Origin: Nitrospirales bacterium
GTDB taxonomy: Bacteria > Nitrospirota > Nitrospiria > Nitrospirales > UBA8639
Length of the DNA stretch: 64,000 nt
Reading direction: 5' to 3'
Assembly (NCBI GenBank): GCA_965223295.1
Contig: CBDCWC010000003.1
Location: forward strand, 1,376,001-1,440,000
The notes under the pieces are model-generated. The model had not been told where the DNA came from. It saw nothing but the letters and a program-made list of their open reading frames with translations, and ran no database searches. Shown here piece by piece: positions 1-64,000 of this stretch. The position numbers and the translations under genes were made by a program. Each line of letters starts with the position of its first letter. Position 1 is the first letter of the stretch.

Positions 1-986
1 ATGCCATTGAAAAAGGGCATACCATTATCAGTAATTCCGTCATTGATGATGCTGTTGGAGATATTCTTCCAAAGGGAGCGATGGACGCCATGAAAACTCT
101 TGGTGGAAACTTGGATGCAGCTGGTGTTGATCGGAATACGATGCAAGCGGACAATCAGGTGGCACAAGACTTAATGGGATCGACCATGAGTGGCATGATG
201 TCTCAAGTTGTAGAAGAAAAACCAGTTACCGCTAGCCCGTTGAGTCCGGTGAATCAGAATTATTTAGATCGCATGTCGCGTGATTATTATGTCTGCGGGG
301 GATGCGGCTATATTGGAAAAGGGGCCCATCCCGTTTTATGCCCGGTCTGTGGCCTTGATGGAGCACAATTTAAACAAGTGGACAAATCCATTTTTGACGC
401 AGCGGCACAAGCCGAGGGCAATCTGGAAACGGAAGTTGCGTACGACGATATTCCCATGCAATGGACGAAAGATTCCCGTGAAGCAATCCGGGCCGTCCCT
501 GCGGGATTTCAGCGTCGACGAGCCAAAGCCAAAATTGAGAAATCTGCAAGAAAGTTAGGAATGACTACGATCACGTTGGAGTATGCGGCCCCAATTATCA
601 AAGAGGCGGCGGCTGAAGACTATACTCCAATCTTTGCTAATAAAACTCCCGAGGAGGCTTCAAATATGGGTTCTGATTCAACGACTAATCAAGAAGCAGA
701 AGCCAATGGAGCAGATCCCTACACATGGGAGCCTGAGGCAGTTCAACGGCTAGAGCGGGCACCGGCGGGTTTTATGAGAGATTGTACCAAAGCGTTAATT
801 ATCAAACATGCTGAAAAAATTGGGACGACAACGATTACCCTCGACGTGGCGAATCAAGGAATCGAACAAGCAAAGGAAACAATGGAAGAAGCCATGAAAA
901 CGGGAAATGTCAAAGATATTGTTGGACGGTTGACCGGTTCAGGGACTCCATCGGAAGCCCAATCCGGAGCCGGACACCATGGGTAA
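1..986 (+). CDS. 5'-truncated multidomain protein with repeated PCP_red (BchB C-terminal-like) domains and a rubredoxin-like CxxC...CPxC motif
   Basis: The frame is open to the window edge (AIEKGHTIISNSVIDD precedes the track's Met). Motif YVCGGCGY...CPVCG. Repeats WTKDSREAIRAVPAGFQRRRAK...GMTTIT and WEPEAVQRLERAPAGFMRD...GTTTIT. Confidence 0.7.
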   Translation, partial: AIEKGHTIISNSVIDDAVGDILPKGAMDAMKTLGGNLDAAGVDRNTMQADNQVAQDLMGSTMSGMMSQVVEEKPVTASPLSPVNQNYLDRMSRDYYVCGGCGYIGKGAHPVLCPVCGLDGAQFKQVDKSIFDAAAQAEGNLETEVAYDDIPMQWTKDSREAIRAVPAGFQRRRAKAKIEKSARKLGMTTITLEYAAPIIKEAAAEDYTPIFANKTPEEASNMGSDSTTNQEAEANGADPYTWEPEAVQRLERAPAGFMRDCTKALIIKHAEKIGTTTITLDVANQGIEQAKETMEEAMKTGNVKDIVGRLTGSGTPSEAQSGAGHHG

Positions 987-2367
987 ATCCCTTCCGGTTC
1001 TCAATTCACTTTTAGATAATTTGTCATCATTAGGGGCAAATGCGGTCTCGCGTTTCGAATCGTTGCGACCGGGGCCCGGAATTGATGCACCTGGCGATGG
1101 GCGGACGGTCGATGATTTCAAGCCGTACCTTATTGCCCTGAATCTCACCAGTCGATGTAATCTGAAATGTGATCATTGCTATCTGGATGCCACCACGAAA
1201 ATGAGTGGCGGGCAGGATGAGCTTTCCACGGAAGAATGTTTCCGTTTGATTGATCAAATCGCCGAAGTGAATCGTGGAAGTCTTCTGGTGATCACCGGCG
1301 GTGAACCGTTAGTACGCCCTGATATTTTGGATATTGCTCGCCACGCGGTAAAGCAGCAGTTTATGGTGGTGTTTGGAACTAATGGCATGTTGATTGACGA
1401 TGCCATGGCGAAGGAAATGGTAGACATCGGGGTGATGGGAGTAGGTATCAGCATCGATTCGCTGGACCCGGACAAGCATAATGCGTTTCGAGGGTTGCCA
1501 CATGCTTGGGAGGGCGCGTTGGCAGGTATCGAAGCCTGTAAGCGTAATGGCCTGCAATTTCAGGTGCATTTCAGTGCTCAACCCATGAATTATCAAGAAT
1601 TACCGTCTGTCATTGATTGGTCCCATAATCTTGGCGCCAAGGTGCTGAACGTATTCTTCATGGTGTGTACGGGGCGCGGTGAAGAGCTGACGGATATTAC
1701 GCCGTCTCAATATGAAGAAGTCTTAAGCTATTTGATTGAATCTCAAGATAAATACCAAGATATGTTGGTGCGGGCGAGATGTGCACCACATTTCAAGCGG
1801 CTAGCTTATGAAAAGGATCCGAATTCTCCGATTACAAAAGCCCAAGGTTATATGGGAGGCGGTTGTCTTGCAGGAACCAACTACGCTCGAGTGACTCCGA
1901 ATGGTGATTTGACGCCATGTCCATATATGCCTCTATCCGCTGGAAATGTGCGAGATAAGAGTTTTGTGGATTTGTGGGAAAAGTCAGAAATTTTTGATTC
2001 ATTTCGATACCCGCACTTAAAAGGTAAATGCGGGGATTGTGAATACAGTGAAATTTGCGGGGGATGTCGAGCGCGGCCGTATGTGGATCATGGCGATTGG
2101 ATGGATGAAGATGAATGGTGTCTGTATACTCCTAAAGGTGGCGACAAGATTCAGGTAGCCTTTAATGTCCCAGAAGCATCGTCTATTGAATGGGATCAAG
2201 CTTCTGAGGAACGGTTAGGCCGAATCCCGTACTTTTTGCGGGCCATGGTGAAAAAAGGTGTGGAACGTCATGCAGCGGAACAGGGGATATCAGTTATCAC
2301 CATCGAATTAATGGAAGAACTTCGCAAGCGTCGGTTTGGCAACGAAAAGCCCGTCTTTAAGTTCTAA
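979..2367 (+). CDS. Radical SAM/SPASM protein, AhbD/NirJ-like, with C-terminal PCP_red domain
   Basis: CNLKCDHC motif, ITGGEPL, SPASM cysteines (CLAG, PCPY, KCGDCEYSEICGGCRAR), C-terminal WDQASEERLGRIPYFLRAMVKKGVERHA. Confidence 0.8.
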   Translation: MGKSLPVLNSLLDNLSSLGANAVSRFESLRPGPGIDAPGDGRTVDDFKPYLIALNLTSRCNLKCDHCYLDATTKMSGGQDELSTEECFRLIDQIAEVNRGSLLVITGGEPLVRPDILDIARHAVKQQFMVVFGTNGMLIDDAMAKEMVDIGVMGVGISIDSLDPDKHNAFRGLPHAWEGALAGIEACKRNGLQFQVHFSAQPMNYQELPSVIDWSHNLGAKVLNVFFMVCTGRGEELTDITPSQYEEVLSYLIESQDKYQDMLVRARCAPHFKRLAYEKDPNSPITKAQGYMGGGCLAGTNYARVTPNGDLTPCPYMPLSAGNVRDKSFVDLWEKSEIFDSFRYPHLKGKCGDCEYSEICGGCRARPYVDHGDWMDEDEWCLYTPKGGDKIQVAFNVPEASSIEWDQASEERLGRIPYFLRAMVKKGVERHAAEQGISVITIELMEELRKRRFGNEKPVFKF

Positions 2368-2894
2368 TGGAATCCCTTCTTGGGGTCCTTACTGACCTCA
2401 ACCAACTCATCCCCATATTGGTGCATTGGTTGCACTTGCTCTCCGCCGTTGTGTGGATTGGGGGCCTCGCCTTTCTGGTTATGGCCGTCACCCCTTGTCT
2501 AAAAACAACCGTTCCCAAAGAATATATCAAACCCATATCGGAAACCTTTTATAAGCAATACAAACGCGTGGTGGGAATGCTCTTAGTCGTCATTCTCTTT
2601 ACCGGTGGGGCAAATCTCCATTATGTGAGTCAAGGGATGATCATGGCGACTGGGGAAGGTGTCGCTCACCATGCGAAATATCTCACTGTTTTTTTTATCA
2701 AGTTGTTTCTAGTGCTCGGTGTATTGACCATTTTCCTTTACACAATAATTTTTCAAAATGACCCCACGGGTCATGAAGATGAAGAAGAGTTAGAAGAAAT
2801 GGCTGTTGAGCCTGTACCTTTTCAGCGGGTGGGCTTGTGGATGGGTGTGTTTATCATTCTCTGCGCCGCTGCAATGAAACATCTTCATACCTGA
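2367..2894 (+). CDS. CopD/DUF4149-like membrane protein
   Basis: WLHLLSAVVWIGG motif, about 4 hydrophobic helices, start overlaps the upstream stop. Confidence 0.65.
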   Translation: MESLLGVLTDLNQLIPILVHWLHLLSAVVWIGGLAFLVMAVTPCLKTTVPKEYIKPISETFYKQYKRVVGMLLVVILFTGGANLHYVSQGMIMATGEGVAHHAKYLTVFFIKLFLVLGVLTIFLYTIIFQNDPTGHEDEEELEEMAVEPVPFQRVGLWMGVFIILCAAAMKHLHT

Positions 2895-2909
2895 TAAGAG
2901 AATCGAGAC

Positions 2910-3794
2910 ATGTTCGATCTGCCGTTTGGTTGTAGACAATTAGGCGCAACAAAAATACTGCTGCTTCTCTTGGTAGTCCTTTTTGGAGAAGGCCAAACTG
3001 CCTGGGCAAATACTCCCGGCGATGTAGATGATCCAGAAACTGTTATTCGAATGATTGTCAAAGCCAATGCAGAAATGGATATGAAGACTCTTGAAAGGTA
3101 TATGGCTGCTGATGATGATACGGTGGGATATACCATAGGTGGTCGAAAATACATTGGATGGAAAGATGTTGAACAAGCCTTCAAGGAAGAATTTTCCATG
3201 CTTAGTGGCTTAACCATCGATATCTTAGATCTGAAAGTCTGGCAGAAAGGTGAAGTTGCTTGGTTCGCTATGGAAATTGATTACAACCGGGAGGTAGAAA
3301 CGTCTGATGGCTCAGTAAGAAAAACATGGCCTTTGCGAGACACAGGTGTGTTAAATCGTCGGGATGGTGCCTGGATGTTAGTCAATTGGCATGAGTCTAT
3401 GCGCGAACCCGTCAAACCATTGTCAGTAGCACAACAAGCATTGGCACCCAAGGCCGAAACCAATCTTGTCGAAGTCGATCTTACTGGAGAATGGGAGATA
3501 CAAGAAGAAGATAAGGCCTACCAAGCTACGCTTGATGCGAAGGGTAATGGTCCATATACTTGGCAGGAAGGGCGGCTCCAAACTGAGAAAGTCGCTAACC
3601 GCCTCTGGTCAGGAACATGGCATCAAAAAGGCAATGACCGAGAAGGAGGCTTTGAAGTTCTGTTATCAGAAGACGGAAATACAGCAGAAGGCGTGTGGTG
3701 GTATTTGCGAGTTGGGACTCAAGAAAATATCCCACCTCGAGAATGGGGTGGCACATACAAAATCAAGCGTTTGTCGTCTTCCTCCACTCCTTAA
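2910..3794 (+). CDS. Exported NTF2/SnoaL-like domain protein with C-terminal beta-rich domain
   Basis: Signal-like N-terminus; LRDTGVL..RDGAWMLVNWHES typical of the SnoaL/DUF4440 fold. Confidence 0.6.
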   Translation: MFDLPFGCRQLGATKILLLLLVVLFGEGQTAWANTPGDVDDPETVIRMIVKANAEMDMKTLERYMAADDDTVGYTIGGRKYIGWKDVEQAFKEEFSMLSGLTIDILDLKVWQKGEVAWFAMEIDYNREVETSDGSVRKTWPLRDTGVLNRRDGAWMLVNWHESMREPVKPLSVAQQALAPKAETNLVEVDLTGEWEIQEEDKAYQATLDAKGNGPYTWQEGRLQTEKVANRLWSGTWHQKGNDREGGFEVLLSEDGNTAEGVWWYLRVGTQENIPPREWGGTYKIKRLSSSSTP

Positions 3795-3922
3795 CCAATT
3801 GGATGCAAGTCTAAGTTGTAGAGTATTTTCCTCCTGCAAATCTGTCGTTTCATCTGTAATTGAGAGCAAACCCTCATCAGGGTGTGGGTCTCGGTCTACC
3901 TCCGCTATTTCCTGAAGATTAT

Positions 3923-4111
3923 GGGCCTGTTGATTGATGATGATATCAACGGCCACATTTCGTCTCTGTGACGTCACATGTCAGAGGCCTCAGTCTGTTC
4001 GAAAAAGTCCGTTCAGCAAGGCCGCAGCCATTTTTGCGCGCGGAGCGTACTGGTCTTACGTGAGCACGGAAAAGGGCGAGAACGCCGCTGGCGGCTTTTT
4101 TCAACAGACCC
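3923..4111 (+). mobile_element. Composite MITE, copy 1 (189 bp)
   Basis: Ends GGGCCTGTTGA...TCAACAGACCC, flanked by direct repeat ATTAT on both sides; homologous to 34463-34653 and 59574-59764. Confidence 0.9.
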
Positions 4112-4302
4112 ATTATGAATCTTCACAAAACACACGTATTCCTGTTCAACAGCATAAATTTTCAGTGAAAATTTCTCATTCGTTCGGGGAATGGTTTGTC
4201 ACCTTTGGGTCAATTATCGTGTGGAGCATGTTGCGTTCAAAGACTTAGTGCCGACGACAAGTTTCGTTTTTGGCCATTCTTACAAACAGGAGGAAGTTAT
4301 CA

Positions 4303-4635
4303 ATGAAAGAATCACGTTATTCCAAAATTATGGCTCATTCTGTACGAAGTATGAAAGCGGCTGCTCTTCTGAGTTGTGTGTTATTCATGGGGGCTCAAAC
4401 AGTTTGGGCCGGAGCGCCAAGTGATTCCATGCAGAGTGATAGACAGGTGGTTGAGCAACAACGGGTTGAAAAGAATATTCCTGGTTCTTACCACTATCAA
4501 TCAGAATATGAAATGACGAAAGATGAAGAGGGCACGTATCGCTCCACCTATGAAAGCCGGAAAAATGAATGGTTTTGCTGTCTCAATTGGTTTTCCTCAA
4601 AAGATGAAACATCCACTGACTCCGAGAAATCCTAA
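4303..4635 (+). CDS. Small secreted hypothetical protein
   Basis: AGGAGG RBS before ATG 4303, signal peptide ending VWA, followed by a terminator. Confidence 0.6.
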   Translation: MKESRYSKIMAHSVRSMKAAALLSCVLFMGAQTVWAGAPSDSMQSDRQVVEQQRVEKNIPGSYHYQSEYEMTKDEEGTYRSTYESRKNEWFCCLNWFSSKDETSTDSEKS

Positions 4636-4663
4636 GGTATTTTCTGATAAATTTTGCTATACG

Positions 4664-4696
4664 AAAGGCGGCCTGTCCCATGGACAGCCGCCTTTT
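4664..4696 (+). terminator. Rho-independent terminator
   Basis: AAAGGCGGCCTGTCC-cat-GGACAGCCGCCTTTT hairpin with T tract. Confidence 0.75.
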
Positions 4697-4836
4697 ACGC
4701 TTCTCCTCTAAACACTCCTTAAAGCATTGACCTTGTTCGTCGATTCCTGAAACAGAGATTTGCTACAGTGTGGAGTGCAAGGATTTGCCGGTTTAACTTC
4801 TTTTGCCTATTAGTCCTTACGGTATCGTCTTTGTTT

Positions 4837-6264
4837 ATGGTTCGAGCATCACAATCTCGAGTACGTCCCAAACGGTCAAGGAATGGCCAGGCTTCAACAG
4901 CAGAGCCTCTCCCTTTGGAATTTCCAAATGCTGAGAATGTTAAAGGTCTAGTGGCAGATAAACCCATAGTGGTCATAGTGGGCCGACCGAATGTCGGTAA
5001 ATCTACCTTGTTTAACCGGATTGTGGGGCACCGTACTGCCATTGTCGATGATGTGTCCGGGGTCACACGTGACCGGAATATGGCGGAATGTGACTATCAA
5101 AATCGCATGTTCACGTTAGTGGATACAGGGGGCTTAGACCTTCATGCCGAAGACGTCATTGTCTCCCAAATAAAAGAGCAAACCCAAATGGCAATGGCCG
5201 AAGCGGACCTAGTCATTGCTGTGATGGATGGCCGTGTCGGTCTCTCTCCGTTGGATGCTGAACTAGCTGAGCTCTTGCGTCCAGTTGCCAAGCCGGTATT
5301 CCTGGCAATCAATAAAATTGATACGCCGAAATCCGAACCCCTTCTTGCAGATTTTTATAAGTTGGGGCTGAAAGATATCTACCCAATTTCTGCTGAAGGC
5401 GGTATGGGTGTAGATGAACTACTTGAAGCCATCATGCCCTATCTGCCTACCGTTCCAGAGGAATCAGGCCAACTTGATATTCCCCGTATCGCCGTCGTAG
5501 GACGGCCTAATGTTGGAAAATCCACCTTGGTGAATGCCATATTGGGCGAACAACGTCTCATCGTGAGCGATGTTCCCGGGACCACCCGCGATCCCATCGA
5601 CTCTCTGCTCACGCGTGATGGCCAACGCTATATTTTTACTGATACGGCTGGCATTCGCAGGCGAGGGCGTATTGATCGAGGGATTGAAGGCTACAGTGTG
5701 TTGCGCGCCATGCGGGCCTTGGGTCGGTCCGATGTGGCTGTCTTGGTATTAGATGGAATTGAAGGCGTGACGGAGCAAGATACCAAAATTGCTGGATTGA
5801 TCAATAAACAAGGCCGTGGATGCGTCATGTTGGTGAACAAATGGGATGTGCGTGAAGATGACGCTGATGCACACCCTGCTTATAGTCTTGCGCTCTCTCG
5901 TCGATTTCCGTTTTTTGCGCACGTCCCCGTGCTGTTTGGCTCGGCCGTACAATCTGAAACGCTTCCGCGTTTGTTTTCGAAAATTGATCAGGTGGTTGGG
6001 TTTTTTAGTAAACGAGTTCAGACACGGAAGCTAAATGTGTTTTTCCAGCATCTCCTCGAAAAAAACCCAATTTCTCTTCGTCGTGGGAATCACAAGAAGT
6101 CCATGTTCATCACACAGGTCGCGACGAAACCGCCAACATTTGCCTTATTTGTGAAAGGTGCCGAGAAAATCCCTGCCTCGTACCTTCGCTATTTAGAAAA
6201 TGCCATCCGAGCTGAATACGGCTTTCAAGGCATCCCCATAAAAATTTTATTGCGAGGCAAGTGA
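4837..6264 (+). CDS. der: Ribosome biogenesis GTPase Der (EngA); start codon uncertain
   Basis: Two GRPNVGKS P-loops, GVTRD/GTTRD, DTGG/DTAG, NKID/NKWD, C-terminal KH-like domain. Confidence 0.96.
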   Translation: MVRASQSRVRPKRSRNGQASTAEPLPLEFPNAENVKGLVADKPIVVIVGRPNVGKSTLFNRIVGHRTAIVDDVSGVTRDRNMAECDYQNRMFTLVDTGGLDLHAEDVIVSQIKEQTQMAMAEADLVIAVMDGRVGLSPLDAELAELLRPVAKPVFLAINKIDTPKSEPLLADFYKLGLKDIYPISAEGGMGVDELLEAIMPYLPTVPEESGQLDIPRIAVVGRPNVGKSTLVNAILGEQRLIVSDVPGTTRDPIDSLLTRDGQRYIFTDTAGIRRRGRIDRGIEGYSVLRAMRALGRSDVAVLVLDGIEGVTEQDTKIAGLINKQGRGCVMLVNKWDVREDDADAHPAYSLALSRRFPFFAHVPVLFGSAVQSETLPRLFSKIDQVVGFFSKRVQTRKLNVFFQHLLEKNPISLRRGNHKKSMFITQVATKPPTFALFVKGAEKIPASYLRYLENAIRAEYGFQGIPIKILLRGK

Positions 6265-6659
6265 GTGAAATGAGAGAAAACTGGATACAGCAATGTTGGG
6301 TAGCTTTTCTTGTCTTGCTTCTAACGAGCTTCTTAGGTAATTGGAGCATAGTCTTCGCCGATGAGGAAATCGAGGTATCTTCTCAACCGGATATTGAGGA
6401 AGGGCGTGAGATCTACGAGGCACATTGCTTGACTTGTCATGGAGCCCAGGGCCATGGAGACGAGTCCCGCGCCCCGACCCTTGTGCCTTCCCCAGGCAAT
6501 CTTGTCTCTAAAGCTACCGTGATGAAAACCGATGATGAGCTGTTTGCAATTATCACGAAAGGTATTCCCGACACCGCTATGCAGGGGTGGAAAGATCAAT
6601 TGTCCATCGATGATCGTCGCAACGTCCTCGCCTACCTCCGGTCTCTTGCTTTTCCATAA
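6261..6659 (+). CDS. Periplasmic monoheme cytochrome c
   Basis: Signal peptide, CLTCH, distal Met in TAMQGW. Confidence 0.85.
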   Translation: MSEMRENWIQQCWVAFLVLLLTSFLGNWSIVFADEEIEVSSQPDIEEGREIYEAHCLTCHGAQGHGDESRAPTLVPSPGNLVSKATVMKTDDELFAIITKGIPDTAMQGWKDQLSIDDRRNVLAYLRSLAFP

Positions 6660-6725
6660 AACCTTTAGACCAGTTTTTAGGGATCAGACTCGAATTAATT
6701 AACAGAGAGGATGGGTCCCAAAACG

Positions 6726-8093
6726 TTACATTTGGCTTAAGGCACGGAAATATTCCACGAAGGCATGCATACCGCCAGAGGCTTGCCCCCAATCAAAGTA
6801 TTCATTTGGCGCGTGGTAGCCATGTTCGGGGAGACTCAATCCCATAAATAAGATCGGCACGTTCCAGGCACGTTGTAAGGTGGCTACGGCTCCAATTGAT
6901 CCACCTTCCCTGACAAACACTGGGCGTCGGCCGAACCCCGTTTCAACGGCATCTTTCAGGGCTTCGGCATACGGTCCTTCGGAAATTCCGCGAAAGGGTT
7001 CCAGAGCTCCGTCATTGATCACTTCGATATCCGGATTGCGCTCACGGAGATGCTTTTTCAAGAGACGGAAAATCTTTTGAGGATTCTGATTGGGAACGAG
7101 CCGCATACTGACCTTCAGTTCGCCCCAAGCCGGTACAATGGTTTTCACACCAGGTCCGGTATGTCCGCCTGTTAAGCCATGTATTTCAAAGGTCGGCGAA
7201 GCCCAGATGCGTTTGAGCAACTCTTTGGGATCAGATGTACGTAATGAACGGAGTTGATAGGCTTCTTTGAACTTCCTGACTTGAAAGCCTGAAGCCACAA
7301 AGTCTTTCAATTCTGTCCGGGTAGGCGGCACGACATCATCATAGAATCCTGGGATCTTCACCCGTCCGGTTTTCGCATCCACACAGGAGTAACCGGCATC
7401 ACATAATTCCGCCAAGGGATTACGAGCCCCTCCGCCGGTGAGGCCTGAATGAATATCAGTTTCCCCTGTGCGAAGAAGGAGGCGGGCTCCCAATAATCCA
7501 CGGAGTCCACATGACAGAGCCGGCCGATTTTTCGCGACCCAAATCGTATCAGAGATCAACACCGAATCAGAAGGAGGGACACTTTTTCGCTGCTGCAGGA
7601 CTTGCAAAAAGTTGGGGCTGCCAATTTCTTCCTCTAATTCCCAGAGCACGCGTATATTCAGTGGAATACCAGCTTCTCGGGCAAATCTAGCCGCAAACAA
7701 TGCCGTAAGTGCAGGGCCTTTATCGTCCGTGGCGCCTCGCCCACAATATTTGTCGCCGTCTTTGTGAAAGGCAAATGGGGACTGTCGCCACTCCGGTTCT
7801 AAAGCAGTCTGGACATCTAGATGGTTATAAATAGTGACGGAGGGATATTTTCGGCCGGCCCACCATTCGCCGACAACACTGGGATAGCCTTTGGTTTTGA
7901 CAATCCTCGCTCTGGCACCGAAGTGTCCTAAGTAGTCTTCAGCCAATTTAGCCATCTTTTGCATATCCGATGCGTGGGCAGCGTCAGAGCTTACGGATGG
8001 TGTTTCCACCATGTGAGCTAACATATCTTCAAAATGAGGACGCTGGTCTCGAATGTAATTACGAATATGGGAGTTCGGAAAAGACATGTGCAA
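6726..8093 (-). CDS. M20 family metallopeptidase/dipeptidase
   Basis: YNHLDVQ, GRGATDDKGP, EEEIGS, HAPNE motifs. Confidence 0.9.
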   Translation of the reverse strand: MHMSFPNSHIRNYIRDQRPHFEDMLAHMVETPSVSSDAAHASDMQKMAKLAEDYLGHFGARARIVKTKGYPSVVGEWWAGRKYPSVTIYNHLDVQTALEPEWRQSPFAFHKDGDKYCGRGATDDKGPALTALFAARFAREAGIPLNIRVLWELEEEIGSPNFLQVLQQRKSVPPSDSVLISDTIWVAKNRPALSCGLRGLLGARLLLRTGETDIHSGLTGGGARNPLAELCDAGYSCVDAKTGRVKIPGFYDDVVPPTRTELKDFVASGFQVRKFKEAYQLRSLRTSDPKELLKRIWASPTFEIHGLTGGHTGPGVKTIVPAWGELKVSMRLVPNQNPQKIFRLLKKHLRERNPDIEVINDGALEPFRGISEGPYAEALKDAVETGFGRRPVFVREGGSIGAVATLQRAWNVPILFMGLSLPEHGYHAPNEYFDWGQASGGMHAFVEYFRALSQM

Positions 8094-8198
8094 CCCATTC
8101 TTGCTAATTGACGTTCAGAATAATGCTAGTGGTTTGAGGCGGCTTAAGCTAAGAAATTCTGGACTAGACAATTCTCCAGGATAGTAAATTCTCTTGGT

Positions 8199-9323
8199 TC
8201 AACCTACTGAAAACGGCACTGGAGCAAATGTTACAACAAAAATACACAAGGCAGCCCAGGCCACGAATTGACGCGTTTTCCCCAGCCCCTGATAGGGGTT
8301 TGTCACAGGGGGATGGGCTAGCCCGACCATGGCTGACATCCCAACCCATAGAATCCATCCCGGCCAACCAGTAAAACCCAGATAGAGAAGGACCGGTACG
8401 GTGGCATAGGCTAACTGCCGTTGATGTTGACCAAGAACCGCAAATGCGACATGTCCTCCATCGAGTTGACCTAAGGGTAGCAGATTGATCGCGGTGACGA
8501 AAAATCCAAACCAGGCTGCAAAGGCAATTGGGTGTAATACCAAATCGTGTGTAGTCGGAATAGGTCCAAACATAAGCCAGGCAAATCCTTGCAAGAGGAG
8601 TGGTTCACCGAGTTGGAGGCCGAAAGCATGCTCTTTGGGGACAATATAAGAAAATGAGAGTCCGATAATGGCGGCGATAACTGCAGCGATAAATCCAGCG
8701 ATCGGGCCAGCCACGCCGATATCAAATAACGCTCGTCGCTGCATAATCGGGGAGCGCATGCGGATGACCGCGCCAAAGGTTCCGATGAACTGTGGAGGAC
8801 CGGGGATAAAGAGCGGAAATGAAGCTGGCACCCGATGGATGCGCGATAATGCATAATGCCCAAATTCATGCGTTACTAAAATGCCCAAGAGAGTGACTGC
8901 GAAAGGCAAACCGTTTAACAACGAAGCTGGATATTTCGTGAGAAAATCCCACGCCCCTGTCGCTGGTTTGGTGTTCACCTGATACGCCCCAGCCCATAAG
9001 GTCGTAAAAACTGTGATACCGAAAAGCAAAATGGGTAAACCCGAAGCAGAAAATGTATTTGGTGGCGCGAGGGTGTCCCGATAGGATTGGAATTCAGGTT
9101 GGTCGTTATCCTGAGGGGGTGGTTTTGATAGCCAGTCAATGCGATGAGGAGTCTTCCTCATGTGTTTTTGAATAGCATCCTCTTTGGTTATTGGTTTGAT
9201 AAGGGAACCAGAGGGCGTGTCTTCTGAGGAATCTGATATTGCTGGATCGGAGGGGGGAGAAGTTTGAGAGCTTGAGGGTTGATTACTCGATGGCTGTGGG
9301 TGTTTTGGGGCTGAGTGGTCCAT
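8199..9323 (-). CDS. Site-2 protease (M50) family membrane metalloprotease
   Basis: HEFGH and NLLPLGQLDGGH motifs, multiple TM segments, low-complexity N-terminus. Confidence 0.9.
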   Translation of the reverse strand: MDHSAPKHPQPSSNQPSSSQTSPPSDPAISDSSEDTPSGSLIKPITKEDAIQKHMRKTPHRIDWLSKPPPQDNDQPEFQSYRDTLAPPNTFSASGLPILLFGITVFTTLWAGAYQVNTKPATGAWDFLTKYPASLLNGLPFAVTLLGILVTHEFGHYALSRIHRVPASFPLFIPGPPQFIGTFGAVIRMRSPIMQRRALFDIGVAGPIAGFIAAVIAAIIGLSFSYIVPKEHAFGLQLGEPLLLQGFAWLMFGPIPTTHDLVLHPIAFAAWFGFFVTAINLLPLGQLDGGHVAFAVLGQHQRQLAYATVPVLLYLGFTGWPGWILWVGMSAMVGLAHPPVTNPYQGLGKTRQFVAWAALCIFVVTFAPVPFSVG

Positions 9324-9375
9324 GAGTTATGATTATCTCATGGATTCGCAAGTGGATCTAGTTACGGACCGTTCC

Positions 9376-10227
9376 TTATCCAAATGGATTGTGTGTTTGT
9401 TCTTCTTCCACGGTTGTTGAAGGCCCATGACCGGGAAATAAGACGGTATCCTTCGAGAGATGTAACACGGTCTGCCGGACAGACTTAAGGTGTTGTGGAT
9501 ACAACGAAAAAGGATTGGATCGTCCAACCGATCCAGAAAACAGGGTGTCGCCCACAAAACAAAGTCCTTGACCTTTTCGTGTTGTGAGATAGCAAAACCC
9601 GCCAGGAGTATGCCCAGGAGTGGCTAAGCATTCAACTGTCAGTTCTCCCAGAGCTATTATCTGATGGTTAGTCGGAATCTTCAATGAGGCCGGGTCGGGC
9701 TTCCAAGGAAGTAAATCGAAGTCTCCGTTGCCAAGATACACCGGTACCGACCATTCCGACAAAATCTTGTCTAAGCCCCCAGCATGATCGGCATGGCCAT
9801 GAGTCAAAGCCACACCAATGAGCGTTAATTCTCGTTCTTGTATGGTCTGTAACATCTTTGACGCATTGTACCCCGTATCTATCATGAGGGTTTGTTTCGT
9901 GTCTGGATCGGTCAGTAGATAGCCTTTCACTTCATATCCACCAATATCGCCATAAATTGTTTCCACTAAACCTTCTTCAGTCGTCCAATCCGGCTGAGGA
10001 GAAGGGACCCATCCGTCCAATGTGATGGCTACTAGAGAATGAAGGCGTAAATGCAGGGCCTGGCTGATGCTTTGAATTTCCGACTTGGTTGGTACGCGAG
10101 CACCCTTTTCGAGGTTTTCCAAGTCTGAAGACTCGATTTGGGTGAGTTCCGCCAAAGCTGCCAAACTATGCTCTTGTCCAAAGCGGGCTTTCTTAAGAAT
10201 ATCGCAAAATTCGTCTTCTAAACTCAT
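9376..10227 (-). CDS. XRE-HTH fused MBL-fold metallo-hydrolase
   Basis: N-terminal HTH-like segment (ILKKAR...LENLEKGARVP); THGHADH, TPGHTPGG, GDTLF, PGHG. Confidence 0.85.
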   Translation of the reverse strand: MSLEDEFCDILKKARFGQEHSLAALAELTQIESSDLENLEKGARVPTKSEIQSISQALHLRLHSLVAITLDGWVPSPQPDWTTEEGLVETIYGDIGGYEVKGYLLTDPDTKQTLMIDTGYNASKMLQTIQERELTLIGVALTHGHADHAGGLDKILSEWSVPVYLGNGDFDLLPWKPDPASLKIPTNHQIIALGELTVECLATPGHTPGGFCYLTTRKGQGLCFVGDTLFSGSVGRSNPFSLYPQHLKSVRQTVLHLSKDTVLFPGHGPSTTVEEEQTHNPFG

Positions 10228-10516
10228 AAGGTCCTCAATGCTTTGCGGTTACCGATTTGAGAATAGCTCATTGAGCGAGATACCATATAACCAAAAAGAG
10301 GTGTCTAGGGAAAGGGGGCCTTCATTCCAGGGAATGTCGAATCGTATCCTCTTCTAGACATGACTAGAAGAATATGTACAATTGATCAAGTTTCCAGGAT
10401 GTTGAACCCTGCACGGCAACCTTCACTGTTTCCGATAATACCAGAAGGCCTTTGGGGGCAGTTGTGCTAAAAATTGTCTCCGTTTTCACAGTTCAGTTTA
10501 ACTTTGCGTAGATTTT

Positions 10517-11848
10517 ATGACTGCTGTACACAACCCTTGTGATGTGTTGGTGCTTGGAGCTGGGCCTGCTGGTTCTTCCCTTGCGGCAATTCTGGCAGAA
10601 AAAGGCTGGAAGGTCGATGTGTGGGAAAAAGCTCGCTATCCTCGCTTTCATATTGGAGAATCCTTATTACCTCACTCACTTCCGTATTTAAGCAGTCTGG
10701 GAGTGTTGGAGGAAGTTGAACGGATAGGGATAAACAAATGGGGTGCGGAACTGGTGGCCCCAGATCACCAAGATCCTATCACGCTATATTTTTCAGGAGC
10801 ATTGAATAAATCTCATCCAAAGGCTTTTCAAGTTCGCCGGTCTGAATTTGATGACATCCTATTACGGAATTGCCAGAAGAAAGGCGCTCGGGTCTGTGAG
10901 GAGCTTGAGGCCATAGCGGTGGATTTTTCGGATCCTGCCTGGGCTACGGTCCATGGAAAAAATGCTCAGGGGGCATCGGTGAGTCAGCAGGCACGGCATG
11001 TCGTTGATGCGACGGGACGGCAGACATTTTTGGCGAATCAATTTGGGGCCAAGCATCGTAATCCCCATCATAGCAGTGCCGCTATTTATGGGCATTTTGA
11101 AGGTGTGACCCGGCATTCAGGAAAAGATGCGGGCAATATCACTATTTGTTGGTTTGAACAAGGATGGTTTTGGATCATTCCTCTCCTAGACGGAATTACC
11201 AGCGTAGGGGCAGTGTGTTGGCCTTCGTACTTAAAGTCTCGGAAAGGGGACTTAGAGGAGTTTTTTTGGAAAACGGTCAAAAGTTCGCCGGCTGTGACGG
11301 AACGAATGAAAAATGCTAAAGCAATTATGCCTATTGAGGCAACGGGGAATTTTTCCTATCAATCTAGCGTGATGTCGGGGCCAAAGTTTCTGTTAGTCGG
11401 GGACGCCTTTGCGTTTGTCGATCCCATCTTTTCAAGCGGTGTTCATTTAGCTCTTCATAGCGGAATTCGAGGTGCGGATGTTGTTGAGGCCTATCTGCAG
11501 ACCAATACTCAGGCTCCTCAAATAGCCAAGAAATTTGAGAAGGCTGTGCGTGATGGCCTCGAGATTTATTCCTGGTTCATCTACCGGTTTACTCAACCAG
11601 CCCTTCGCAAGCTATTTATGGGCCCCAAAAATTATTTTCGGATTCAGGAGGCTATTTCCTCCGTGGTGGCGGGGGACATCTTTGGTAAGACCTCAGTCAA
11701 GCCTCGAATTTTTCTCTTTAAAATTCTGTATTATGTCCTGGTTCTACTTGACCTAAAAACCAATCTGGCTCATCATCGTAGGAAGCAAGTGAATGTGGAC
11801 TGTGATTCCAGGGAACCACAGACACGAGAGCAGACTGTTGCCTCATAG
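10517..11848 (+). CDS. Flavin-dependent halogenase-like oxidoreductase 1
   Basis: GAGPAG, RFHIGESLLP, Lys74 (INKWG), WFWIIP (WxWxIP), GDAFAFVDPIFSSG. Confidence 0.8.
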   Translation: MTAVHNPCDVLVLGAGPAGSSLAAILAEKGWKVDVWEKARYPRFHIGESLLPHSLPYLSSLGVLEEVERIGINKWGAELVAPDHQDPITLYFSGALNKSHPKAFQVRRSEFDDILLRNCQKKGARVCEELEAIAVDFSDPAWATVHGKNAQGASVSQQARHVVDATGRQTFLANQFGAKHRNPHHSSAAIYGHFEGVTRHSGKDAGNITICWFEQGWFWIIPLLDGITSVGAVCWPSYLKSRKGDLEEFFWKTVKSSPAVTERMKNAKAIMPIEATGNFSYQSSVMSGPKFLLVGDAFAFVDPIFSSGVHLALHSGIRGADVVEAYLQTNTQAPQIAKKFEKAVRDGLEIYSWFIYRFTQPALRKLFMGPKNYFRIQEAISSVVAGDIFGKTSVKPRIFLFKILYYVLVLLDLKTNLAHHRRKQVNVDCDSREPQTREQTVAS

Positions 11849-11875
11849 AAAGAACAAGCAAGTAAAAATAGGGTC

Positions 11876-12973
11876 ATGGATCATCGGTTAACCCCTAACA
11901 AAAATTCCGTTCGATCGATTCTGACCGATCTCCCAGAATGGGATCGGTCAACAGTTCCGACTCCATTAACAGGCTCTTATCCCTTGAAAGTGACCTATGT
12001 TCAACTCGATGATTGTTCTCAGATCGGCAGTTTAGAAACATGTCATATTTTAGCGTCAATGACTTACGGAAATAGTACTTCTCAGGCTGTTTTAGGGAAA
12101 GGGCTCAACGTTCAGGTGAATCTCCCCCACTTGACTCAACCACCTGTTGTGGAAATTTGGGAAACATCAGCTTCGGTTCTTCGAGATCAGTTTCAAGATA
12201 TTCGTCTGGCTGTTTCCAATGGAATCGTTTTTGGTTGCTTGGAAACTCGGGAGTCTCCAGGATGTGTGTTAGAAGACGTCGCTCGGGAAGCCTACGAACA
12301 AATATTTGAGTATTGCACACGATCAGGCTTCTCCCATCTTCTGCGCATGTGGAATTATTTCCCTGACATTAATGCCGATCACCATGGGTTAGAGCGTTAT
12401 AAGCGGTTTTGTATGGGACGGCACCAAGCCTTTTCGGAACAATATCAAGATTTTTGGCCACGCCTTCCAGCAGCCAGTGCAGTTGGCACTTCTAGTGGCC
12501 CCTTCCAGCTATTGTTCTTGGCTGGGTCCCAACCTGGAATTCCAGTTGAAAACCCTCGGCAAGTGAGTGCTTATGTCTATCCTGAGATGTATGGTCCCAA
12601 AAGTCCATCCTTTGCACGGGCGACTCTGTGTCATACCTTATCTGGCAGCCATCTTTTTGTGTCAGGGACCGCCAGCATCGTGGGGCATGCCACTCAACAT
12701 CATGGCGATCCAGCCCAACAGACCTTAGAAACATTGTGCAATATTGAAGCAATTCTGAACCGGGTTCGTGATGAGAGTCCAGAGCTAAGGGACGATGAGC
12801 TAACTCACGGTGTCTTGAAGGTCTTTGTACGTAATCTGGAAGATGTCCCCGCGGTCATGCAAGTGTTAGAGCGCCATGAATTTGGGCAGAGCCCTGTAGT
12901 CTATGTGCAGGCAGACATGTGTCGAAAAGAATTGCTTGTAGAAATTGAAGGCACATGGAGTCAGACATCTTAG
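11876..12973 (+). CDS. xanB2: Chorismatase, XanB2/FkbO-Hyg5-like (hydroxybenzoate-forming)
   Basis: LLRMWNY, PAASAVG, ENPRQVSAY, SPSFARA, SGTASIVGH, CRKELLVEIE. Confidence 0.8.
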   Translation: MDHRLTPNKNSVRSILTDLPEWDRSTVPTPLTGSYPLKVTYVQLDDCSQIGSLETCHILASMTYGNSTSQAVLGKGLNVQVNLPHLTQPPVVEIWETSASVLRDQFQDIRLAVSNGIVFGCLETRESPGCVLEDVAREAYEQIFEYCTRSGFSHLLRMWNYFPDINADHHGLERYKRFCMGRHQAFSEQYQDFWPRLPAASAVGTSSGPFQLLFLAGSQPGIPVENPRQVSAYVYPEMYGPKSPSFARATLCHTLSGSHLFVSGTASIVGHATQHHGDPAQQTLETLCNIEAILNRVRDESPELRDDELTHGVLKVFVRNLEDVPAVMQVLERHEFGQSPVVYVQADMCRKELLVEIEGTWSQTS

Positions 12974-13095
12974 CCATTAAATGAATGAGGAATCTAGAAC
13001 TTATTCCCAAATTTATTTATGATGACATGAGGTTTGTGTACGAGAATTAGGTTGTTGTTCATTTTAGGAACTTTCTTACAGAGTTGGAGGATTGG

Positions 13096-13512
13096 ATGAT
13101 GAAAAGTCGATTATTGTCACAATGGGTCTTTTTGTCAGTCGCTATGCTGTTGATTATTGGGTGTGGAGGTGGCGCACCTGTTTTGGATATCACTGATGCT
13201 TCGATAACCACAGTCTCTGGCAAGGAACCAACACTAGAAGATGTCACTCGAGCTATTGTCAGTGCTGCAACGGGTTCAACACCCATATGGAATATGCAGG
13301 TTGTAGAACCCGGTCATATTGTGGCCACGTTGCATAATCGAAGACACATGGCCTCTGTCGATATTAACTACACGACCAAGGGGTATAGTATCACTCGCAA
13401 GGAAACATCAAATTTAAAATATAACGCAGAGAAAGGGACGATTCATCCGGGGTATAACAAATGGATTCGGCGCTTAGATAATAATATTCGAGTCAAACTT
13501 TCCATGTTGTAA
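13096..13512 (+). CDS. Lipoprotein (cluster-associated)
   Basis: GGAGG RBS, lipobox IIGC, C-terminal IHPGYNKWIRRL. Confidence 0.7.
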   Translation: MMKSRLLSQWVFLSVAMLLIIGCGGGAPVLDITDASITTVSGKEPTLEDVTRAIVSAATGSTPIWNMQVVEPGHIVATLHNRRHMASVDINYTTKGYSITRKETSNLKYNAEKGTIHPGYNKWIRRLDNNIRVKLSML

Positions 13513-13536
13513 TAGTAAACAGAAATATCAAAAGGC

Positions 13537-13570
13537 ATAAGCCCTATGGTTGAAAAGCCATAGGGCTTAT
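13537..13570. terminator. Hairpin terminator between convergent genes
   Basis: ATAAGCCCTATGGT-tgaaa-AGCCATAGGGCTTAT. Confidence 0.75.
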
Positions 13571-13576
13571 TTGTGT

Positions 13577-14377
13577 TTATTTGTGATACGACTGGGAAGG
13601 AGAAATTTTTGAGATATGAGGCTCCTGTTGAGCAAGAGGTTGACCAAACAACGCATGATAGAGGTTTTGTGGAGCCAGTCCTTTAGCTAAGAGTTTCCCC
13701 GCAATCATGAGAGTGATCCGAGCAATATCCACAACCGGGCGAAAATAACTGGGGCGTGGGGCTTGCCGGGGTTCCGACTCAATGGGGACTGGAAGGCTCC
13801 AAAATTCCAGCTTCGCTCCTTCCACCAAGATCTCACTTTCGAACACAAAGCTACGTTCCAGGGTTGTGGGAATGTTCAACTGAGCAAGTAATGACAACGG
13901 GTAAATCCGAAACCCCGATTGGCTATCAGCTATTGGGTGACCGGCAGCCCAGGATACCCAAAAATCGGCGATTCGGTTAGCCAGAATTCTGTGCCAAGTT
14001 TGTCGGGTCCAAGGTCTCCGACGTGCGCCGATAATAATTCGGTGCGGAGTCCTTTCGATTTGTTGAAGAAGTCGGGGAATATCTGCTGGATCATGTTGTC
14101 CATCCCCGTCCAACGTCACGACAGCAGTGACGCCAAGTTGCTGGGCATATTGAAAACCCTTCCAGAGGCTGGCTGCTTTTCCGCAATTGCTGTTGTTGTG
14201 AAGGATAGTAATGGGCAAATCTTCCAAGACTTGGGCTGTTCGATCGGTGGAGCCGTCATTCACGACGATCACAAACTCGAGATAGCGAAGGGATGCCTGA
14301 ACAACATCAAGTATAGTCGTCTCCTCATTGTAAGCTGGAATCACGACAGCATAGGGTTGTGAAGATTGATGATCCAC
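13577..14377 (-). CDS. Glycosyltransferase family 2
   Basis: VIPAYNE, DGSTD, LDGDGQH, DSQSGFRIYP. Confidence 0.9.
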   Translation of the reverse strand: MDHQSSQPYAVVIPAYNEETTILDVVQASLRYLEFVIVVNDGSTDRTAQVLEDLPITILHNNSNCGKAASLWKGFQYAQQLGVTAVVTLDGDGQHDPADIPRLLQQIERTPHRIIIGARRRPWTRQTWHRILANRIADFWVSWAAGHPIADSQSGFRIYPLSLLAQLNIPTTLERSFVFESEILVEGAKLEFWSLPVPIESEPRQAPRPSYFRPVVDIARITLMIAGKLLAKGLAPQNLYHALFGQPLAQQEPHISKISPSQSYHK

Positions 14378-15096
14378 TAAGCCATGGCTCCATTTACGCC
14401 AATAATTTGTCCAGAAAGATAGCTGGCTCTTTCAGAAGCCAAAAATCCCACGACTGAGGCGACTTCATCAGGTTCTCCTGCACGTTTCATAGGTACCATA
14501 CTCTGTATTTGGTCCTCCGTAAATATGCGTTCAGTCGATGGAGAATGAATGAGTCCAGGTGCGACGACGTTGACCGTAATGCCACGAGAGGCGACTTCTG
14601 TGGCTAATGACCGAACGGCGCCATGCAGGCCAGATTTTGCGGCCGAGTAATTCGTTTGTCCTCGATGCCCGACCATTCCAGAGAGAGAGGAAATCGCAAT
14701 GATGCGTCCCCAGCGTGTACGGATCATGGGGAGCAATAGTGGTTGGGTAATGTGAAAAAATCCATGAAGTGAGACGTCGATGACCTTCTTCCATTGTAAG
14801 GCGCTCATGCCGGCCATGGGGGCATCTTCAAAAATACCCGCGTTATGAACGATCACCTGAAGAGGTCCTGTCTCAAGGAGTGTATTCATAGCGATTTCGG
14901 TTGTCGCTCCGTCTGTCAGATCGCAGCAAATGGCTTCGGCAGACTTGCCATTCTCAAGAAGTTGTGTGACATGTTTATGTGTCATTTCAGGGTGTTGATG
15001 CCCATGGATAATCACATGATAATTCATCGAGGCTAGTTCTCGGCAAATAGCGGAACCGATAGGGCTATTTCCGCCCGTCACTAAAGCGCGTTTCAT
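14377..15096 (-). CDS. fabG: 3-oxoacyl-ACP reductase (ketoreductase of the cluster)
   Basis: TGGNSPIG, HNAG, YSAAK SDR motifs. Confidence 0.9.
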   Translation of the reverse strand: MKRALVTGGNSPIGSAICRELASMNYHVIIHGHQHPEMTHKHVTQLLENGKSAEAICCDLTDGATTEIAMNTLLETGPLQVIVHNAGIFEDAPMAGMSALQWKKVIDVSLHGFFHITQPLLLPMIRTRWGRIIAISSLSGMVGHRGQTNYSAAKSGLHGAVRSLATEVASRGITVNVVAPGLIHSPSTERIFTEDQIQSMVPMKRAGEPDEVASVVGFLASERASYLSGQIIGVNGAMA

Positions 15097-15542
15097 AGGA
15101 TCGTTTCTGTGCCTTGAATGAAAATTGAAGCGCGTCCTTCTAGCAGTGATTGTTCCTTTACTTTGATTGTAAATGCATAGATGAAGCTCGTCTGTTGTGC
15201 GAGTATTAACTTCGCTCCAATAGTTAAATCTTCCGGGAATTGTTGGAAACTGAGGCTGTAAATCCGAAGATCTCGAACCGCTCCAAGATACCCAATTGAC
15301 GCATGGCGTTGGGAAGTGTCTCTGGTAAGACCCACGTGGACGCCCATGGCTTGTGCCGCAAATTCTAACCCTGAGAGGATTCCCAAACGGCCCTCGTGTC
15401 GCAAGGGATTGTCATGGTTTCGGTGAGTAGACGAGAGACAAATGATTGATGTGGCGTCCCACTGTTCGACTGAGTTTAGCATACACATCTCTTTGCCATG
15501 CGGCAAAAAGTTGCAGAGTTCTACTCTCGACAAGGCTGGCAT
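15093..15542 (-). CDS. Hotdog-fold 3-hydroxyacyl-ACP dehydratase-like protein
   Basis: LPHGKEMCML, LEFAAQAMGVH, GYLGAVR. Confidence 0.8.
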   Translation of the reverse strand: MPALSRVELCNFLPHGKEMCMLNSVEQWDATSIICLSSTHRNHDNPLRHEGRLGILSGLEFAAQAMGVHVGLTRDTSQRHASIGYLGAVRDLRIYSLSFQQFPEDLTIGAKLILAQQTSFIYAFTIKVKEQSLLEGRASIFIQGTETIL

Positions 15543-16345
15543 GGTTGGTGGTCAATCTGCAATTGAAGGTTATCCAAGAAGTTCAGGTGCACCGAAGTGG
15601 TGAGATGATTGGCCATAGCATGTAAGAGTGGAAGGCTTCTGGCTGCTGGGCTACCTGAACGCAATTGTTCCAATGAAGTGTGGGACATTGTTGTGGGTGA
15701 TGTTTCCAGGGGTTCTGACAGCAAGGCAATCGTCAATTTAGACAGGCTCTTCGGTGGCGCATGATGGCTGAGGACCATGGCCACAGCAAACGGGGCGGCC
15801 AGCGGACGTGCCTCATTCAAGGGAAATGGCGCGGCAATATCACAAGCAACGAACAACACATATTCTTCTTGATGTGTAGACAACAAAGTGGCCGACTCAA
15901 GCAAACCGCCACTAAATGAAGCATCGTAACACGACAAACTCGTCGATGGACGTTGAGATCCAGATGCAATACTCCAGTAGCCCACCGCCGCATTGTGAAC
16001 GGATTGATGAAATAAGGTTGGAGAAACCATGGGGGGTGATAAGGTAAGTGAGTGACAAATTTTATGCAGTATTTCCGTTTCGCCACCGGAAGAAGCAAAG
16101 ACCGTGGCCATTTCTTTTGAAGACATGTCGCTTTGTCGCACTGCTTCTTGGGCAACTTGTAAAGCCCAGCGAACCACTCCGCTACTCCGACGGCGTTCAT
16201 TCATGGGAAGAACTGAAGGCATGGGGTCGGGTATCTGTGTGAAACTCTCAGGTATCTGAGAGTCTGGTTGCAGCTGGTTTTGGCATTCTTGCCAATTTGC
16301 TAAGTTTGGCCCTAGCACTCCGATACCATGAACAAAGATTTCCAC
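15521..16345 (-). CDS. Ketosynthase chain-length factor
   Basis: NERRR and SPTLFHQSVHNAAVGYWSI; short KS N-terminal-like domain only. Confidence 0.8.
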   Translation of the reverse strand: MEIFVHGIGVLGPNLANWQECQNQLQPDSQIPESFTQIPDPMPSVLPMNERRRSSGVVRWALQVAQEAVRQSDMSSKEMATVFASSGGETEILHKICHSLTLSPPMVSPTLFHQSVHNAAVGYWSIASGSQRPSTSLSCYDASFSGGLLESATLLSTHQEEYVLFVACDIAAPFPLNEARPLAAPFAVAMVLSHHAPPKSLSKLTIALLSEPLETSPTTMSHTSLEQLRSGSPAARSLPLLHAMANHLTTSVHLNFLDNLQLQIDHQPCQPCRE

Positions 16346-17541
16346 TAGCTTTTTCCCAAAATCAACGTGCAGTTATTGCCGCCAAATCCAAAAAAGTTAC
16401 TCATGATATGTTGGAGTGGTCGTTCTTCGTTTTTCAACAGAACGTGACTGGAAAAAGTCGGGTCGATCTGGGTTGTATTCAAGCAGCCAGGAAGAAATCC
16501 ATATTGGAGGCAGAGATCTCCAATGACGGCTTCGACGGCTCCTGCAGCGCCTAATGTATGGCCAGTCCATCCTTTGGTTGAACTACAAGGTGTTTGGGAT
16601 CGAAACAGCGTGGCAATAGCGCGGTCTTCGGTTTGGTCATTGGCCTTCGTTGCTGTTCCATGCATATGAATAAAATCAATGTCAGATGGGGAAAGGTGGC
16701 TGCTCTTCAGCGAAGCTTCCATGGCGATGATTGCACCTTGCCCGGTGGGATGAGGATGGGACATATGGTAAGCATCGCTACTTTCGCCATATCCCAAGAG
16801 AACGGACGTGGATTGATTCTCAGCATGAGGGGTTTTCTCTAAAAAGACAAAGGCGGCCGCTTCACCAATGGTCAATCCATCACGGTCCTTATCACAGGGC
16901 CGGCAGGGCCCAGCAGCAGTTAATTGTAATGAGGAAAATCCATACAAGGTGGTTTGGCAGAGACTATCAACTCCCCCAACGATCGCAGCTTCGCAGAGCC
17001 CCGCCTGAATATACCGCGCAGCGGTGGCAAAAACTTTTGCGCTTGAGGAACAGGCCGTGGAAATGGCAACGGCTGGTCCTGTGAGTTGCAGGTAGTCGCG
17101 GATAAAATGGGCGACAGAAAAGACTTCTTGGGTATACCGGCATCGTGGAAGAAATGTGCTAGGAAGTCGTCCAGTTTCTGGATCCCGGTTTTGGTATGCA
17201 TGTTCCGTTTCCAGAATCCCTGAGGTGCTGGTGCCAATGAGAACAGCAATTCTCTGAGCACCATATTGTTGACGGGCGTCAGCAATACGGTCTTCAAAGC
17301 CATCTTGCTTTAGGCCTAACATGGCCAATCTATTATTTCGACAATCAAAATGGCTAAGACGTGGAATAAGCGATAGCGTATCCAAGCCTTTCACCATACC
17401 CATATAGGTGGGAAGCTTGGTGCCTTCAAAATCGCAAGGCGTGAGACCAGATTGGCCTTTCTGTAGAGCGACAAGATGGTCTTGCTTGCCTCGACCAAGA
17501 GCGGTGACGAGAGTGGAAAGAGAGAATGAGAGAGGGGCCAT
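16345..17541 (-). CDS. Beta-ketoacyl-ACP synthase (aryl-polyene-type KS)
   Basis: STACSSS (Cys), HGTAT, GHTLGAAG, FGFGGNN. Confidence 0.92.
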   Translation of the reverse strand: MAPLSFSLSTLVTALGRGKQDHLVALQKGQSGLTPCDFEGTKLPTYMGMVKGLDTLSLIPRLSHFDCRNNRLAMLGLKQDGFEDRIADARQQYGAQRIAVLIGTSTSGILETEHAYQNRDPETGRLPSTFLPRCRYTQEVFSVAHFIRDYLQLTGPAVAISTACSSSAKVFATAARYIQAGLCEAAIVGGVDSLCQTTLYGFSSLQLTAAGPCRPCDKDRDGLTIGEAAAFVFLEKTPHAENQSTSVLLGYGESSDAYHMSHPHPTGQGAIIAMEASLKSSHLSPSDIDFIHMHGTATKANDQTEDRAIATLFRSQTPCSSTKGWTGHTLGAAGAVEAVIGDLCLQYGFLPGCLNTTQIDPTFSSHVLLKNEERPLQHIMSNFFGFGGNNCTLILGKS

Positions 17542-17550
17542 GTGTGCGGG

Positions 17551-19080
17551 TTACGCCATCTGTTTGCTTGATTGGGTCTCGAGGAGGGTATTGGCCTGTT
17601 CATAACCATGACGGAAGATAGCCCGGAGACGCGTTACTGATTCATGAGGCGTCAGGGGTTGTCCGATTTCGTTCAACCAATCAATCCCTTCCAGGGCATC
17701 TGTGAAATTCCCCAGGTTCCCCCGGTACAAAGCCTGATTTTTCTGGAGATGTCGTTCAACTTTCTGAAACAGCTGAGAAAATATTGAGAGGGAATTGAGG
17801 ACCTGCTGTTGCTCTTGGACCTGATCAGCAAGGAACTGCTCATTGAGATGAAGGTCTTGCATAAACTCTGATAGCCAGAGGTGATAGTACAAGGGAAGAT
17901 CTAATTGAAACTTCAGCTTGAGCAGCTCATAGCTGGCAAACACGGAATAGAGGTTGTGATACAGGTGCATGTTTGCCTCATAGCGAAAGTGCATGTAGGC
18001 ATTCGAGAGGTTCACGAGATTTTCCAGGTGAGAAGAAGAAGCCCCTTCTTCTTCATGGCGAATAAAATTGGTGATGAAATCATTTTCCAACGCAATAAAG
18101 TCTGATCCTGGGCTATAAAACGGATCGGAAAATGCTGCAGATTCACCGGTTAACCCCCAACGGTTTGAACTGAAAAATTGTTTAGTGGCATAAGTCAGAT
18201 GCTGGAAGCTGCCGATGTCCAGCAATTCAGCTTCCTGGAGCAACGACCATGCAGCATGATGTTGTTTGAGAAAGTTTAAGAATCCTTTTCCTTTTCGCAG
18301 AGTTTCTTGCCAGCCAAAGCGACGGTCCATGACGATACCCACGCTCACAATATCCTGGCTAATGGGAATAAACCAGATCCAATACCCGGGATAGCAAAAA
18401 TGAACCGTCGATGCTCGGCGGCTCGTGCCATTGACCCGTTGGCGGAAAGTCTCTGGACCGATATAGTCCATATCAACCACATTTCTAAATCGCCCCCATA
18501 CGGATCCTACGGTATGGTGTGGGCATGCAATTCGTAAGTCTTCTTGCTTGGCGAGAATGGAAGAACGGCCAGTGGCATCAATCAGCCATCGGCTCTGACC
18601 ATTCAATTGTGTGGTCTCAGTTTCCACAGCAAATGTATGAGGCGAAGAATCGGAACTGAGCTGAATCCCATTCACTCGGCTTCCAAGGTGAAGTTCAACG
18701 CCATCTTCCTGATTCATCTGTAGGAGGTCGGCCTCTAACCGTGAGCGATCAATTTGAAAACTCTTAAAAAAAGGCGTTTGTATTCCCCCAATTTCACTCA
18801 TCTCAGTTAATGGGGCTTGACGGTTTTCCTGATCAAAGAAAAAACGCAGTCCATTCTTCAGGATATGATGTTTGGTGAGATAGTTCTCCAAGCCAAGCCG
18901 CCGAATCAGATAATTTCCCGTGACTTCAACCGTGGATTCTCCCACTTTAAAAGTGGTAGAGCGTTGTTTTTCGAATATCCCCACTTTGAGGTGCGGAACG
19001 GTCTGCCGCAGTTGCCTGGCTAAGAGATTACCGGCTAGCCCTCCACCGAGAATAGCGATATCAAGATGATGGTGTGCCAT
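17551..19080 (-). CDS. Flavin-dependent halogenase-like oxidoreductase 2
   Basis: GGGLAG, FKVGEST, Lys75 (ILKNG), WIWFIP (WxWxIP), FSDPFYSPG. Confidence 0.78.
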   Translation of the reverse strand: MAHHHLDIAILGGGLAGNLLARQLRQTVPHLKVGIFEKQRSTTFKVGESTVEVTGNYLIRRLGLENYLTKHHILKNGLRFFFDQENRQAPLTEMSEIGGIQTPFFKSFQIDRSRLEADLLQMNQEDGVELHLGSRVNGIQLSSDSSPHTFAVETETTQLNGQSRWLIDATGRSSILAKQEDLRIACPHHTVGSVWGRFRNVVDMDYIGPETFRQRVNGTSRRASTVHFCYPGYWIWFIPISQDIVSVGIVMDRRFGWQETLRKGKGFLNFLKQHHAAWSLLQEAELLDIGSFQHLTYATKQFFSSNRWGLTGESAAFSDPFYSPGSDFIALENDFITNFIRHEEEGASSSHLENLVNLSNAYMHFRYEANMHLYHNLYSVFASYELLKLKFQLDLPLYYHLWLSEFMQDLHLNEQFLADQVQEQQQVLNSLSIFSQLFQKVERHLQKNQALYRGNLGNFTDALEGIDWLNEIGQPLTPHESVTRLRAIFRHGYEQANTLLETQSSKQMA

Positions 19081-19083
19081 AAA

Positions 19084-21426
19084 TTAGGCTGGATATTCCT
19101 TCTGTGCAGGTGAACAGATGGCTGCAAAAACAAAGCAGAGGAGCGCCCCCAAAAATGCTGTAAGCCCAATGCCATGGAGTACAGGCGTCTCAGAGCAGGC
19201 TAGCAGACCAAATATTGTGATAGTTGTGAGACTGCATACGAATATGGCGGAAATAGTTTGCTGACGCTCGGTTGTTGTGTGATGAGGGCGTTGGTAAAAC
19301 AAGGTGTAATCCAAACCAATTCCGAAGACCAATAACAAGGACGCCAGATGAAATAAGGAAAGGCGTTCCCCCAGGGCATGGAGAATGGCTAGGTCGAGCA
19401 TAATCGAGCCTGCGATAGGAAGCAAGACAGTAGCGACTTTGCTAAAAGACTGAAGCCCGAGGCATAAAATGAGGATCAGGAAGCCGATGCCCATCAGTAA
19501 GTATCTCGTGACTTCTTCACGATAGGTTGTGACCATGCCGTTTGATTCGGTTTTCAGGTCCAGGTAATGCACTGACGAGAGAGAGCCCGTTTGAAGGGCT
19601 TGTTGGAGGGCTTGGCGATCGTTGACATCACGGAGAAGAATGGTGCCAACCCATTGCTCCTGATGAGGGTAAAGCAATGACTGGATCTTTGTCCCGAGGG
19701 GTGTGGGTTGTAGAGCCTCGAAATCCAGTGGTCTTAGGTTTTTCGCTTGGGTTATGCTTTCTATGAATGGCTCAAAGAGGCCCTGTTTAAAAGGCAAATC
19801 TTTTTGGGCTTCGATGAGATGCCTTTTTAATGAATTCTCGTCCGGTAATGCCTGTTGTCGTGATATCTGAGCTTTCATACTGGGCAAGTAATCTGCGGCC
19901 ATTTCATACCCAGACAAATGTTTCTGGCTGACCAATTGATCTAATGTGGTTTTCAATGTTTCGCTCTGTTCTAAAACCTGTTGGTCATCTGGTGCGACGA
20001 CCACCATCATGTCCCGCACAGCGGGTGCCCCTAGTTCTTTTCGTAACCAGGCATCGCGGTCACGGAGGGTCTGAGGGACGGGGCTCAGATTCGCGATATC
20101 CACCTCCCAAAAAGGCCTGTCGGACCAACTCAGATACATGAAAGACAAGATCATGCTGATGGGCACGAGGAGCATCAGTTTTGAGCCACCGGGCTGAAGT
20201 GGAAGCCAGGTGGCCCAGGGTAGAGGCGGTTTCACCTTCCCAGGAGCCAGGGTCGGAAGTATCCATCGAGTTGCTGCTGCGGCCGTGAGTAGGCCACTGA
20301 TGGCAAACAATCCCAATTGTGACAGTCCAGGAAAGCCTGAGAATAACATGGCTCCATAACCAATGGCGGTCGTGGTGGCTCCCAGCCGTATCGTAGGCCA
20401 GACTTGTTGAATGGCTGTTTTGGGAGATTCATGAGATTTCAGATGTGCACAAGCATGGAGAGGGTAATCAATCGCCACCCCAATTAACGTGGCGCCAAAG
20501 GCCAAGGTCATGCCGTGGATAAATCCAAACACCAGATACACAGTGATTCCAGCTACGAGGAGCCCCGTGAGAAGAGGCACCAGGCTCAGAAACAGGATTG
20601 TAAATGATCGATAGGTGACCAATAGCAGGGCGATGACGAATCCTCCCCCAAGCATGGAGAGCCAGCGGGCATCCTGCTGAATGACAGAGCGAGCCTGCAC
20701 AGCAAAGACCGAGGGACCTGAGCGAACTAATTCAAGGGCTGCTGGTGATGAATGGCTTGAGAGGGTGGTCCGAATGTCTTTCATTGTCGTTGTCAAAAAC
20801 ACCTGAATAGCTTCTTGTCCATCCAGATCAAATCCCGACGTGGCTGTCTCTGCGAAAAGCAGGGCAAGATCTTCATCAGTAGAAAACCACACCCCATGGA
20901 CCACCTTCATTGCGTTCTTGGACTTCCAGCGACTCAATATGTTTTGAAATTCACCGGTAGGATCTTCAGGGATGCGTTTTTTAAAAAACGCAGGCAGAGG
21001 ATTGGATAGATCTTGGAGCCGATGTTCCAAGCTCTGTCGTAACCTGTCTGTGGTGAATCGTTCGGGAGAAATCGTCGGGCTGAGAAGGTACCGGTATTGA
21101 TAGAGCAGCTCTTGATCGGATCCCAGATTTTGGCCTTCTCCGTTATAGACATGAAGGAATTGATTGTCGTTCCGCATAGCCGCGGCCAGTTTCTTGCTGG
21201 CCTCAGCTAGGAGAGGCGACGGTGCTCCCTGTATTCCTAACAACAGAATTCTGGATGAAGGCCCGGACTGCAGTTGATCCACAAATAATTGTTGTGAAAG
21301 GGACCCTGTTGAGGGAAGCAGGAGAGGCAGTTCTGTTTGAATGGGAATAGACGAGAGGGCAAATGCAGACCCCAGGGTCATAACGAGTAACCACAGAACC
21401 CAGGGTGTGGCTCGGACGTCCGTCAC
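19084..21426 (-). CDS. MMPL/RND-family exporter
   Basis: Two TM bundles with GVAIDY and GIGLDY motifs. Confidence 0.85.
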   Translation of the reverse strand: MTDVRATPWVLWLLVMTLGSAFALSSIPIQTELPLLLPSTGSLSQQLFVDQLQSGPSSRILLLGIQGAPSPLLAEASKKLAAAMRNDNQFLHVYNGEGQNLGSDQELLYQYRYLLSPTISPERFTTDRLRQSLEHRLQDLSNPLPAFFKKRIPEDPTGEFQNILSRWKSKNAMKVVHGVWFSTDEDLALLFAETATSGFDLDGQEAIQVFLTTTMKDIRTTLSSHSSPAALELVRSGPSVFAVQARSVIQQDARWLSMLGGGFVIALLLVTYRSFTILFLSLVPLLTGLLVAGITVYLVFGFIHGMTLAFGATLIGVAIDYPLHACAHLKSHESPKTAIQQVWPTIRLGATTTAIGYGAMLFSGFPGLSQLGLFAISGLLTAAAATRWILPTLAPGKVKPPLPWATWLPLQPGGSKLMLLVPISMILSFMYLSWSDRPFWEVDIANLSPVPQTLRDRDAWLRKELGAPAVRDMMVVVAPDDQQVLEQSETLKTTLDQLVSQKHLSGYEMAADYLPSMKAQISRQQALPDENSLKRHLIEAQKDLPFKQGLFEPFIESITQAKNLRPLDFEALQPTPLGTKIQSLLYPHQEQWVGTILLRDVNDRQALQQALQTGSLSSVHYLDLKTESNGMVTTYREEVTRYLLMGIGFLILILCLGLQSFSKVATVLLPIAGSIMLDLAILHALGERLSLFHLASLLLVFGIGLDYTLFYQRPHHTTTERQQTISAIFVCSLTTITIFGLLACSETPVLHGIGLTAFLGALLCFVFAAICSPAQKEYPA

Positions 21427-22079
21427 GGAACCTTGGGGGCCAGTTGGAGCTCGGATCGATCACCACTCGTTTCATAAATGGCGATGTTGCCAAGGTGTGA
21501 CTGCTGCCCCTTAAGGCGGATACAGTCTACACCTTCTCTGTCCTGATGTGTGATAGGAGCAAGCTGTAGTTGCCAGATTTGGTATGTGCCTGCCATCGAA
21601 ACATGAAAAATTTTTCGAAGAGTGTGTTCGTCTCCGTTAAAAAGGGCTCGTAAGCCTTCAACTAACGTTGCCAGGGACGGGTATTCTCGCAGAGAAAAGG
21701 TTCGGGAGATTTTCCGGGAAAGGTTTTCATACAGTAGGCTATCTCCTTCGATGATGAAGGATTCTTCACTTGGCATGTACACATGCTTTTCTAGGTGGTT
21801 AGGTGGGTGAAAGGCCAACGTGCCTTCCTTGTGTGATGGAGTTGTCAGCATGTGAGAGTGATAGGTCTCATGAAAGGATCGCGCACTGATTGTCGATTGC
21901 TTCAGATTTTCAATAACTTGAGATAATTCAGGATGTTTGTCTGAAAAGGAAATAGATGGTTGGGTGTCTGAACTGGATTCACATCCATAGGCAGACGGAG
22001 AGGCTGCGACCTGTAGGCACAGTCCCCAACAGATGATGCAACAGAAAATTGGCTTACTGATCTGTTTCCCAAAAATCAT
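21423..22079 (-). CDS. LolA-like periplasmic lipid carrier protein
   Basis: F.ETYHSHML...EGTLAFHPPNHLEKHV...WQLQLAP pattern; start set at MIFGK to avoid a 280 bp overlap. Confidence 0.7.
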   Translation of the reverse strand: MIFGKQISKPIFCCIICWGLCLQVAASPSAYGCESSSDTQPSISFSDKHPELSQVIENLKQSTISARSFHETYHSHMLTTPSHKEGTLAFHPPNHLEKHVYMPSEESFIIEGDSLLYENLSRKISRTFSLREYPSLATLVEGLRALFNGDEHTLRKIFHVSMAGTYQIWQLQLAPITHQDREGVDCIRLKGQQSHLGNIAIYETSGDRSELQLAPKVP

Positions 22080-22950
22080 AAAAATTAAACCAATTGTTTG
22101 GAGCCATCTGGCAGTAATGTTCCAAGCGATGCGCATATCGTTGAGTCCATTTCTGAATCCCTTGGGCTCGATTTTCTCGTGCAATAGATACGAGTTCGGT
22201 AAATAGTTCAAAGTGAATATCATACCGCCCGCCACCACGATACAAACAAAAAAATAACACGACTGGTACCTTGAGGATACTGGCCAGTAACATCGGTCCA
22301 GAAGGAAATTGCGCGCGGTGCCCGAAAAATTCACAATGTACTACCTTTTCATGTTTGAGGGGGCGATCACCTAGCATACCCACGAGGCCACCTGCATCAA
22401 GGCATTCTTTGGCGCGTAACATGGTCTCTGGTTCGCCGACAGGGATAATGCAATCGGGGAGGGAAGGATCAAGTTTCATCAATACCTCATTCAGAATTGG
22501 GGCGTTCTCTTGATGCATCAGTAGCTTAATTGGGACGTTCCTGTGGGCTAACCCTGTGGCTCGGAGTATCTCGAAACTTCCTAAGTGTGAACCAAGAAGG
22601 AGACAGCCCTGTTTGCGGTCAACGCGACTCAAAAGTACGTCTTGATCGCGAATTGTGAGGTCAAATTCGTCGTGGCGTCCAGCTAAAATGAAAGTCCGGT
22701 CTAACAATGTTGAGGCAAAAGCATGATATTGATGAAAAAGATCAGTGAGCGTCACAGGACGCTGCAAGACGCGCCTTAAAAAGGTCTTTATCCCTCTGCT
22801 TGCCGTCCAGGAAAACAACACATAATAGACACATATGGGGTACAGTAAGACGCGGGCAGTTTTTCTTCCCAGCCGGAGTGCCACCCACAGCATGAACTGG
22901 TAGGCCCAGGGTTGTCCCCGTTCCCGCTGTGCCAGCCAACGTTTACTCAT
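22054..22950 (-). CDS. LpxL-like (lipid A-type) acyltransferase of aryl-polyene clusters
   Basis: WLAQRERG, SHLGSFE, GDR, NWFNFYDFW. Confidence 0.85.
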   Translation of the reverse strand: MSKRWLAQRERGQPWAYQFMLWVALRLGRKTARVLLYPICVYYVLFSWTASRGIKTFLRRVLQRPVTLTDLFHQYHAFASTLLDRTFILAGRHDEFDLTIRDQDVLLSRVDRKQGCLLLGSHLGSFEILRATGLAHRNVPIKLLMHQENAPILNEVLMKLDPSLPDCIIPVGEPETMLRAKECLDAGGLVGMLGDRPLKHEKVVHCEFFGHRAQFPSGPMLLASILKVPVVLFFCLYRGGGRYDIHFELFTELVSIARENRAQGIQKWTQRYAHRLEHYCQMAPNNWFNFYDFWETDQ

Positions 22951-23264
22951 GAGGGAAAGTGTCGTTCACTGGCTTGAAAACGGAATTGGCCGGAGGCAAT
23001 TCGCTTTGAGCCAACTTGGCATGTGAAGGTCACCTCATAGTCGGGAAGGATATCGAATGTGAGTTGAACAACTTCGCTTGGGCGGAGAGGGGAATGAAAC
23101 TTAATAGAAGGCACTGCGGAAAGCAGCCAGGGCGTTTCTAGAGACTGGTTTACTCGTCCAAGAATTTCTCCAAGCATGACGACTCCTGGTACAATAGGAT
23201 TCCCTGGGAAATGCCCGGATAACGAAGGGTGCGAAGGAGGTATGGTGAAGGTAGTCATGGGCAT
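22947..23264 (-). CDS. FabZ-like dehydratase
   Basis: HPSLSGHFPGNPIVPGV, KFHSPLRP. Confidence 0.85.
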   Translation of the reverse strand: MPMTTFTIPPSHPSLSGHFPGNPIVPGVVMLGEILGRVNQSLETPWLLSAVPSIKFHSPLRPSEVVQLTFDILPDYEVTFTCQVGSKRIASGQFRFQASERHFPS

Positions 23265-23280
23265 AACAGGAACCCGTTAT

Positions 23281-24630
23281 TTAGCCGGCGGGTGCTACGA
23301 TTGGGCTTTTGTGGGTCAACATTAACTTATCGATATCATCTTTGAGTAATTTCCCCGTACGGTTACGAGGAAGTGTTTTTACGAGATACATCGGACGTGG
23401 TAAAAATACAGGCGCTATTTTTGTGCGAAGGGCTGTGAGGATAGATTCAGTACTTTTCCCTGGCGCCACCACAAAGGCCATTAAACGTGTCACGGATTCT
23501 TTTTCATCTTCCGGCATATAAAACGTCCCATCGAGGACGCCATCAATAGATAGGAGTTTCACATTCAAATCATCCAGTGATGCGCGATGTCCTCCAATGT
23601 TAATGAGATGGCTAGGGCGTCCTTCCAACGTGAATTGCTGTGGGTTTGTTGCCTGAATGGTATCAGGAATGGGCACAGAGCTTGAAAAATACGGCGTACT
23701 GACGGCATAGCCATCACTATCCCCCACCAGAGCGAGATCAGATAGCAACGTCCAATGATTTTCTTGAACTGGCTGGCGGGTGGCAATGGTGCCCGCCTCC
23801 GCAAACCCATAGATTTCTACCATCGTGGTCTGAAGCAATGTTTCTACGTCCTGTGCTAGAGACTTGGGGAGAGGAGCTGTCGCGGAAAGTACATAGTTCA
23901 CTTCTGGAAATTTGGTTTCTGCCTTCACGCAGGCACGGAGATGAATGGGAGTCGAAACTAAAATTTTTTTAGAGGCATGTTGGTGCAAGACCGTCGCAAT
24001 GTCCTCAGGGAAAAAAGGCCTTCCCGAGTGATATGACCATCCCTGTTGCAGGGGTAACATGATGGATGTTTCTAAACCATACATATGTTGATGAGGGACG
24101 GTGGCTATAATAGTCACTGGACCCTGATCTGAGACAAGCACCCGTTGGGCAGTTTTTTTGGCAATCTGGACCATGGAGCCCCATGATTTGAGATTTGGGC
24201 GAGGAAGGCCGGTTGTTCCAGACGTAAAGGCAATCGCGGCAATATGCGTATCAAGAATGTTGGGATTCTTTAGGGGCGGCTGATCGGGGATGGAATCAAT
24301 TTTGACGGAAAGACCTTCTATGCCTTCAATCTGAATTGGTTCATCTGTTACATAGTAGCAATCTGGATACTCGCGTAGAAGTTGTTGAAAAACCTCTGGT
24401 GATTGATTGGGTGGGAGCAAGGTCGTTTGGTTGTGAGAGAGGGCTGCCGCGAAACTTATTAAAAAGGCATAGCGATCTTGGCACAGATTCATGACGTATT
24501 GGTTGCGAGGCAGTTGATCGTGAATAGATCTGACGTGCGATAAGAAAGTGTGAGCAAACATGGCTCTTCCATGGTACCAAGCAACGGGATCATCCTGTTG
24601 ATATGGACCAAGAAATGGTGAAGTGGTCAT
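23281..24630 (-). CDS. AMP-dependent aryl-acid:ACP ligase (XanA2-like)
   Basis: FTSGTTGLP, HMYGLE, EIYG, LPRNRTGK. Confidence 0.85.
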   Translation of the reverse strand: MTTSPFLGPYQQDDPVAWYHGRAMFAHTFLSHVRSIHDQLPRNQYVMNLCQDRYAFLISFAAALSHNQTTLLPPNQSPEVFQQLLREYPDCYYVTDEPIQIEGIEGLSVKIDSIPDQPPLKNPNILDTHIAAIAFTSGTTGLPRPNLKSWGSMVQIAKKTAQRVLVSDQGPVTIIATVPHQHMYGLETSIMLPLQQGWSYHSGRPFFPEDIATVLHQHASKKILVSTPIHLRACVKAETKFPEVNYVLSATAPLPKSLAQDVETLLQTTMVEIYGFAEAGTIATRQPVQENHWTLLSDLALVGDSDGYAVSTPYFSSSVPIPDTIQATNPQQFTLEGRPSHLINIGGHRASLDDLNVKLLSIDGVLDGTFYMPEDEKESVTRLMAFVVAPGKSTESILTALRTKIAPVFLPRPMYLVKTLPRNRTGKLLKDDIDKLMLTHKSPIVAPAG

Positions 24631-24777
24631 GTGGTGGTTTGAAGGGATGAATCGTGATTGGTGAGGAAGAAGTTGACTGGGCAGGAGGCATCCCTCAAAT
24701 AATAACTGGTCTTCGAAAGAGCAAAGGGTCTTAGGAAAATTTTTATGGGTTGTAGATAGTCCAAGGGTATTCTGCTA

Positions 24778-25047
24778 TTAGGTAGTAACCCTGTTCTTCT
24801 GGATCGTTTCACACAGCGACCGAAGGGATGAAAAGATGGTCGCATTGTCCGGATCATCCGAGCGTAATTTGTATCCGTAATTCTGATGAACGACCAGGGC
24901 AATTTCTAAAGCATCGATGGAATCCAATCCTAAGCCTTCTCCAAATAAGGGATCTAACGGAGGAATGTCTGCTGGTTGTACTTTCAAGTTCAGTGTGGTC
25001 ACAAGGAGTTGAGCGATTTCGGTTTCAAAAGGGGTCTGGTCAGGCAA
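24778..25047 (-). CDS. Acyl carrier protein (XanC-like)
   Basis: LFGEGLGLDSIDALE phosphopantetheine site; AAGGAGG RBS before a TTG start. Confidence 0.92.
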   Translation of the reverse strand: MPDQTPFETEIAQLLVTTLNLKVQPADIPPLDPLFGEGLGLDSIDALEIALVVHQNYGYKLRSDDPDNATIFSSLRSLCETIQKNRVTT

Positions 25048-25262
25048 CGAACGTTCCTCCTTGCATGAGTGATGGTTTGAGACAGATTAATGTCTATCTT
25101 CCGATTGTCCTGTTTGTATTGAGAGATGTCAATATCATGTCCTTTTGCAGGAAAAGTTGGTCTTATTCTGCCTTTTGACACCCCTGACTTTTTAAGAAAC
25201 GAAGAATCAGCATCGTCCCATGATGTTGGAAAACCTGGTGAGGGGGAGCTGTGGAAGATTGC

Positions 25263-25291
25263 TTGACACATGTAAAATGACTCCGTAGGGT
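25263..25291 (+). promoter_or_regulatory. Candidate sigma70 promoter for the radical SAM gene
   Basis: TTGACA-17 bp-TAGGGT. Confidence 0.4.
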
Positions 25292-25416
25292 TAGACTTGG
25301 TCGGTGTGGCATTGTTTAGGTGTTATGACCGCCCAGCCCTCTAAGCATCTTTCTTCTTCCGACAATCATCTCCTCATACCAATGGCGAATGCCGACCTAA
25401 CTCCGAGGATGATTCT

Positions 25417-27144
25417 TTGAAAACGAAACAATCATTTCATTTGGTCCTCATTAAACCCTCGCATTATGATGATGATGGATACGTCATCCAATGGGGACGA
25501 TCGGCGATTCCCTCCAATAGCCTTGCTGCCTTGAATGCGCTTGCTAAGGATTGTGTTGAGCGGCAGGTGTTGGGTGAAGAGGTCGATATTCATATCGAGG
25601 TCTATGATGAAACCAATACCGTCATCCCAACGAAGCGTATTATTCAGCGAATACGTCGGGGCAAGAGTGGCATGGTCGGATTCGTTGGAGTACAAACGAA
25701 CCAGTTCCCTCGTTCGCTGGATTTAGGACGGGAGTTTCTTCAAGCCGGGATTCCAGTGGTCATCGGAGGGTTTCATGTCAGTGGATGTTACGCCATGTTG
25801 AAGGAGTTGCCTGTAGATATTCAACAGGCTTTGGCCGAAGGGTTTACGCTGATTGCCGGCGAAGCTGAAGGGCATTTGGATATGATTCTCAAAGATGCGT
25901 ACGAACAGCGCTTAATGCGTTCTTATAATTTTTTAGACCAAACGCCAGAGTTGGCGGGGACGCCTTCGCCTTTTCTTCCTGCCGGTTTGGTGAAAAAAAC
26001 GTTTCGACGGCTTTCCAGTTTCGATGCCGGGCGTGGATGCCCATTTCAATGTAGTTTTTGCACGATTATCAATGTCCAAGGTCGGTCATCTCGATGGAGG
26101 TCGCCTGATGATATTGAGGCCCTCATTAGGGCAAACCTTCAGCAGGGGGTCTGGAGATTTTTTATCACAGATGACGATTTTGCGAGAAATCAAGGCTGGG
26201 AAGCCATTTTGGACAGAATGATTCATCTTCGTGAGCAAGAAGGCTTCCGGCTTTCACTCACCATCCAGGTTGATACCTTGTGCCATAAAGTTCCACGGTT
26301 TATTGAAAAGGCCGTGCGAGCTGGGTGCCATAATGTCTTTCTGGGTTTAGAAAATCTGAATCCGACATCGTTGGCTGGAGCGAAAAAAAGACAAAATAAA
26401 ATCGGGGAATATCGCAAAATGCTGCAAATGTGGAAACACCACGGATGTACAACCGTGGCCGGCTATATTCTTGGATTTCCTGTGGATACTCCAGACAGCA
26501 TTGCCCGTGATATTGAGATCATTCAAAAAGAGCTTCCTGTGGATCTTGTGGAATTTTTTATTCTCACGCCCTTGCCAGGGTCTGAAGATCATCAACGTCT
26601 TTACGAGCAGGGCGTCGAGATGGAGCCTGATATGAATGCCTACGATTTAGAGCATGTCACTATGGCACATCCCCGGATGACCAAAGAAGAACTAGCGCAG
26701 GCCTACCGAATGGCTTGGCGGAAATATTATACATGGGAACATATAGAAATTCTGATGCGCCGGGCTGCTGCAACAGGACAACCAGTCATTAAACTGATGT
26801 TCTTAATTCTGTGTTTTTACGGTTGTATCATGCTTGAGGGTGTTCATCCCTTGGAGGGGGGCGTTGTCCGGTGGCGTGGCAGGAAATCCCGGCGTCCCGG
26901 TCTGGCAGTAGAAGGACGCTGGATTTTCTACCCCACCGAAATTGCTCGTGCATTTACGACCGGATGGCAATGGTGCCGGTTGGGATGGAAATTGAATCAG
27001 CTCCGACGAAAAGTGGAAGGAGATCCGTTAAAGTCTCAATATACCGATGTGGCGCTGATGTCGACTGAAGATGAGTTTGAAGATCAACTTGATTTACATC
27101 AAACTTACAATCCTCTTCTTGGCATAAAAAGCCTTGCCAAATAA
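25417..27144 (+). CDS. B12-binding-type (BchE-like) radical SAM protein
   Basis: N-terminal cobalamin-binding-like domain (VVIGGFHVSG, GEAE), GRGCPFQCSFC, FITDDDF, LTPLPGS. Confidence 0.8.
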   Translation: MKTKQSFHLVLIKPSHYDDDGYVIQWGRSAIPSNSLAALNALAKDCVERQVLGEEVDIHIEVYDETNTVIPTKRIIQRIRRGKSGMVGFVGVQTNQFPRSLDLGREFLQAGIPVVIGGFHVSGCYAMLKELPVDIQQALAEGFTLIAGEAEGHLDMILKDAYEQRLMRSYNFLDQTPELAGTPSPFLPAGLVKKTFRRLSSFDAGRGCPFQCSFCTIINVQGRSSRWRSPDDIEALIRANLQQGVWRFFITDDDFARNQGWEAILDRMIHLREQEGFRLSLTIQVDTLCHKVPRFIEKAVRAGCHNVFLGLENLNPTSLAGAKKRQNKIGEYRKMLQMWKHHGCTTVAGYILGFPVDTPDSIARDIEIIQKELPVDLVEFFILTPLPGSEDHQRLYEQGVEMEPDMNAYDLEHVTMAHPRMTKEELAQAYRMAWRKYYTWEHIEILMRRAAATGQPVIKLMFLILCFYGCIMLEGVHPLEGGVVRWRGRKSRRPGLAVEGRWIFYPTEIARAFTTGWQWCRLGWKLNQLRRKVEGDPLKSQYTDVALMSTEDEFEDQLDLHQTYNPLLGIKSLAK

Positions 27145-27247
27145 AACCACCTCAGATTCGTTGGCTCACATTGAGAAGCTGGGAAGACGAGAAAAATTTG
27201 GTACAGTATCAGAGAACAACTGGAAGAACCCGAACGTTGGAGGAAGA

Positions 27248-27862
27248 ATGACACCATTGGCTTTGAGACGTGTATGCTGCGCGATCGTTGGGTTTGTCCT
27301 TATTGGCGGGTTTGGCAATAATGTTGAGGCGAAAGCTGGAGAGGATGATTCGGTCCTTATTTCTGGCGGGGGGGGAATTTTTTACCCATTTAAGGGTAAA
27401 TCAGGCTTCAATGCGGTGGTTCAAGCTGCAGGAAAAATTACACCTCAGGAACGAATGGGAGTGGAATTGGAGTATCGTCAATATGAAACGGAGCTGTTTA
27501 ATGCGAAGGATATTGATACACAGTCCTATATTTTTCGCATATTTGGCCACTATCTTTTCCCATTACGGGGGATCACTCCCTATCTGGGGATTGGGTTGAA
27601 TATGGCGGTCAATGTCTTCGACAAGAAAGAAATTGAAAGAAAGCGACCTTCGGTCAATGTAAAACGAGGTTGGGGTTTTGGGTACGGCATTATGGGATTA
27701 GCGGGTGTAGAGGTTCCGGTGGGGAGAGTGATTTTTTTTGGAGAAGGTCGGGTGAGTGGTGATTTTCAACTCTCTAACTATAAAAAGTCCGGGAAGAATA
27801 AAATTAGGATTGAAAATTTTAGTGGTCTTACTGGGATGGGTGGGATTCGCGTTCGCTTTTAG
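27248..27862 (+). CDS. Small outer-membrane beta-barrel protein
   Basis: Signal peptide, TPYLGIG, alternating beta pattern, C-terminal GIRVRF. Confidence 0.7.
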   Translation: MTPLALRRVCCAIVGFVLIGGFGNNVEAKAGEDDSVLISGGGGIFYPFKGKSGFNAVVQAAGKITPQERMGVELEYRQYETELFNAKDIDTQSYIFRIFGHYLFPLRGITPYLGIGLNMAVNVFDKKEIERKRPSVNVKRGWGFGYGIMGLAGVEVPVGRVIFFGEGRVSGDFQLSNYKKSGKNKIRIENFSGLTGMGGIRVRF

Positions 27863-27894
27863 CACGTAAAAAGAATGGTCGTCTGGAGGGCATT

Positions 27895-28194
27895 TTAGGT
27901 TTTTTGACTCTCCTGTAGGTAAAAACGGGCCCGTTGTATTTTATCGATACAATTTGGATATTTATCAAATTGTTGCTGAATTTTTGCCGTACTCAATAAT
28001 GTCGCCGCCTTTGTCCAGCTGACCGTCCCTCCGAGTCCCTGTATTGTAGCTTCATCAAGTTCCTGAAAAGCTGAATTAAGTCCCTCCCGGCATTCGGTCA
28101 CCAGTTGGAGGTTTGCGGGTGCACCAGCGCAATGGGTCAAAGCCAAGAGAAAGAAGCTGGTGCATACCAGCCAATGGTGAGAGATGATGCCCAT
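27895..28194 (-). CDS. Small lipoprotein, hypothetical
   Basis: Lipobox-like LTHC; helical mature part with two further Cys. Confidence 0.55.
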   Translation of the reverse strand: MGIISHHWLVCTSFFLLALTHCAGAPANLQLVTECREGLNSAFQELDEATIQGLGGTVSWTKAATLLSTAKIQQQFDKYPNCIDKIQRARFYLQESQKT

Positions 28195-28303
28195 CCCTAT
28201 TTTTTCGGTTTCTTTTTATCAGACTTTAATTAAGGAACAGAAGTGTCATAAACATTTAGCGGTGCGTCATAGCTGACAAGACGGGGAAAGAGTGAATATG
28301 TGT

Positions 28304-29068
28304 TTAGAGTTTGCGGCCGTAATAGTCTCTGATTAATCCACCAAATAAGGAAAACTGCTGGCTTTGAGCAAAGCCTGATTGTTCTAGAGCTTGAAGGATG
28401 GCTTGGGGCGGTACACAGGATTCGATCGTATCCCAATAATAACGCATGAGTGACCGAGCCTGTGGATTTTGTGTTCTCACATAGGATACCCAGGGAATCA
28501 CACTTTTTAAGAAGAAGCGGCTGATCTGGTAGTGCAGAGCAGATTCGGGCCGAGAAATTTCCAGAAGGAGAAGTCTCCCTCCAGGTTTCAGGACACGAAG
28601 ATATTCTTTGAATGTCAGGGTGAGGTCTGAAACGTGACGAAGGGCGTAACCCATGCTAATAAAATCAAATCTAGAGTTAGAAAACGGGAGGTCTTCAGCC
28701 TTGCTTTGCAAAACGGATGTGATGCCTTGCTTCTTAGCTTCGGTAATCATTCCGTGACTTGGGTCTAACGCCACGACCTTGCCTGTTTCCCCTACGATCT
28801 GTTGAGCGCACATTGAAACGGTTCCTGGTCCACATGCGACATCCAGAATGGTATGGCCCTCTGAGAGGCCGGATCTTTTGAGCGCTTGCTGTCTATATTG
28901 TTTTCCTGTTCCAAAGGATAAGGCTTGACTGATCCAGTCATAATCTTGGGCGACCTGATCAAATTGTGCTGCGAGAAGTTTTCCGCGTTGCTCTTCAGTC
29001 TGGTAGTAGTCTGAAAGAGGGGGGTGTGGAGCCAGTGAAGAGGTGGAAGGTTTAGAAGCAGAAGCCAT
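28304..29068 (-). CDS. UbiE/MenG-like class I SAM methyltransferase
   Basis: LDVACGPG, AEDLPF, GYALRHV, RVLKPGG. Confidence 0.85.
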   Translation of the reverse strand: MASASKPSTSSLAPHPPLSDYYQTEEQRGKLLAAQFDQVAQDYDWISQALSFGTGKQYRQQALKRSGLSEGHTILDVACGPGTVSMCAQQIVGETGKVVALDPSHGMITEAKKQGITSVLQSKAEDLPFSNSRFDFISMGYALRHVSDLTLTFKEYLRVLKPGGRLLLLEISRPESALHYQISRFFLKSVIPWVSYVRTQNPQARSLMRYYWDTIESCVPPQAILQALEQSGFAQSQQFSLFGGLIRDYYGRKL

Positions 29069-29211
29069 AGGTGGTAAGCCGTGTCTATTGATAGATGATT
29101 ATCACAAGCTTATCATGAGCCTATCCCGATGAGATAGTCTGCACGTATCATCACCATGGCAATCAACTTCCACTGATTAGACGGAAGCATCTGAGGGGGC
29201 TTAACGGTTGA

Positions 29212-31119
29212 TCAGAAATATCCGTGGAAGACCCCTAGCACTTCGTTGTCCTGATCATGATGTGTCAATGTCGTGCGAAAGGCAAAATTTTTGGCAAAGG
29301 TCCACCGTTGTCCAACCTCAAAACTGATATCATCTGACTGATCTCCCAAGAGATAGCCTAAATATCCGGCAGATATTCGCCATTTCCAACGATCAGTTAT
29401 TGTGGCGAGGATTCCAGCCGAAACTCCTCCTCCGACGCGGTGGTTTTCCTCATAGGCTCTGCTGACATTAGCATCGAATTCCCCGAAAAGAAACAAGACT
29501 TCGCGTTGAAAGACATGCGTTTTGAGTGCTCCCCCTGCCCCGATATTGAAATGCCCATTGGTGCAGAGATCGCATGTCTGTGTTTTAACCGTATTCATCT
29601 CCATTTTTACTTTCCAGGATGGTGATCGAAACCATGAGTCGATGGGAGCGAGCGAAAGAACATTGGCTAACGTGAATTGTTCGATACGGAAATGATTGCG
29701 TTGATGATAATGCCGGAATGATAAGTTCCCCAGTGCAATTTGAGAGTCCAGAGGATAGCCGGGGTCCGGGTCTAGTAGGTCATGATAGACCGCTCGAAGG
29801 CCAACGTGTTCAAAGAGCTCATTGTTTCTCCACCCAAAGCCGATACCCATACGGGTGGTGGCATGTCCATTTTCGGGGGAGAGCGTAAAAGGTTTGATAG
29901 GAAAGGGAGCAGAAGGTACGGTTATTTTGCTTCGATTAACGAGGGTGGCTTGGTTCAGGCTTTTGTATTTGGCCTCATTATTCCGCTCCGTTCGGCTTTT
30001 GTATCGAAGAAAATCTGATGCTAGATCGAGCAAGAATATTTGTCGGGTCTGCGGGAGTTTGCGAAAGTGGTCGCTTGAAGCCGAAGATGGGTCTTCTATT
30101 AACTGATGTAGCCAAGGCATTTCTGAGTGTTGTACGGCCGCTCGTTTGCGTTTGAGGTGGGTGCTCCCGGCCGGGCGATAACTGATGTCGCGGATAAAGC
30201 CCTCCCGTTGGAAAAGTAAACGGATGGTATCTGCAGGAATCGTCCAAAAATGAAATTGGTCCGTCAAATGAAATTGCGGATCCGCGACTTCTAAGAGGGA
30301 AAGGATGTGGTAGGCACAATTTTCTTTGAAGAAGAAATAATCCAGATACGCATTGCCCATTTCCCACGTATGCATGAGCATTCGGTGCATTTGTTCTGGG
30401 GAAAAGTTTAATCGGTACTCCCAGATGTCTCGATTTTCGATATCTCGATATTCTTGGACTTTAATGTAATAGGGGATGGTGGAAAAGTACCCTTGGTAGC
30501 CGCCGAATATGCCTAACAAAGCAAATTCAAGACCGGCATCGGGAGGGACTTCAGCGGCATAGTTAATGGTATAGCCTAAAATTTTGGTCTGGTCGGTTTG
30601 TCCTTTTTGATCAATACGGAGAAAGGTATGACCAAACATAGAAGCAGGATTGTCCATAAACGCAGAGGGAAAGATTAAAGTAATGGATGCCGGGTTCAGT
30701 TCCTTTAGCCAATGTTCAAATCGTTCACATTTTTGAAATGGCATCCGGGTTTCATCAAAATGTAGATGATGTTGAAGCCATTGAAACCGTGCAATGAAGG
30801 CACATTGTGCAACTTGCTTTGATCGCCCTACTAGTTTGGTAGAAAAGAAATGAGTAAGCGTGGCATGAAGTTCAGCCTCAGGGTGTGTTTTCCCTTTTTT
30901 CGATAAGAAAAATCCTGGGGCATCGATTTCGCTGGTCCATCCGCCAAAGAGGTTTTGCCGATAATGAAGGAGGAGTTTCCAGTAGCGTTGTTGATGGAGC
31001 TTTTTTGTCGTGGCTTGCTGAATTAGTTCTCGAAGATATTCAGAAGTGATGGTTTCGGCTTTAGCCATGACAGGGGCAAAGAAGAGCCCCAGGCATAGCA
31101 AAATAATTTGTGTGATCAC
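29212..31119 (-). CDS. DUF4105 (Lnb N-terminal-like) protein with C-terminal beta-barrel
   Basis: WKLLLHY, ASMFGHTFLRID, YRDIENRDIWEY, YFFFKENCAY, terminal aromatic GYF; start uncertain. Confidence 0.75.
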   Translation of the reverse strand: MITQIILLCLGLFFAPVMAKAETITSEYLRELIQQATTKKLHQQRYWKLLLHYRQNLFGGWTSEIDAPGFFLSKKGKTHPEAELHATLTHFFSTKLVGRSKQVAQCAFIARFQWLQHHLHFDETRMPFQKCERFEHWLKELNPASITLIFPSAFMDNPASMFGHTFLRIDQKGQTDQTKILGYTINYAAEVPPDAGLEFALLGIFGGYQGYFSTIPYYIKVQEYRDIENRDIWEYRLNFSPEQMHRMLMHTWEMGNAYLDYFFFKENCAYHILSLLEVADPQFHLTDQFHFWTIPADTIRLLFQREGFIRDISYRPAGSTHLKRKRAAVQHSEMPWLHQLIEDPSSASSDHFRKLPQTRQIFLLDLASDFLRYKSRTERNNEAKYKSLNQATLVNRSKITVPSAPFPIKPFTLSPENGHATTRMGIGFGWRNNELFEHVGLRAVYHDLLDPDPGYPLDSQIALGNLSFRHYHQRNHFRIEQFTLANVLSLAPIDSWFRSPSWKVKMEMNTVKTQTCDLCTNGHFNIGAGGALKTHVFQREVLFLFGEFDANVSRAYEENHRVGGGVSAGILATITDRWKWRISAGYLGYLLGDQSDDISFEVGQRWTFAKNFAFRTTLTHHDQDNEVLGVFHGYF

Positions 31120-31183
31120 ATGTTGAACAGGGAAAAAAAAGGAAAGATAGGCTCCGGCGACCAGCCGGAGCCTAAAGAAAACC

Positions 31184-31699
31184 TTACTTTGCGGTTGTCG
31201 TTTGTGCCAAAACGGGATGGTTATCCATAGCGCTATAGATGGCTTTGACCACAGCTTTCGGTGAGGTCTCACCAGCTTGGATCAAGGTTGTATATTTTTC
31301 TTGCGCCAGGGCAAAAAAGATTTCATGTTGTTCGGTAGGAATTTCCATTAAGGTGGCGAGTGAAGCTAAACTTTCACCTTGGCCTTGGGCCATTTCCTGG
31401 GAGATGTTCTCAAAATTTACCGACGCAAACACATTGACTTTCTCAGAGGCAAAAATAGTTCCATCATTGGTACACCCTGACGTTCCAAAACTAATTCCGA
31501 ATGTTTGAGAGGGAATAACCCCGTTCGTCGTGGACTGTAAAACTTGGGCACCTATGGACTGTTGTCCCGGGTACGCACTCCAAGCCAATTTCCCCAATCC
31601 ACATCCGGGACCATTGTCAGGATGTGCGGCAATAGCGACCCCTGTTGTTCCAAAAAGAAAAAAGACAGTTGCCGATACGAGAAGCGTCTGTTTAACCAT
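31184..31699 (-). CDS. DUF3015 family exported protein (copy A)
   Basis: GPGCGLG, TFGISFGTSGC, EMAQGQGESL; AAGGAGG RBS. Confidence 0.85.
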   Translation of the reverse strand: MVKQTLLVSATVFFLFGTTGVAIAAHPDNGPGCGLGKLAWSAYPGQQSIGAQVLQSTTNGVIPSQTFGISFGTSGCTNDGTIFASEKVNVFASVNFENISQEMAQGQGESLASLATLMEIPTEQHEIFFALAQEKYTTLIQAGETSPKAVVKAIYSAMDNHPVLAQTTTAK

Positions 31700-31802
31700 G
31701 CGGTTCCTCCTTAATGAATGGTGGTAAACAAGGGGGTGATTGACAATGTACGCCACTATAACAGGATTTCATCTAAGAAAAAGATAGATAATTGATGCCG
31801 CA

Positions 31803-32282
31803 CTAGATAGGGAGTTGATAAAGGGCTGTCACCAGAGCCTGTGCCGTATTATTCTCATCTTGAATAAGTGACGTATACGTTTCTTGAGCCAGGGCAAAAA
31901 AGATCCCATGTTGGTCCGCCGGAATTTCCATTAATGTCGCAAGAGATACTAAATGTTCACCGTAACCTTGGGCTATTTCCTGAGAAATGTTGTGAAAGTT
32001 AACGGCGACATACACATTCAACTCTTGATGAGCAAGCATTGTTCCATCATTGGTGCACCCTGAAGTGCCAAAGCTGATGCCAAAGGTCTGTGACGCAAAT
32101 GTCAGATTGGTTGTGCTCATTAAGACCTGTGGAAGAATGTGCTGTTGATGAGGATAGTCTCCCCAGGCAAGTTTCCCTAACCCACATCCTGGACCAGTGT
32201 CAGGGTGTGCGCCAAGAGCTAGTCCGGTAGATCCGGAAAGGAAAAGTGCGGTAGCAATGGCATTATATATTTTCTGGTTCAT
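31803..32282 (-). CDS. DUF3015 family exported protein (copy B)
   Basis: GPGCGLG, TFGISFGTSGC, EIAQGYGEHL; tandem paralog of copy A. Confidence 0.8.
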   Translation of the reverse strand: MNQKIYNAIATALFLSGSTGLALGAHPDTGPGCGLGKLAWGDYPHQQHILPQVLMSTTNLTFASQTFGISFGTSGCTNDGTMLAHQELNVYVAVNFHNISQEIAQGYGEHLVSLATLMEIPADQHGIFFALAQETYTSLIQDENNTAQALVTALYQLPI

Positions 32283-32456
32283 AAGATTTGCCGTTGAGAA
32301 AAAATGACAAAAGAAGAGCGTCGTTCTTCGTACAAACGAATATAGCATATTTCGATGAATTAAAAAGTCATACCGTACAAAAAATGTCACGGCTATTGCG
32401 AGCCTTTTTGAACGGGCTACACAAAAGAAAACTGAGGAAGTCACTCGGTAGACTAA

Positions 32457-33518
32457 TTACGCCGAGGAAAAATTTGGAGTTTCGTGATTGCTCTTTTGTT
32501 CTTCTGCTTGATGAGGAATAGATAGGTTGGCTTTCTTACATGTGGCAAGTAATCGTTGCAGCGCCAACTGACCTTCTTGGTAATGTGGGTGAGCGGCGGT
32601 AAATTGTTGCATGGTAGAAAGGGCTTCCTGTACCTGCCCAGTTTCGAGTAAAAGTGCTGATAGTTTTAACCATCCGGCTAGATGCTCAGGGTTACGATGA
32701 ACCAGGGATTGTAATGTCTGTATTCCCTCTTGCAATTTGCCAAATTTGACGCAATTGTCTGCAAACGTTTCATAGAGCAGGATATCTAAAGGAGACGGCT
32801 GATTGGGTTGTTCTAGTTGTCTCCAGTGTACTGGTAACTTCTGCGTGATGGACTGAAATTTTTGTGCGAGGTGAAAGCGATGGTCGAAGGGTTGAACGTC
32901 ATGAGTTGGGGAATGTTCAAAGTCGGTATAGTCAAGAAAATCTAGGCCATTATTTTGGAGTCTGCTAATAATTTCCGGTCTGGAGTACGAGCGAATACCG
33001 ATTGTGTCCTCAAGTGACACATCACAAGATGGCCCAATTGGTACTTGTAAAGCCAAATACCCTTTTGATGTGAGGACCCGGTTAATCTCGCCTAGATAAT
33101 TTTCAAAAACAGGTTTGGGCATATGCTGAAATGCGACGTAAGAATACACAAGGTCAAAGGATTGATCACTGAATTCGCAAAGGTCTACTCCCGACGTTTC
33201 GTAGGTTGCAACATGAGGACATTCAGCGAGCCAGGCTTTACTTTGGGCAATCATGGTAGAGGAGACATCAATCCCTACGAGCGTATCAAAATACTTCGCC
33301 AATGGTTTGAGAACTCGTCCTATGCCGCAACCAATGTCCAAAACCTTCCAACTTGGCTGTTGTAACCCCCTTAACGCCTCTAAGAGTGACTCTGCTGTGG
33401 CATGTCCAGATTGAGCAAAGATTTCTTCTGTGTGGTAATGTTCCGTAGCAATCCAAAATCTGGAGTGATGCTGCGCCCGTTGCTCCCAATCGTGTTTCAT
33501 TTTTTCAGAAATGTTCAT
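32457..33518 (-). CDS. Class I SAM methyltransferase with C-terminal TPRs
   Basis: VLDIGCGIGR, FDLVYSYVAFQH; TPR-like helices at the C-terminus. Confidence 0.8.
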   Translation of the reverse strand: MNISEKMKHDWEQRAQHHSRFWIATEHYHTEEIFAQSGHATAESLLEALRGLQQPSWKVLDIGCGIGRVLKPLAKYFDTLVGIDVSSTMIAQSKAWLAECPHVATYETSGVDLCEFSDQSFDLVYSYVAFQHMPKPVFENYLGEINRVLTSKGYLALQVPIGPSCDVSLEDTIGIRSYSRPEIISRLQNNGLDFLDYTDFEHSPTHDVQPFDHRFHLAQKFQSITQKLPVHWRQLEQPNQPSPLDILLYETFADNCVKFGKLQEGIQTLQSLVHRNPEHLAGWLKLSALLLETGQVQEALSTMQQFTAAHPHYQEGQLALQRLLATCKKANLSIPHQAEEQKSNHETPNFSSA

Positions 33519-33619
33519 GCAGTATCCCTGCTTTCCTGAAGATAATGTGAGTCAAAAAGAGAATTTTTTGATTGTAACTTTCAAATATGGATAGGTTCTC
33601 GTGCGCGCAGAATATTTTT

Positions 33620-33635
33620 AGCAAATCTGTTGCCA
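33620..33635 (-). promoter_or_regulatory. Candidate sigma54 -24/-12 promoter
   Basis: TGGCAA-CAGAT-TTGCT on the minus strand, about 100 bp upstream of the methyltransferase-TPR gene. Confidence 0.55.
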
Positions 33636-33843
33636 GCTTTTTCTGCAGGCGAACATGACTTAGGGGTGTTCAGTTCCTCTGATTTCTTCGAGCCATAAGA
33701 ATTAGTGGAGAGGTAGATCGAGGGTGCTACCTATACGCTGGGTGGGCAAATCATGGAAGTGGCAGAAAAGTCTGCCTATTGATCAGCACGAAAAATTAAA
33801 AGTCTAGCTCCAAGGTTAGCTGTAGTGGGAAGGAGTAAGAAGG

Positions 33844-34344
33844 CTAGACGAAAAGATCAATACGTGGAAAGGATGGAACTGCAGTTTTCTGATTTTCGCC
33901 AGCAGGCGTATCCTCTTTCTGCTGAAGTTCACGTCGGGCTTTGGCTTCTAAGGTACTGGCCGAGGCAGCAACTGCCCGGTCTTGAGCTGACGGATCGGCT
34001 GGTGCCAGGGCGGCAGCGCGAATTTGTTTGGCTTTCCGTATGGTCGCTTCAGGGTTTCCTGACACAGGAGATGTATCAATGTTGACTTCTCCTCCCACAG
34101 CATATTGTTTTCCATCCGGACCCCGTTGAAAAGAAAATGTTGCGCCGCCTTTCGCAAGGCCGCCGGAAGCTGCGATATGAGCTTGTTCATGTGCTCGCAC
34201 TTCTCGATCCCGTTCCCGTAATTTCGCTATTTCAGCTTGGTCGTGTGTTGTGGGTTCTTGCGATATCTGTGTTTGTCCTTGAAGCCCGGTAACGCTCGGG
34301 CGTGTTAAGAAAATAGAATGTGAATGAAAAGATCTAATTTCCAT
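33844..34344 (-). CDS. SprA-related (CJM1_0395-like) putative metalloprotease
   Basis: RDREVRAHEQAH, GPDGKQYAVGGEV.ID, AALAPADPSAQD. Confidence 0.85.
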   Translation of the reverse strand: MEIRSFHSHSIFLTRPSVTGLQGQTQISQEPTTHDQAEIAKLRERDREVRAHEQAHIAASGGLAKGGATFSFQRGPDGKQYAVGGEVNIDTSPVSGNPEATIRKAKQIRAAALAPADPSAQDRAVAASASTLEAKARRELQQKEDTPAGENQKTAVPSFPRIDLFV

Positions 34345-34462
34345 ACTATCATCCTCTTCCAGAGGTATTTCGGTTGTTTTGCCGCAAGAGTTGACTTGAG
34401 AAGAGAGGGTTCATGGTCCCAGTGTAAAAGGATACGAAGGAACGCGATGCTCTTTGCACAAT

Positions 34463-34653
34463 GGGCGTGTTGAATAATGAAGATATCAAGGGCCATATTT
34501 CGCCAGGAAGTCCTTGGCGATCAACAGCGTCGGGTCTGTTCAAAAAAGTCCGTCCAGCAAGGCCACAGCCATTTTTGCGCGCGGAGCGTGCTGGTCCTCC
34601 GTGAGCACGGAACAATGGCGAGAACGCCGCTGGCGGCTTTTTTCAACGGACCC
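34463..34653 (+). mobile_element. Composite MITE, copy 2 (191 bp)
   Basis: Ends GGGCGTGTTGAA...TTCAACGGACCC, flanked by direct repeat ACAAT on both sides. Confidence 0.9.
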
Positions 34654-34787
34654 ACAATTTATGTGTAGGTTCTAGGACTATCTTATTAGTTAGGCGAGGA
34701 TAGAGGGCCTTTCTGCTGATGAGGAAGGAAAGGTGCAACGTTCTTGTCGCAGTTAACGCTTTCTTGATGGCTAAATCCGAACACTCC

Positions 34788-35048
34788 TTATTTGCAATGG
34801 CGACGTAGTTTTTTAATTACGGTCTTTGTTTCCAGAATAGGTTTTGTGGGCCATAGGGTTAATGCTCCCATAAAAATACTTAATATGACTAGGAGCAAGA
34901 GAGTTGTTGTTGTATCTGGCCTATTGATTTGTCCGACTTGAAAATTTTGAGCATTGGCAAGAATTTGGTCAGCTGCGGAAGCCCCACCTAGTAACATCAT
35001 CGTCATCATGGACCCTATAATCATTCCTCCAAATATTTTTAACATCAT
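34788..35048 (-). CDS. Small membrane protein, hypothetical
   Basis: AAGGAG RBS, two hydrophobic segments. Confidence 0.55.
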   Translation of the reverse strand: MMLKIFGGMIIGSMMTMMLLGGASAADQILANAQNFQVGQINRPDTTTTLLLLVILSIFMGALTLWPTKPILETKTVIKKLRRHCK

Positions 35049-35358
35049 GTTTCTCCTTGGTGAGTGGGTTGAAGTGCTGTCTATGAATCCGCTCTTCGAT
35101 TCGTCGAATTGCTGACTCCAATACCTTGATAGTCACTGTGTTCGTTCTAGGGGAAAGCATGTTTAGCCTTCCATCTCATGTTGTCTATAGAAATATCTGG
35201 AGAAGGGGGTATGAGTAAATAACGCGAACGAGCTAGCCTTTTTAGCTGTTATTGACAGTTTTCTGGCTAAAGGGCGTGTTTCTGTGGTAGGCCTAAAAAA
35301 TGATAAGAAAGTTTAAAGTATTATCGTTCAAGAAAAGAGAGGCGTGAACAGAATAGGG

Positions 35359-35727
35359 CTAATTTTGAAGGGCTAGATGAACCATGGAAACAAACTCGCT
35401 GAAATTACACGGTTTGTCCAATATCGCAAAGACTCCAGCCTGTTGTGCTCGTTGCTTATCCGCTTCCTTGAGGTGCCCACTTAAAAGGATGACCGGAGGT
35501 TCATTGGCTGGTTTCTGATGTTGTTGGATTTGCTCAATAAAATCTAAGCCAGTTAGAACGGGCATTTGGTTATCAGAAATGATCAGATCAGCCTGATGTG
35601 TGTCTAACCATTCTAAGGCTTCTAAGCCATTTTCTACTTCAACACATTGTAACTTTTGGGATTGCAAGACAAGGCTCAACGCTTCGCGAGCACTCTTATT
35701 ATCATCGACTAACAGTACTTTTTTCAT
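35359..35727 (-). CDS. Single-domain response regulator (CheY-like)
   Basis: LLVDD, IISDNQMP, LSG, DKP. Confidence 0.9.
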   Translation of the reverse strand: MKKVLLVDDNKSAREALSLVLQSQKLQCVEVENGLEALEWLDTHQADLIISDNQMPVLTGLDFIEQIQQHQKPANEPPVILLSGHLKEADKQRAQQAGVFAILDKPCNFSEFVSMVHLALQN

Positions 35728-35910
35728 CGTTTCAATCTTTTCATCTGGCTACAACCGGTGTCTTAATTTGGCAGTCATGATACTGTGACATTGGAAACCC
35801 AGTTCGTCCATCCCTCTCATGGGTTAACGATTTTTTGCAAACATGCGTTCTTAGTCGACTCTGGCGTTTTTGAACTTGTCTTTCAGTATACCTTACAACC
35901 AAATGTGTTC

Positions 35911-36150
35911 TCATTGTGAAGAAGTAGGAACGGCGGTATAGCCTTTCCTCTCCATACATGCTTCAATTGTGTAGGCGTGTTTTGAGAATCCTGTCGTTCC
36001 TGTTCCCAGCAGTGAATCCTCACATTCAGCCTTGTCCCTAGAAAACGTCGCTTGGCTGACGCCAGTCTTGTACCATTTTGTTGGCTGTGCACACCCTATA
36101 CAGATGCTCAGAGCCAATATAAAGCTGTACGCTAGCATTCTCATCATCAA
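35911..36150 (-). CDS. Small lipoprotein
   Basis: Lipobox CIGC; WYKTG...DKAEC...CMERKGY. Confidence 0.65.
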   Translation of the reverse strand: MMMRMLAYSFILALSICIGCAQPTKWYKTGVSQATFSRDKAECEDSLLGTGTTGFSKHAYTIEACMERKGYTAVPTSSQ

Positions 36151-36242
36151 GAGTAATTATTGAGAAAAATCAAAGGTTATTAATTGTAGTTATTTTTTTA
36201 TGCAAATATCAATCTTAGGAGAAAACTTGGGATCTATTCAGC

Positions 36243-37034
36243 TCAAGAGATTTCTTCACGAATTTGTTTGAGACTCCATGTTGCCCAAAAATGCACGTTT
36301 GGTGTCGGATCTGTTTCCTGGGCTTGGCGAAGTGCGGGAATATCGGTAGAACTTCCTAATTTTCCTAACCGAAAGGCCGCTTCCGATCGAACACTGACAT
36401 TGGCATCTTGAAGAAGATGTGTCCGTAAGACTAAAAGGCCTCGTGGATCTCCTAGTTCGCCCAAACCTGCGATAGCGCTTTGACGAATCAGAGGGTCGGA
36501 ACTTTTGAGTGCTTGAATGAAAACCGGATATGCGAATGGGAATTCAAATTGTGACAGGGTTTGAATAATCGCCAATTGGGTGGCAGGGTTGGCGATGGTA
36601 TACGCTTCGGCTAATACCTGGATGACCTTTTCAGAAATGGTTGTACGACTGAGGGCTAAAACAACAGTCTGCCGAACCGATTCAGATGGATCGGCCACAT
36701 GTTGTACGAGTGCAACCAGAGCGTCGTGTGTGAGCGAGTCTTCAAGACTCCCCAACGCCCACGCGCTCCATTGTCTGACTTCTGCATCTGAATCGGAAAG
36801 AGCTGATATCAGGGCCTCAATACTTTGAGGATGACTAATTTTCCCCAACGACATTGCCGCAGTTCGTCGTGTGTCAGGTTCGGAGTCAGCTAACAAAACG
36901 ATAAGTCGTTCTGTAATCTGTTCTGGTGGGTCAGGGGGTGTTTCGATGACGCAGCCTACAAGAGAAGAGCCAAAGAGGCACAGAAACCCATTGACCAAGA
37001 AGGAGGATGGTAAGAAGAAGGAGAAGTGTGACAA
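36243..37034 (-). CDS. HEAT-repeat lipoprotein
   Basis: Lipobox LVGC; repeated L.D.D..VR..AA.ALG. Confidence 0.85.
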   Translation of the reverse strand: MSHFSFFLPSSFLVNGFLCLFGSSLVGCVIETPPDPPEQITERLIVLLADSEPDTRRTAAMSLGKISHPQSIEALISALSDSDAEVRQWSAWALGSLEDSLTHDALVALVQHVADPSESVRQTVVLALSRTTISEKVIQVLAEAYTIANPATQLAIIQTLSQFEFPFAYPVFIQALKSSDPLIRQSAIAGLGELGDPRGLLVLRTHLLQDANVSVRSEAAFRLGKLGSSTDIPALRQAQETDPTPNVHFWATWSLKQIREEIS

Positions 37035-37041
37035 GAAATAG

Positions 37042-37845
37042 CTATACAGAGCCGGAAGGTTCTTTTGGGGCCAATGGTTCCTTGGCTATTTCAATAGACT
37101 CTTTCATTTCCTGTTCAGCTGATTCCAATTCAGCTTGAATTGTCCGCATTTGGGGGTCGATAGAGTTTTGAATGTCGGCGGCAGCGTCGCGGAAGGTTCG
37201 TACCGCACTTCCCAGGCCCTTACCCAATGATTCCATGTCTTGTGGCGCAGGTGCTGCTGTAGCTTGAGCTTTGAGGGCTGCCTGCTGAGCCTGGACCCTT
37301 GCAACCGCTTTTTTATTGACAATAGCAGAAGGACGTTTTGCTAAAGGTTTAGCCTGAGCGCTTGTAGGGAGAGGGGGGTATTGGCCTGAGGCGGTTGGTG
37401 CTGGTTGTGCCAGTCGGTCTTCCATGGACACTGGACCAGGGATAGTCATATGAGGTTGCTCTGGTGGCGTAGAGGAAATTTTTGCGGCTTGACCGGGTTG
37501 TTGGGCTGGTTTAGGCCCAGCACCTTGGTAGAGTAAGGCCGCAGTTGTCCCCGGAGTCTGCTCAGGTCCGGGTTGATAAGGTTGATTGGCTGTTTGAGTC
37601 GCTTCTTGAGGTGTACCTGAATTCGATGCCTGTGCTAAAGGGGTTGTGCCCTCTGGTTCTCCTGTAGGTGGATTCGCTGGATCATTAGGGTCCATCGCAG
37701 AAGGTAAGTCAGCCACTTCTTTCTTAAAGCCTTTCAGGGCTTTTCCTACGCCTTCACCAATTTGAGGGAGACGCCCAGCCCCGAAAATAATCAAGATGAT
37801 CACTAATATGATCATCAATTCTGAGAACCCCATGGTGCCGAACAT
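37042..37845 (-). CDS. tatA: TatA/E-family translocase subunit with long C-terminal extension
   Basis: GFSELMIILVIILIIFGAGRLPQIGEGVGKALKGFKK. Confidence 0.75.
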   Translation of the reverse strand: MFGTMGFSELMIILVIILIIFGAGRLPQIGEGVGKALKGFKKEVADLPSAMDPNDPANPPTGEPEGTTPLAQASNSGTPQEATQTANQPYQPGPEQTPGTTAALLYQGAGPKPAQQPGQAAKISSTPPEQPHMTIPGPVSMEDRLAQPAPTASGQYPPLPTSAQAKPLAKRPSAIVNKKAVARVQAQQAALKAQATAAPAPQDMESLGKGLGSAVRTFRDAAADIQNSIDPQMRTIQAELESAEQEMKESIEIAKEPLAPKEPSGSV

Positions 37846-38025
37846 GGTGTAACCCTTTCTTTATCAGTCAAATATCAGACTCTGCCCGCTAAATAGCTGA
37901 AAAGACTCTATCTTTCAAGATTGACGAGTGTCAACCCAAATGGGGTAGGCTTGGATTCACAGGGTAGAGTTAGAGTCTTCTCTTGCCTCCTGGCAATCTT
38001 CTTTGAGAAAGTGAATTTTGTTATA

Positions 38026-38490
38026 ATGACTCTTCTTTCGCCACCACAGATACCACTCTTTCGCATAACTCTTTTTTATGGGCCGGAAGAAGTTGCTGGC
38101 GCTTCCGACACAATGCACTGTGTCTTTAATGTCAAAAAACGATCTTGGAAAGGTGGCGTGCAAGTTGGAGTTAACTTAGCAAGAGATCAAATACGGCGAT
38201 TACAGGAATCCCTCGAATTTCAGCCGTGGTTACATGACCAAATTCGTGAGATTCCAAGCGATGAGCGAGACGACTTTCTCAAGAAAGGTGCCGACTTATT
38301 TATCCAATTAGTCTGTTTTCACAAGCTTGATATCTTTATTCAGAGGGGCATCCGCCAGGAGAATGGTCAAGTATCCAGTGAGTTGCTTATTTCTGAAACG
38401 GAAGATGTCGTCAAACGCGAAGGTGAGGACATAAAGCGACAGATTTTAATTGAGTTGGATGTTGAAGCATACAAAACGGGCCACTTTTAA
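38026..38490 (+). CDS. Hypothetical protein
   Basis: Globular-looking ORF (CVFNVKKRSWKGGVQV); start uncertain. Confidence 0.55.
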   Translation: MTLLSPPQIPLFRITLFYGPEEVAGASDTMHCVFNVKKRSWKGGVQVGVNLARDQIRRLQESLEFQPWLHDQIREIPSDERDDFLKKGADLFIQLVCFHKLDIFIQRGIRQENGQVSSELLISETEDVVKREGEDIKRQILIELDVEAYKTGHF

Positions 38491-38622
38491 TTCTAGGTAC
38501 AAACTTTGCTTTAGTATAATAAAGTGGTAGTTTGTTTCGAGTAAGACGAGTCATTCTCCGTCTAAGATGGGTTGAGAGACCCACAGTGTTAAGGACAATA
38601 AGAAAAAGGAGGGCCAAGAGTA

Positions 38623-39033
38623 ATGAAAGATACCCCAAATTTTTGGTCAAGTTCAGTACAACAAAGAATAGGCAGTCTTGTGTTGGCCGTGTTTGTACTT
38701 GTCGTTGGATTGGGAATCCCGTCCACCGGTTTGGCTGGTGAGGAAGACTCTAGCCCAAGTGGTGAGGCGGCCATCGGATTGGGGAGCGGACTTTTGACCA
38801 TGGTCTATTTGCCCGTGAAAGTTGTGTATGCCACGCTGGGTGGAATCGTAGGCGGGTTTACCTATGCCCTAACTGGTGGAGATGCAGAAACGGCTCAAAC
38901 CGTTTGGGAACCCAGTGTCTACGGTACCTATGTGATTACGCCGGACCATCTTAGGGGTAATGAGCCCGTTCGATTTTACGGTTCCTCTCCTTATGTAGAA
39001 GAAGAAGCCTATTTAACAGAACAAGTGGACTAG
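38623..39033 (+). CDS. Hypothetical exported/membrane protein
   Basis: GGAGG RBS, signal peptide, Gly-rich hydrophobic hairpin, YVITPDHLRG. Confidence 0.65.
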   Translation: MKDTPNFWSSSVQQRIGSLVLAVFVLVVGLGIPSTGLAGEEDSSPSGEAAIGLGSGLLTMVYLPVKVVYATLGGIVGGFTYALTGGDAETAQTVWEPSVYGTYVITPDHLRGNEPVRFYGSSPYVEEEAYLTEQVD

Positions 39034-39036
39034 TTT

Positions 39037-39807
39037 CTGCCTTCTTCGCAAAAAAACCGTAGCCCGATCATTGGGGTGACCCCGGATTTTAATGCCGGCA
39101 ACCGAAAAGATATGGGGGGAAAAGAACCCACATATTTTTTACGAGCCCGGTATATTCAAGCCATTCAAGAATCAGGGGGTATGCCGTTCGTGCTTCCCCT
39201 GGTCACAGGTCGTGCTCAACAAACATTTCTTTTACAACAGCTAGATGGATTACTCGTGACGGGAAGTGGGTCGGACCTGGATCCTCGATTCTACCGAGAG
39301 CAGCAGGAATATCCCTTTCAGCAAATGAGTGAAGAACGGGCTCAGTTAGAGCTAGGGCTTTCAAAATTGGCCTTTGAACAGCAAGTGCCAACTTTAGGGA
39401 TTTGCGGAGGTATGCAATCGATGAATGTGGCCTTAGGTGGGACATTGATTCAGGATATTCCTTCGCAGATTGCTACCAGGATTCAGCATTTACAAAAGAT
39501 TTCCGCGACTAATACCGTGCATCTGGTGAAGATTGCCCCCAAGTCTTTGCTGCGGCGGATTGTCAAGAAATCCGATATCTCCGTCAATAGTTCCCATCAT
39601 CAATCAGTCAAAGCGGTCCCCTCTTTCTTTCAAATTAGTGCCAGAGCTCGGGACGGAGTCATTGAGGCTATCGAAGCTGAGCATCATCCTTTTTGGCTTG
39701 GGGTGCAATGGCACCCAGAATTTTTGTATCGAAAAGATGTTCTTCAACAACGGCTCTTTTCGGCCTTAATTAAGGCGGCCCGCCAGTATGTCCACCAGTT
39801 GGTGTGA
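39037..39807 (+). CDS. Gamma-glutamyl-gamma-aminobutyrate hydrolase-like (peptidase C26/PuuD); probable CTG start
   Basis: LDGLLVTG, LGICGGMQ, VNSSHHQ, GVQWHPE; the conserved PIIGVT strand begins upstream of the first GTG. Confidence 0.85.
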   Translation: MPSSQKNRSPIIGVTPDFNAGNRKDMGGKEPTYFLRARYIQAIQESGGMPFVLPLVTGRAQQTFLLQQLDGLLVTGSGSDLDPRFYREQQEYPFQQMSEERAQLELGLSKLAFEQQVPTLGICGGMQSMNVALGGTLIQDIPSQIATRIQHLQKISATNTVHLVKIAPKSLLRRIVKKSDISVNSSHHQSVKAVPSFFQISARARDGVIEAIEAEHHPFWLGVQWHPEFLYRKDVLQQRLFSALIKAARQYVHQLV

Positions 39808-39869
39808 GATATCTTGGTACACCCCTCCGCAGTTCTCAGCGGTACAAATATCTGGATAAGAGAGTAATA

Positions 39870-40289
39870 TTAGGAGGAAGTTTGAGTCTCTTGTGGGGCG
39901 GCCTTGGCGGCGTTTTCCGGGCCTGCGTCCTTTGAATCCTTTGGGGCTGGAGAGGGTTTGCTTGCAGAATCGGGGGTAGCTGGTTTTGCGTCTGGCTTTG
40001 GAGCGGCAGGTTTCGGTGGAGGTTTAGGTTTTTCTGGCTTAATTCCACCCTCCCAGTGTGGACCTGTGTACATTTCTTGGGCTAACCCGGCCTCTTTCCA
40101 TTTGTTTTCAAAATCGGCCGCCGCACGATTCGGAGTATCGCCGATTCCAACAGTACGATTCCATGGATATATGCGCGGAGCAATCTGGCAAATCGAGCCA
40201 TCTTGACGCATATAGAGAGCAATGGGGTTGCCTCGATAGGGTCCGAAAACAATATGTACAGTTCCGACTAGTTCAGGAAGGGTGTCCAC
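39870..40289 (-). CDS. Hypothetical protein with Pro/Lys/Ala-rich tail
   Basis: ORF with globular N-terminal part and low-complexity C-terminus; start uncertain. Confidence 0.55.
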   Translation of the reverse strand: MDTLPELVGTVHIVFGPYRGNPIALYMRQDGSICQIAPRIYPWNRTVGIGDTPNRAAADFENKWKEAGLAQEMYTGPHWEGGIKPEKPKPPPKPAAPKPDAKPATPDSASKPSPAPKDSKDAGPENAAKAAPQETQTSS

Positions 40290-40446
40290 GATGTCATCTC
40301 TGTCTCGATGCCGAATAAAATGGGGAACAATAGTGCCATAGCGTTTCGTGGAGCGCAAGGTAGCGGAGAAGAGAAAATGCTCATGATTGCAAGCGGGACT
40401 GTTTGTTGGCGAAACAGAACTCACTGACGAGCGGGGGAAGAACCTG

Positions 40447-40926
40447 TTATTTGGTCAATAACGGTTCAGCTGTCGATTCAGTCTTTTTCAACAGATATAA
40501 CGCAACCATCAGTACGAGAATGACGATAACATGCAATCCCATATCCATTAAGTAATGGCGGAAGACTTCTTCAGGGACATTTTCTTGATGAGAAAATTCG
40601 GCTCCGGCAGTTAGGATACGTCGAACTGAAGCGATGATTCCCACATGCAAAAAAGGTTCAAGCCGAATGCGATCAGACTGTAAAAACCCTAAGACCGTCC
40701 GAAATAATTCTAAAAGGATAATGACAAAGAGCAAATCATTGAGCAACGTAATCGTGGCAGGCAAAAAGGCTTGATTCACGTGTTGTGCGTAGGCATACCA
40801 GCTGTACCCAAAAACCAGCATACCGACAATGAGAAAACTCAAGCAGGCGGTGATATAGCCCCACCGATCCAGAAACTGCATCCACTTGACCCATTGCTTA
40901 ATGGATTCTGGCGTCCAACCCAACAT
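40447..40926 (-). CDS. PsiE-like (phosphate-starvation-inducible) membrane protein
   Basis: LLFVIILLELFRTV, EPFLHVGIIASVRRIL. Confidence 0.8.
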   Translation of the reverse strand: MLGWTPESIKQWVKWMQFLDRWGYITACLSFLIVGMLVFGYSWYAYAQHVNQAFLPATITLLNDLLFVIILLELFRTVLGFLQSDRIRLEPFLHVGIIASVRRILTAGAEFSHQENVPEEVFRHYLMDMGLHVIVILVLMVALYLLKKTESTAEPLLTK

Positions 40927-40940
40927 GATATAAAACTTCC

Positions 40941-41342
40941 TTATGCCGTTCCTTGGTGTGGGGTATTGGGTGTGGCTTCGGGGTTTTGCTCTTCATTTCG
41001 CACCTGCCCAAATTTCAAGTCTTGCATCCCACGGGTTCCAATTGAATGCCCACAGCACATCACTTTTTGAAACCCTTCTCCGCCTCCCATGACCATAAGC
41101 CGAAGACCACACGAATCTGTGGACACCCGATTTTCATCAAGAGTCATGCCGATGACTAACGGACCTTTTTTACGGCCTCGACCTTGGTTGAGTGAGGGGA
41201 CGACGTCTTCTTCCGTTAATTCGTGCCCACAACAAATGATTTTTTCAAACCCTTCCCCGCCGTGCATCACCTTTAGGACTAATCCGCACGAATCAGGATA
41301 CCGCTTATGTTCATCAATGATATCACCCTTTTTTAAGGCCAT
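40941..41342 (-). CDS. Tandem desulforedoxin-like small metal-binding protein
   Basis: Two internal repeats DSCGL.L.VM.GGEGF.K..CCGH; AAGGAG RBS. Confidence 0.6.
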   Translation of the reverse strand: MALKKGDIIDEHKRYPDSCGLVLKVMHGGEGFEKIICCGHELTEEDVVPSLNQGRGRKKGPLVIGMTLDENRVSTDSCGLRLMVMGGGEGFQKVMCCGHSIGTRGMQDLKFGQVRNEEQNPEATPNTPHQGTA

Positions 41343-41500
41343 GGCTCTCTCCTTTTTATGAATGAAAAAAGCTTTGGAATATTAATTGTTCTACACGCGC
41401 AAATAGACTTCGAGGTCATAAAGAAAAAGTGTCGAAAGGTAGCTAAACAAATTGCCAAGCACAATGTCCAGAAATGTAAGAGGTCCTCCACGCGAGGGAG

Positions 41501-42592
41501 CTAGGTGAGAGGATCCGATTGGTTCACAATGCTGGCCAGAACATCCTGATGGGAATGGATGCCGACGATATTCGAGAGCGTAGAAAGATCAATCGGATGA
41601 TAGGGATACACAAATTGCTGTTTTACTGTCCGAATTCTGGCCAAGCTAGCTTCGATCTGAGCTTTCTCTAGTTGTTGGGAGGCGATCGCGTGGCGTAGGG
41701 CCTGAAAGGTGTCCGTGGCGAGCATTCGGCTTTTGCAAACTAACAACATATCGGCACCGGCTTGTAATGAACGAATGGCGGCGTCACCTATTGCAGCATG
41801 GTCTAAAATGGCACGCATCTCCAAATCATCACTCAGGATCACACCTGCAAAACCTAAGTCCTGGCGAAGCATTCCTGATAAAATTGTCGAAGAAAGCGTG
41901 GCTGGATGAGTAGGATCAAGGGCCGGGTAGTAAACGTGCGCAGTCATCATGGCTTGAAGCCCATGTCGAATGGCATGGTGAAAGGGTTGGAGTTCTATTT
42001 CTTCTAGCCGTTGACGAGAAGCATGTACGGTGGGAAGTTCCAGATGTGAGTCTGTACTAGTATCGCCATGCCCGGGAAAATGTTTCCCGCAGGCCAAGAC
42101 CCGATGATCTTGAAGCCCGGCAATTGTCGCAGCGCCCATCCGACACACCTGCTCTGGTTCGGTGCCAAAGGCACGATTGCCAATAATGGGATTAGCCGGA
42201 TTGGTATGAATATCCAGTACAGGAGCCATATTCATGTTGATGCCCACGCTACGTAACTCTTTTGCGGTGACAGCGGCCGCTTGGTACGCCAGCTCGGTTG
42301 ATCCGGAATGGGCTACAGTGGCAGCTGGAGGGAAAATCGTAAAATCGGACGGTAGACGTGAGACCCGTCCTCCTTCTTGATCAATGGCGATAAGAAGGGA
42401 ACTTTCATTTGCGATTGCCTGTAGATCGTTGGTCAGCTTGGCAATTTGTTCCGCGTTCACCAAATTACGAGCAAACAAGATCACACCACCTGGGCGGTGT
42501 TCTTGCATCCAGGTTCGAAGATCCGGAGTGACCTCCGTCCCTTCGAACCCGATCATACACAATTGGCCTATGCGGTCTGTGAGGTTCACCAA
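41501..42592 (-). CDS. nagZ: Beta-N-acetylhexosaminidase (GH3)
   Basis: IDQEGGRV, KHFPGHGDTSTDSH, SDDLEM. Confidence 0.93.
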   Translation of the reverse strand: MVNLTDRIGQLCMIGFEGTEVTPDLRTWMQEHRPGGVILFARNLVNAEQIAKLTNDLQAIANESSLLIAIDQEGGRVSRLPSDFTIFPPAATVAHSGSTELAYQAAAVTAKELRSVGINMNMAPVLDIHTNPANPIIGNRAFGTEPEQVCRMGAATIAGLQDHRVLACGKHFPGHGDTSTDSHLELPTVHASRQRLEEIELQPFHHAIRHGLQAMMTAHVYYPALDPTHPATLSSTILSGMLRQDLGFAGVILSDDLEMRAILDHAAIGDAAIRSLQAGADMLLVCKSRMLATDTFQALRHAIASQQLEKAQIEASLARIRTVKQQFVYPYHPIDLSTLSNIVGIHSHQDVLASIVNQSDPLT

Positions 42593-42602
42593 AAGCTGAT
42601 AG

Positions 42603-44111
42603 CTAAGATTTAGCTGCGCGATTGATCAAATACTGAATCAGTAATCGAGTTCCTGTTCCGGTTGGACCTTTTGAAATGCAGGGACGTTCCGCAGCACTCC
42701 AATCTGTGCTGGCGATGTCTAAATGCACCCATGGATGATCGCCAACGAATTTGCTCAAAAACATAGCGGCAGTAATCATGCCGCCTCCGCGTCCGCCGAT
42801 ATTGCGCATATCCGCCACGTCGCTTTTTAATTGCTCAAAATATTCATCCCATAACGGCATTTCCCACACGCGTTCTCCCGAATCATTGCCCGCCTTTCTC
42901 ATGGCGTTCTTCAACGCATCATTGTTACCTAACATGCCGATGGCATGGGCCCCTAATGCCACAATAGCCGCACCGGTTAATGTGGCGATATCAATCACAC
43001 AAGCGGGTTTCAGACGAGTGGCATAGGCTAATCCATCGGCCAAAATCAGTCGTCCTTCGGCGTCCGTATTTTGTATTTCCACCGTTTTTCCAGAAAGCAT
43101 CGTGTGGACATCGCCAGGTTTCGTGGCTCGTCCTCCTGGCATATTTTCGGTCACAGGAAGCAGGCTGATGACATTCATGGGAAGTTTCAAGCGAGAGGCC
43201 GACCGGATAGCGGCCAAGACTTCAGCTCCTCCGGTCATATCGGCTTTCATGTGGTCCATATTTTCCGACGGCTTCAGGGATATGCCGCCAGAATCAAAGG
43301 TCACGGTTTTCCCAACCAAGACCACTGGGCGTTGAGATTTTGGGCCGCCGGAATATTCCAAAATAATAAAATGCGGTGGTTCAATACTGCCCTGGGCGAC
43401 ACCTAACAAACCTCCCATGCCAAGCTTTTTCATCTGTTGGCGATCTAACACTTTCAACCGAATCTTTGATTCCTTTGCAATGGCCTTGGCTTCGGCTACT
43501 ACGCGCGAGGGTTTCATAATATTAGCGGGATGATTGCAGAGGTCTCTGACAAAGCACGTGGCCTCTCCCAGAATATGCCCTCGCTTAGCCCCTGCCGTGA
43601 TTTTGGGTTGGTCGGCTGAGGTTTGCGCCAGCAATGTGCATGACTGCAACGTCTTCCGGTCTTCAACATGATCGGTGTAGTAGTAGGTAAATCGATAATC
43701 CCCCAGAACGGCTCCTTCAGCCATGGCTTGGGCAACTTCATCGAGACGTCCTGTGGTTTTGGGCACATCAGGTATGATGCAGGCCACGCCCTTAGCTTTG
43801 ACTTGACGAGCCTGTTTCACCGCAGTGCCCATGGCTTGTCTCACTCGCTCCAGCGTGACGGTGTCTCGTGTTCCAAGCCCGACCAGCAGGACTCGTTTAG
43901 CCGGGATCTTGCCATGAGTATGAACCAAAGTCGTTTGATTAGGCTTTCCGGAAAATTCAGCATTTTTTCGAAGGTCGCTCAGTTGTCTGCCTAACTTTTT
44001 GTCGAGTGGTGCAAGGGCTTTGCTCCAAGATTTTTCTTTTTCATAGCTGAGACAAACCAACAGGTCTGTCGCCATGGTGGTAGCTTGACTACGCTTGACT
44101 AGAATATTCAT
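42603..44111 (-). CDS. pepA: Leucyl aminopeptidase (M17)
   Basis: FDSGGISLKP, MKADM, NTDAEGRL. Confidence 0.95.
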   Translation of the reverse strand: MNILVKRSQATTMATDLLVCLSYEKEKSWSKALAPLDKKLGRQLSDLRKNAEFSGKPNQTTLVHTHGKIPAKRVLLVGLGTRDTVTLERVRQAMGTAVKQARQVKAKGVACIIPDVPKTTGRLDEVAQAMAEGAVLGDYRFTYYYTDHVEDRKTLQSCTLLAQTSADQPKITAGAKRGHILGEATCFVRDLCNHPANIMKPSRVVAEAKAIAKESKIRLKVLDRQQMKKLGMGGLLGVAQGSIEPPHFIILEYSGGPKSQRPVVLVGKTVTFDSGGISLKPSENMDHMKADMTGGAEVLAAIRSASRLKLPMNVISLLPVTENMPGGRATKPGDVHTMLSGKTVEIQNTDAEGRLILADGLAYATRLKPACVIDIATLTGAAIVALGAHAIGMLGNNDALKNAMRKAGNDSGERVWEMPLWDEYFEQLKSDVADMRNIGGRGGGMITAAMFLSKFVGDHPWVHLDIASTDWSAAERPCISKGPTGTGTRLLIQYLINRAAKS

Positions 44112-44129
44112 AGGCCTCCTTCACATGAT

Positions 44130-44270
44130 GGGCACCTCTAAAAACTGTCCTTTTTCCCGATGGCGGCGTCAGCGGCGTGCTCAAAGCCTCATGTATTTCC
44201 ATATACACTGCGGTGTTCCGCGTGCCGCTTCCTTGCTCTCAGAAAAAAACACCAGTTTTTAGAGGTGCCC
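44130..44270. mobile_element. MITE of a second family (141 bp)
   Basis: Perfect 18 bp TIRs GGGCACCTCTAAAAACTG / CAGTTTTTAGAGGTGCCC, no coding capacity. Confidence 0.8.
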
Positions 44271-44324
44271 ATAAGACAATAAAGGTTCTTGAACAGATGG
44301 TGAACAGTAGATTGGAAAAGTATT

Positions 44325-44972
44325 TTACACGCCTCGGGTTTGAGGGTCCCATATCATTTTATGTAGTTGCATTTGAAGTCGAACAGGAAGTCGATCCGCT
44401 AAGATCCATTCAGCTAAGGGTTGCAAGTCCAGAGAGCCAAAGACTGGGCTAAACAGGACTGTGCATCGACTGCTCAGGCCGTATTGTTTGAGAATGTCTT
44501 TGGCCCAGTCATAATCCTCCCGATTGTTCAGCACAAATTTTACTTCGTCCTTCGGTGAGAGGTGTGCCATATTTTCCCACCTTATGCGATCAGTCATCTC
44601 GCTGCCGGGGCATTTGACGTCCATAATAATGGAAACGCGAGGATCAATGGCAGAAATATCAAAGGCACCGCTGGTTTCAATCATGACCTGATGCCCGGCA
44701 TCACATAACTTCTGTAACAATACCAGAGCTTCCGGCTGATGCAATGGCTCGCCACCAGTCACTTCTACCAGCGGGCAATTGTACGATTGCACGCGGTCTA
44801 AGATGGAGTCTAAATGCATTGAGTTGCCGCCATGAAAGGCATATTCGGTATCACACCAGGTGCAGCGAAGAGGACAGCCCGTCAACCGGACAAACACACA
44901 GGGTTGTCCCACTCGGGTGGACTCGCCTTGAATGCTATGAAAAATTTCCGTGATTTGTAACGTCTGCGACAT
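44325..44972 (-). CDS. queE: 7-carboxy-7-deazaguanine synthase (radical SAM)
   Basis: EIFHSIQGE, GCPLRCTWCDT, TGGEP, QLHK. Confidence 0.9.
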   Translation of the reverse strand: MSQTLQITEIFHSIQGESTRVGQPCVFVRLTGCPLRCTWCDTEYAFHGGNSMHLDSILDRVQSYNCPLVEVTGGEPLHQPEALVLLQKLCDAGHQVMIETSGAFDISAIDPRVSIIMDVKCPGSEMTDRIRWENMAHLSPKDEVKFVLNNREDYDWAKDILKQYGLSSRCTVLFSPVFGSLDLQPLAEWILADRLPVRLQMQLHKMIWDPQTRGV

Positions 44973-45068
44973 GAGTTTCACAGAGAATACTTGAAAGCGT
45001 GACTTGGTTTTCTATTGAATTTCTCTACCGTAGAGGAAGGGAACTCAATGAACTGGGAGTGCAAAGGA

Positions 45069-45764
45069 CTACGCCCATTGAGTGATGGGCCAACCCTGCT
45101 CCCTCGCAATACGCGCCATGCCGCGGATCGGATTCACCACAAAAGGATGGCCAACTAATTTCAAGGCTTCAACATCACCAGGGCTATCCCCATAGGCATA
45201 GCTTCGACTCAGGTCCAAATTATACTGTGCTGCCAACCGTTCAATATACCGAACTTTCCCTTCTCCGTAAGGCAGTGGAGCAAAAACTCGGCCAGTGTAG
45301 ATTCCAGAATCCGTTTCCAACTTGGCGCCAAAAAACAACGACACTCCCAATTTCTCCGCTAACGGTTTGACCAAGCATTCTGGAGATCCACTGACAACGG
45401 CGACCACATGTCCTGCCCGTCTGTGGTACGAAAGTTTCCCCAACGCCCGCGCAGCCACCCGAGGCCAGACAAATAACTCGACATAGTCTTGAGCCGATTG
45501 TTCAATGCGGCTCACTTCCTGTTCAATAAGATACCGTTTGTTTCGCCTGAGCGGACTGAGTGAAAGGGGCGGCATGTGCTGGAAAGCATAGCGGATACTA
45601 TTCCGTAACTCTGGCCAGCCGACTATGCCGTCCTGCCACAAATATCGGAAAAACCCAATTTCAATGGAAGGTCCGGGAACCAGCGTATTATCCATATCAA
45701 AAAATGCGCCAACCCAATGTTGGGATTGCGCCAATGGGGCTGGTGAGGAAGAAGAGGTGTTCAT
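45069..45764 (-). CDS. HAD-IB family hydrolase
   Basis: FFDMDNTL, VSGS, GEGK, YGDSPGD. Confidence 0.88.
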   Translation of the reverse strand: MNTSSSSPAPLAQSQHWVGAFFDMDNTLVPGPSIEIGFFRYLWQDGIVGWPELRNSIRYAFQHMPPLSLSPLRRNKRYLIEQEVSRIEQSAQDYVELFVWPRVAARALGKLSYHRRAGHVVAVVSGSPECLVKPLAEKLGVSLFFGAKLETDSGIYTGRVFAPLPYGEGKVRYIERLAAQYNLDLSRSYAYGDSPGDVEALKLVGHPFVVNPIRGMARIAREQGWPITQWA

Positions 45765-45834
45765 ATGAGAGATGCGAATGAACAAGAACGCATTTCTGAT
45801 GGGTTGAAAGCGATTCTACCCGTCATTCTATGCG

Positions 45835-45863
45835 TTGACAAGGACTGCAGGAGGTTTCATAAT
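45835..45863 (+). promoter_or_regulatory. sigma70 promoter of tRNA-Leu
   Basis: TTGACA-17 bp-CATAAT ending 13 bp before the tRNA. Confidence 0.75.
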
Positions 45864-45876
45864 CGAAGAATTGAGT

Positions 45877-45962
45877 GCCGAAGTGGTGGAATGGCAGACA
45901 CGCACGTTTGAGGGGCGTGTGGGGGTTTCCCCATGCGGGTTCAAGTCCCGCCTTCGGCACCA
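45877..45962 (+). tRNA. tRNA-Leu(GAG)
   Basis: GCCGAAG/CTTCGGC acceptor stem, anticodon loop TTGAGGG, long variable arm, GGTTCAAGTCC T-arm, encoded CCA. Confidence 0.96.
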
Positions 45963-46146
45963 ATCTCCTACCTACCTCAACATCGGTTCTAACTCAAGAA
46001 GTATCGACAACAGCAAAAAGAGGGAGACTTGAACAGGGGGTTTTGAAGGGGGTGTTCCCCCTTCATGGGGTGACCGAAGCTTTGCAGAGGCACGAGGGGG
46101 CATGGCCCCTTAGTGGGAGCAGGAGCCAGGTTTCCGCTCCTGCGAC

Positions 46147-46184
46147 TTCAAATCCCGCCTTCGGCACCAATCTCCTACCTACCT
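46147..46184 (+). repeat. Direct repeat of the tRNA-Leu 3' end and trailer
   Basis: 37/38 identical to 45940-45977 (TTCAARTCCCGCCTTCGGCACCAATCTCCTACCTACCT). Confidence 0.9.
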
Positions 46185-46612
46185 TATCCCTTAACAACTA
46201 TCTTCGTTTTTTGGAGGAATCATAACCACGGTAAAAAGCGGGACCTAAGTCTGGGGTTCTGAAGGGGGAATGGCCCACTCGGATACAGGAGGGAAGCATC
46301 TACTCTTGCCTCTCAGAGTCCTGTCAGTGGCATGTATTTCTTAAAGTTTTCGCAGTGAATTTTTCAGAAATAAAAATTCTTCCTAGTTGCTCTTCAAATT
46401 CGTCAAGATTCTTAATACATTGAAATAGGCAGATTCTTGGTTGTTTTGGGACGAACAAATCTTATCCGTGTTCGAGGCTTATTATTATTCCCTGATTCCT
46501 GACCCTCACTCTAACCTTGTCCTCTCTTCGAGGCCAAGCTCTGAGAGAGAGTTTAATGGGGTCTTAGTTGAACGTGAAAATACTAAAGAGCCGTTAGCAA
46601 GGAGATGACAGA

Positions 46613-48604
46613 GTGAGAACTGTAGAAGGACAGGTGGTGAGAAGGATTACGGTGATCGTGATATTTGCCTGGTTATGTGGTTTGGGACCGTTTGTTTGTG
46701 CCGGAGTCTTTGCGGCTGAACCTGTTGAGGAATCGATTTTATTGCCTTCCGATGATTTGGATTCTGCTGAGGAACATTTGCGGTTGGGCGTAGATTTTTT
46801 TCTGACGGATGAATTGGATGTGGCGATTGATGAGTTTCGGGAGGCTTCCCGTCTCAGCCCGGATTATGCCGACGCGTACCATAATTTGGGAGTGGCATTC
46901 GCCAAAACGGGAGATCTGACTGGTGCGATCAAGGCCTGGACTGAAGCAGAACGATTAGACCCATCGGTCGTATCATTACGATACTCCCTTCCGGCCTTGG
47001 TGGCGTACAACTATGGGGTATCGTTGATTGGGTCGGGGAAGCCTGTTGAGGCGATGAAAGAATGGCAGGCAGCTCTTCACATACAGCCAAATTTTCCCGA
47101 AGCCCATTACGCGTTGGGGTTAGGTTTTTTGGCAGTGAAGAACCCCACTGTGGCCTTAGGCCATTTCCAGACAGCACTTTCCTTTGTGTCGGATTGGACG
47201 CAGGCTCAGATCGCGTTGGGACAGGCTCATTATGAATCTCATGAATATGACCAGGCGCGTGCAGCTTGGCTGAAGGCGTTGGCGTCTCATCCGGATGATG
47301 CGCCCATCTATGCCAATCTCGGACATCTGGCGATACAAGAAGGGAATTATCAAGAAGGCATTGACGCGGTTCGCCGTGCGATTGCACTTCAGGACGATCT
47401 GGTAACTGCGCATTTCAATTTAGGTGTGGCCTTGTTGGCCAAGGGTGACCTGCAACCTAGCGTGGAGGTTTTCAATCATGTGCTGGATTTAGATGCCAAT
47501 GCCACGTCTGCGCGATTGTTCGTGGGTGTCGCGTGGAGCCGTTTGGGTAACTGGGCAGAGGCTGCGCATCAATGGCGAAAAGCTTTGCAGCAAGATCCCT
47601 TTGGGTCACATGCGTTTTGGCTTCATCATAATTTGGGCTTGGCCCTTACGGCCATGGGTCATTTCTCAGATGCGACAAAGGAATTTCAATGGGTGGTAGG
47701 ACAACGTCCGGAATGGGCTGAAGGATGGTCCCAATTTGGTGTCTCACTCATGTCCGAGGGGCGGTGGGGCGAAGCCGTGTCGGCGTTGAACACAGCGACT
47801 CAATTGCAGCCCCATTGGGCTCATCTTCATTTCACTTTGGGAAAAGCGCTGACAGAGCAGGGAGAGTTGGGGTCAGCAATTCAGTCGTTCCGTGAAGCGG
47901 TCCGGATTGATCCACATTTTGTGGATGGGCTATTTCACTTAGGAATTGTGCTGCGGACGCAAAATCAGTTGAGGGAAGCCGTTGAGCCGCTTCGTCAGGC
48001 CGCCGAGGAAGGGTCGCGGGAAGCCCAGGGGTTGCTTGCATCTATGTATATGAATGGTAGTGGAATTGATCGCAATGTGCCGCTGGCGATGTTGTGGTGG
48101 TCTCGATGTAGTCGCGGGGCGATTGATGACGTGATTACTCGAACAGCTAGAAATCAATTGGGCCAATTGCGCCGGAGACTCCACCGGCAACAATTTTCCC
48201 AGACCAAGCAACAGGATGTGCAGACCGGATTTGCCTTGGTGCGGCAGGATTTGGCCAGTCAAGCACCAGTTCAAATAGGGAAAACATCGGAGCCAGAACA
48301 CCCATTCGTTGGAAATCCAAAGGTCTCCCCTACAATTCTTCTTCAGTGGATGATTGAACGAGCCCTGGCGTTGGATGCCGAAGCTCAGGATACCTTACGG
48401 CAGTGGTTTGTCGATGGAGTCGTTGACTCTTTCCCTTTGCAGCGGGCGACTCTTCAAGAATATTGGCTGCGTGCGGCAAAAGAAGGAGATCGGAACGGTT
48501 GTGAAGTACTCGAAATGATAACATCAAGAAAAAAGTTCACCGAGGTACGTCAGGCTTGTCAGGTGATCCGTCAAGAACATTGGCGTGAGGTTCAGAAAAA
48601 ATGA
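46613..48604 (+). CDS. Exported TPR-repeat protein with Sel1-like repeat
   Basis: Signal peptide, many A(H/Y).NLG TPR units, AQGLLASMYMNGSGIDRN. Confidence 0.85.
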   Translation: MRTVEGQVVRRITVIVIFAWLCGLGPFVCAGVFAAEPVEESILLPSDDLDSAEEHLRLGVDFFLTDELDVAIDEFREASRLSPDYADAYHNLGVAFAKTGDLTGAIKAWTEAERLDPSVVSLRYSLPALVAYNYGVSLIGSGKPVEAMKEWQAALHIQPNFPEAHYALGLGFLAVKNPTVALGHFQTALSFVSDWTQAQIALGQAHYESHEYDQARAAWLKALASHPDDAPIYANLGHLAIQEGNYQEGIDAVRRAIALQDDLVTAHFNLGVALLAKGDLQPSVEVFNHVLDLDANATSARLFVGVAWSRLGNWAEAAHQWRKALQQDPFGSHAFWLHHNLGLALTAMGHFSDATKEFQWVVGQRPEWAEGWSQFGVSLMSEGRWGEAVSALNTATQLQPHWAHLHFTLGKALTEQGELGSAIQSFREAVRIDPHFVDGLFHLGIVLRTQNQLREAVEPLRQAAEEGSREAQGLLASMYMNGSGIDRNVPLAMLWWSRCSRGAIDDVITRTARNQLGQLRRRLHRQQFSQTKQQDVQTGFALVRQDLASQAPVQIGKTSEPEHPFVGNPKVSPTILLQWMIERALALDAEAQDTLRQWFVDGVVDSFPLQRATLQEYWLRAAKEGDRNGCEVLEMITSRKKFTEVRQACQVIRQEHWREVQKK

Positions 48605-48611
48605 GGAAGAG

Positions 48612-51161
48612 ATGAATCCCCAAACCAAGCAGATCTATTTGGTTATGATGTTCGTGACGTTGTGTGCGGCATTAAGCTTTGGGTTTTCACATCTCTTTCC
48701 TCAAGGGGACAAATGGCTAAGGGACTGGCAATTGTCTCAGAAGACTACTCAACCTGTTTCTTCATCCATTGTCATGGTAGAGGTGAAAAGCCACAGTCCA
48801 GCCCACTGTGGGGGCGGGCAATGGAATCTGAATGTTCTGGCTTCCCTTATCCTGGCGCTATATCAGGCAGAAGCAGCTGCGATGGCACCAATGTTAGATG
48901 TGTCGCTGCCTGTGGCATCGCAATGTGGAGGGCTGCAAGGGTTGGCTCAGTTAGCTGAAGTGACGAAACATGTGGGATTGGTGAGTTATCCTGATTCCGT
49001 CCCGCCAGCTTTGACGCAGGCAGCTGCTCGAACCGGTTTTCTGGGGCCTTTGTATGAATCGTCAAAGAATGGAGGATTCACTATTTCCGCTGCGTCGCTA
49101 CTCTCTCCTTCTCTACCGTTTGGAATAGCTGTCGCGTCGTTGCTTAAAGATAATCATAAGCCACAGAAAGCAGATTCCTTTCTTCAGATCCCTGATTCCG
49201 TGATTAATCATGAAGAATGGGCTTATCGTCCTTATCAATTCGAGGATATTTGGGAGTTGGTGCAATCAGGAAAACAAGGAGAGCTTCGACGGCTGTTCCG
49301 GGGGAAAGCGGTGTTTCTCTCTGTGAATTCAGAAATGACGGCAAAATATGCCCTTGCTCTTTCCCATGTGGCAATAGCCAATGCCTATGTGACCAATTCA
49401 TGGGTAAGACCTGCTCCATTCATCCTGGCTTTTCTCATCTCCTTCGGCCTGAGTTACTTGGTGATGGTTCCTATGTGGCGTGAGTTATCTTTACATCGAA
49501 TACGACCTATCCTTGGAGCGATAGGATTGCTCGTGAGTGCTGTTCTTGTCCTTGGCTACCAATGGAATTGGATTTGGCCATTGATGAGCATGGGAATGAC
49601 CGTTGGTCTTACCGTTAGTGGGATGGGAGTTTGGAACTTGTTCCAAGTTCAATCAACCGTACAGCAAGGTATTGCTAAAAGGGAACAGATTCTCGCGGAA
49701 CTTAAAGAGGACTTATTGTTGAAGCAACAGGATGTTCGGCTGTTAGAAGCACAACTGTCTGAAACTCAACGTCAATCTGTTCAAGCAGGTTCGGTCATAG
49801 AGGGGTTACAGCATGCACACAATACTTCTCTTGCCCAACTAGAGACTTCTCAATCGGAGATTCAGGAGACGCATCGTAAGATCGAATCTCTTCAAGGAGA
49901 ACTATTTGAACTTCGCCAACAATTGCCTGTGACTTCAGAGGAATGTCCTCAAGAAGACTGCACGAACAATGCCCTCGAGTTGAGTAAGGAGTGCGAAGCA
50001 TTCCAGATTGTGACACGTGACCCGGTTGTTCTTGAATTATTTCAGAATCTTAAGAAGGCTGCAGCAACTCAGGTTCCCATTTTATTGTTGGGTGAAACTG
50101 GAACCGGCAAAGAAGTTTTTGCGAAAGCTGCTCATGCGTTGAGCCCGCGCCGGCAGGGTCCATTTATCTCAGTCAATATGGCTGCTATCCGTGCTGAATT
50201 ATTCGAGGGAGAGTTATTTGGTCATGTGAAAGGAGCCTTTACGGGAGCTGTTGGCCGTAAGGGATTTTTAGAATCAGCAGATGGTGGAACGATTTTTCTA
50301 GATGAGGTGGGGGATCTTCCCCTGGATCTGCAGGCCAAACTATTGCGGTTTTTGGAAGATGGAGGATTTCATCGGGTAGGGCAAAGTACCGTCACCCATG
50401 TGGATGTCCGCATTGTCGCGGCTACGAATCGTGATTTGCATAATAAAGTTCAAGAAGGACGGTATCGAGAAGATCTCTATTATCGATTACGAAGTATTGT
50501 GTTGACGCTCCCTCCTCTTCGGGCCAGAAGCCAAGCGGATCATGTACTATTAGCGCAGTCATTTTTACAGCAATATGCGCAGTCGCAACATCGAACTGAT
50601 CTGGCATTTACGCAAGGGGCCTTAGATGCGATTGCAGACTATCAATGGCCTGGCAACATCCGTGAACTACGGCAAACGGTGGCCCAAGCTGTGGCTCTGG
50701 CGAACGGGGCAGTGATTACCGAAGCCGAGTTGAATTTGGAAAAGCCAAGCCCAACGGTTGTTGAAGGTAATTGGGTGAAGGAAAATATGGGTCAGCAAGA
50801 AGATGCAATGGTTTTAGAATGTTTACGTCAGCATAAATTTGAAATGCAGGCTACGGCGGCAGTTCTGGGTTGGGATCGAGGGACTGTGACTCAGCGTTTA
50901 AAAGGACTCGGATTTCAAGCACTCATGAAATGTCAGGGAGATATCCATGCGGCGGCAGTCGCATTAGCCGGTGACGAGCGTTTGGTTCCCGTACTAGAGA
51001 GACGATTACGTGAATATTCTAAGAACTTGGCTTCTGCATCCAAGAAATATCACTCGGTGGAAGAGGCTATTGCCGATTGCCGAAAACGGTTTCGCAATTT
51101 ACCGGAACGTCATTTTCCAGCGGTGGAACGGTTGCTCCACCAGCGTTTCACAGCGTCATGA
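48612..51161 (+). CDS. Membrane-anchored sigma54 enhancer-binding protein (CHASE2-like sensor, TMs, coiled coil, AAA+, HTH)
   Basis: GETGTGKE, ELFGHVKGAFTGA, FLDEVGD, WPGNIREL, HTH-like ATAAVLGWDRGTV. Confidence 0.88.
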   Translation: MNPQTKQIYLVMMFVTLCAALSFGFSHLFPQGDKWLRDWQLSQKTTQPVSSSIVMVEVKSHSPAHCGGGQWNLNVLASLILALYQAEAAAMAPMLDVSLPVASQCGGLQGLAQLAEVTKHVGLVSYPDSVPPALTQAAARTGFLGPLYESSKNGGFTISAASLLSPSLPFGIAVASLLKDNHKPQKADSFLQIPDSVINHEEWAYRPYQFEDIWELVQSGKQGELRRLFRGKAVFLSVNSEMTAKYALALSHVAIANAYVTNSWVRPAPFILAFLISFGLSYLVMVPMWRELSLHRIRPILGAIGLLVSAVLVLGYQWNWIWPLMSMGMTVGLTVSGMGVWNLFQVQSTVQQGIAKREQILAELKEDLLLKQQDVRLLEAQLSETQRQSVQAGSVIEGLQHAHNTSLAQLETSQSEIQETHRKIESLQGELFELRQQLPVTSEECPQEDCTNNALELSKECEAFQIVTRDPVVLELFQNLKKAAATQVPILLLGETGTGKEVFAKAAHALSPRRQGPFISVNMAAIRAELFEGELFGHVKGAFTGAVGRKGFLESADGGTIFLDEVGDLPLDLQAKLLRFLEDGGFHRVGQSTVTHVDVRIVAATNRDLHNKVQEGRYREDLYYRLRSIVLTLPPLRARSQADHVLLAQSFLQQYAQSQHRTDLAFTQGALDAIADYQWPGNIRELRQTVAQAVALANGAVITEAELNLEKPSPTVVEGNWVKENMGQQEDAMVLECLRQHKFEMQATAAVLGWDRGTVTQRLKGLGFQALMKCQGDIHAAAVALAGDERLVPVLERRLREYSKNLASASKKYHSVEEAIADCRKRFRNLPERHFPAVERLLHQRFTAS

Positions 51162-51200
51162 AACGGGGAAAGAATAGATAATCATTCTCGAGTTTTGTGT

Positions 51201-51236
51201 TCCTCCCCTTTTGTAAGGGGAGGAGTAAGGTGGGGT
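51201..51236. repeat. REP-like palindrome or hairpin between convergent genes
   Basis: TCCTCCCCTT-ttgt-AAGGGGAGGA 10 bp stem followed by GTAAGGTGGGGT. Confidence 0.45.
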
Positions 51237-51312
51237 AGAAGCTCACAGATGGATTAGATCTTTTTTGATAAAGTTTCAAAGATCAGTTTAGGCTGCACTT
51301 CAAACTTTCTTA

Positions 51313-51822
51313 TTAAGCCGGGACAAACTTCAGGGCTGCTGAATTAATGCAATACCGTAATCCGGTTGGCTGCGGGCCGTCATCGAAAACGTGTCCTTGG
51401 TGTCCGTTGCATCGTGCGCAATGCACTTCCGTCCGCGGGTACAGCAGCTTCCAGTCCGTTCGAGTCTCGATGACGTTTTCTGATATCGGTTGCCAAAAGC
51501 TTGGCCACCCTGTCCCGCTGTCAAATTTTGTCTCAGATGAAAAGAGCGCGAGAGCGCACCCTGCGCATTCGTAGGTGCCTTTGGCTTTATTATCGTTATA
51601 TTCATTTGTGAAGGGCCGTTCTGTCCCTTCGTGCCGCAAAACTTGATATTGTTCAGGTGTAAGGACAGCTTTCCATTCTTCATCTGTTTTTGTGATTTTT
51701 TGAATGGCTGTTTTTTCAGGAACGGGATTGCTGGCGGCTAACGAGACGCCCAGCGACTTCGCAAGAATTCCCAGGCCTAAGGCGGCACCGACTTTCATAA
51801 GATCCCTCCTCTTTAATGGCAT
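51313..51822 (-). CDS. msrB: Peptide-methionine (R)-S-oxide reductase with Tat signal
   Basis: KRRDLMK Tat motif; GTERPF, SGTGWPSF, HQGHVFDDGP, RYCINS. Confidence 0.93.
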   Translation of the reverse strand: MPLKRRDLMKVGAALGLGILAKSLGVSLAASNPVPEKTAIQKITKTDEEWKAVLTPEQYQVLRHEGTERPFTNEYNDNKAKGTYECAGCALALFSSETKFDSGTGWPSFWQPISENVIETRTDWKLLYPRTEVHCARCNGHQGHVFDDGPQPTGLRYCINSAALKFVPA

Positions 51823-51950
51823 GTTTGACCTCCTTTGAGTATCTAGCTGACGAAGATAGTCATAAAATAGTCATTTTGCCTTATTGTTATCTGACCTACA
51901 TCAATAGTCTACCAAAAGACAGAATTGTTACGGAAATCTGGCAGAATCCT

Positions 51951-51979
51951 TTGACGGAACTCTGATTACTTTTTACAAT
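51951..51979 (+). promoter_or_regulatory. Candidate sigma70 promoter of the hpf-like gene
   Basis: TTGACG-17 bp-TACAAT. Confidence 0.6.
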
Positions 51980-52097
51980 GTGAGTGTTCTCAATCATCTC
52001 AAAAGGAGGAGGGAGTTTGGCCTAAAAATTTGAAAAAGCACAGGAAAAAGCGATGTTCCCGCCTGGTTTAGCCACTTGTTTGATGGAAGGAGTTGTG

Positions 52098-52475
52098 ATG
52101 GAAAAACAACCGCTGGATATTAAAATGGAAAGCCGAAATGTTGGCATGACTCCACGCTGGAAAACAGAAATCGAACGCCGCGTAAGAGCCCTAGAAACTG
52201 GAATCATTCGTCCCACCCATGCCCGTGTCACCCTCACCAAAAATGCTCATCATAAAAAAGGCGCCGATAATGCAGAAGCCCTCGTCGTCATTACTCTGCC
52301 GCGGAAACGCACAGTGACTGCTCGAAAAGAATCCAAAACTTTTGAAGAGGCTATTCGAGCCGCGTTCCAAGCTATCGATCATGAATTAGATAAAATTGAA
52401 GAAAAACGCATAGCCCGTGCAGCCAAAGCTGCCGGTAAAAAAGCCCAAAAAAGAGAGGCGCTATCTGTAGCTTGA
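52098..52475 (+). CDS. hpf: HPF/RaiA family ribosome-associated protein
   Basis: IKMESRNVGMTP...HARVTL...FEEAIRAAFQAIDHEL. Confidence 0.7.
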   Translation: MEKQPLDIKMESRNVGMTPRWKTEIERRVRALETGIIRPTHARVTLTKNAHHKKGADNAEALVVITLPRKRTVTARKESKTFEEAIRAAFQAIDHELDKIEEKRIARAAKAAGKKAQKREALSVA

Positions 52476-52535
52476 TCGGAAAGAAGAAGTAGGAAAGTAA
52501 AACGTTCAAGAGCGTTCGGACGTTCTTAGCAGGAC

Positions 52536-53978
52536 TTACCTTGTTCTTATCGTAGTTTTGGAAATTTGGAGGAGTTCTCGGCCAGCTTGCATGATGGCCT
52601 TTAGCCGTTCAGGGCTAGAGGCTTCTCCGTAGCACCGGACAATAGGTTCGGTGCCGGATGGACGCAGGAGGAACCATCCCCCGTCGGAGAGAAGTAGCTT
52701 GCAGCCGTCTAGTTTATTGACCTGAATGACTTGCAGGCCGGCAAAGCTAGTAGGAGGTTGGTCAATAACCTGTTTCAATTGGTCTTGCATGTCTTGACTG
52801 ATCGTGAGGTCTTCTCGAGAGGAATGCAGCACTCCCACACGTTCGAACAGATCCTTTAGCAATTCTTGAATGGTCTTTCCGGTAAAGGCCACCATTTCAG
52901 CCACTAATGCCCCTGCCAAAATTCCATCCTTTTCGGGGACATGACCTTTAACAGACAATCCGGCGCTCTCTTCTCCGCCGAACACGATTTCACCTTTAGC
53001 CAGCAGTTCGCCAATAAATTTGAATCCGACCGGGGTTTCATGAACGGTTAAGCCATGGTGGGTAGCTACGGCATCAATGAGATGGGAGGTGGCGACTGAC
53101 CGGGCCACGGCGCCGGTCCATTGTCGGCTCTTAATGAGATAGTCAAGAAGGACAGCCAAAACACCATTGGCTTGAATAAAGGTGCCGTCGGCATCTACGA
53201 CTCCAAATCTGTCGCCGTCGCCATCGGTCGCAAGTCCAAGATGAGCCCGTTCCTGACGGACGGTATCTTTTAATTCTTGCAGTGTTTCGTCCGTGGGTTC
53301 TGGTCGGAACCCACCGAAATATGGATCGCGCCAATGATGGAGAATGGCCAGTTTCGCTCCGGCACTTCGAAGAAACTCGTCCAGATAATTTCGTGTAGTG
53401 CCGAAGAGTGGATCGAAAATCACACGGATCCGGCCATTCCGAATACGGTCTCGGTCGACGTGCCGTTCTAAGGCTTTGAGATAATCTGGTTGAGGATCAA
53501 AATACCGCACCATTCCGTCGTTTTGGGCTTTTTCCCAGGGAACCCACTTGAGGTGTTCGCCGTGCAACAATGGCAGGACTCTCAGTTCAATGGCTTTGGT
53601 TGTTTCAGGTAGGGCTGGTCCACCCCAATCGGGAGTAAATTTTATGCCATTCCATTCAGGGGGGTTGTGACTAGCTGAGATATTAATCCCGCCTGCTAAT
53701 TTTCGATTGATCACATGATAGGAGATCGTTGGAGTTGGTGTATCTCGATCACACAAAAGGCAAGGGATACCATGGGCAGCCATGACTTCCGCTACCACTT
53801 TGGCAAACCGTTCCCCTAAAAACCTGGCATCATAGCCAATGATCATGCCCTGCTGTCCAACTTTTTGCTGGCGCAGGTATTGTGCGATGCCTTGGCAGAC
53901 GATCCGTACATTCTGGACAGTAAAGTCCTCTGCGACAATGGCACGCCATCCAGAAGTTCCAAATTTAATTGAGTCCAT
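52536..53978 (-). CDS. Phosphoglucomutase/phosphomannomutase family
   Basis: FGTSGWR, SASHNP, DGDGDR, GGEES, RPSGTEP. Confidence 0.93.
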   Translation of the reverse strand: MDSIKFGTSGWRAIVAEDFTVQNVRIVCQGIAQYLRQQKVGQQGMIIGYDARFLGERFAKVVAEVMAAHGIPCLLCDRDTPTPTISYHVINRKLAGGINISASHNPPEWNGIKFTPDWGGPALPETTKAIELRVLPLLHGEHLKWVPWEKAQNDGMVRYFDPQPDYLKALERHVDRDRIRNGRIRVIFDPLFGTTRNYLDEFLRSAGAKLAILHHWRDPYFGGFRPEPTDETLQELKDTVRQERAHLGLATDGDGDRFGVVDADGTFIQANGVLAVLLDYLIKSRQWTGAVARSVATSHLIDAVATHHGLTVHETPVGFKFIGELLAKGEIVFGGEESAGLSVKGHVPEKDGILAGALVAEMVAFTGKTIQELLKDLFERVGVLHSSREDLTISQDMQDQLKQVIDQPPTSFAGLQVIQVNKLDGCKLLLSDGGWFLLRPSGTEPIVRCYGEASSPERLKAIMQAGRELLQISKTTIRTR

Positions 53979-54193
53979 TTAAAGGCTCGGAAGTTATATT
54001 TTGAGCGGGGCCGACGACAAATGAGTGGGCAAAAGATTTCTTTAAGAATAAATTATTTTTTCCCTTCTCGCTAGTCCCTAAAGCAGAAAGTCAGCACTTC
54101 TTTTTACTAATCTCTATTTCTATCGAATACTATAAAGCTTAGATAGAGGACCTGGTTGGGCGATCAAACTTTGGGAGGGCTGAATCAATTAGC

Positions 54194-54223
54194 AAGGCCT
54201 CATTCATTGCTGAATGAGGCCTT
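54194..54223 (-). terminator. Hairpin downstream of the PEP-CTERM gene
   Basis: AAGGCCTCATTCA-ttgc-TGAATGAGGCCTT perfect 13 bp stem. Confidence 0.65.
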
Positions 54224-54253
54224 AGAAGAGAACAATGAATCTTAATATATCTG

Positions 54254-54919
54254 TTACACCCTCTTTTTTCTGAAAAACGGAAGGGTGAGAAGACCTGACC
54301 CTAAAAGAATCATGGTGGATGGTTCCGGTGTGGAAGTGTATTGATAGTCAGTTCCGACTAAATCAATCCCTAAGGGAGTTCCATCCACATCATACTTTGT
54401 TTGTCCTGCGAAAACATCCCAGTTATTGCCCCAAAGGGTGAAGCCGGAATCAGTTAAATTGTTAGGGCCGCCATTGGGGGCACCACCGCAACACATTTGC
54501 GCGGCTAAGAAATGGAACGTTCCAGTTTCCTGCAGATCACCCGTCAAAATGTAATCGAACGATCCAGAAGCATGACCTTCTGAATTCGCCGTCAAAGACC
54601 CACCAATAATTTCCATGGAGCCCATCATGCTACCACCAGTTCCGGCGGTGAGAGTTCCGTGGAGATTCGTGAGACCAAAGGTTGTGGCATCCTGGTCAGC
54701 ATATAAGGTTCCGGTGAGGGGCCAATAGAGTTTTGCCCCACTCATACACAAGTCGTTCTTATTGCAATTGGTCGCAGCATGAATACCACTGTACCCAAAA
54801 CCTCCACTGGTTCCTGTTTGAATGTCAATGGAAATTGGGTTTGCCCAAACCGATTGAACCCCTGCGACCAAGAAGACAATCCCAAGTAAGAATCCGAGTC
54901 GAGAGTACTGTTTAATCAT
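54254..54919 (-). CDS. PEP-CTERM sorting domain protein
   Basis: Signal peptide; C-terminal TPEPSTMILLGSGLL...RKKRV. Confidence 0.9.
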   Translation of the reverse strand: MIKQYSRLGFLLGIVFLVAGVQSVWANPISIDIQTGTSGGFGYSGIHAATNCNKNDLCMSGAKLYWPLTGTLYADQDATTFGLTNLHGTLTAGTGGSMMGSMEIIGGSLTANSEGHASGSFDYILTGDLQETGTFHFLAAQMCCGGAPNGGPNNLTDSGFTLWGNNWDVFAGQTKYDVDGTPLGIDLVGTDYQYTSTPEPSTMILLGSGLLTLPFFRKKRV

Positions 54920-54982
54920 GGTTTACTCCTCTGTGTGATCAATCAATAAAAATGTGTTTATGAATAGTTCTTTGCCACTCAT

Positions 54983-54998
54983 ATCAATTCTTGTGCCA
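54983..54998 (-). promoter_or_regulatory. Candidate sigma54 promoter of the PEP-CTERM gene
   Basis: TGGCAC-AAGAA-TTGAT on the minus strand, about 65 bp upstream of the ATG. Confidence 0.55.
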
Positions 54999-55450
54999 CT
55001 CAGAATTGTAAAAAAGGTGTTGGGAAATTTTCCGATGTTAGTAGGAATTCTTGTATGTTGGTAACTGGTCGGTGTTAGGCAATCGGGATACAGGTTGAAA
55101 CTCTGTTCTTGCTTGTTAATTTGACTGACGGAAAAACCTGAAGAAAGTCTAGTTAATAGAAGCAACTACTGACGTTGCTCATGGAAGTGCATAGACCGTG
55201 ATGAATGGAAATGTCGATTTTTCTTCTTCTGAGTGAAGAGAATTGCCATTGGTAGATTTAGAACGAAATGTATCCTGGCCTAAACTGCCCAAAGGAGAAT
55301 TTCATGAAAGAAGCTAAAAGCGTTCCAGTCGACAGAAAGTAGTATCTTCAAATAGTACGGGAGATGAAACAGGCAGAGGTAGGAGAAATTTGCTGAAAAT
55401 CTCAGGAGAAGGAGAGAAGGAACTAGAGAACTGATATGGTGGGGGATGAC

Positions 55451-56221
55451 TTATGCTTGGATTTCACACCAGACGGGAGTGTGGTCCGAGGGTTTATCCA
55501 TGGCGCGTGGGGTGCGGTCAACATTGGCAGTGACGAGAAGATCCGTTGCTTGGGGGGAGAGCATCAAATGGTCAATACGTAGGCCTTCGTCACGATTCCA
55601 TCGGCCAGCTTGATAGTCCCAATAGGTATAGAGTCCCAGTTCTGAATGAAACGCACGAAGGGCATCGGTATACCCTAAATGGCAGAGTTTTCGAAAGCGG
55701 GCGCGGGATTCTGGCTGGCAAAGGGCATCGTCCGCAAACCCAGTAGGGTCGTAAACATCGTCATTTGTGGGGCATACATTATAGTCACCTGCTAGAACCA
55801 CTGGTTCTTCCAGTGACAAAAGGGACCGGGCATGAATGATTAAGCGGTCCATCCATTTGAGCTTGTAAGAAAATTTTTCAGTGCCAATGGGATTTCCGTT
55901 AGGTAAATAGATTGACGCGACTCGGATGTTGCCTATCAGCGCTTCGATGTAACGGGCTTGTTCGTCAGAAGGATCGCCAGGGAGTTCTGTTTGTTCCACC
56001 TCAATAGGATTTTTCGAAAGGATCGCGACTCCGTTATAGGTTTTTTGTCCGGTGATAGCCATATTGTATCCCAGCTCGTCGATAGCCATTTTGGGAAATT
56101 GGTCCTCAGTCGTCTTGAGTTCCTGCAAGAGGATCACATCTGGATTGGCTTGAGCTACCCACTCGATCAGGTGAGGAATTCTGACTTTAATAGAATTCAC
56201 GTTCCAAGTCGCAATTTTCAT
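55451..56221 (-). CDS. xth: Exodeoxyribonuclease III
   Basis: MKIATWNVNS, LQELK, GDYN, GLRIDH, SDHTPV. Confidence 0.95.
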   Translation of the reverse strand: MKIATWNVNSIKVRIPHLIEWVAQANPDVILLQELKTTEDQFPKMAIDELGYNMAITGQKTYNGVAILSKNPIEVEQTELPGDPSDEQARYIEALIGNIRVASIYLPNGNPIGTEKFSYKLKWMDRLIIHARSLLSLEEPVVLAGDYNVCPTNDDVYDPTGFADDALCQPESRARFRKLCHLGYTDALRAFHSELGLYTYWDYQAGRWNRDEGLRIDHLMLSPQATDLLVTANVDRTPRAMDKPSDHTPVWCEIQA

Positions 56222-56250
56222 TGAGCGTCTCAATAAGTATTTACAAAACG

Positions 56251-56544
56251 TTACGACGATGCGGAGGAATGTGATGAAGAATCTGTGTCGCGTTGAAAGA
56301 GGACTTGGAACCCTTGAAATTGTTTTTGAAATAGAGTTTTCAATATGAATGGCGTAATACCAAAAAATAAAACACTATAAATACAAATTTCTAAAATATA
56401 CTGAGACTCTTCAGAGACCGTACTATTGAAAATGACGGGAACTGTCCACCCAATAGTCATGCTCACAAACATGAGAATGACCACGTGCCGCCAAACGAGA
56501 AACCACATGAGTTTTAATAGTTCCCCATAAGTTGGTGTCTCCAT
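56251..56544 (-). CDS. Small membrane protein, hypothetical
   Basis: AAGGA RBS, two TM segments, lies between polA and xth. Confidence 0.55.
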   Translation of the reverse strand: METPTYGELLKLMWFLVWRHVVILMFVSMTIGWTVPVIFNSTVSEESQYILEICIYSVLFFGITPFILKTLFQKQFQGFQVLFQRDTDSSSHSSASS

Positions 56545-56577
56545 GATTCCTTAGCTTCCTTTCTTTCCCAAAATTCT

Positions 56578-59436
56578 TTAGTGCGCCTCATCCCATGTGA
56601 GGCCTTGGCCGACATCGACTGTGAGGGGAATTGAGAGTTGGAGGGTAGGAAGTGTGGCCGACTCCATGACCTGTTTCACCACCTGGGCGGTTTGCTTCAG
56701 AGCGGACTCTTCTACTTCAAATATCAATTCATCATGGACGGTCAATAACATACATGCTTTGTCGGTTAAGCCATGTTGTTCCAAAGCTGCAGGCACACGA
56801 ATCATGGCCCGTTTTAAAATGTCGGCCGCTGTTCCCTGGAGTGGAGCATTAATGGCAGCCCGTTCGGAGAAATTTCGTCGAGCGGGGTTCTTATCGTGGA
56901 TGGCGGGAACATGGCAGCGTCGGCCAAACAGCGTTTGAACATAACCATGCTCGCGACAAAATTGTTTGGTGCGTTCCATGTAATCTTGAATACCGGGGTA
57001 TCGCGCAAAGTAAGATTTGATATAGGTAGCTGCTTCAGACTGTTCCACGCCCAATTGCCTAGCCAGGCCGAAGGCACTAATGCCATAGATGATGCCAAAG
57101 TTAATAGCTTTTGCCATTCGCCGGGTTCCTGAATCAATCTTTTCTAGTGGAATGTCGAAGACTTGACTGGCTGTGAGTGCGTGAATATCTTGTCTTTCGC
57201 GAAAGGCTTGCTTTAAGACCGTAATGTCCGCCACATGAGCCAAGAGCCGCAATTCGATCTGGGAGTAATCCAATGACAAGAGGTGCCAGCCCGGTTCTGC
57301 CACAAACGCTCGACGAATCTTCCGGCCTTCTTCTGTGCGGATGGGAATGTTTTGAAGATTGGGATCGGTAGACGACAGACGCCCAGTTGCGGCCGAGGCC
57401 ATGGCATAGGATGTATGGACACGATCAGTCTGAGGATTGATCTGCTGAATCAGAGCTTCTGCATAGGTGCTACGGAGCTTATCTAAATGGCGCCATTCCA
57501 AAATGCGAGTCGGCAATTCATGGCCTTGAGCAGCCAGTGTGTCTAACACATCGGCCCCGGTTCCATAACTCCCTCCTTTGCCTTTTTTTCCGCCTTCAAA
57601 GCCTAAATGGTCAAACAGAACTTCTCCCAGTTGTTTAGGGGACCCCACGTTGAATGATTTTCCAGCCAAACGATGAATATTTTGTTCCAGTTCTTGCAGC
57701 CGTCGAGAAAATTCTTGGGATACTTGTTTGAGTTGAGCCACGTCGACCTTGATTCCCTTGTGTTCCATAGCAGCCAACACCGGAATTAAGGGGCGCTCCA
57801 GTGTTTCATAGACCGTGGTCATCTGCTCTTCGACCAGACGAGGTTTCAAATGTTGGTGTAGGCGAAAAGTTACTTCAGCATCTTCGGCTGCATAGTTCAG
57901 AGCCGTGTCCAAGGGTACTTGGTCGAATGTGACTTGTGATTTTCCTGTCCCCGCGACCTCTTTATAGGTAATCGTAGTATGTCCAAGGTATCGTTGAGCG
58001 AGTTCATCCATGCCATGGCCATGTAGGCCCCCTTCTAATACATAAGATAACAACATGGAATCATCTACAGGATTGATGGCGATTTCATATCGTTTCAAGA
58101 CCACTATGTCGTATTTGATGTTCTGGCCAATTTTTAAGACGCTCGGATCAGCGAGCAATGGGCGTAATCGATCAAGAGCGAGGTGTAGAGGGATTTGTTG
58201 TGGTCTTTCCGATTCCGCGTTCGCAGAAGTTAATAGATCTATAGAAGCTGTGGTCCCAGGCTTCCCATGCGCCAGGGGGATATAACAGGCCTTTCCGGGT
58301 CCGAGACTGAGGGAAATTCCGACCAATTCGGCTTGGGTTTGATCCAATGAAGTGGTTTCAGTATCCACAGCCACCAGACCTTGCTGGTAGGCGTTATCAA
58401 TCCAACGTTCTAAGGCTTGCATGTTTTGGACAAGTTCATATTCCGGCTCGGAGGGAACAGAAGGACGAGGCGAGTCAGCTTCTTGTCGGGAATCAGGTGG
58501 GCTAACCGTGGGAGGAGAGGATAGCGGAACAGAAGAATCAGCTTTCGAATTTCGACTATGAATACGAGCCAGAATGGACTTGAACCCGTGTTCCGCTAGG
58601 AACCTTTCCAAGTCTTCACGGATGGGTTCACGGCGCTCCAGCTCTGCTAGAGAAATGTGTGTCGGAACATTGTCTTGCAATCGAACAAGCTCACGAGAAA
58701 GTCGGGCGTTGTCCGCATGTTCGATCAGGTTCTCGCGCCGCTTTTTTTGCTTAATCTCTCCTGCCCGCGTGAGCAAGGAATCTAAGTCGCCGTATTCTTG
58801 AATGAGTTGCGCGGCAGTTTTGATGCCGATTCCAGGGACGCCCGTGATATTGTCGGTAGAATCTCCGGCTAGTGATTGAACGTCCACAACTTTTTCAGGT
58901 GGAACACCGAATTTTTCTTGAACCTGTTCTGGCCCAATCTTTCGATTTTTGATGGAATCATACATATTGACTTGATCTGACACGAGCTGCATGAGGTCTT
59001 TATCCGATGACACAATGGTGACAGTGGCACCAATCTCCGAAGCTTGTTTGGCGTAGGTGGCAATGAGATCATCAGCTTCAAACCCTGGCAACTCAATACA
59101 GTCCAAATTGAAGGCGCGGGTGGCCTCTCGTACCAATTCAAATTGCGGCACTAATTCTTCAGGAGGTTCTGAACGGTTGGCTTTATATGATGGGTCGATA
59201 TCGTTGCGAAAGGTTTTTCGGGCAGAGTCGAAGATCACGGCAATATGATCCGGCTTCATGTCGTCCAGCAATTTCATGAGCATGGTAATGAATCCATAGA
59301 CCGCATTGACAGGCGTGCCGGCAGGATTGTTCATGATGCGAATGGCGTGAAATGCCCGAAAAATAAAACCCGAAGCATCCACCAATACTACATGTTTGAT
59401 GGGAAGAGGAACGGTCTCTTGAAGTTGATTAGTCAT
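56578..59436 (-). CDS. polA: DNA polymerase I; start uncertain (up to 59502)
   Basis: 5'-3' exo (EADD, SSDKD), 3'-5' exo (DTETT, NIKYD, YAAED), pol motifs DYSQIELR, KAINFGIIYG, VHDE. Confidence 0.97.
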   Translation of the reverse strand: MTNQLQETVPLPIKHVVLVDASGFIFRAFHAIRIMNNPAGTPVNAVYGFITMLMKLLDDMKPDHIAVIFDSARKTFRNDIDPSYKANRSEPPEELVPQFELVREATRAFNLDCIELPGFEADDLIATYAKQASEIGATVTIVSSDKDLMQLVSDQVNMYDSIKNRKIGPEQVQEKFGVPPEKVVDVQSLAGDSTDNITGVPGIGIKTAAQLIQEYGDLDSLLTRAGEIKQKKRRENLIEHADNARLSRELVRLQDNVPTHISLAELERREPIREDLERFLAEHGFKSILARIHSRNSKADSSVPLSSPPTVSPPDSRQEADSPRPSVPSEPEYELVQNMQALERWIDNAYQQGLVAVDTETTSLDQTQAELVGISLSLGPGKACYIPLAHGKPGTTASIDLLTSANAESERPQQIPLHLALDRLRPLLADPSVLKIGQNIKYDIVVLKRYEIAINPVDDSMLLSYVLEGGLHGHGMDELAQRYLGHTTITYKEVAGTGKSQVTFDQVPLDTALNYAAEDAEVTFRLHQHLKPRLVEEQMTTVYETLERPLIPVLAAMEHKGIKVDVAQLKQVSQEFSRRLQELEQNIHRLAGKSFNVGSPKQLGEVLFDHLGFEGGKKGKGGSYGTGADVLDTLAAQGHELPTRILEWRHLDKLRSTYAEALIQQINPQTDRVHTSYAMASAATGRLSSTDPNLQNIPIRTEEGRKIRRAFVAEPGWHLLSLDYSQIELRLLAHVADITVLKQAFRERQDIHALTASQVFDIPLEKIDSGTRRMAKAINFGIIYGISAFGLARQLGVEQSEAATYIKSYFARYPGIQDYMERTKQFCREHGYVQTLFGRRCHVPAIHDKNPARRNFSERAAINAPLQGTAADILKRAMIRVPAALEQHGLTDKACMLLTVHDELIFEVEESALKQTAQVVKQVMESATLPTLQLSIPLTVDVGQGLTWDEAH

Positions 59437-59573
59437 GATTGGTCTTGAGGTACGAGGAGGAAGAAGATACCTCATGGATTGGCTGCTGTCGATATCCTCC
59501 ATACAAATATTGGAAAAGATTTCTCTGTGCGAGACAAGATCAGAAATATCGGCCGTGTGCCTCAGGTCTTTCT

Positions 59574-59764
59574 GGGTCTGTTGAAAAAAGCCGCCAGCAG
59601 CGTTCTCACCATTTTCCCGTGCTCACATACTGCCAGTATGCTCCGCGCGCAAAAATAGCTGCGGCCTTGCTAAACGGGCGTTTTTGAACAGACCCAAGGC
59701 CTCTGTCATGTCACGTCGCAGAGACGAAATTTGGCCGTTGATATCATCACTATTCAACAGTCCC
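59574..59764 (-). mobile_element. Composite MITE, copy 3 (191 bp, inverted)
   Basis: Ends GGGTCTGTTGAA...TTCAACAGTCCC, flanked by direct repeat TTTCT on both sides. Confidence 0.9.
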
Positions 59765-59840
59765 TTTCTCTTCATCCTAAGGGTGTGAGACATGCTAAGA
59801 TACTGTATCCCCTCGTTTGCCATGGAAGGAACCTCTCGCT

Positions 59841-61700
59841 ATGAGGAAATTCATGATCGCACTTGCCATTGTCTTTGCACTTCTTATTGTCGTGGTTCTT
59901 CTGCTGCCTTTTTTACTGGACCTCAATCGATATCGTGATCAGTATCTGCCGGTGGTTGAAGAAGCGCTTGATCGCAAGGTTGAGGTAGAAGATATCCGGC
60001 TGACACTCTTCCCAACGTTAGGGGTACAATTGCGGAATGTGGTGATTGCGGATGATCCTGCCTTCAGTCCAAAGCCGTTTATGACTGTGCCATCTGTGCA
60101 GGTGGCTGTTCAATGGAGACCTCTTTTAGAGCAACGGGTTCAGGTGGAGAGTGTTTTCATTGAAGATCCGATTGTGCGGGTCATTCGATCAAAGACGGGA
60201 GAACTCAATGCCTCGACGATGGGGAAAGTGTCTCCTCCTGACACCACTCCAGATGATACAGGAGAACCGGCAGACTCAGTTTCTCCCCTTTTAGGCGTTT
60301 TTGCGGTGGAGCAGTTTTCGATGACTGGAGGAACTCTCGACTTTGAAGACCGCATGCCTCAGCCTTCGCAGACGTATCAGATTCAAAGTTTGGCATTAGA
60401 TACACAATCCGTGGCTATTGGAAAAACGGCCCAGATTGAGTTGAATGGTACGGTGATGCCCTACAACATGCCTGTTGCTGTCAATGGACGGGTCGGACCC
60501 ATTCAAGCCAATTTAGATATTCCAACACTCGATATCGATGGACAGGTGGGTAAGGTGGGCGTGGCAGCTCAGGGGAACATGCTCAAGGGAAAATTGACAA
60601 TGGATGTGCAGGTTCCTCAAGCGTCAACTGCCGATGTGCCTCTCGAATTGGGTTTGGAAAAACCTGTTAGCTTATCGCAAGTAGAGGCGCATCTTGTCGC
60701 CCTACTTTTTTCTAAAGATCCCCGGGCCCAGCCATCGGAAATGACTATCAATCCCCTTCGTGCCAATCTTCATCTCGGACAATCTACGGTTCATCTGACT
60801 GGAAAAGGTACACCGTCACACTTTTCGCTTGTCGGTGATTCTCAATCTCTGGCTTCGCAGGATCTCCCTATTTCTCTTCCTGTTGAACAACCATTTTCAT
60901 TGGAGCAGGTTCGATTTGAGGCTGAGTCAAAGGGGACGAAGGTGTATCTTCAAAACTTGAAGGCAAAAGCTTTTGAAGGGGCTCTGTTAGCCAACGGTGT
61001 GATGAATCAAGCCGGTCCGCCTTATACCTTTTCTACTCAGGGGACATTCAAAAACTTTTCAATTGATTCACTGGTTAAGGTCATGCGGACTTCTTCGCTC
61101 AGCATGACAGGAGCTGGGCAGTTGGACTGGAATGTCACCGGGGTCCTGTCACAGTCACAGCCAATACAGATAGAGGGCCCGGCTCAACTTACTCTACGAG
61201 AAGGCGAAGTCATTGGTTTTGATCTGGTGAAAACTATTGAGGAGGCTTTGCAAATATCAGGCATTCTTGGAAAACCCACCGGCGCCACGCAATATTCGTT
61301 GATTGATGCCAAAACCGCATTGGAAGCAGACGGCCTAGTCATCCAGGAGCTTATCGCCAATATGCCGAATATTTCCCTGCGGAGCGTTGGAAAGCTGGGA
61401 TTGGATCAATCCGTGAATTTTCAGGGAACAATTGGTGTTCCATCTGCCATTGCCGAGAAAATTGTTCGTCGGTTCCCTGTAGCCAAAATGGTCCGACAGC
61501 GTGGACAATTGTTGCTGCCATTTGTCATAAGAGGGACGGCTCAGGACCCTGTCTTTCGTGTAGATACCCAATCACTTGGGAAGCAGGTTCAAAGGAAAGT
61601 TGAAGAACGGCTTGAAAAGGTTTTGCACGGAGATGATAAAGAAATAGAGAAACTGATGGACGAGGGAAAGGGGTTACTGAAACAATTCTTTGGGAAATAG
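59841..61700 (+). CDS. AsmA-family protein
   Basis: N-terminal TM then DLNRYR...LDRKV...LTLFP; beta-rich body; AsmA-like C-terminus. Confidence 0.8.
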   Translation: MRKFMIALAIVFALLIVVVLLLPFLLDLNRYRDQYLPVVEEALDRKVEVEDIRLTLFPTLGVQLRNVVIADDPAFSPKPFMTVPSVQVAVQWRPLLEQRVQVESVFIEDPIVRVIRSKTGELNASTMGKVSPPDTTPDDTGEPADSVSPLLGVFAVEQFSMTGGTLDFEDRMPQPSQTYQIQSLALDTQSVAIGKTAQIELNGTVMPYNMPVAVNGRVGPIQANLDIPTLDIDGQVGKVGVAAQGNMLKGKLTMDVQVPQASTADVPLELGLEKPVSLSQVEAHLVALLFSKDPRAQPSEMTINPLRANLHLGQSTVHLTGKGTPSHFSLVGDSQSLASQDLPISLPVEQPFSLEQVRFEAESKGTKVYLQNLKAKAFEGALLANGVMNQAGPPYTFSTQGTFKNFSIDSLVKVMRTSSLSMTGAGQLDWNVTGVLSQSQPIQIEGPAQLTLREGEVIGFDLVKTIEEALQISGILGKPTGATQYSLIDAKTALEADGLVIQELIANMPNISLRSVGKLGLDQSVNFQGTIGVPSAIAEKIVRRFPVAKMVRQRGQLLLPFVIRGTAQDPVFRVDTQSLGKQVQRKVEERLEKVLHGDDKEIEKLMDEGKGLLKQFFGK

Positions 61701-61767
61701 GGAAATATTGGTTGCTGCCAATGGATCTAGGGATTGAGGTCAGCCAGAATAGGTAAGTTTGTCATCA

Positions 61768-62202
61768 CTATTTGGGCACCAGAGTAGGCTTATGACGAAA
61801 TGGAGCCTTGGTACGGCATAGCGTATTAGCCAGAGCGCGTATTTCACCAACATCAAAGGGTTTGCTGAGAATAGCATAGGCTCCCAACTTTTCTGCTTGT
61901 TCTTGAACTTCTGGAGTGAGTAACCCGGTCATCATAATAATTGGGGCCACAGAATGTTGGTGGTTTTGTTGAAGATGTTTGAGAAACTGTACCCCTGTCA
62001 TCACTGGCATCCCATTGTCCAGGATAATGATGTCTATGCTTTGAGATTCCAGTATGGCTAATCCTTCCTTCCCATTTTCTGCTTCCACACAATGAAATCC
62101 TTCATAGCTGAAAATTAGCCGAAGTAAATCCCGGGTGACGACATCGTCTTCAATGATGAGCATGGTTTTTGACATGAGCCTGCTCTCCTGGTTAAAAGCC
62201 AT
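61768..62202 (-). CDS. Single-domain response regulator
   Basis: IIEDD, ILDNGMP, MTG, SKPF. Confidence 0.88.
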   Translation of the reverse strand: MAFNQESRLMSKTMLIIEDDVVTRDLLRLIFSYEGFHCVEAENGKEGLAILESQSIDIIILDNGMPVMTGVQFLKHLQQNHQHSVAPIIMMTGLLTPEVQEQAEKLGAYAILSKPFDVGEIRALANTLCRTKAPFRHKPTLVPK

Positions 62203-62370
62203 TTATTGTGTATTAGACGCTTGTCTCCCTAACAAGAACGAGCATTACGATTGGCGAAACCCCTTCCAAATTAAGTACATTCCTCCAAACAACCCGAGAC
62301 CTGTAACGAAAACCGCAGCAAGAAGTTCCATTAGTCTTTTCTCTCTCTCTAGACGTTATGATTTGATAGA

Positions 62371-62386
62371 AGCAAAGCCCATACCA
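62371..62386 (-). promoter_or_regulatory. Candidate sigma54 -24/-12 promoter
   Basis: TGGTAT-GGGCT-TTGCT on the minus strand upstream of the response regulator. Confidence 0.55.
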
Positions 62387-62647
62387 AAAAATGAGCCTTA
62401 GGTTGACATACGAAATTCAAGACAGAATGTTCATAACTGATTGGAAAGTATGGAAATGTCGTTGAATTCTTGAAATAAAATTTTAAAATCTAAAAAATTT
62501 CCAGAGATCTAGGGGATGATTCTTGGAAAAACGGTGATCAAAAAAGATACAACGTGTATCTTTTTTTAAAAAAAAGGACTCCAGATCGGTCAGTGATGAT
62601 TTTCCTTTACGTGGTTCAGAATTTTGGAAGGTTCTCCAGAGGCAGAT

Positions 62648-64000
62648 TTATTCCTGGCGTAGGACAGACAGTGGTGGGAAGCCCAGTAGGCGGTACGTCC
62701 CAAGAAAGCCGGTCAGGAGCGTGAGCGCGATGGTCAGAAGGAGTCCAGTGAGGAGGGAGGTCGTCGTGAAAGCCCAGGTGACATCAAAAAACACAGTGAC
62801 AATTGTCCAGGAAAGCAGGCAGCCTAAAACTAACCCTACCAAGCCTGCAAATGCTCCAATGAATCCAAATTCTGTGCAGAGTGAAAACAGCAAGAGACCA
62901 CGATTGCCACCAAGGGCTTTGAGAATGGCGAGTTCATGTAATCGTCGATAGCGGTTGATTGAGATCGCTGCGACCATCACGATGGCTCCAGTGATAATGC
63001 AGAGTACCGCCAGTGCCCGGATACCGATTGCGAGTTGCCGAAAAATTTTTGCGATGTTGTCCAATACGTCCCCCACATGAATAGCGGTCACATTGGGCAT
63101 GGCTCCCACAATGGCTTGTTGCAAGGGAATTTCCATTGTGTGAGGAACCTTGGCCGTCGCGATATAGGTGAGAGGGGCGCCATCTAATGAGCCTGGTTCG
63201 GCGATCATAAAAAAATTCATGGAAAAAGAGCTCCAGTCGACGGCACGAAGACTAGAGACTTGTGCAGCAAATGGCACACCTTGAATATTTAAGGTGAATG
63301 TAGATCCCACCCGCAGTCCCAAATTTTTCGCGGCCTCTGCTTCGACCGAGACCCTTGGGAGGTCGTTTGGGGTTTGCGTCCGATCAACAAAATGTTGGGG
63401 GAGCTTGTTGTCCCACCATTCTCCTTGCGTCACAATATTATCTTTTGGAAGGGATTGGAAGGAGGTCACGACATACTCTCTCGTAAAATACCAGCCATTT
63501 CGTTTTCCCTTATGCTCTTCAGGATTGATGGAATGACCGTCAATGACGGTGAGCCTGGTGCGTACGACAGGGACTACGTCATAGGGTGAGCCTGGAATGT
63601 GTTGTTCTAACACGTGCTTGAAGGAAGCATGTTGATCAGGTTGGATATCAATGAAAAAAAACGAGGGTGCGTTGGTCGGAATTTGATTTTCGATGAGGTC
63701 AAGCAGCCTGTCCTGTACAATGACGAGAGTGGTCATGAGCATGACACCCATGCCAATGGCTAGAGTCATAGCCTTCGTGAAATTTCCAGGTCGTCGAAGA
63801 TTGTTGGTCGCATGGCGTAACAACCATCTTTGCGGAAAGGGTATGTGTCTTAGCAAAGAGAATAAGAGGCTTGTGCCACCCAGAAGGGCCCCAATGGCAA
63901 CTACAAAGGCCCCACAAAAGAACAAGCCCAGCGAAAACGAATGGGCTTGCCAGATGCTCAACCCTATCAAGCATGCGGCAATACCAAGCGTGACCATTCT
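62648..64000 (-). CDS. ABC transporter permease, YbbP/FtsX-like (5' part outside window)
   Basis: APSFFFIDIQ, LRAVDWSSFSMNF, ELAILKALG. Confidence 0.88.
   Translation of the reverse strand, partial: RMVTLGIAACLIGLSIWQAHSFSLGLFFCGAFVVAIGALLGGTSLLFSLLRHIPFPQRWLLRHATNNLRRPGNFTKAMTLAIGMGVMLMTTLVIVQDRLLDLIENQIPTNAPSFFFIDIQPDQHASFKHVLEQHIPGSPYDVVPVVRTRLTVIDGHSINPEEHKGKRNGWYFTREYVVTSFQSLPKDNIVTQGEWWDNKLPQHFVDRTQTPNDLPRVSVEAEAAKNLGLRVGSTFTLNIQGVPFAAQVSSLRAVDWSSFSMNFFMIAEPGSLDGAPLTYIATAKVPHTMEIPLQQAIVGAMPNVTAIHVGDVLDNIAKIFRQLAIGIRALAVLCIITGAIVMVAAISINRYRRLHELAILKALGGNRGLLLFSLCTEFGFIGAFAGLVGLVLGCLLSWTIVTVFFDVTWAFTTTSLLTGLLLTIALTLLTGFLGTYRLLGFPPLSVLRQE

Follow-up and report, generated by a model that had tools for sequence, protein, structure and literature searches.

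The 64,000 nucleotides of Nitrospirales DNA analysed here (hereafter the window) contain, between positions 10517 and 29068, 19 intact genes that form a single biosynthetic gene cluster of the xanthomonadin type. From gene content and conserved motifs, we put the probability that this cluster specifies an aryl-polyene (APE) lipid at about 0.9. All the genes named in the initial annotation were recovered intact at their positions by gene calls and profile matches (Table 1), and its description of a complete xanthomonadin-like aryl-polyene cluster is upheld by the full gene set. A profile search for nitrification genes found none within the 64-kb window.

The limits first proposed for the cluster proved to be the true ones. 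It is bordered by an MBL-fold gene on one side and a gene with an Lnb_N domain on the other, and these flanks are joined directly in two cluster-less relatives, one from the window's genus (G330) and one from genus g5 (G275). Both display the order M20-M50-MBL, then 1.2-2.1 kb, then Lnb_N gene-DUF3015; the gap is occupied by a macro-domain-like ORF and a gene for a small lipoprotein, and none of the 19 cluster genes is found at this locus in either genome. These relatives show the block, with precisely these limits, to be a single insertion/deletion unit. The same gene set was found again at 20 loci in Nitrospirota genomes, and because of this recurrence and of the insertion/deletion unit the block is far beyond chance. 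With Hal1 taken as the marker, Hal1-type clusters occur in 11 of the 91 genomes of the order. The genes overlap or are closely spaced and make up two convergent operons. A promoter-like site (25132-25104, minus strand) shows 10/12 matches; such sites are not commoner here than in shuffles.

Table 1. Genes and intergenic features of the Nitrospirales cluster, in window positions.
Feature	Position	Strand	Support
Hal1, flavin-dependent halogenase, carrier-protein-substrate type	10517..11848	+	Trp_halogenase 72.7 bits
Chorismatase, Hyg5/XanB2-like	11876..12973	+	PF21168 (FkbO_Hyg5-like_N) 122 bits
Lipo142, conserved lipoprotein of unnamed family	13084..13512	+	GC lipobox
Bidirectional terminator-like hairpin between convergent operons	13537..13570	.	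15-bp stem, reported on both strands
GT2 glycosyltransferase, polyprenyl-phosphate sugar synthase-like	13577..14377	-	Glycos_transf_2 88 bits
KR, FabG-type 3-oxoacyl-ACP reductase	14377..15096	-	NF004200 317.2 bits, cut-off 273
h149, 149-aa ApeP-like hot-dog dehydratase	15093..15542	-	PF22817 E 0.015, below threshold
Short chain-length-factor (CLF)-like KS partner	15521..16345	-	PF13723 100.5 bits
KS, aryl-polyene type	16345..17541	-	NF006618 518.5 bits, cut-off 407
Hal2, divergent flavin-dependent halogenase	17551..19080	-	Trp_halogenase 38.4 bits
MMPL/RND-type exporter	19084..21426	-	PF03176 47.3 bits
LolA-like periplasmic carrier	about 21423..22079	-	LolA_3 61 bits
LpxL/LPLAT-type acyltransferase	22054..22950	-	Lip_A_acyltrans 49.5 bits
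DH105, small ApeI/FabZ-like hot-dog dehydratase	22947..23264	-	ApeI-like E 1.1e-4; FabZ 1e-5
Aryl-AMP ligase, XanA2 position	23281..24630	-	AMP-binding 66 bits
Dedicated ACP	24778..25047	-	NF006617 116.4 bits, cut-off 70
Divergent intergenic region, ACP operon versus radical SAM gene	25048..25416	.	
Radical SAM enzyme, 575 aa, AprD4-like	25417..27144	+	Radical_SAM 58 bits
bb242, probable small outer-membrane beta-barrel	27248..27862	+	
lipo99, 99-aa secreted protein, doubtful lipoprotein	27895..28194	-	
UbiE/COQ5-family methyltransferase	28304..29068	-	PF01209 121.6 bits

The predicted maker of the hydroxybenzoate starter is the chorismatase, which is nearest to Hyg5 (5AG3, 6e-51) and keeps the equivalents of Hyg5 E334, G240 and C327, with Ala replacing G173, among the residues whose roles are described in PMC7170507. 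The KS carries the CSSS active-site motif and is the only one of the four KS genes in the genome to exceed the NF006618 cut-off. Its score against the fabF model TIGR03150 is 230.6 bits versus a cut-off of 493.75, confirming that it is of the APE type and not a primary FabF/FabB enzyme. In the CLF, Q131 is conserved in at least 90% of 11 orthologues and matches a Gln that the account of Lysobacter ORF16 reports as essential (PMC3691225). The KR scores 241.4 against FlxB, under the cut-off of 340. The position of h149 corresponds to that of Azoarcus arcI as presented in PMC3949708; its LPH...LLD motif is invariant, and 12 of 15 orthologues match PF22817 at E <= 0.05, the best at 7.6e-5.

The initial annotation listed two lipoproteins and a beta-barrel. 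Lipo142 indeed has a canonical lipobox, whose GC is invariant in 11/11 orthologues, and lipo99 lacks one, with His at position -1 of its Cys. Lipo142 is predicted to adopt an alpha/beta fold (pLDDT 84), a model for which no PDB match was obtained at E <= 0.001, and it is present in every Hal1-type cluster seen as well as in one gammaproteobacterial APE locus (L105, 37% identity). The N-terminus of lipo99 is hydrophobic, with a signal peptide, and a profile search found no family match; its orthologues (L001-L005) all belong to the window's genus. For bb242, a beta-barrel is favored by its signal peptide, its C-terminal Phe and its language-model look-alikes (OMP_b-brl clusters, 0.97-0.98), but the structure prediction was of low quality (pLDDT 45). 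This gene is likewise confined to the window's genus (L001-L005 and L065 only). The start of the LolA-like gene is uncertain: its ORF is open to 22334, and position 22079 is suggested by a signal-peptide-like N-terminus.

Several family scores fell under curated cut-offs, namely those of the chorismatase (TIGR04444, 227.6 versus 325), both dehydratases (for DH105, ApeI-like 22.8 bits versus 28.5), the GT2 (top NCBIfam match PpgS, 78.7 bits), the ligase (top NCBIfam match 4-coumarate-CoA ligase, 105.9 bits) and the exporter (HpnN-like and HAE3-like matches).

We propose, with good confidence in the scheme as a whole, that the cluster directs the synthesis of a halogenated, methylated aryl-polyene acyl chain that is lipid-anchored and moved to the outer membrane. 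The chorismatase would yield 3-hydroxybenzoate from chorismate, and perhaps some 4-hydroxybenzoate as well, and the AMP ligase would load the product onto the dedicated ACP. KS/CLF, KR and the two hot-dog dehydratases could then build a conjugated polyene from malonyl units. Halogen would be added by Hal1 and Hal2, the solved relatives of Hal1 using carrier-protein-bound substrates, and bromide would be the likely halogen if the organism is marine. The UbiE-family enzyme may methylate the hydroxyphenyl head, by O- or C-methylation, and the LpxL-like acyltransferase together with the GT2 could form a lipid or glycolipid conjugate, to be placed in the outer membrane via the MMPL exporter, the LolA-like carrier, the lipoprotein and the beta-barrel. 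The radical SAM enzyme might bring one further modification, either C-methylation or some other radical reaction at the chain, the head or the anchor.

The radical SAM enzyme had been described as a B12-type enzyme; it is a radical SAM protein, with a CPFQCSFC motif and an N-terminal Rossmann-like (B12-domain-like) part, but its B12-binding score, 23.5 bits, is under the Pfam threshold of 32.1. Only the core aligns to solved structures, the nearest being AprD4 (6FD2, 2.2e-10). Its gene belongs to the block, being within the insertion/deletion unit and cluster-linked in relatives. One could nevertheless suppose that this gene, bb242 and lipo99 are passengers of the APE core, the radical SAM enzyme being a member of a mobile, often duplicated stand-alone family that acts on another substrate, e.g. 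a common membrane lipid. The family is indeed widespread and mostly stand-alone, with paralogues of 51-63% identity in unrelated contexts. Of 80 metagenome loci from the family (40 of them with at least 5 kb of flank), just 1 has APE genes; relatives carry between 0 and 4 copies, arranged in tandem in G249 and G171; and the gene is absent from 4 of the 11 Hal1-bearing clusters (G104, G132, G140 and G195). The restriction of bb242 and lipo99 to one genus points the same way, and the G077 and G168 copies group with non-adjacent paralogues (88/82, not starred). Against this, the radical SAM gene occupies four positions, always inside or adjoining one cluster type: between ACP and lipo99 in the window's genus, between UbiE and the Lnb_N gene in G332, divergent from Hal1 in G077 and G168, and co-directional between dehydratase and KR within the main operon of the metagenome locus L108. 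Family f1 copies fall into a single starred clade of 8 rows (100/99) in which cluster linkage is kept over two genera. Since a 19-kb target would represent about 0.5% of a 3.8-Mb genome, repeated chance landings are unlikely. We thus regard the passenger reading as rather unlikely. Because it is found at four positions in one cluster type, one of them within the main operon, the radical SAM protein is probably an accessory tailoring enzyme, and its functioning in the pathway seems reasonably probable.

Halogenases are distinguished from monooxygenases by WxWxIP and a Lys in the catalytic region. Both Hal1 and Hal2 retain GxGxxG, an aligned Lys, WxWxIP and FxDPxxSxG. Hal1, which adjoins the chorismatase as in the XanB1/arcA position, is closest among solved proteins to ChlB4 (7FCO, 3.1e-58), Mpy16 (5BUK) and PltA (5DBJ); it carries GAGPAG, GWFWIIP and FVDPIFSSG, and its K74 aligns with the ChlB4 Lys. 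Hal2 lies between the exporter and the KS, and Hal2-type genes adjoin KS/CLF in 3 of the 4 gammaproteobacterial loci fetched. It displays WIWFIP and FSDPFYSPG, its Lys aligning to that of CmlS (3I3L, 1.1e-19). It could be argued that the two enzymes hydroxylate or oxidise the ring or the chain, yielding a non-halogenated pigment as in Lysobacter or Xanthomonas populi. CmlS is the best match of Hal2 among assayed halogenases, a remote one, and its 180-aa C-terminal extension is unexplained; both proteins also score well against the monooxygenase models QhpG and LodB. Moreover, XanB1 is annotated as 'reductase/halogenase' in the Xanthomonas account (PMC3838355), and non-brominated xanthomonadin-like pigments are described (PMC3691225; works cited in PMC3949708); nor does a halogenase gene guarantee a halogenated product. 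However, the two enzymes share WxWxIP and a Lys aligned with the catalytic Lys region of solved halogenases, and the Lysobacter cluster with its non-brominated product is presented in the cited account without a halogenase gene (PMC3691225). A purely oxidative role is therefore improbable in our opinion, halogenation by the cluster is likely, and a multiply halogenated and methylated product, as initially suggested, is plausible from these sequences.

Assignment of the cluster methyltransferase to the quinone enzyme MpqE was ruled out: it is under every equivalog cut-off (MpqE 113.9 versus 335), and the true MpqE (401.7 bits) is encoded elsewhere in the genome.

Its inclusion in the block was borne out. 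A UbiE-like gene is on the ACP side of the cluster in 10 of the 11 Hal1-bearing genomes, the remaining one (G225) being placed from spacing only, and in family f2 and L108 only 18-51 nt separate it from the ACP gene downstream. The Lnb_N gene is present in 56 of the 91 genomes, and none of the 9 loci retrieved from Hal1-less genomes has a UbiE-like gene beside it. By these sequence comparisons, the methyltransferase is dedicated to the cluster. We find it very improbable that this enzyme and the chorismatase contribute to methyl-plastoquinone or to a diffusible hydroxybenzoate signal, their place beside the pigment genes being incidental. Such a role would have parallels in the cited accounts, in which Xanthomonas XanB2 also supplies ubiquinone synthesis and the 3-HBA diffusible factor (PMC6859482, PMC12998194) and Nitrospirota methyl-plastoquinone is made with UbiE-like enzymes (PMC12998194). 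Yet the MpqE scores speak against it, each gene is operon-linked with pigment genes, and both are absent from the cluster-less relatives, which still need quinones. Finally, a specialised non-aromatic lipid ('ladderane-type' or another radical-SAM-modified fatty acid) is scarcely credible as the product, the radical SAM protein matching TIGR04072 at 4e-11 but with 42 bits versus a cut-off of 360, while chorismatase, aryl-AMP ligase and APE-type KS/CLF are all present and conserved, and profile searches found no enoyl reductase within the block.

APE clusters in Nitrospira have already been recorded by genome mining (PMC9765116). The tailoring set had been called expanded, and this is true of the radical SAM gene; halogenases, methyltransferase and outer-membrane protein are known from Xanthomonas and Azoarcus clusters. 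As these are described, the Xanthomonas pig cluster likewise contains a pair of halogenase-like genes, 'H' and XanB1, the latter beside XanB2 (PMC3838355), and in the Azoarcus arc clusters a halogenase gene adjoins that of the chorismatase, with a methyltransferase and an outer-membrane protein also encoded (PMC3949708). Most of the extra genes of the Nitrospirales cluster are thus also present in known clusters, and the radical SAM enzyme is its one clear addition to their gene sets. The product can be called undescribed only in that no Nitrospirota product is known. Xanthomonadins are depicted as membrane-bound brominated, methylated aryl polyenes (PMC3691225, PMC6859482, PMC3949708), and the same gene set is reported to be required for pigment and for protection against light and H2O2 in Lysobacter (PMC3691225), Xanthomonas (PMC6859482) and Azoarcus (PMC3949708). 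The Nitrospirales lipid may fulfill a similar protective function.

The aryl-polyene block comprises 19 intact ORFs in three transcription units (see the table). The plus-strand unit with Hal1, one of the two flavin halogenases, and the minus-strand unit that runs from the ACP to the GT2 gene, with genes mostly overlapping or a few bases apart, meet at a hairpin with a 15-bp stem. Past a 370-nt divergent gap lie the radical SAM gene and bb242, which encodes a putative beta-barrel, and the run of the methyltransferase and a 99-aa secreted protein converges with them. In two relatives, one from the same genus (G330) and one from genus g5 (G275), the left flank, made of M20, M50 and MBL-fold genes, is separated by 1.2-2.1 kb from the right flank, made of a Lnb_N gene and DUF3015, and none of the 19 cluster genes is found between them. 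Because the flanks are joined there without the 19 genes, the block forms one insertion/deletion unit, and the limits set by the initial annotation (10517-29068) hold exactly. The empty site contains, between the MBL-fold and Lnb_N genes, a macro-domain-like ORF and a small lipoprotein that are both absent from the window.

Coordinates of the features in and around the aryl-polyene block, and of the loci compared with it (window positions unless a genome or locus is named)
Feature	Position	Strand	Remark
Aryl-polyene block	10517-29068		
Hal1, chorismatase		+	same unit as Lipo142
Lipo142	13084-13512	+	lipoprotein
Hairpin	13537-13570		
ACP, AMP ligase, small dehydratase, LpxL-like acyltransferase, LolA-like, MMPL, Hal2, KS, short CLF, 149-aa dehydratase, KR, GT2		-	one unit
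Radical SAM gene	25417-27144	+	575 aa
bb242	27248-27862	+	putative beta-barrel
99-aa secreted protein		-	same run as methyltransferase
Methyltransferase	28304-29068	-	UbiE-like
MBL-fold protein	9376-10227		left of cluster
Lnb_N protein, then two tandem DUF3015 genes	29212-32444		right of cluster
Two PCP_red ORFs	81-2367		
Empty site	L083:6983-8143; L084:10766-12716		cluster-less relatives
True MpqE	L186:812-1672 (G000:C3:1135111-1135971)		window's genome
Type 2 cluster, example	L010:17281-20395		
Tandem Hal2	L003:12351-15778; L005:12326-15601; L065:341-3634		
Tandem or multiple radical SAM copies	G249:C41:26143-29621; G171:C9:33361-36759		also L117, L135, L136, L140 and others
Second, different radical SAM gene	L005:412-2984; L065:15560-16720		

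As candidate cluster members, the Lnb_N-domain protein and the DUF3015 pair were rejected: they occur in 56 of the 91 genomes of the order, independently of the cluster, and are retained when it is absent, as against 11 of 91 genomes for Hal1. The Lnb_N protein itself (686 aa, a Lnb_N periplasmic domain with DUF7843 and DUF7840) is far longer than the 398-aa lipoprotein N-acyltransferase Lnb of Bacteroides (PMC11573676). On the left, the conserved neighbour of the cluster in family f1 is a protein that combines a metallo-beta-lactamase fold with an HTH-like stretch at its N-terminus. Base composition gives no island signal, the GC content being 0.46-0.51 in the block vs 0.45-0.50 over 8 kb of each flank, and promoter-like sites are not enriched (20 against 24.1 +/- 5.7 in shuffles), with one candidate site only. 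Elsewhere in the window, we observed two adjoining ORFs with a PCP_red domain each, the second being a radical SAM/SPASM protein, which are unrelated to the pigment cluster. No nitrification gene was found in the window.

The KS scores 518.5 bits with the aryl-polyene (APE) type model NF006618 (cut-off 407) and 230.6 bits with the fabF model TIGR03150 (cut-off 493.75). Being above the first cut-off and far below the second, it is an APE-type KS and not a primary FabF/FabB. Of the four KS genes of the genome, this one alone passes NF006618, and 14 control genomes have none that does. The enzyme carries a CSSS motif and is accompanied by a short CLF (PF13723, 100.5 bits) whose Q131 is kept in at least 90% of 11 orthologues; the equivalent Gln is reported as essential in ORF16 of Lysobacter (PMC3691225). 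The ACP (NF006617, 116.4 bits vs 70) and the KR (NF004200, 317.2 bits vs 273) also pass their cut-offs. For the AMP ligase (AMP-binding, 66 bits), an aryl substrate is predicted only. The small dehydratase is ApeI-like at 22.8 bits, below the cut-off of 28.5, and for the 149-aa dehydratase the ApeP-like model is hit by 12 of its 15 orthologues (E <= 0.05, down to 7.6e-5), again under the cut-off. No enoyl reductase-like gene was detected in the block with Pfam and NCBIfam. The anchoring and export set lies above the Pfam gathering scores, with an LpxL-like protein (49.5 bits), a GT2 (88.1), a LolA-like protein (59.9) and an MMPL protein (47.3). Since the core families (KS, ACP, KR, CLF and chorismatase) score above curated Pfam/NCBIfam cut-offs, the cluster is real, and its recognition as xanthomonadin-like in the initial annotation is confirmed.

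The chorismatase scores 122 bits with PF21168 (cut-off 27) and 227.6 bits with TIGR04444, under the cut-off of 325. It is nearest to Hyg5, a 3-hydroxybenzoate synthase (5AG3, 6e-51). The residues corresponding to the catalytic Glu-334 of Hyg5 and to its subfamily residues G240 and C327 are conserved, and the third subfamily residue, G173, is replaced by Ala; the roles of these residues are those given for Hyg5 in PMC7170507. The starter is likely 3-hydroxybenzoate, as in Xanthomonas, and it may be a XanB2-like mixture with 4-hydroxybenzoate. The APE clusters of the E. coli/Vibrio type (apeA-R) have a thioesterase, ApeK, two ACPs and a second KS, ApeR, and they lack a chorismatase. With Pfam and NCBIfam, we found in the block no second KS, no second ACP and no thioesterase. 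This gene set, with a single KS and ACP, no thioesterase and a chorismatase, points to a block nearer to the xanthomonadin group than to the E. coli/Vibrio type.

Judged by gene content and order, the block belongs to the xanthomonadin/arcuflavin group of aryl-polyene clusters. In the published descriptions of the Xanthomonas pig cluster (X. campestris, X. oryzae and X. axonopodis; PMC3838355, PMC6859482, PMC3691225), the chorismatase is likewise of the XanB2 type and sits beside a halogenase-like gene, XanB1. Both clusters also have another gene for a halogenase, an AMP ligase (XanA2 in Xanthomonas), an ACP (XanC), a KS with a short CLF and a FabG-type KR (XanH/FabG3), together with a LolA-like protein, an exporter and genes for dehydratases and acyltransferases; the pig product is given there as a membrane-bound aryl polyene, brominated and methylated. 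The window's cluster differs in coming from another phylum, gammaproteobacterial stand-in homologues reaching 42-46% for the KS and 31-35% for Hal2, and in having a dedicated UbiE-family methyltransferase, none being named for the pig cluster in these descriptions. Beyond the pig genes as listed there, it also encodes the radical SAM enzyme, the putative small beta-barrel bb242 and the lipoprotein Lipo142, which is conserved. For the arcuflavin (arc) cluster of Azoarcus sp. BH72, PMC3949708 gives a halogenase, arcA, adjoining the chorismatase arcB, and the same gene order for the ACP, AMP ligase, dehydratase, acyltransferase, LolA and exporter. Both also encode a KS, an N-terminal-KS-domain protein, a dehydratase, a KR and a glycosyltransferase, as well as a methyltransferase and an outer-membrane protein, which are arcM and arcC in Azoarcus. 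On the other hand, the arc genes are described there as split into two loci, with dialkylresorcinol genes added and arcM paired with a polysaccharide deacetylase, and that gene list includes no radical SAM gene. A pair resembling arcM and its deacetylase is present in halogenase-free Nitrospiraceae clusters and absent from the window. The yellow-pigment cluster of Lysobacter enzymogenes (ORF1-17), as described in PMC3691225, has in common with the block a CSSS-motif KS, paired with a short CLF-like protein in which a Gln is essential, a KR, an ACP and two dehydratases of the FabA/Z kind, besides a GT resembling dolichyl-phosphate-mannose synthase, a carrier and an outer-membrane protein. That description differs in giving no halogenase, methyltransferase or radical SAM gene and a non-brominated product; it reports that the pigment genes protect against light and H2O2. 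From its gene content, the product of the window's cluster is predicted to be a membrane-bound aryl polyene.

The cluster methyltransferase scores 121.6 bits with the UbiE/COQ5 Pfam model and stays under all equivalog cut-offs (NF001244, 155.4 vs 216; TIGR01934, 147.5 vs 158.35; MpqE, 113.9 vs 335). We rejected it as a quinone enzyme since the genome has a separate, true MpqE elsewhere (401.7 bits vs 335). The gene goes with the cluster, and loci without the cluster also lack it. Because it scores below the cut-offs, is not the genome's MpqE and is co-inherited with the cluster, we regard it as a dedicated paralogue of the ring C-methyltransferase family; its target may be a carbon or an oxygen. 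Together with Hal1, the chorismatase and Lipo142, this UbiE-like methyltransferase defines what we call the type 1 cluster of the order Nitrospirales. There it always adjoins the Lnb_N gene, and in family f2 and locus L108, the ACP follows directly downstream of it after a gap of 18-51 nt; the arrangement was observed in 10 of the 11 Hal1-bearing genomes and is deduced from spacing in the last one (G225). The type 2 cluster (L006-L019, Nitrospiraceae) is halogenase-free, with a chorismatase, a methyltransferase and a polysaccharide deacetylase, the latter two being the pair given as arcM-arcN for Azoarcus in PMC3949708. The 20 loci found via the exporter are all from Nitrospirales, Nitrospirota or Nitrospira, bar one Methylococcales locus at 25% identity.

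Flavin-dependent halogenases share a signature made of GxGxxG, a conserved Lys, WxWxIP and a C-terminal FxxPxxSxG. Both Hal1 (GAGPAG, K74, WFWIIP and FVDPIFSSG, its Lys aligned to that of ChlB4) and Hal2 (GGGLAG, K75, WIWFIP and FSDPFYSPG, its Lys aligned to that of CmlS) carry this motif set, their activity being predicted only. Hal1 is nearest to ChlB4, Mpy16, PltA and CndH (E 3e-58 to 3e-52), enzymes that act on carrier-protein-bound substrates. Hal2 is remote from the solved halogenases (CmlS, 1.1e-19) and has a 180-aa tail. Among the clusters of the order, it is confined to family f1 (the window's genus and G332), with tandem duplicates in L003, L005 and G186. In L003, L005 and L065, tandem Hal2 copies with 72-77% identity to that of the window bring the number of halogenase genes to three. 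The best 120 database homologues of Hal2 have Nitrospirota or none as organism name. Hal2 homologues were found in 8 of the 400 genomes of a gammaproteobacterial sample, taken from the class of a Methylococcales genome as a stand-in for Xanthomonas proteins (one of the eight flagged as unpublished, and one further genome unscored). At 31-35% identity, they adjoin KS/CLF in three of the four loci fetched, and one of the homologue-bearing loci also has a Lipo142 homologue.

Among the envelope genes, bb242 and the gene of the 99-aa protein are restricted to the window's genus. The assignment of bb242 as a putative beta-barrel comes from sequence features and Atlas look-alikes, its structure model being poor (pLDDT 45). 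Lipo142 is conserved in all type 1 clusters with an invariant lipobox, and its model has a confident alpha/beta fold. Foldseek against the PDB gave no match for it at E <= 0.001, and the weaker hits to the BamC N-domain, to KA1 domains and to proteins like Bet v1 were disregarded; its look-alikes are solely unnamed 'lipoprotein family' clusters. The initial annotation had described an expanded tailoring set. Of this set, one well-linked but unexplained radical SAM enzyme and two genus-specific envelope proteins are left. The two halogenases are to be taken off the list, since the Xanthomonas pig cluster is also drawn with a halogenase 'H' and XanB1, the latter adjoining XanB2 (PMC3838355, Fig. 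3 legend), and Hal2 homologues sit by gammaproteobacterial KS/CLF. The two-halogenase layout fits xanthomonadin I, described as dibrominated (PMC3949708, PMC3691225), whose halogenases carry no assay in the xanthomonadin literature cited here.

The radical SAM protein has a CPFQCSFC core (CxxxCxxC; Radical_SAM, 58 bits), an N-terminal Rossmann-like part that scores 23.5 bits for B12-binding, under the threshold of 32.1, and a 130-aa C-terminal part with a hydrophobic stretch. Its core aligns with AprD4, the radical SAM 1,2-diol dehydratase of apramycin (6FD2, 2.2e-10), and with the class B methylases TsrM (1.2e-4), CysS (1e-3) and TokK (4.5e-3), in which a Rossmann-like domain likewise precedes the core. 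It differs from these enzymes by its C-terminal part, which has no counterpart in them, and by its N-terminal domain, for which profile and sequence searches gave no alignment to solved B12 domains, the core alone being aligned. None of the cut-offs of the named B12 radical SAM models (BchE, PhpK, HpnJ, HpnR, KedN5, TIGR04072 'ladderane' and AprD4) is reached, the best NCBIfam score being 60.1 vs 481 for BchE, with 47.3 vs 500 for AprD4 and 42.2 vs 360 for TIGR04072. The family comprises at least 8000 database proteins at E <= 1e-30, labelled 'radical SAM protein' or 'B12-binding domain-containing radical SAM protein' and nothing more specific. It is mostly stand-alone: paralogues at 51-63% identity sit among unrelated genes, and 79 of 80 metagenome loci are without an APE gene, with at least 5 kb of flank in only 40 of the 80. 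Tandem or multiple paralogues are also frequent; across the phylum sample, a genome has between 0 and 4 matches, and the neighbours of the copies are not shared.

Against this stand-alone family, the linkage of the gene to type 1 clusters stands out, and it takes four different positions there. In the window's genus, as represented by the window, L001-L005 and G186, its neighbours are the ACP and the 99-aa gene; in G332, they are the methyltransferase and the Lnb_N gene. In G077 and G168, it is divergent from Hal1, and in the metagenome locus L108, it is inside the main operon, co-directional, between the dehydratase and the KR. In an IQ-TREE tree of 28 rows, from which two distant rows of 425 aa were left out, the family f1 copies form a starred clade of 8 rows (100/99), and the G077 and G168 copies group with three non-adjacent f1 paralogues (88/82, not starred), a result compatible with one origin of the linkage or with more than one. 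The L108 copy joins those of G077 and G168 in a FastTree run, which gives no support values. Some relatives have, in addition, another and different radical SAM gene, whose B12-binding domain scores strongly (74 bits); it is adjoined by a polysaccharide deacetylase gene in L005 and placed between the beta-barrel gene and the methyltransferase in L065.

A strict coupling of the radical SAM gene to Hal1 was rejected: four of the 11 Hal1 genomes are without it, and the Hal1-free genomes G271 and G249 carry paralogues. We propose, with a probability of about 65%, that the radical SAM enzyme is an optional tailoring enzyme of the pathway. A more specific and rather doubtful hypothesis is that this 575-aa AprD4-like enzyme performs a novel radical tailoring of the aryl polyene, for example a C-methylation or the formation of a C-C bond, on the halogenated polyene or its lipid anchor. 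If this were true, the nitrite-oxidising Nitrospirales would gain a new pigment-lipid chemotype.

Few kinds of biosynthetic cluster are as common in Gram-negative bacteria as those for aryl polyenes. To our knowledge, few of their products are known, and none from Nitrospirota. Genome mining already reports such clusters in some Nitrospira species, according to PMC9765116, and the papers listed on aryl polyenes or xanthomonadin in Nitrospirota are, by title and abstract, genome-mining surveys only, which at that level present neither this type of cluster nor its product. What is new here is the definition, for Nitrospirales, of a type 1 architecture that includes a UbiE-family methyltransferase and a lipoprotein of its own, and an orphan radical SAM family repeatedly embedded in type 1 clusters. 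Since this family is large, orphan and mostly stand-alone, its presence in the block would, if the enzyme indeed performs such a novel radical tailoring, make the cluster the first handle on the family's substrate class. The cluster links a widespread orphan family to a defined pathway and offers a route to its substrate. A halogenated outer-membrane pigment that quenches light and oxidants could also bear on how marine nitrite oxidisers handle light and peroxide, and its ecological role is testable, since the cluster is present in some close relatives and absent from others.
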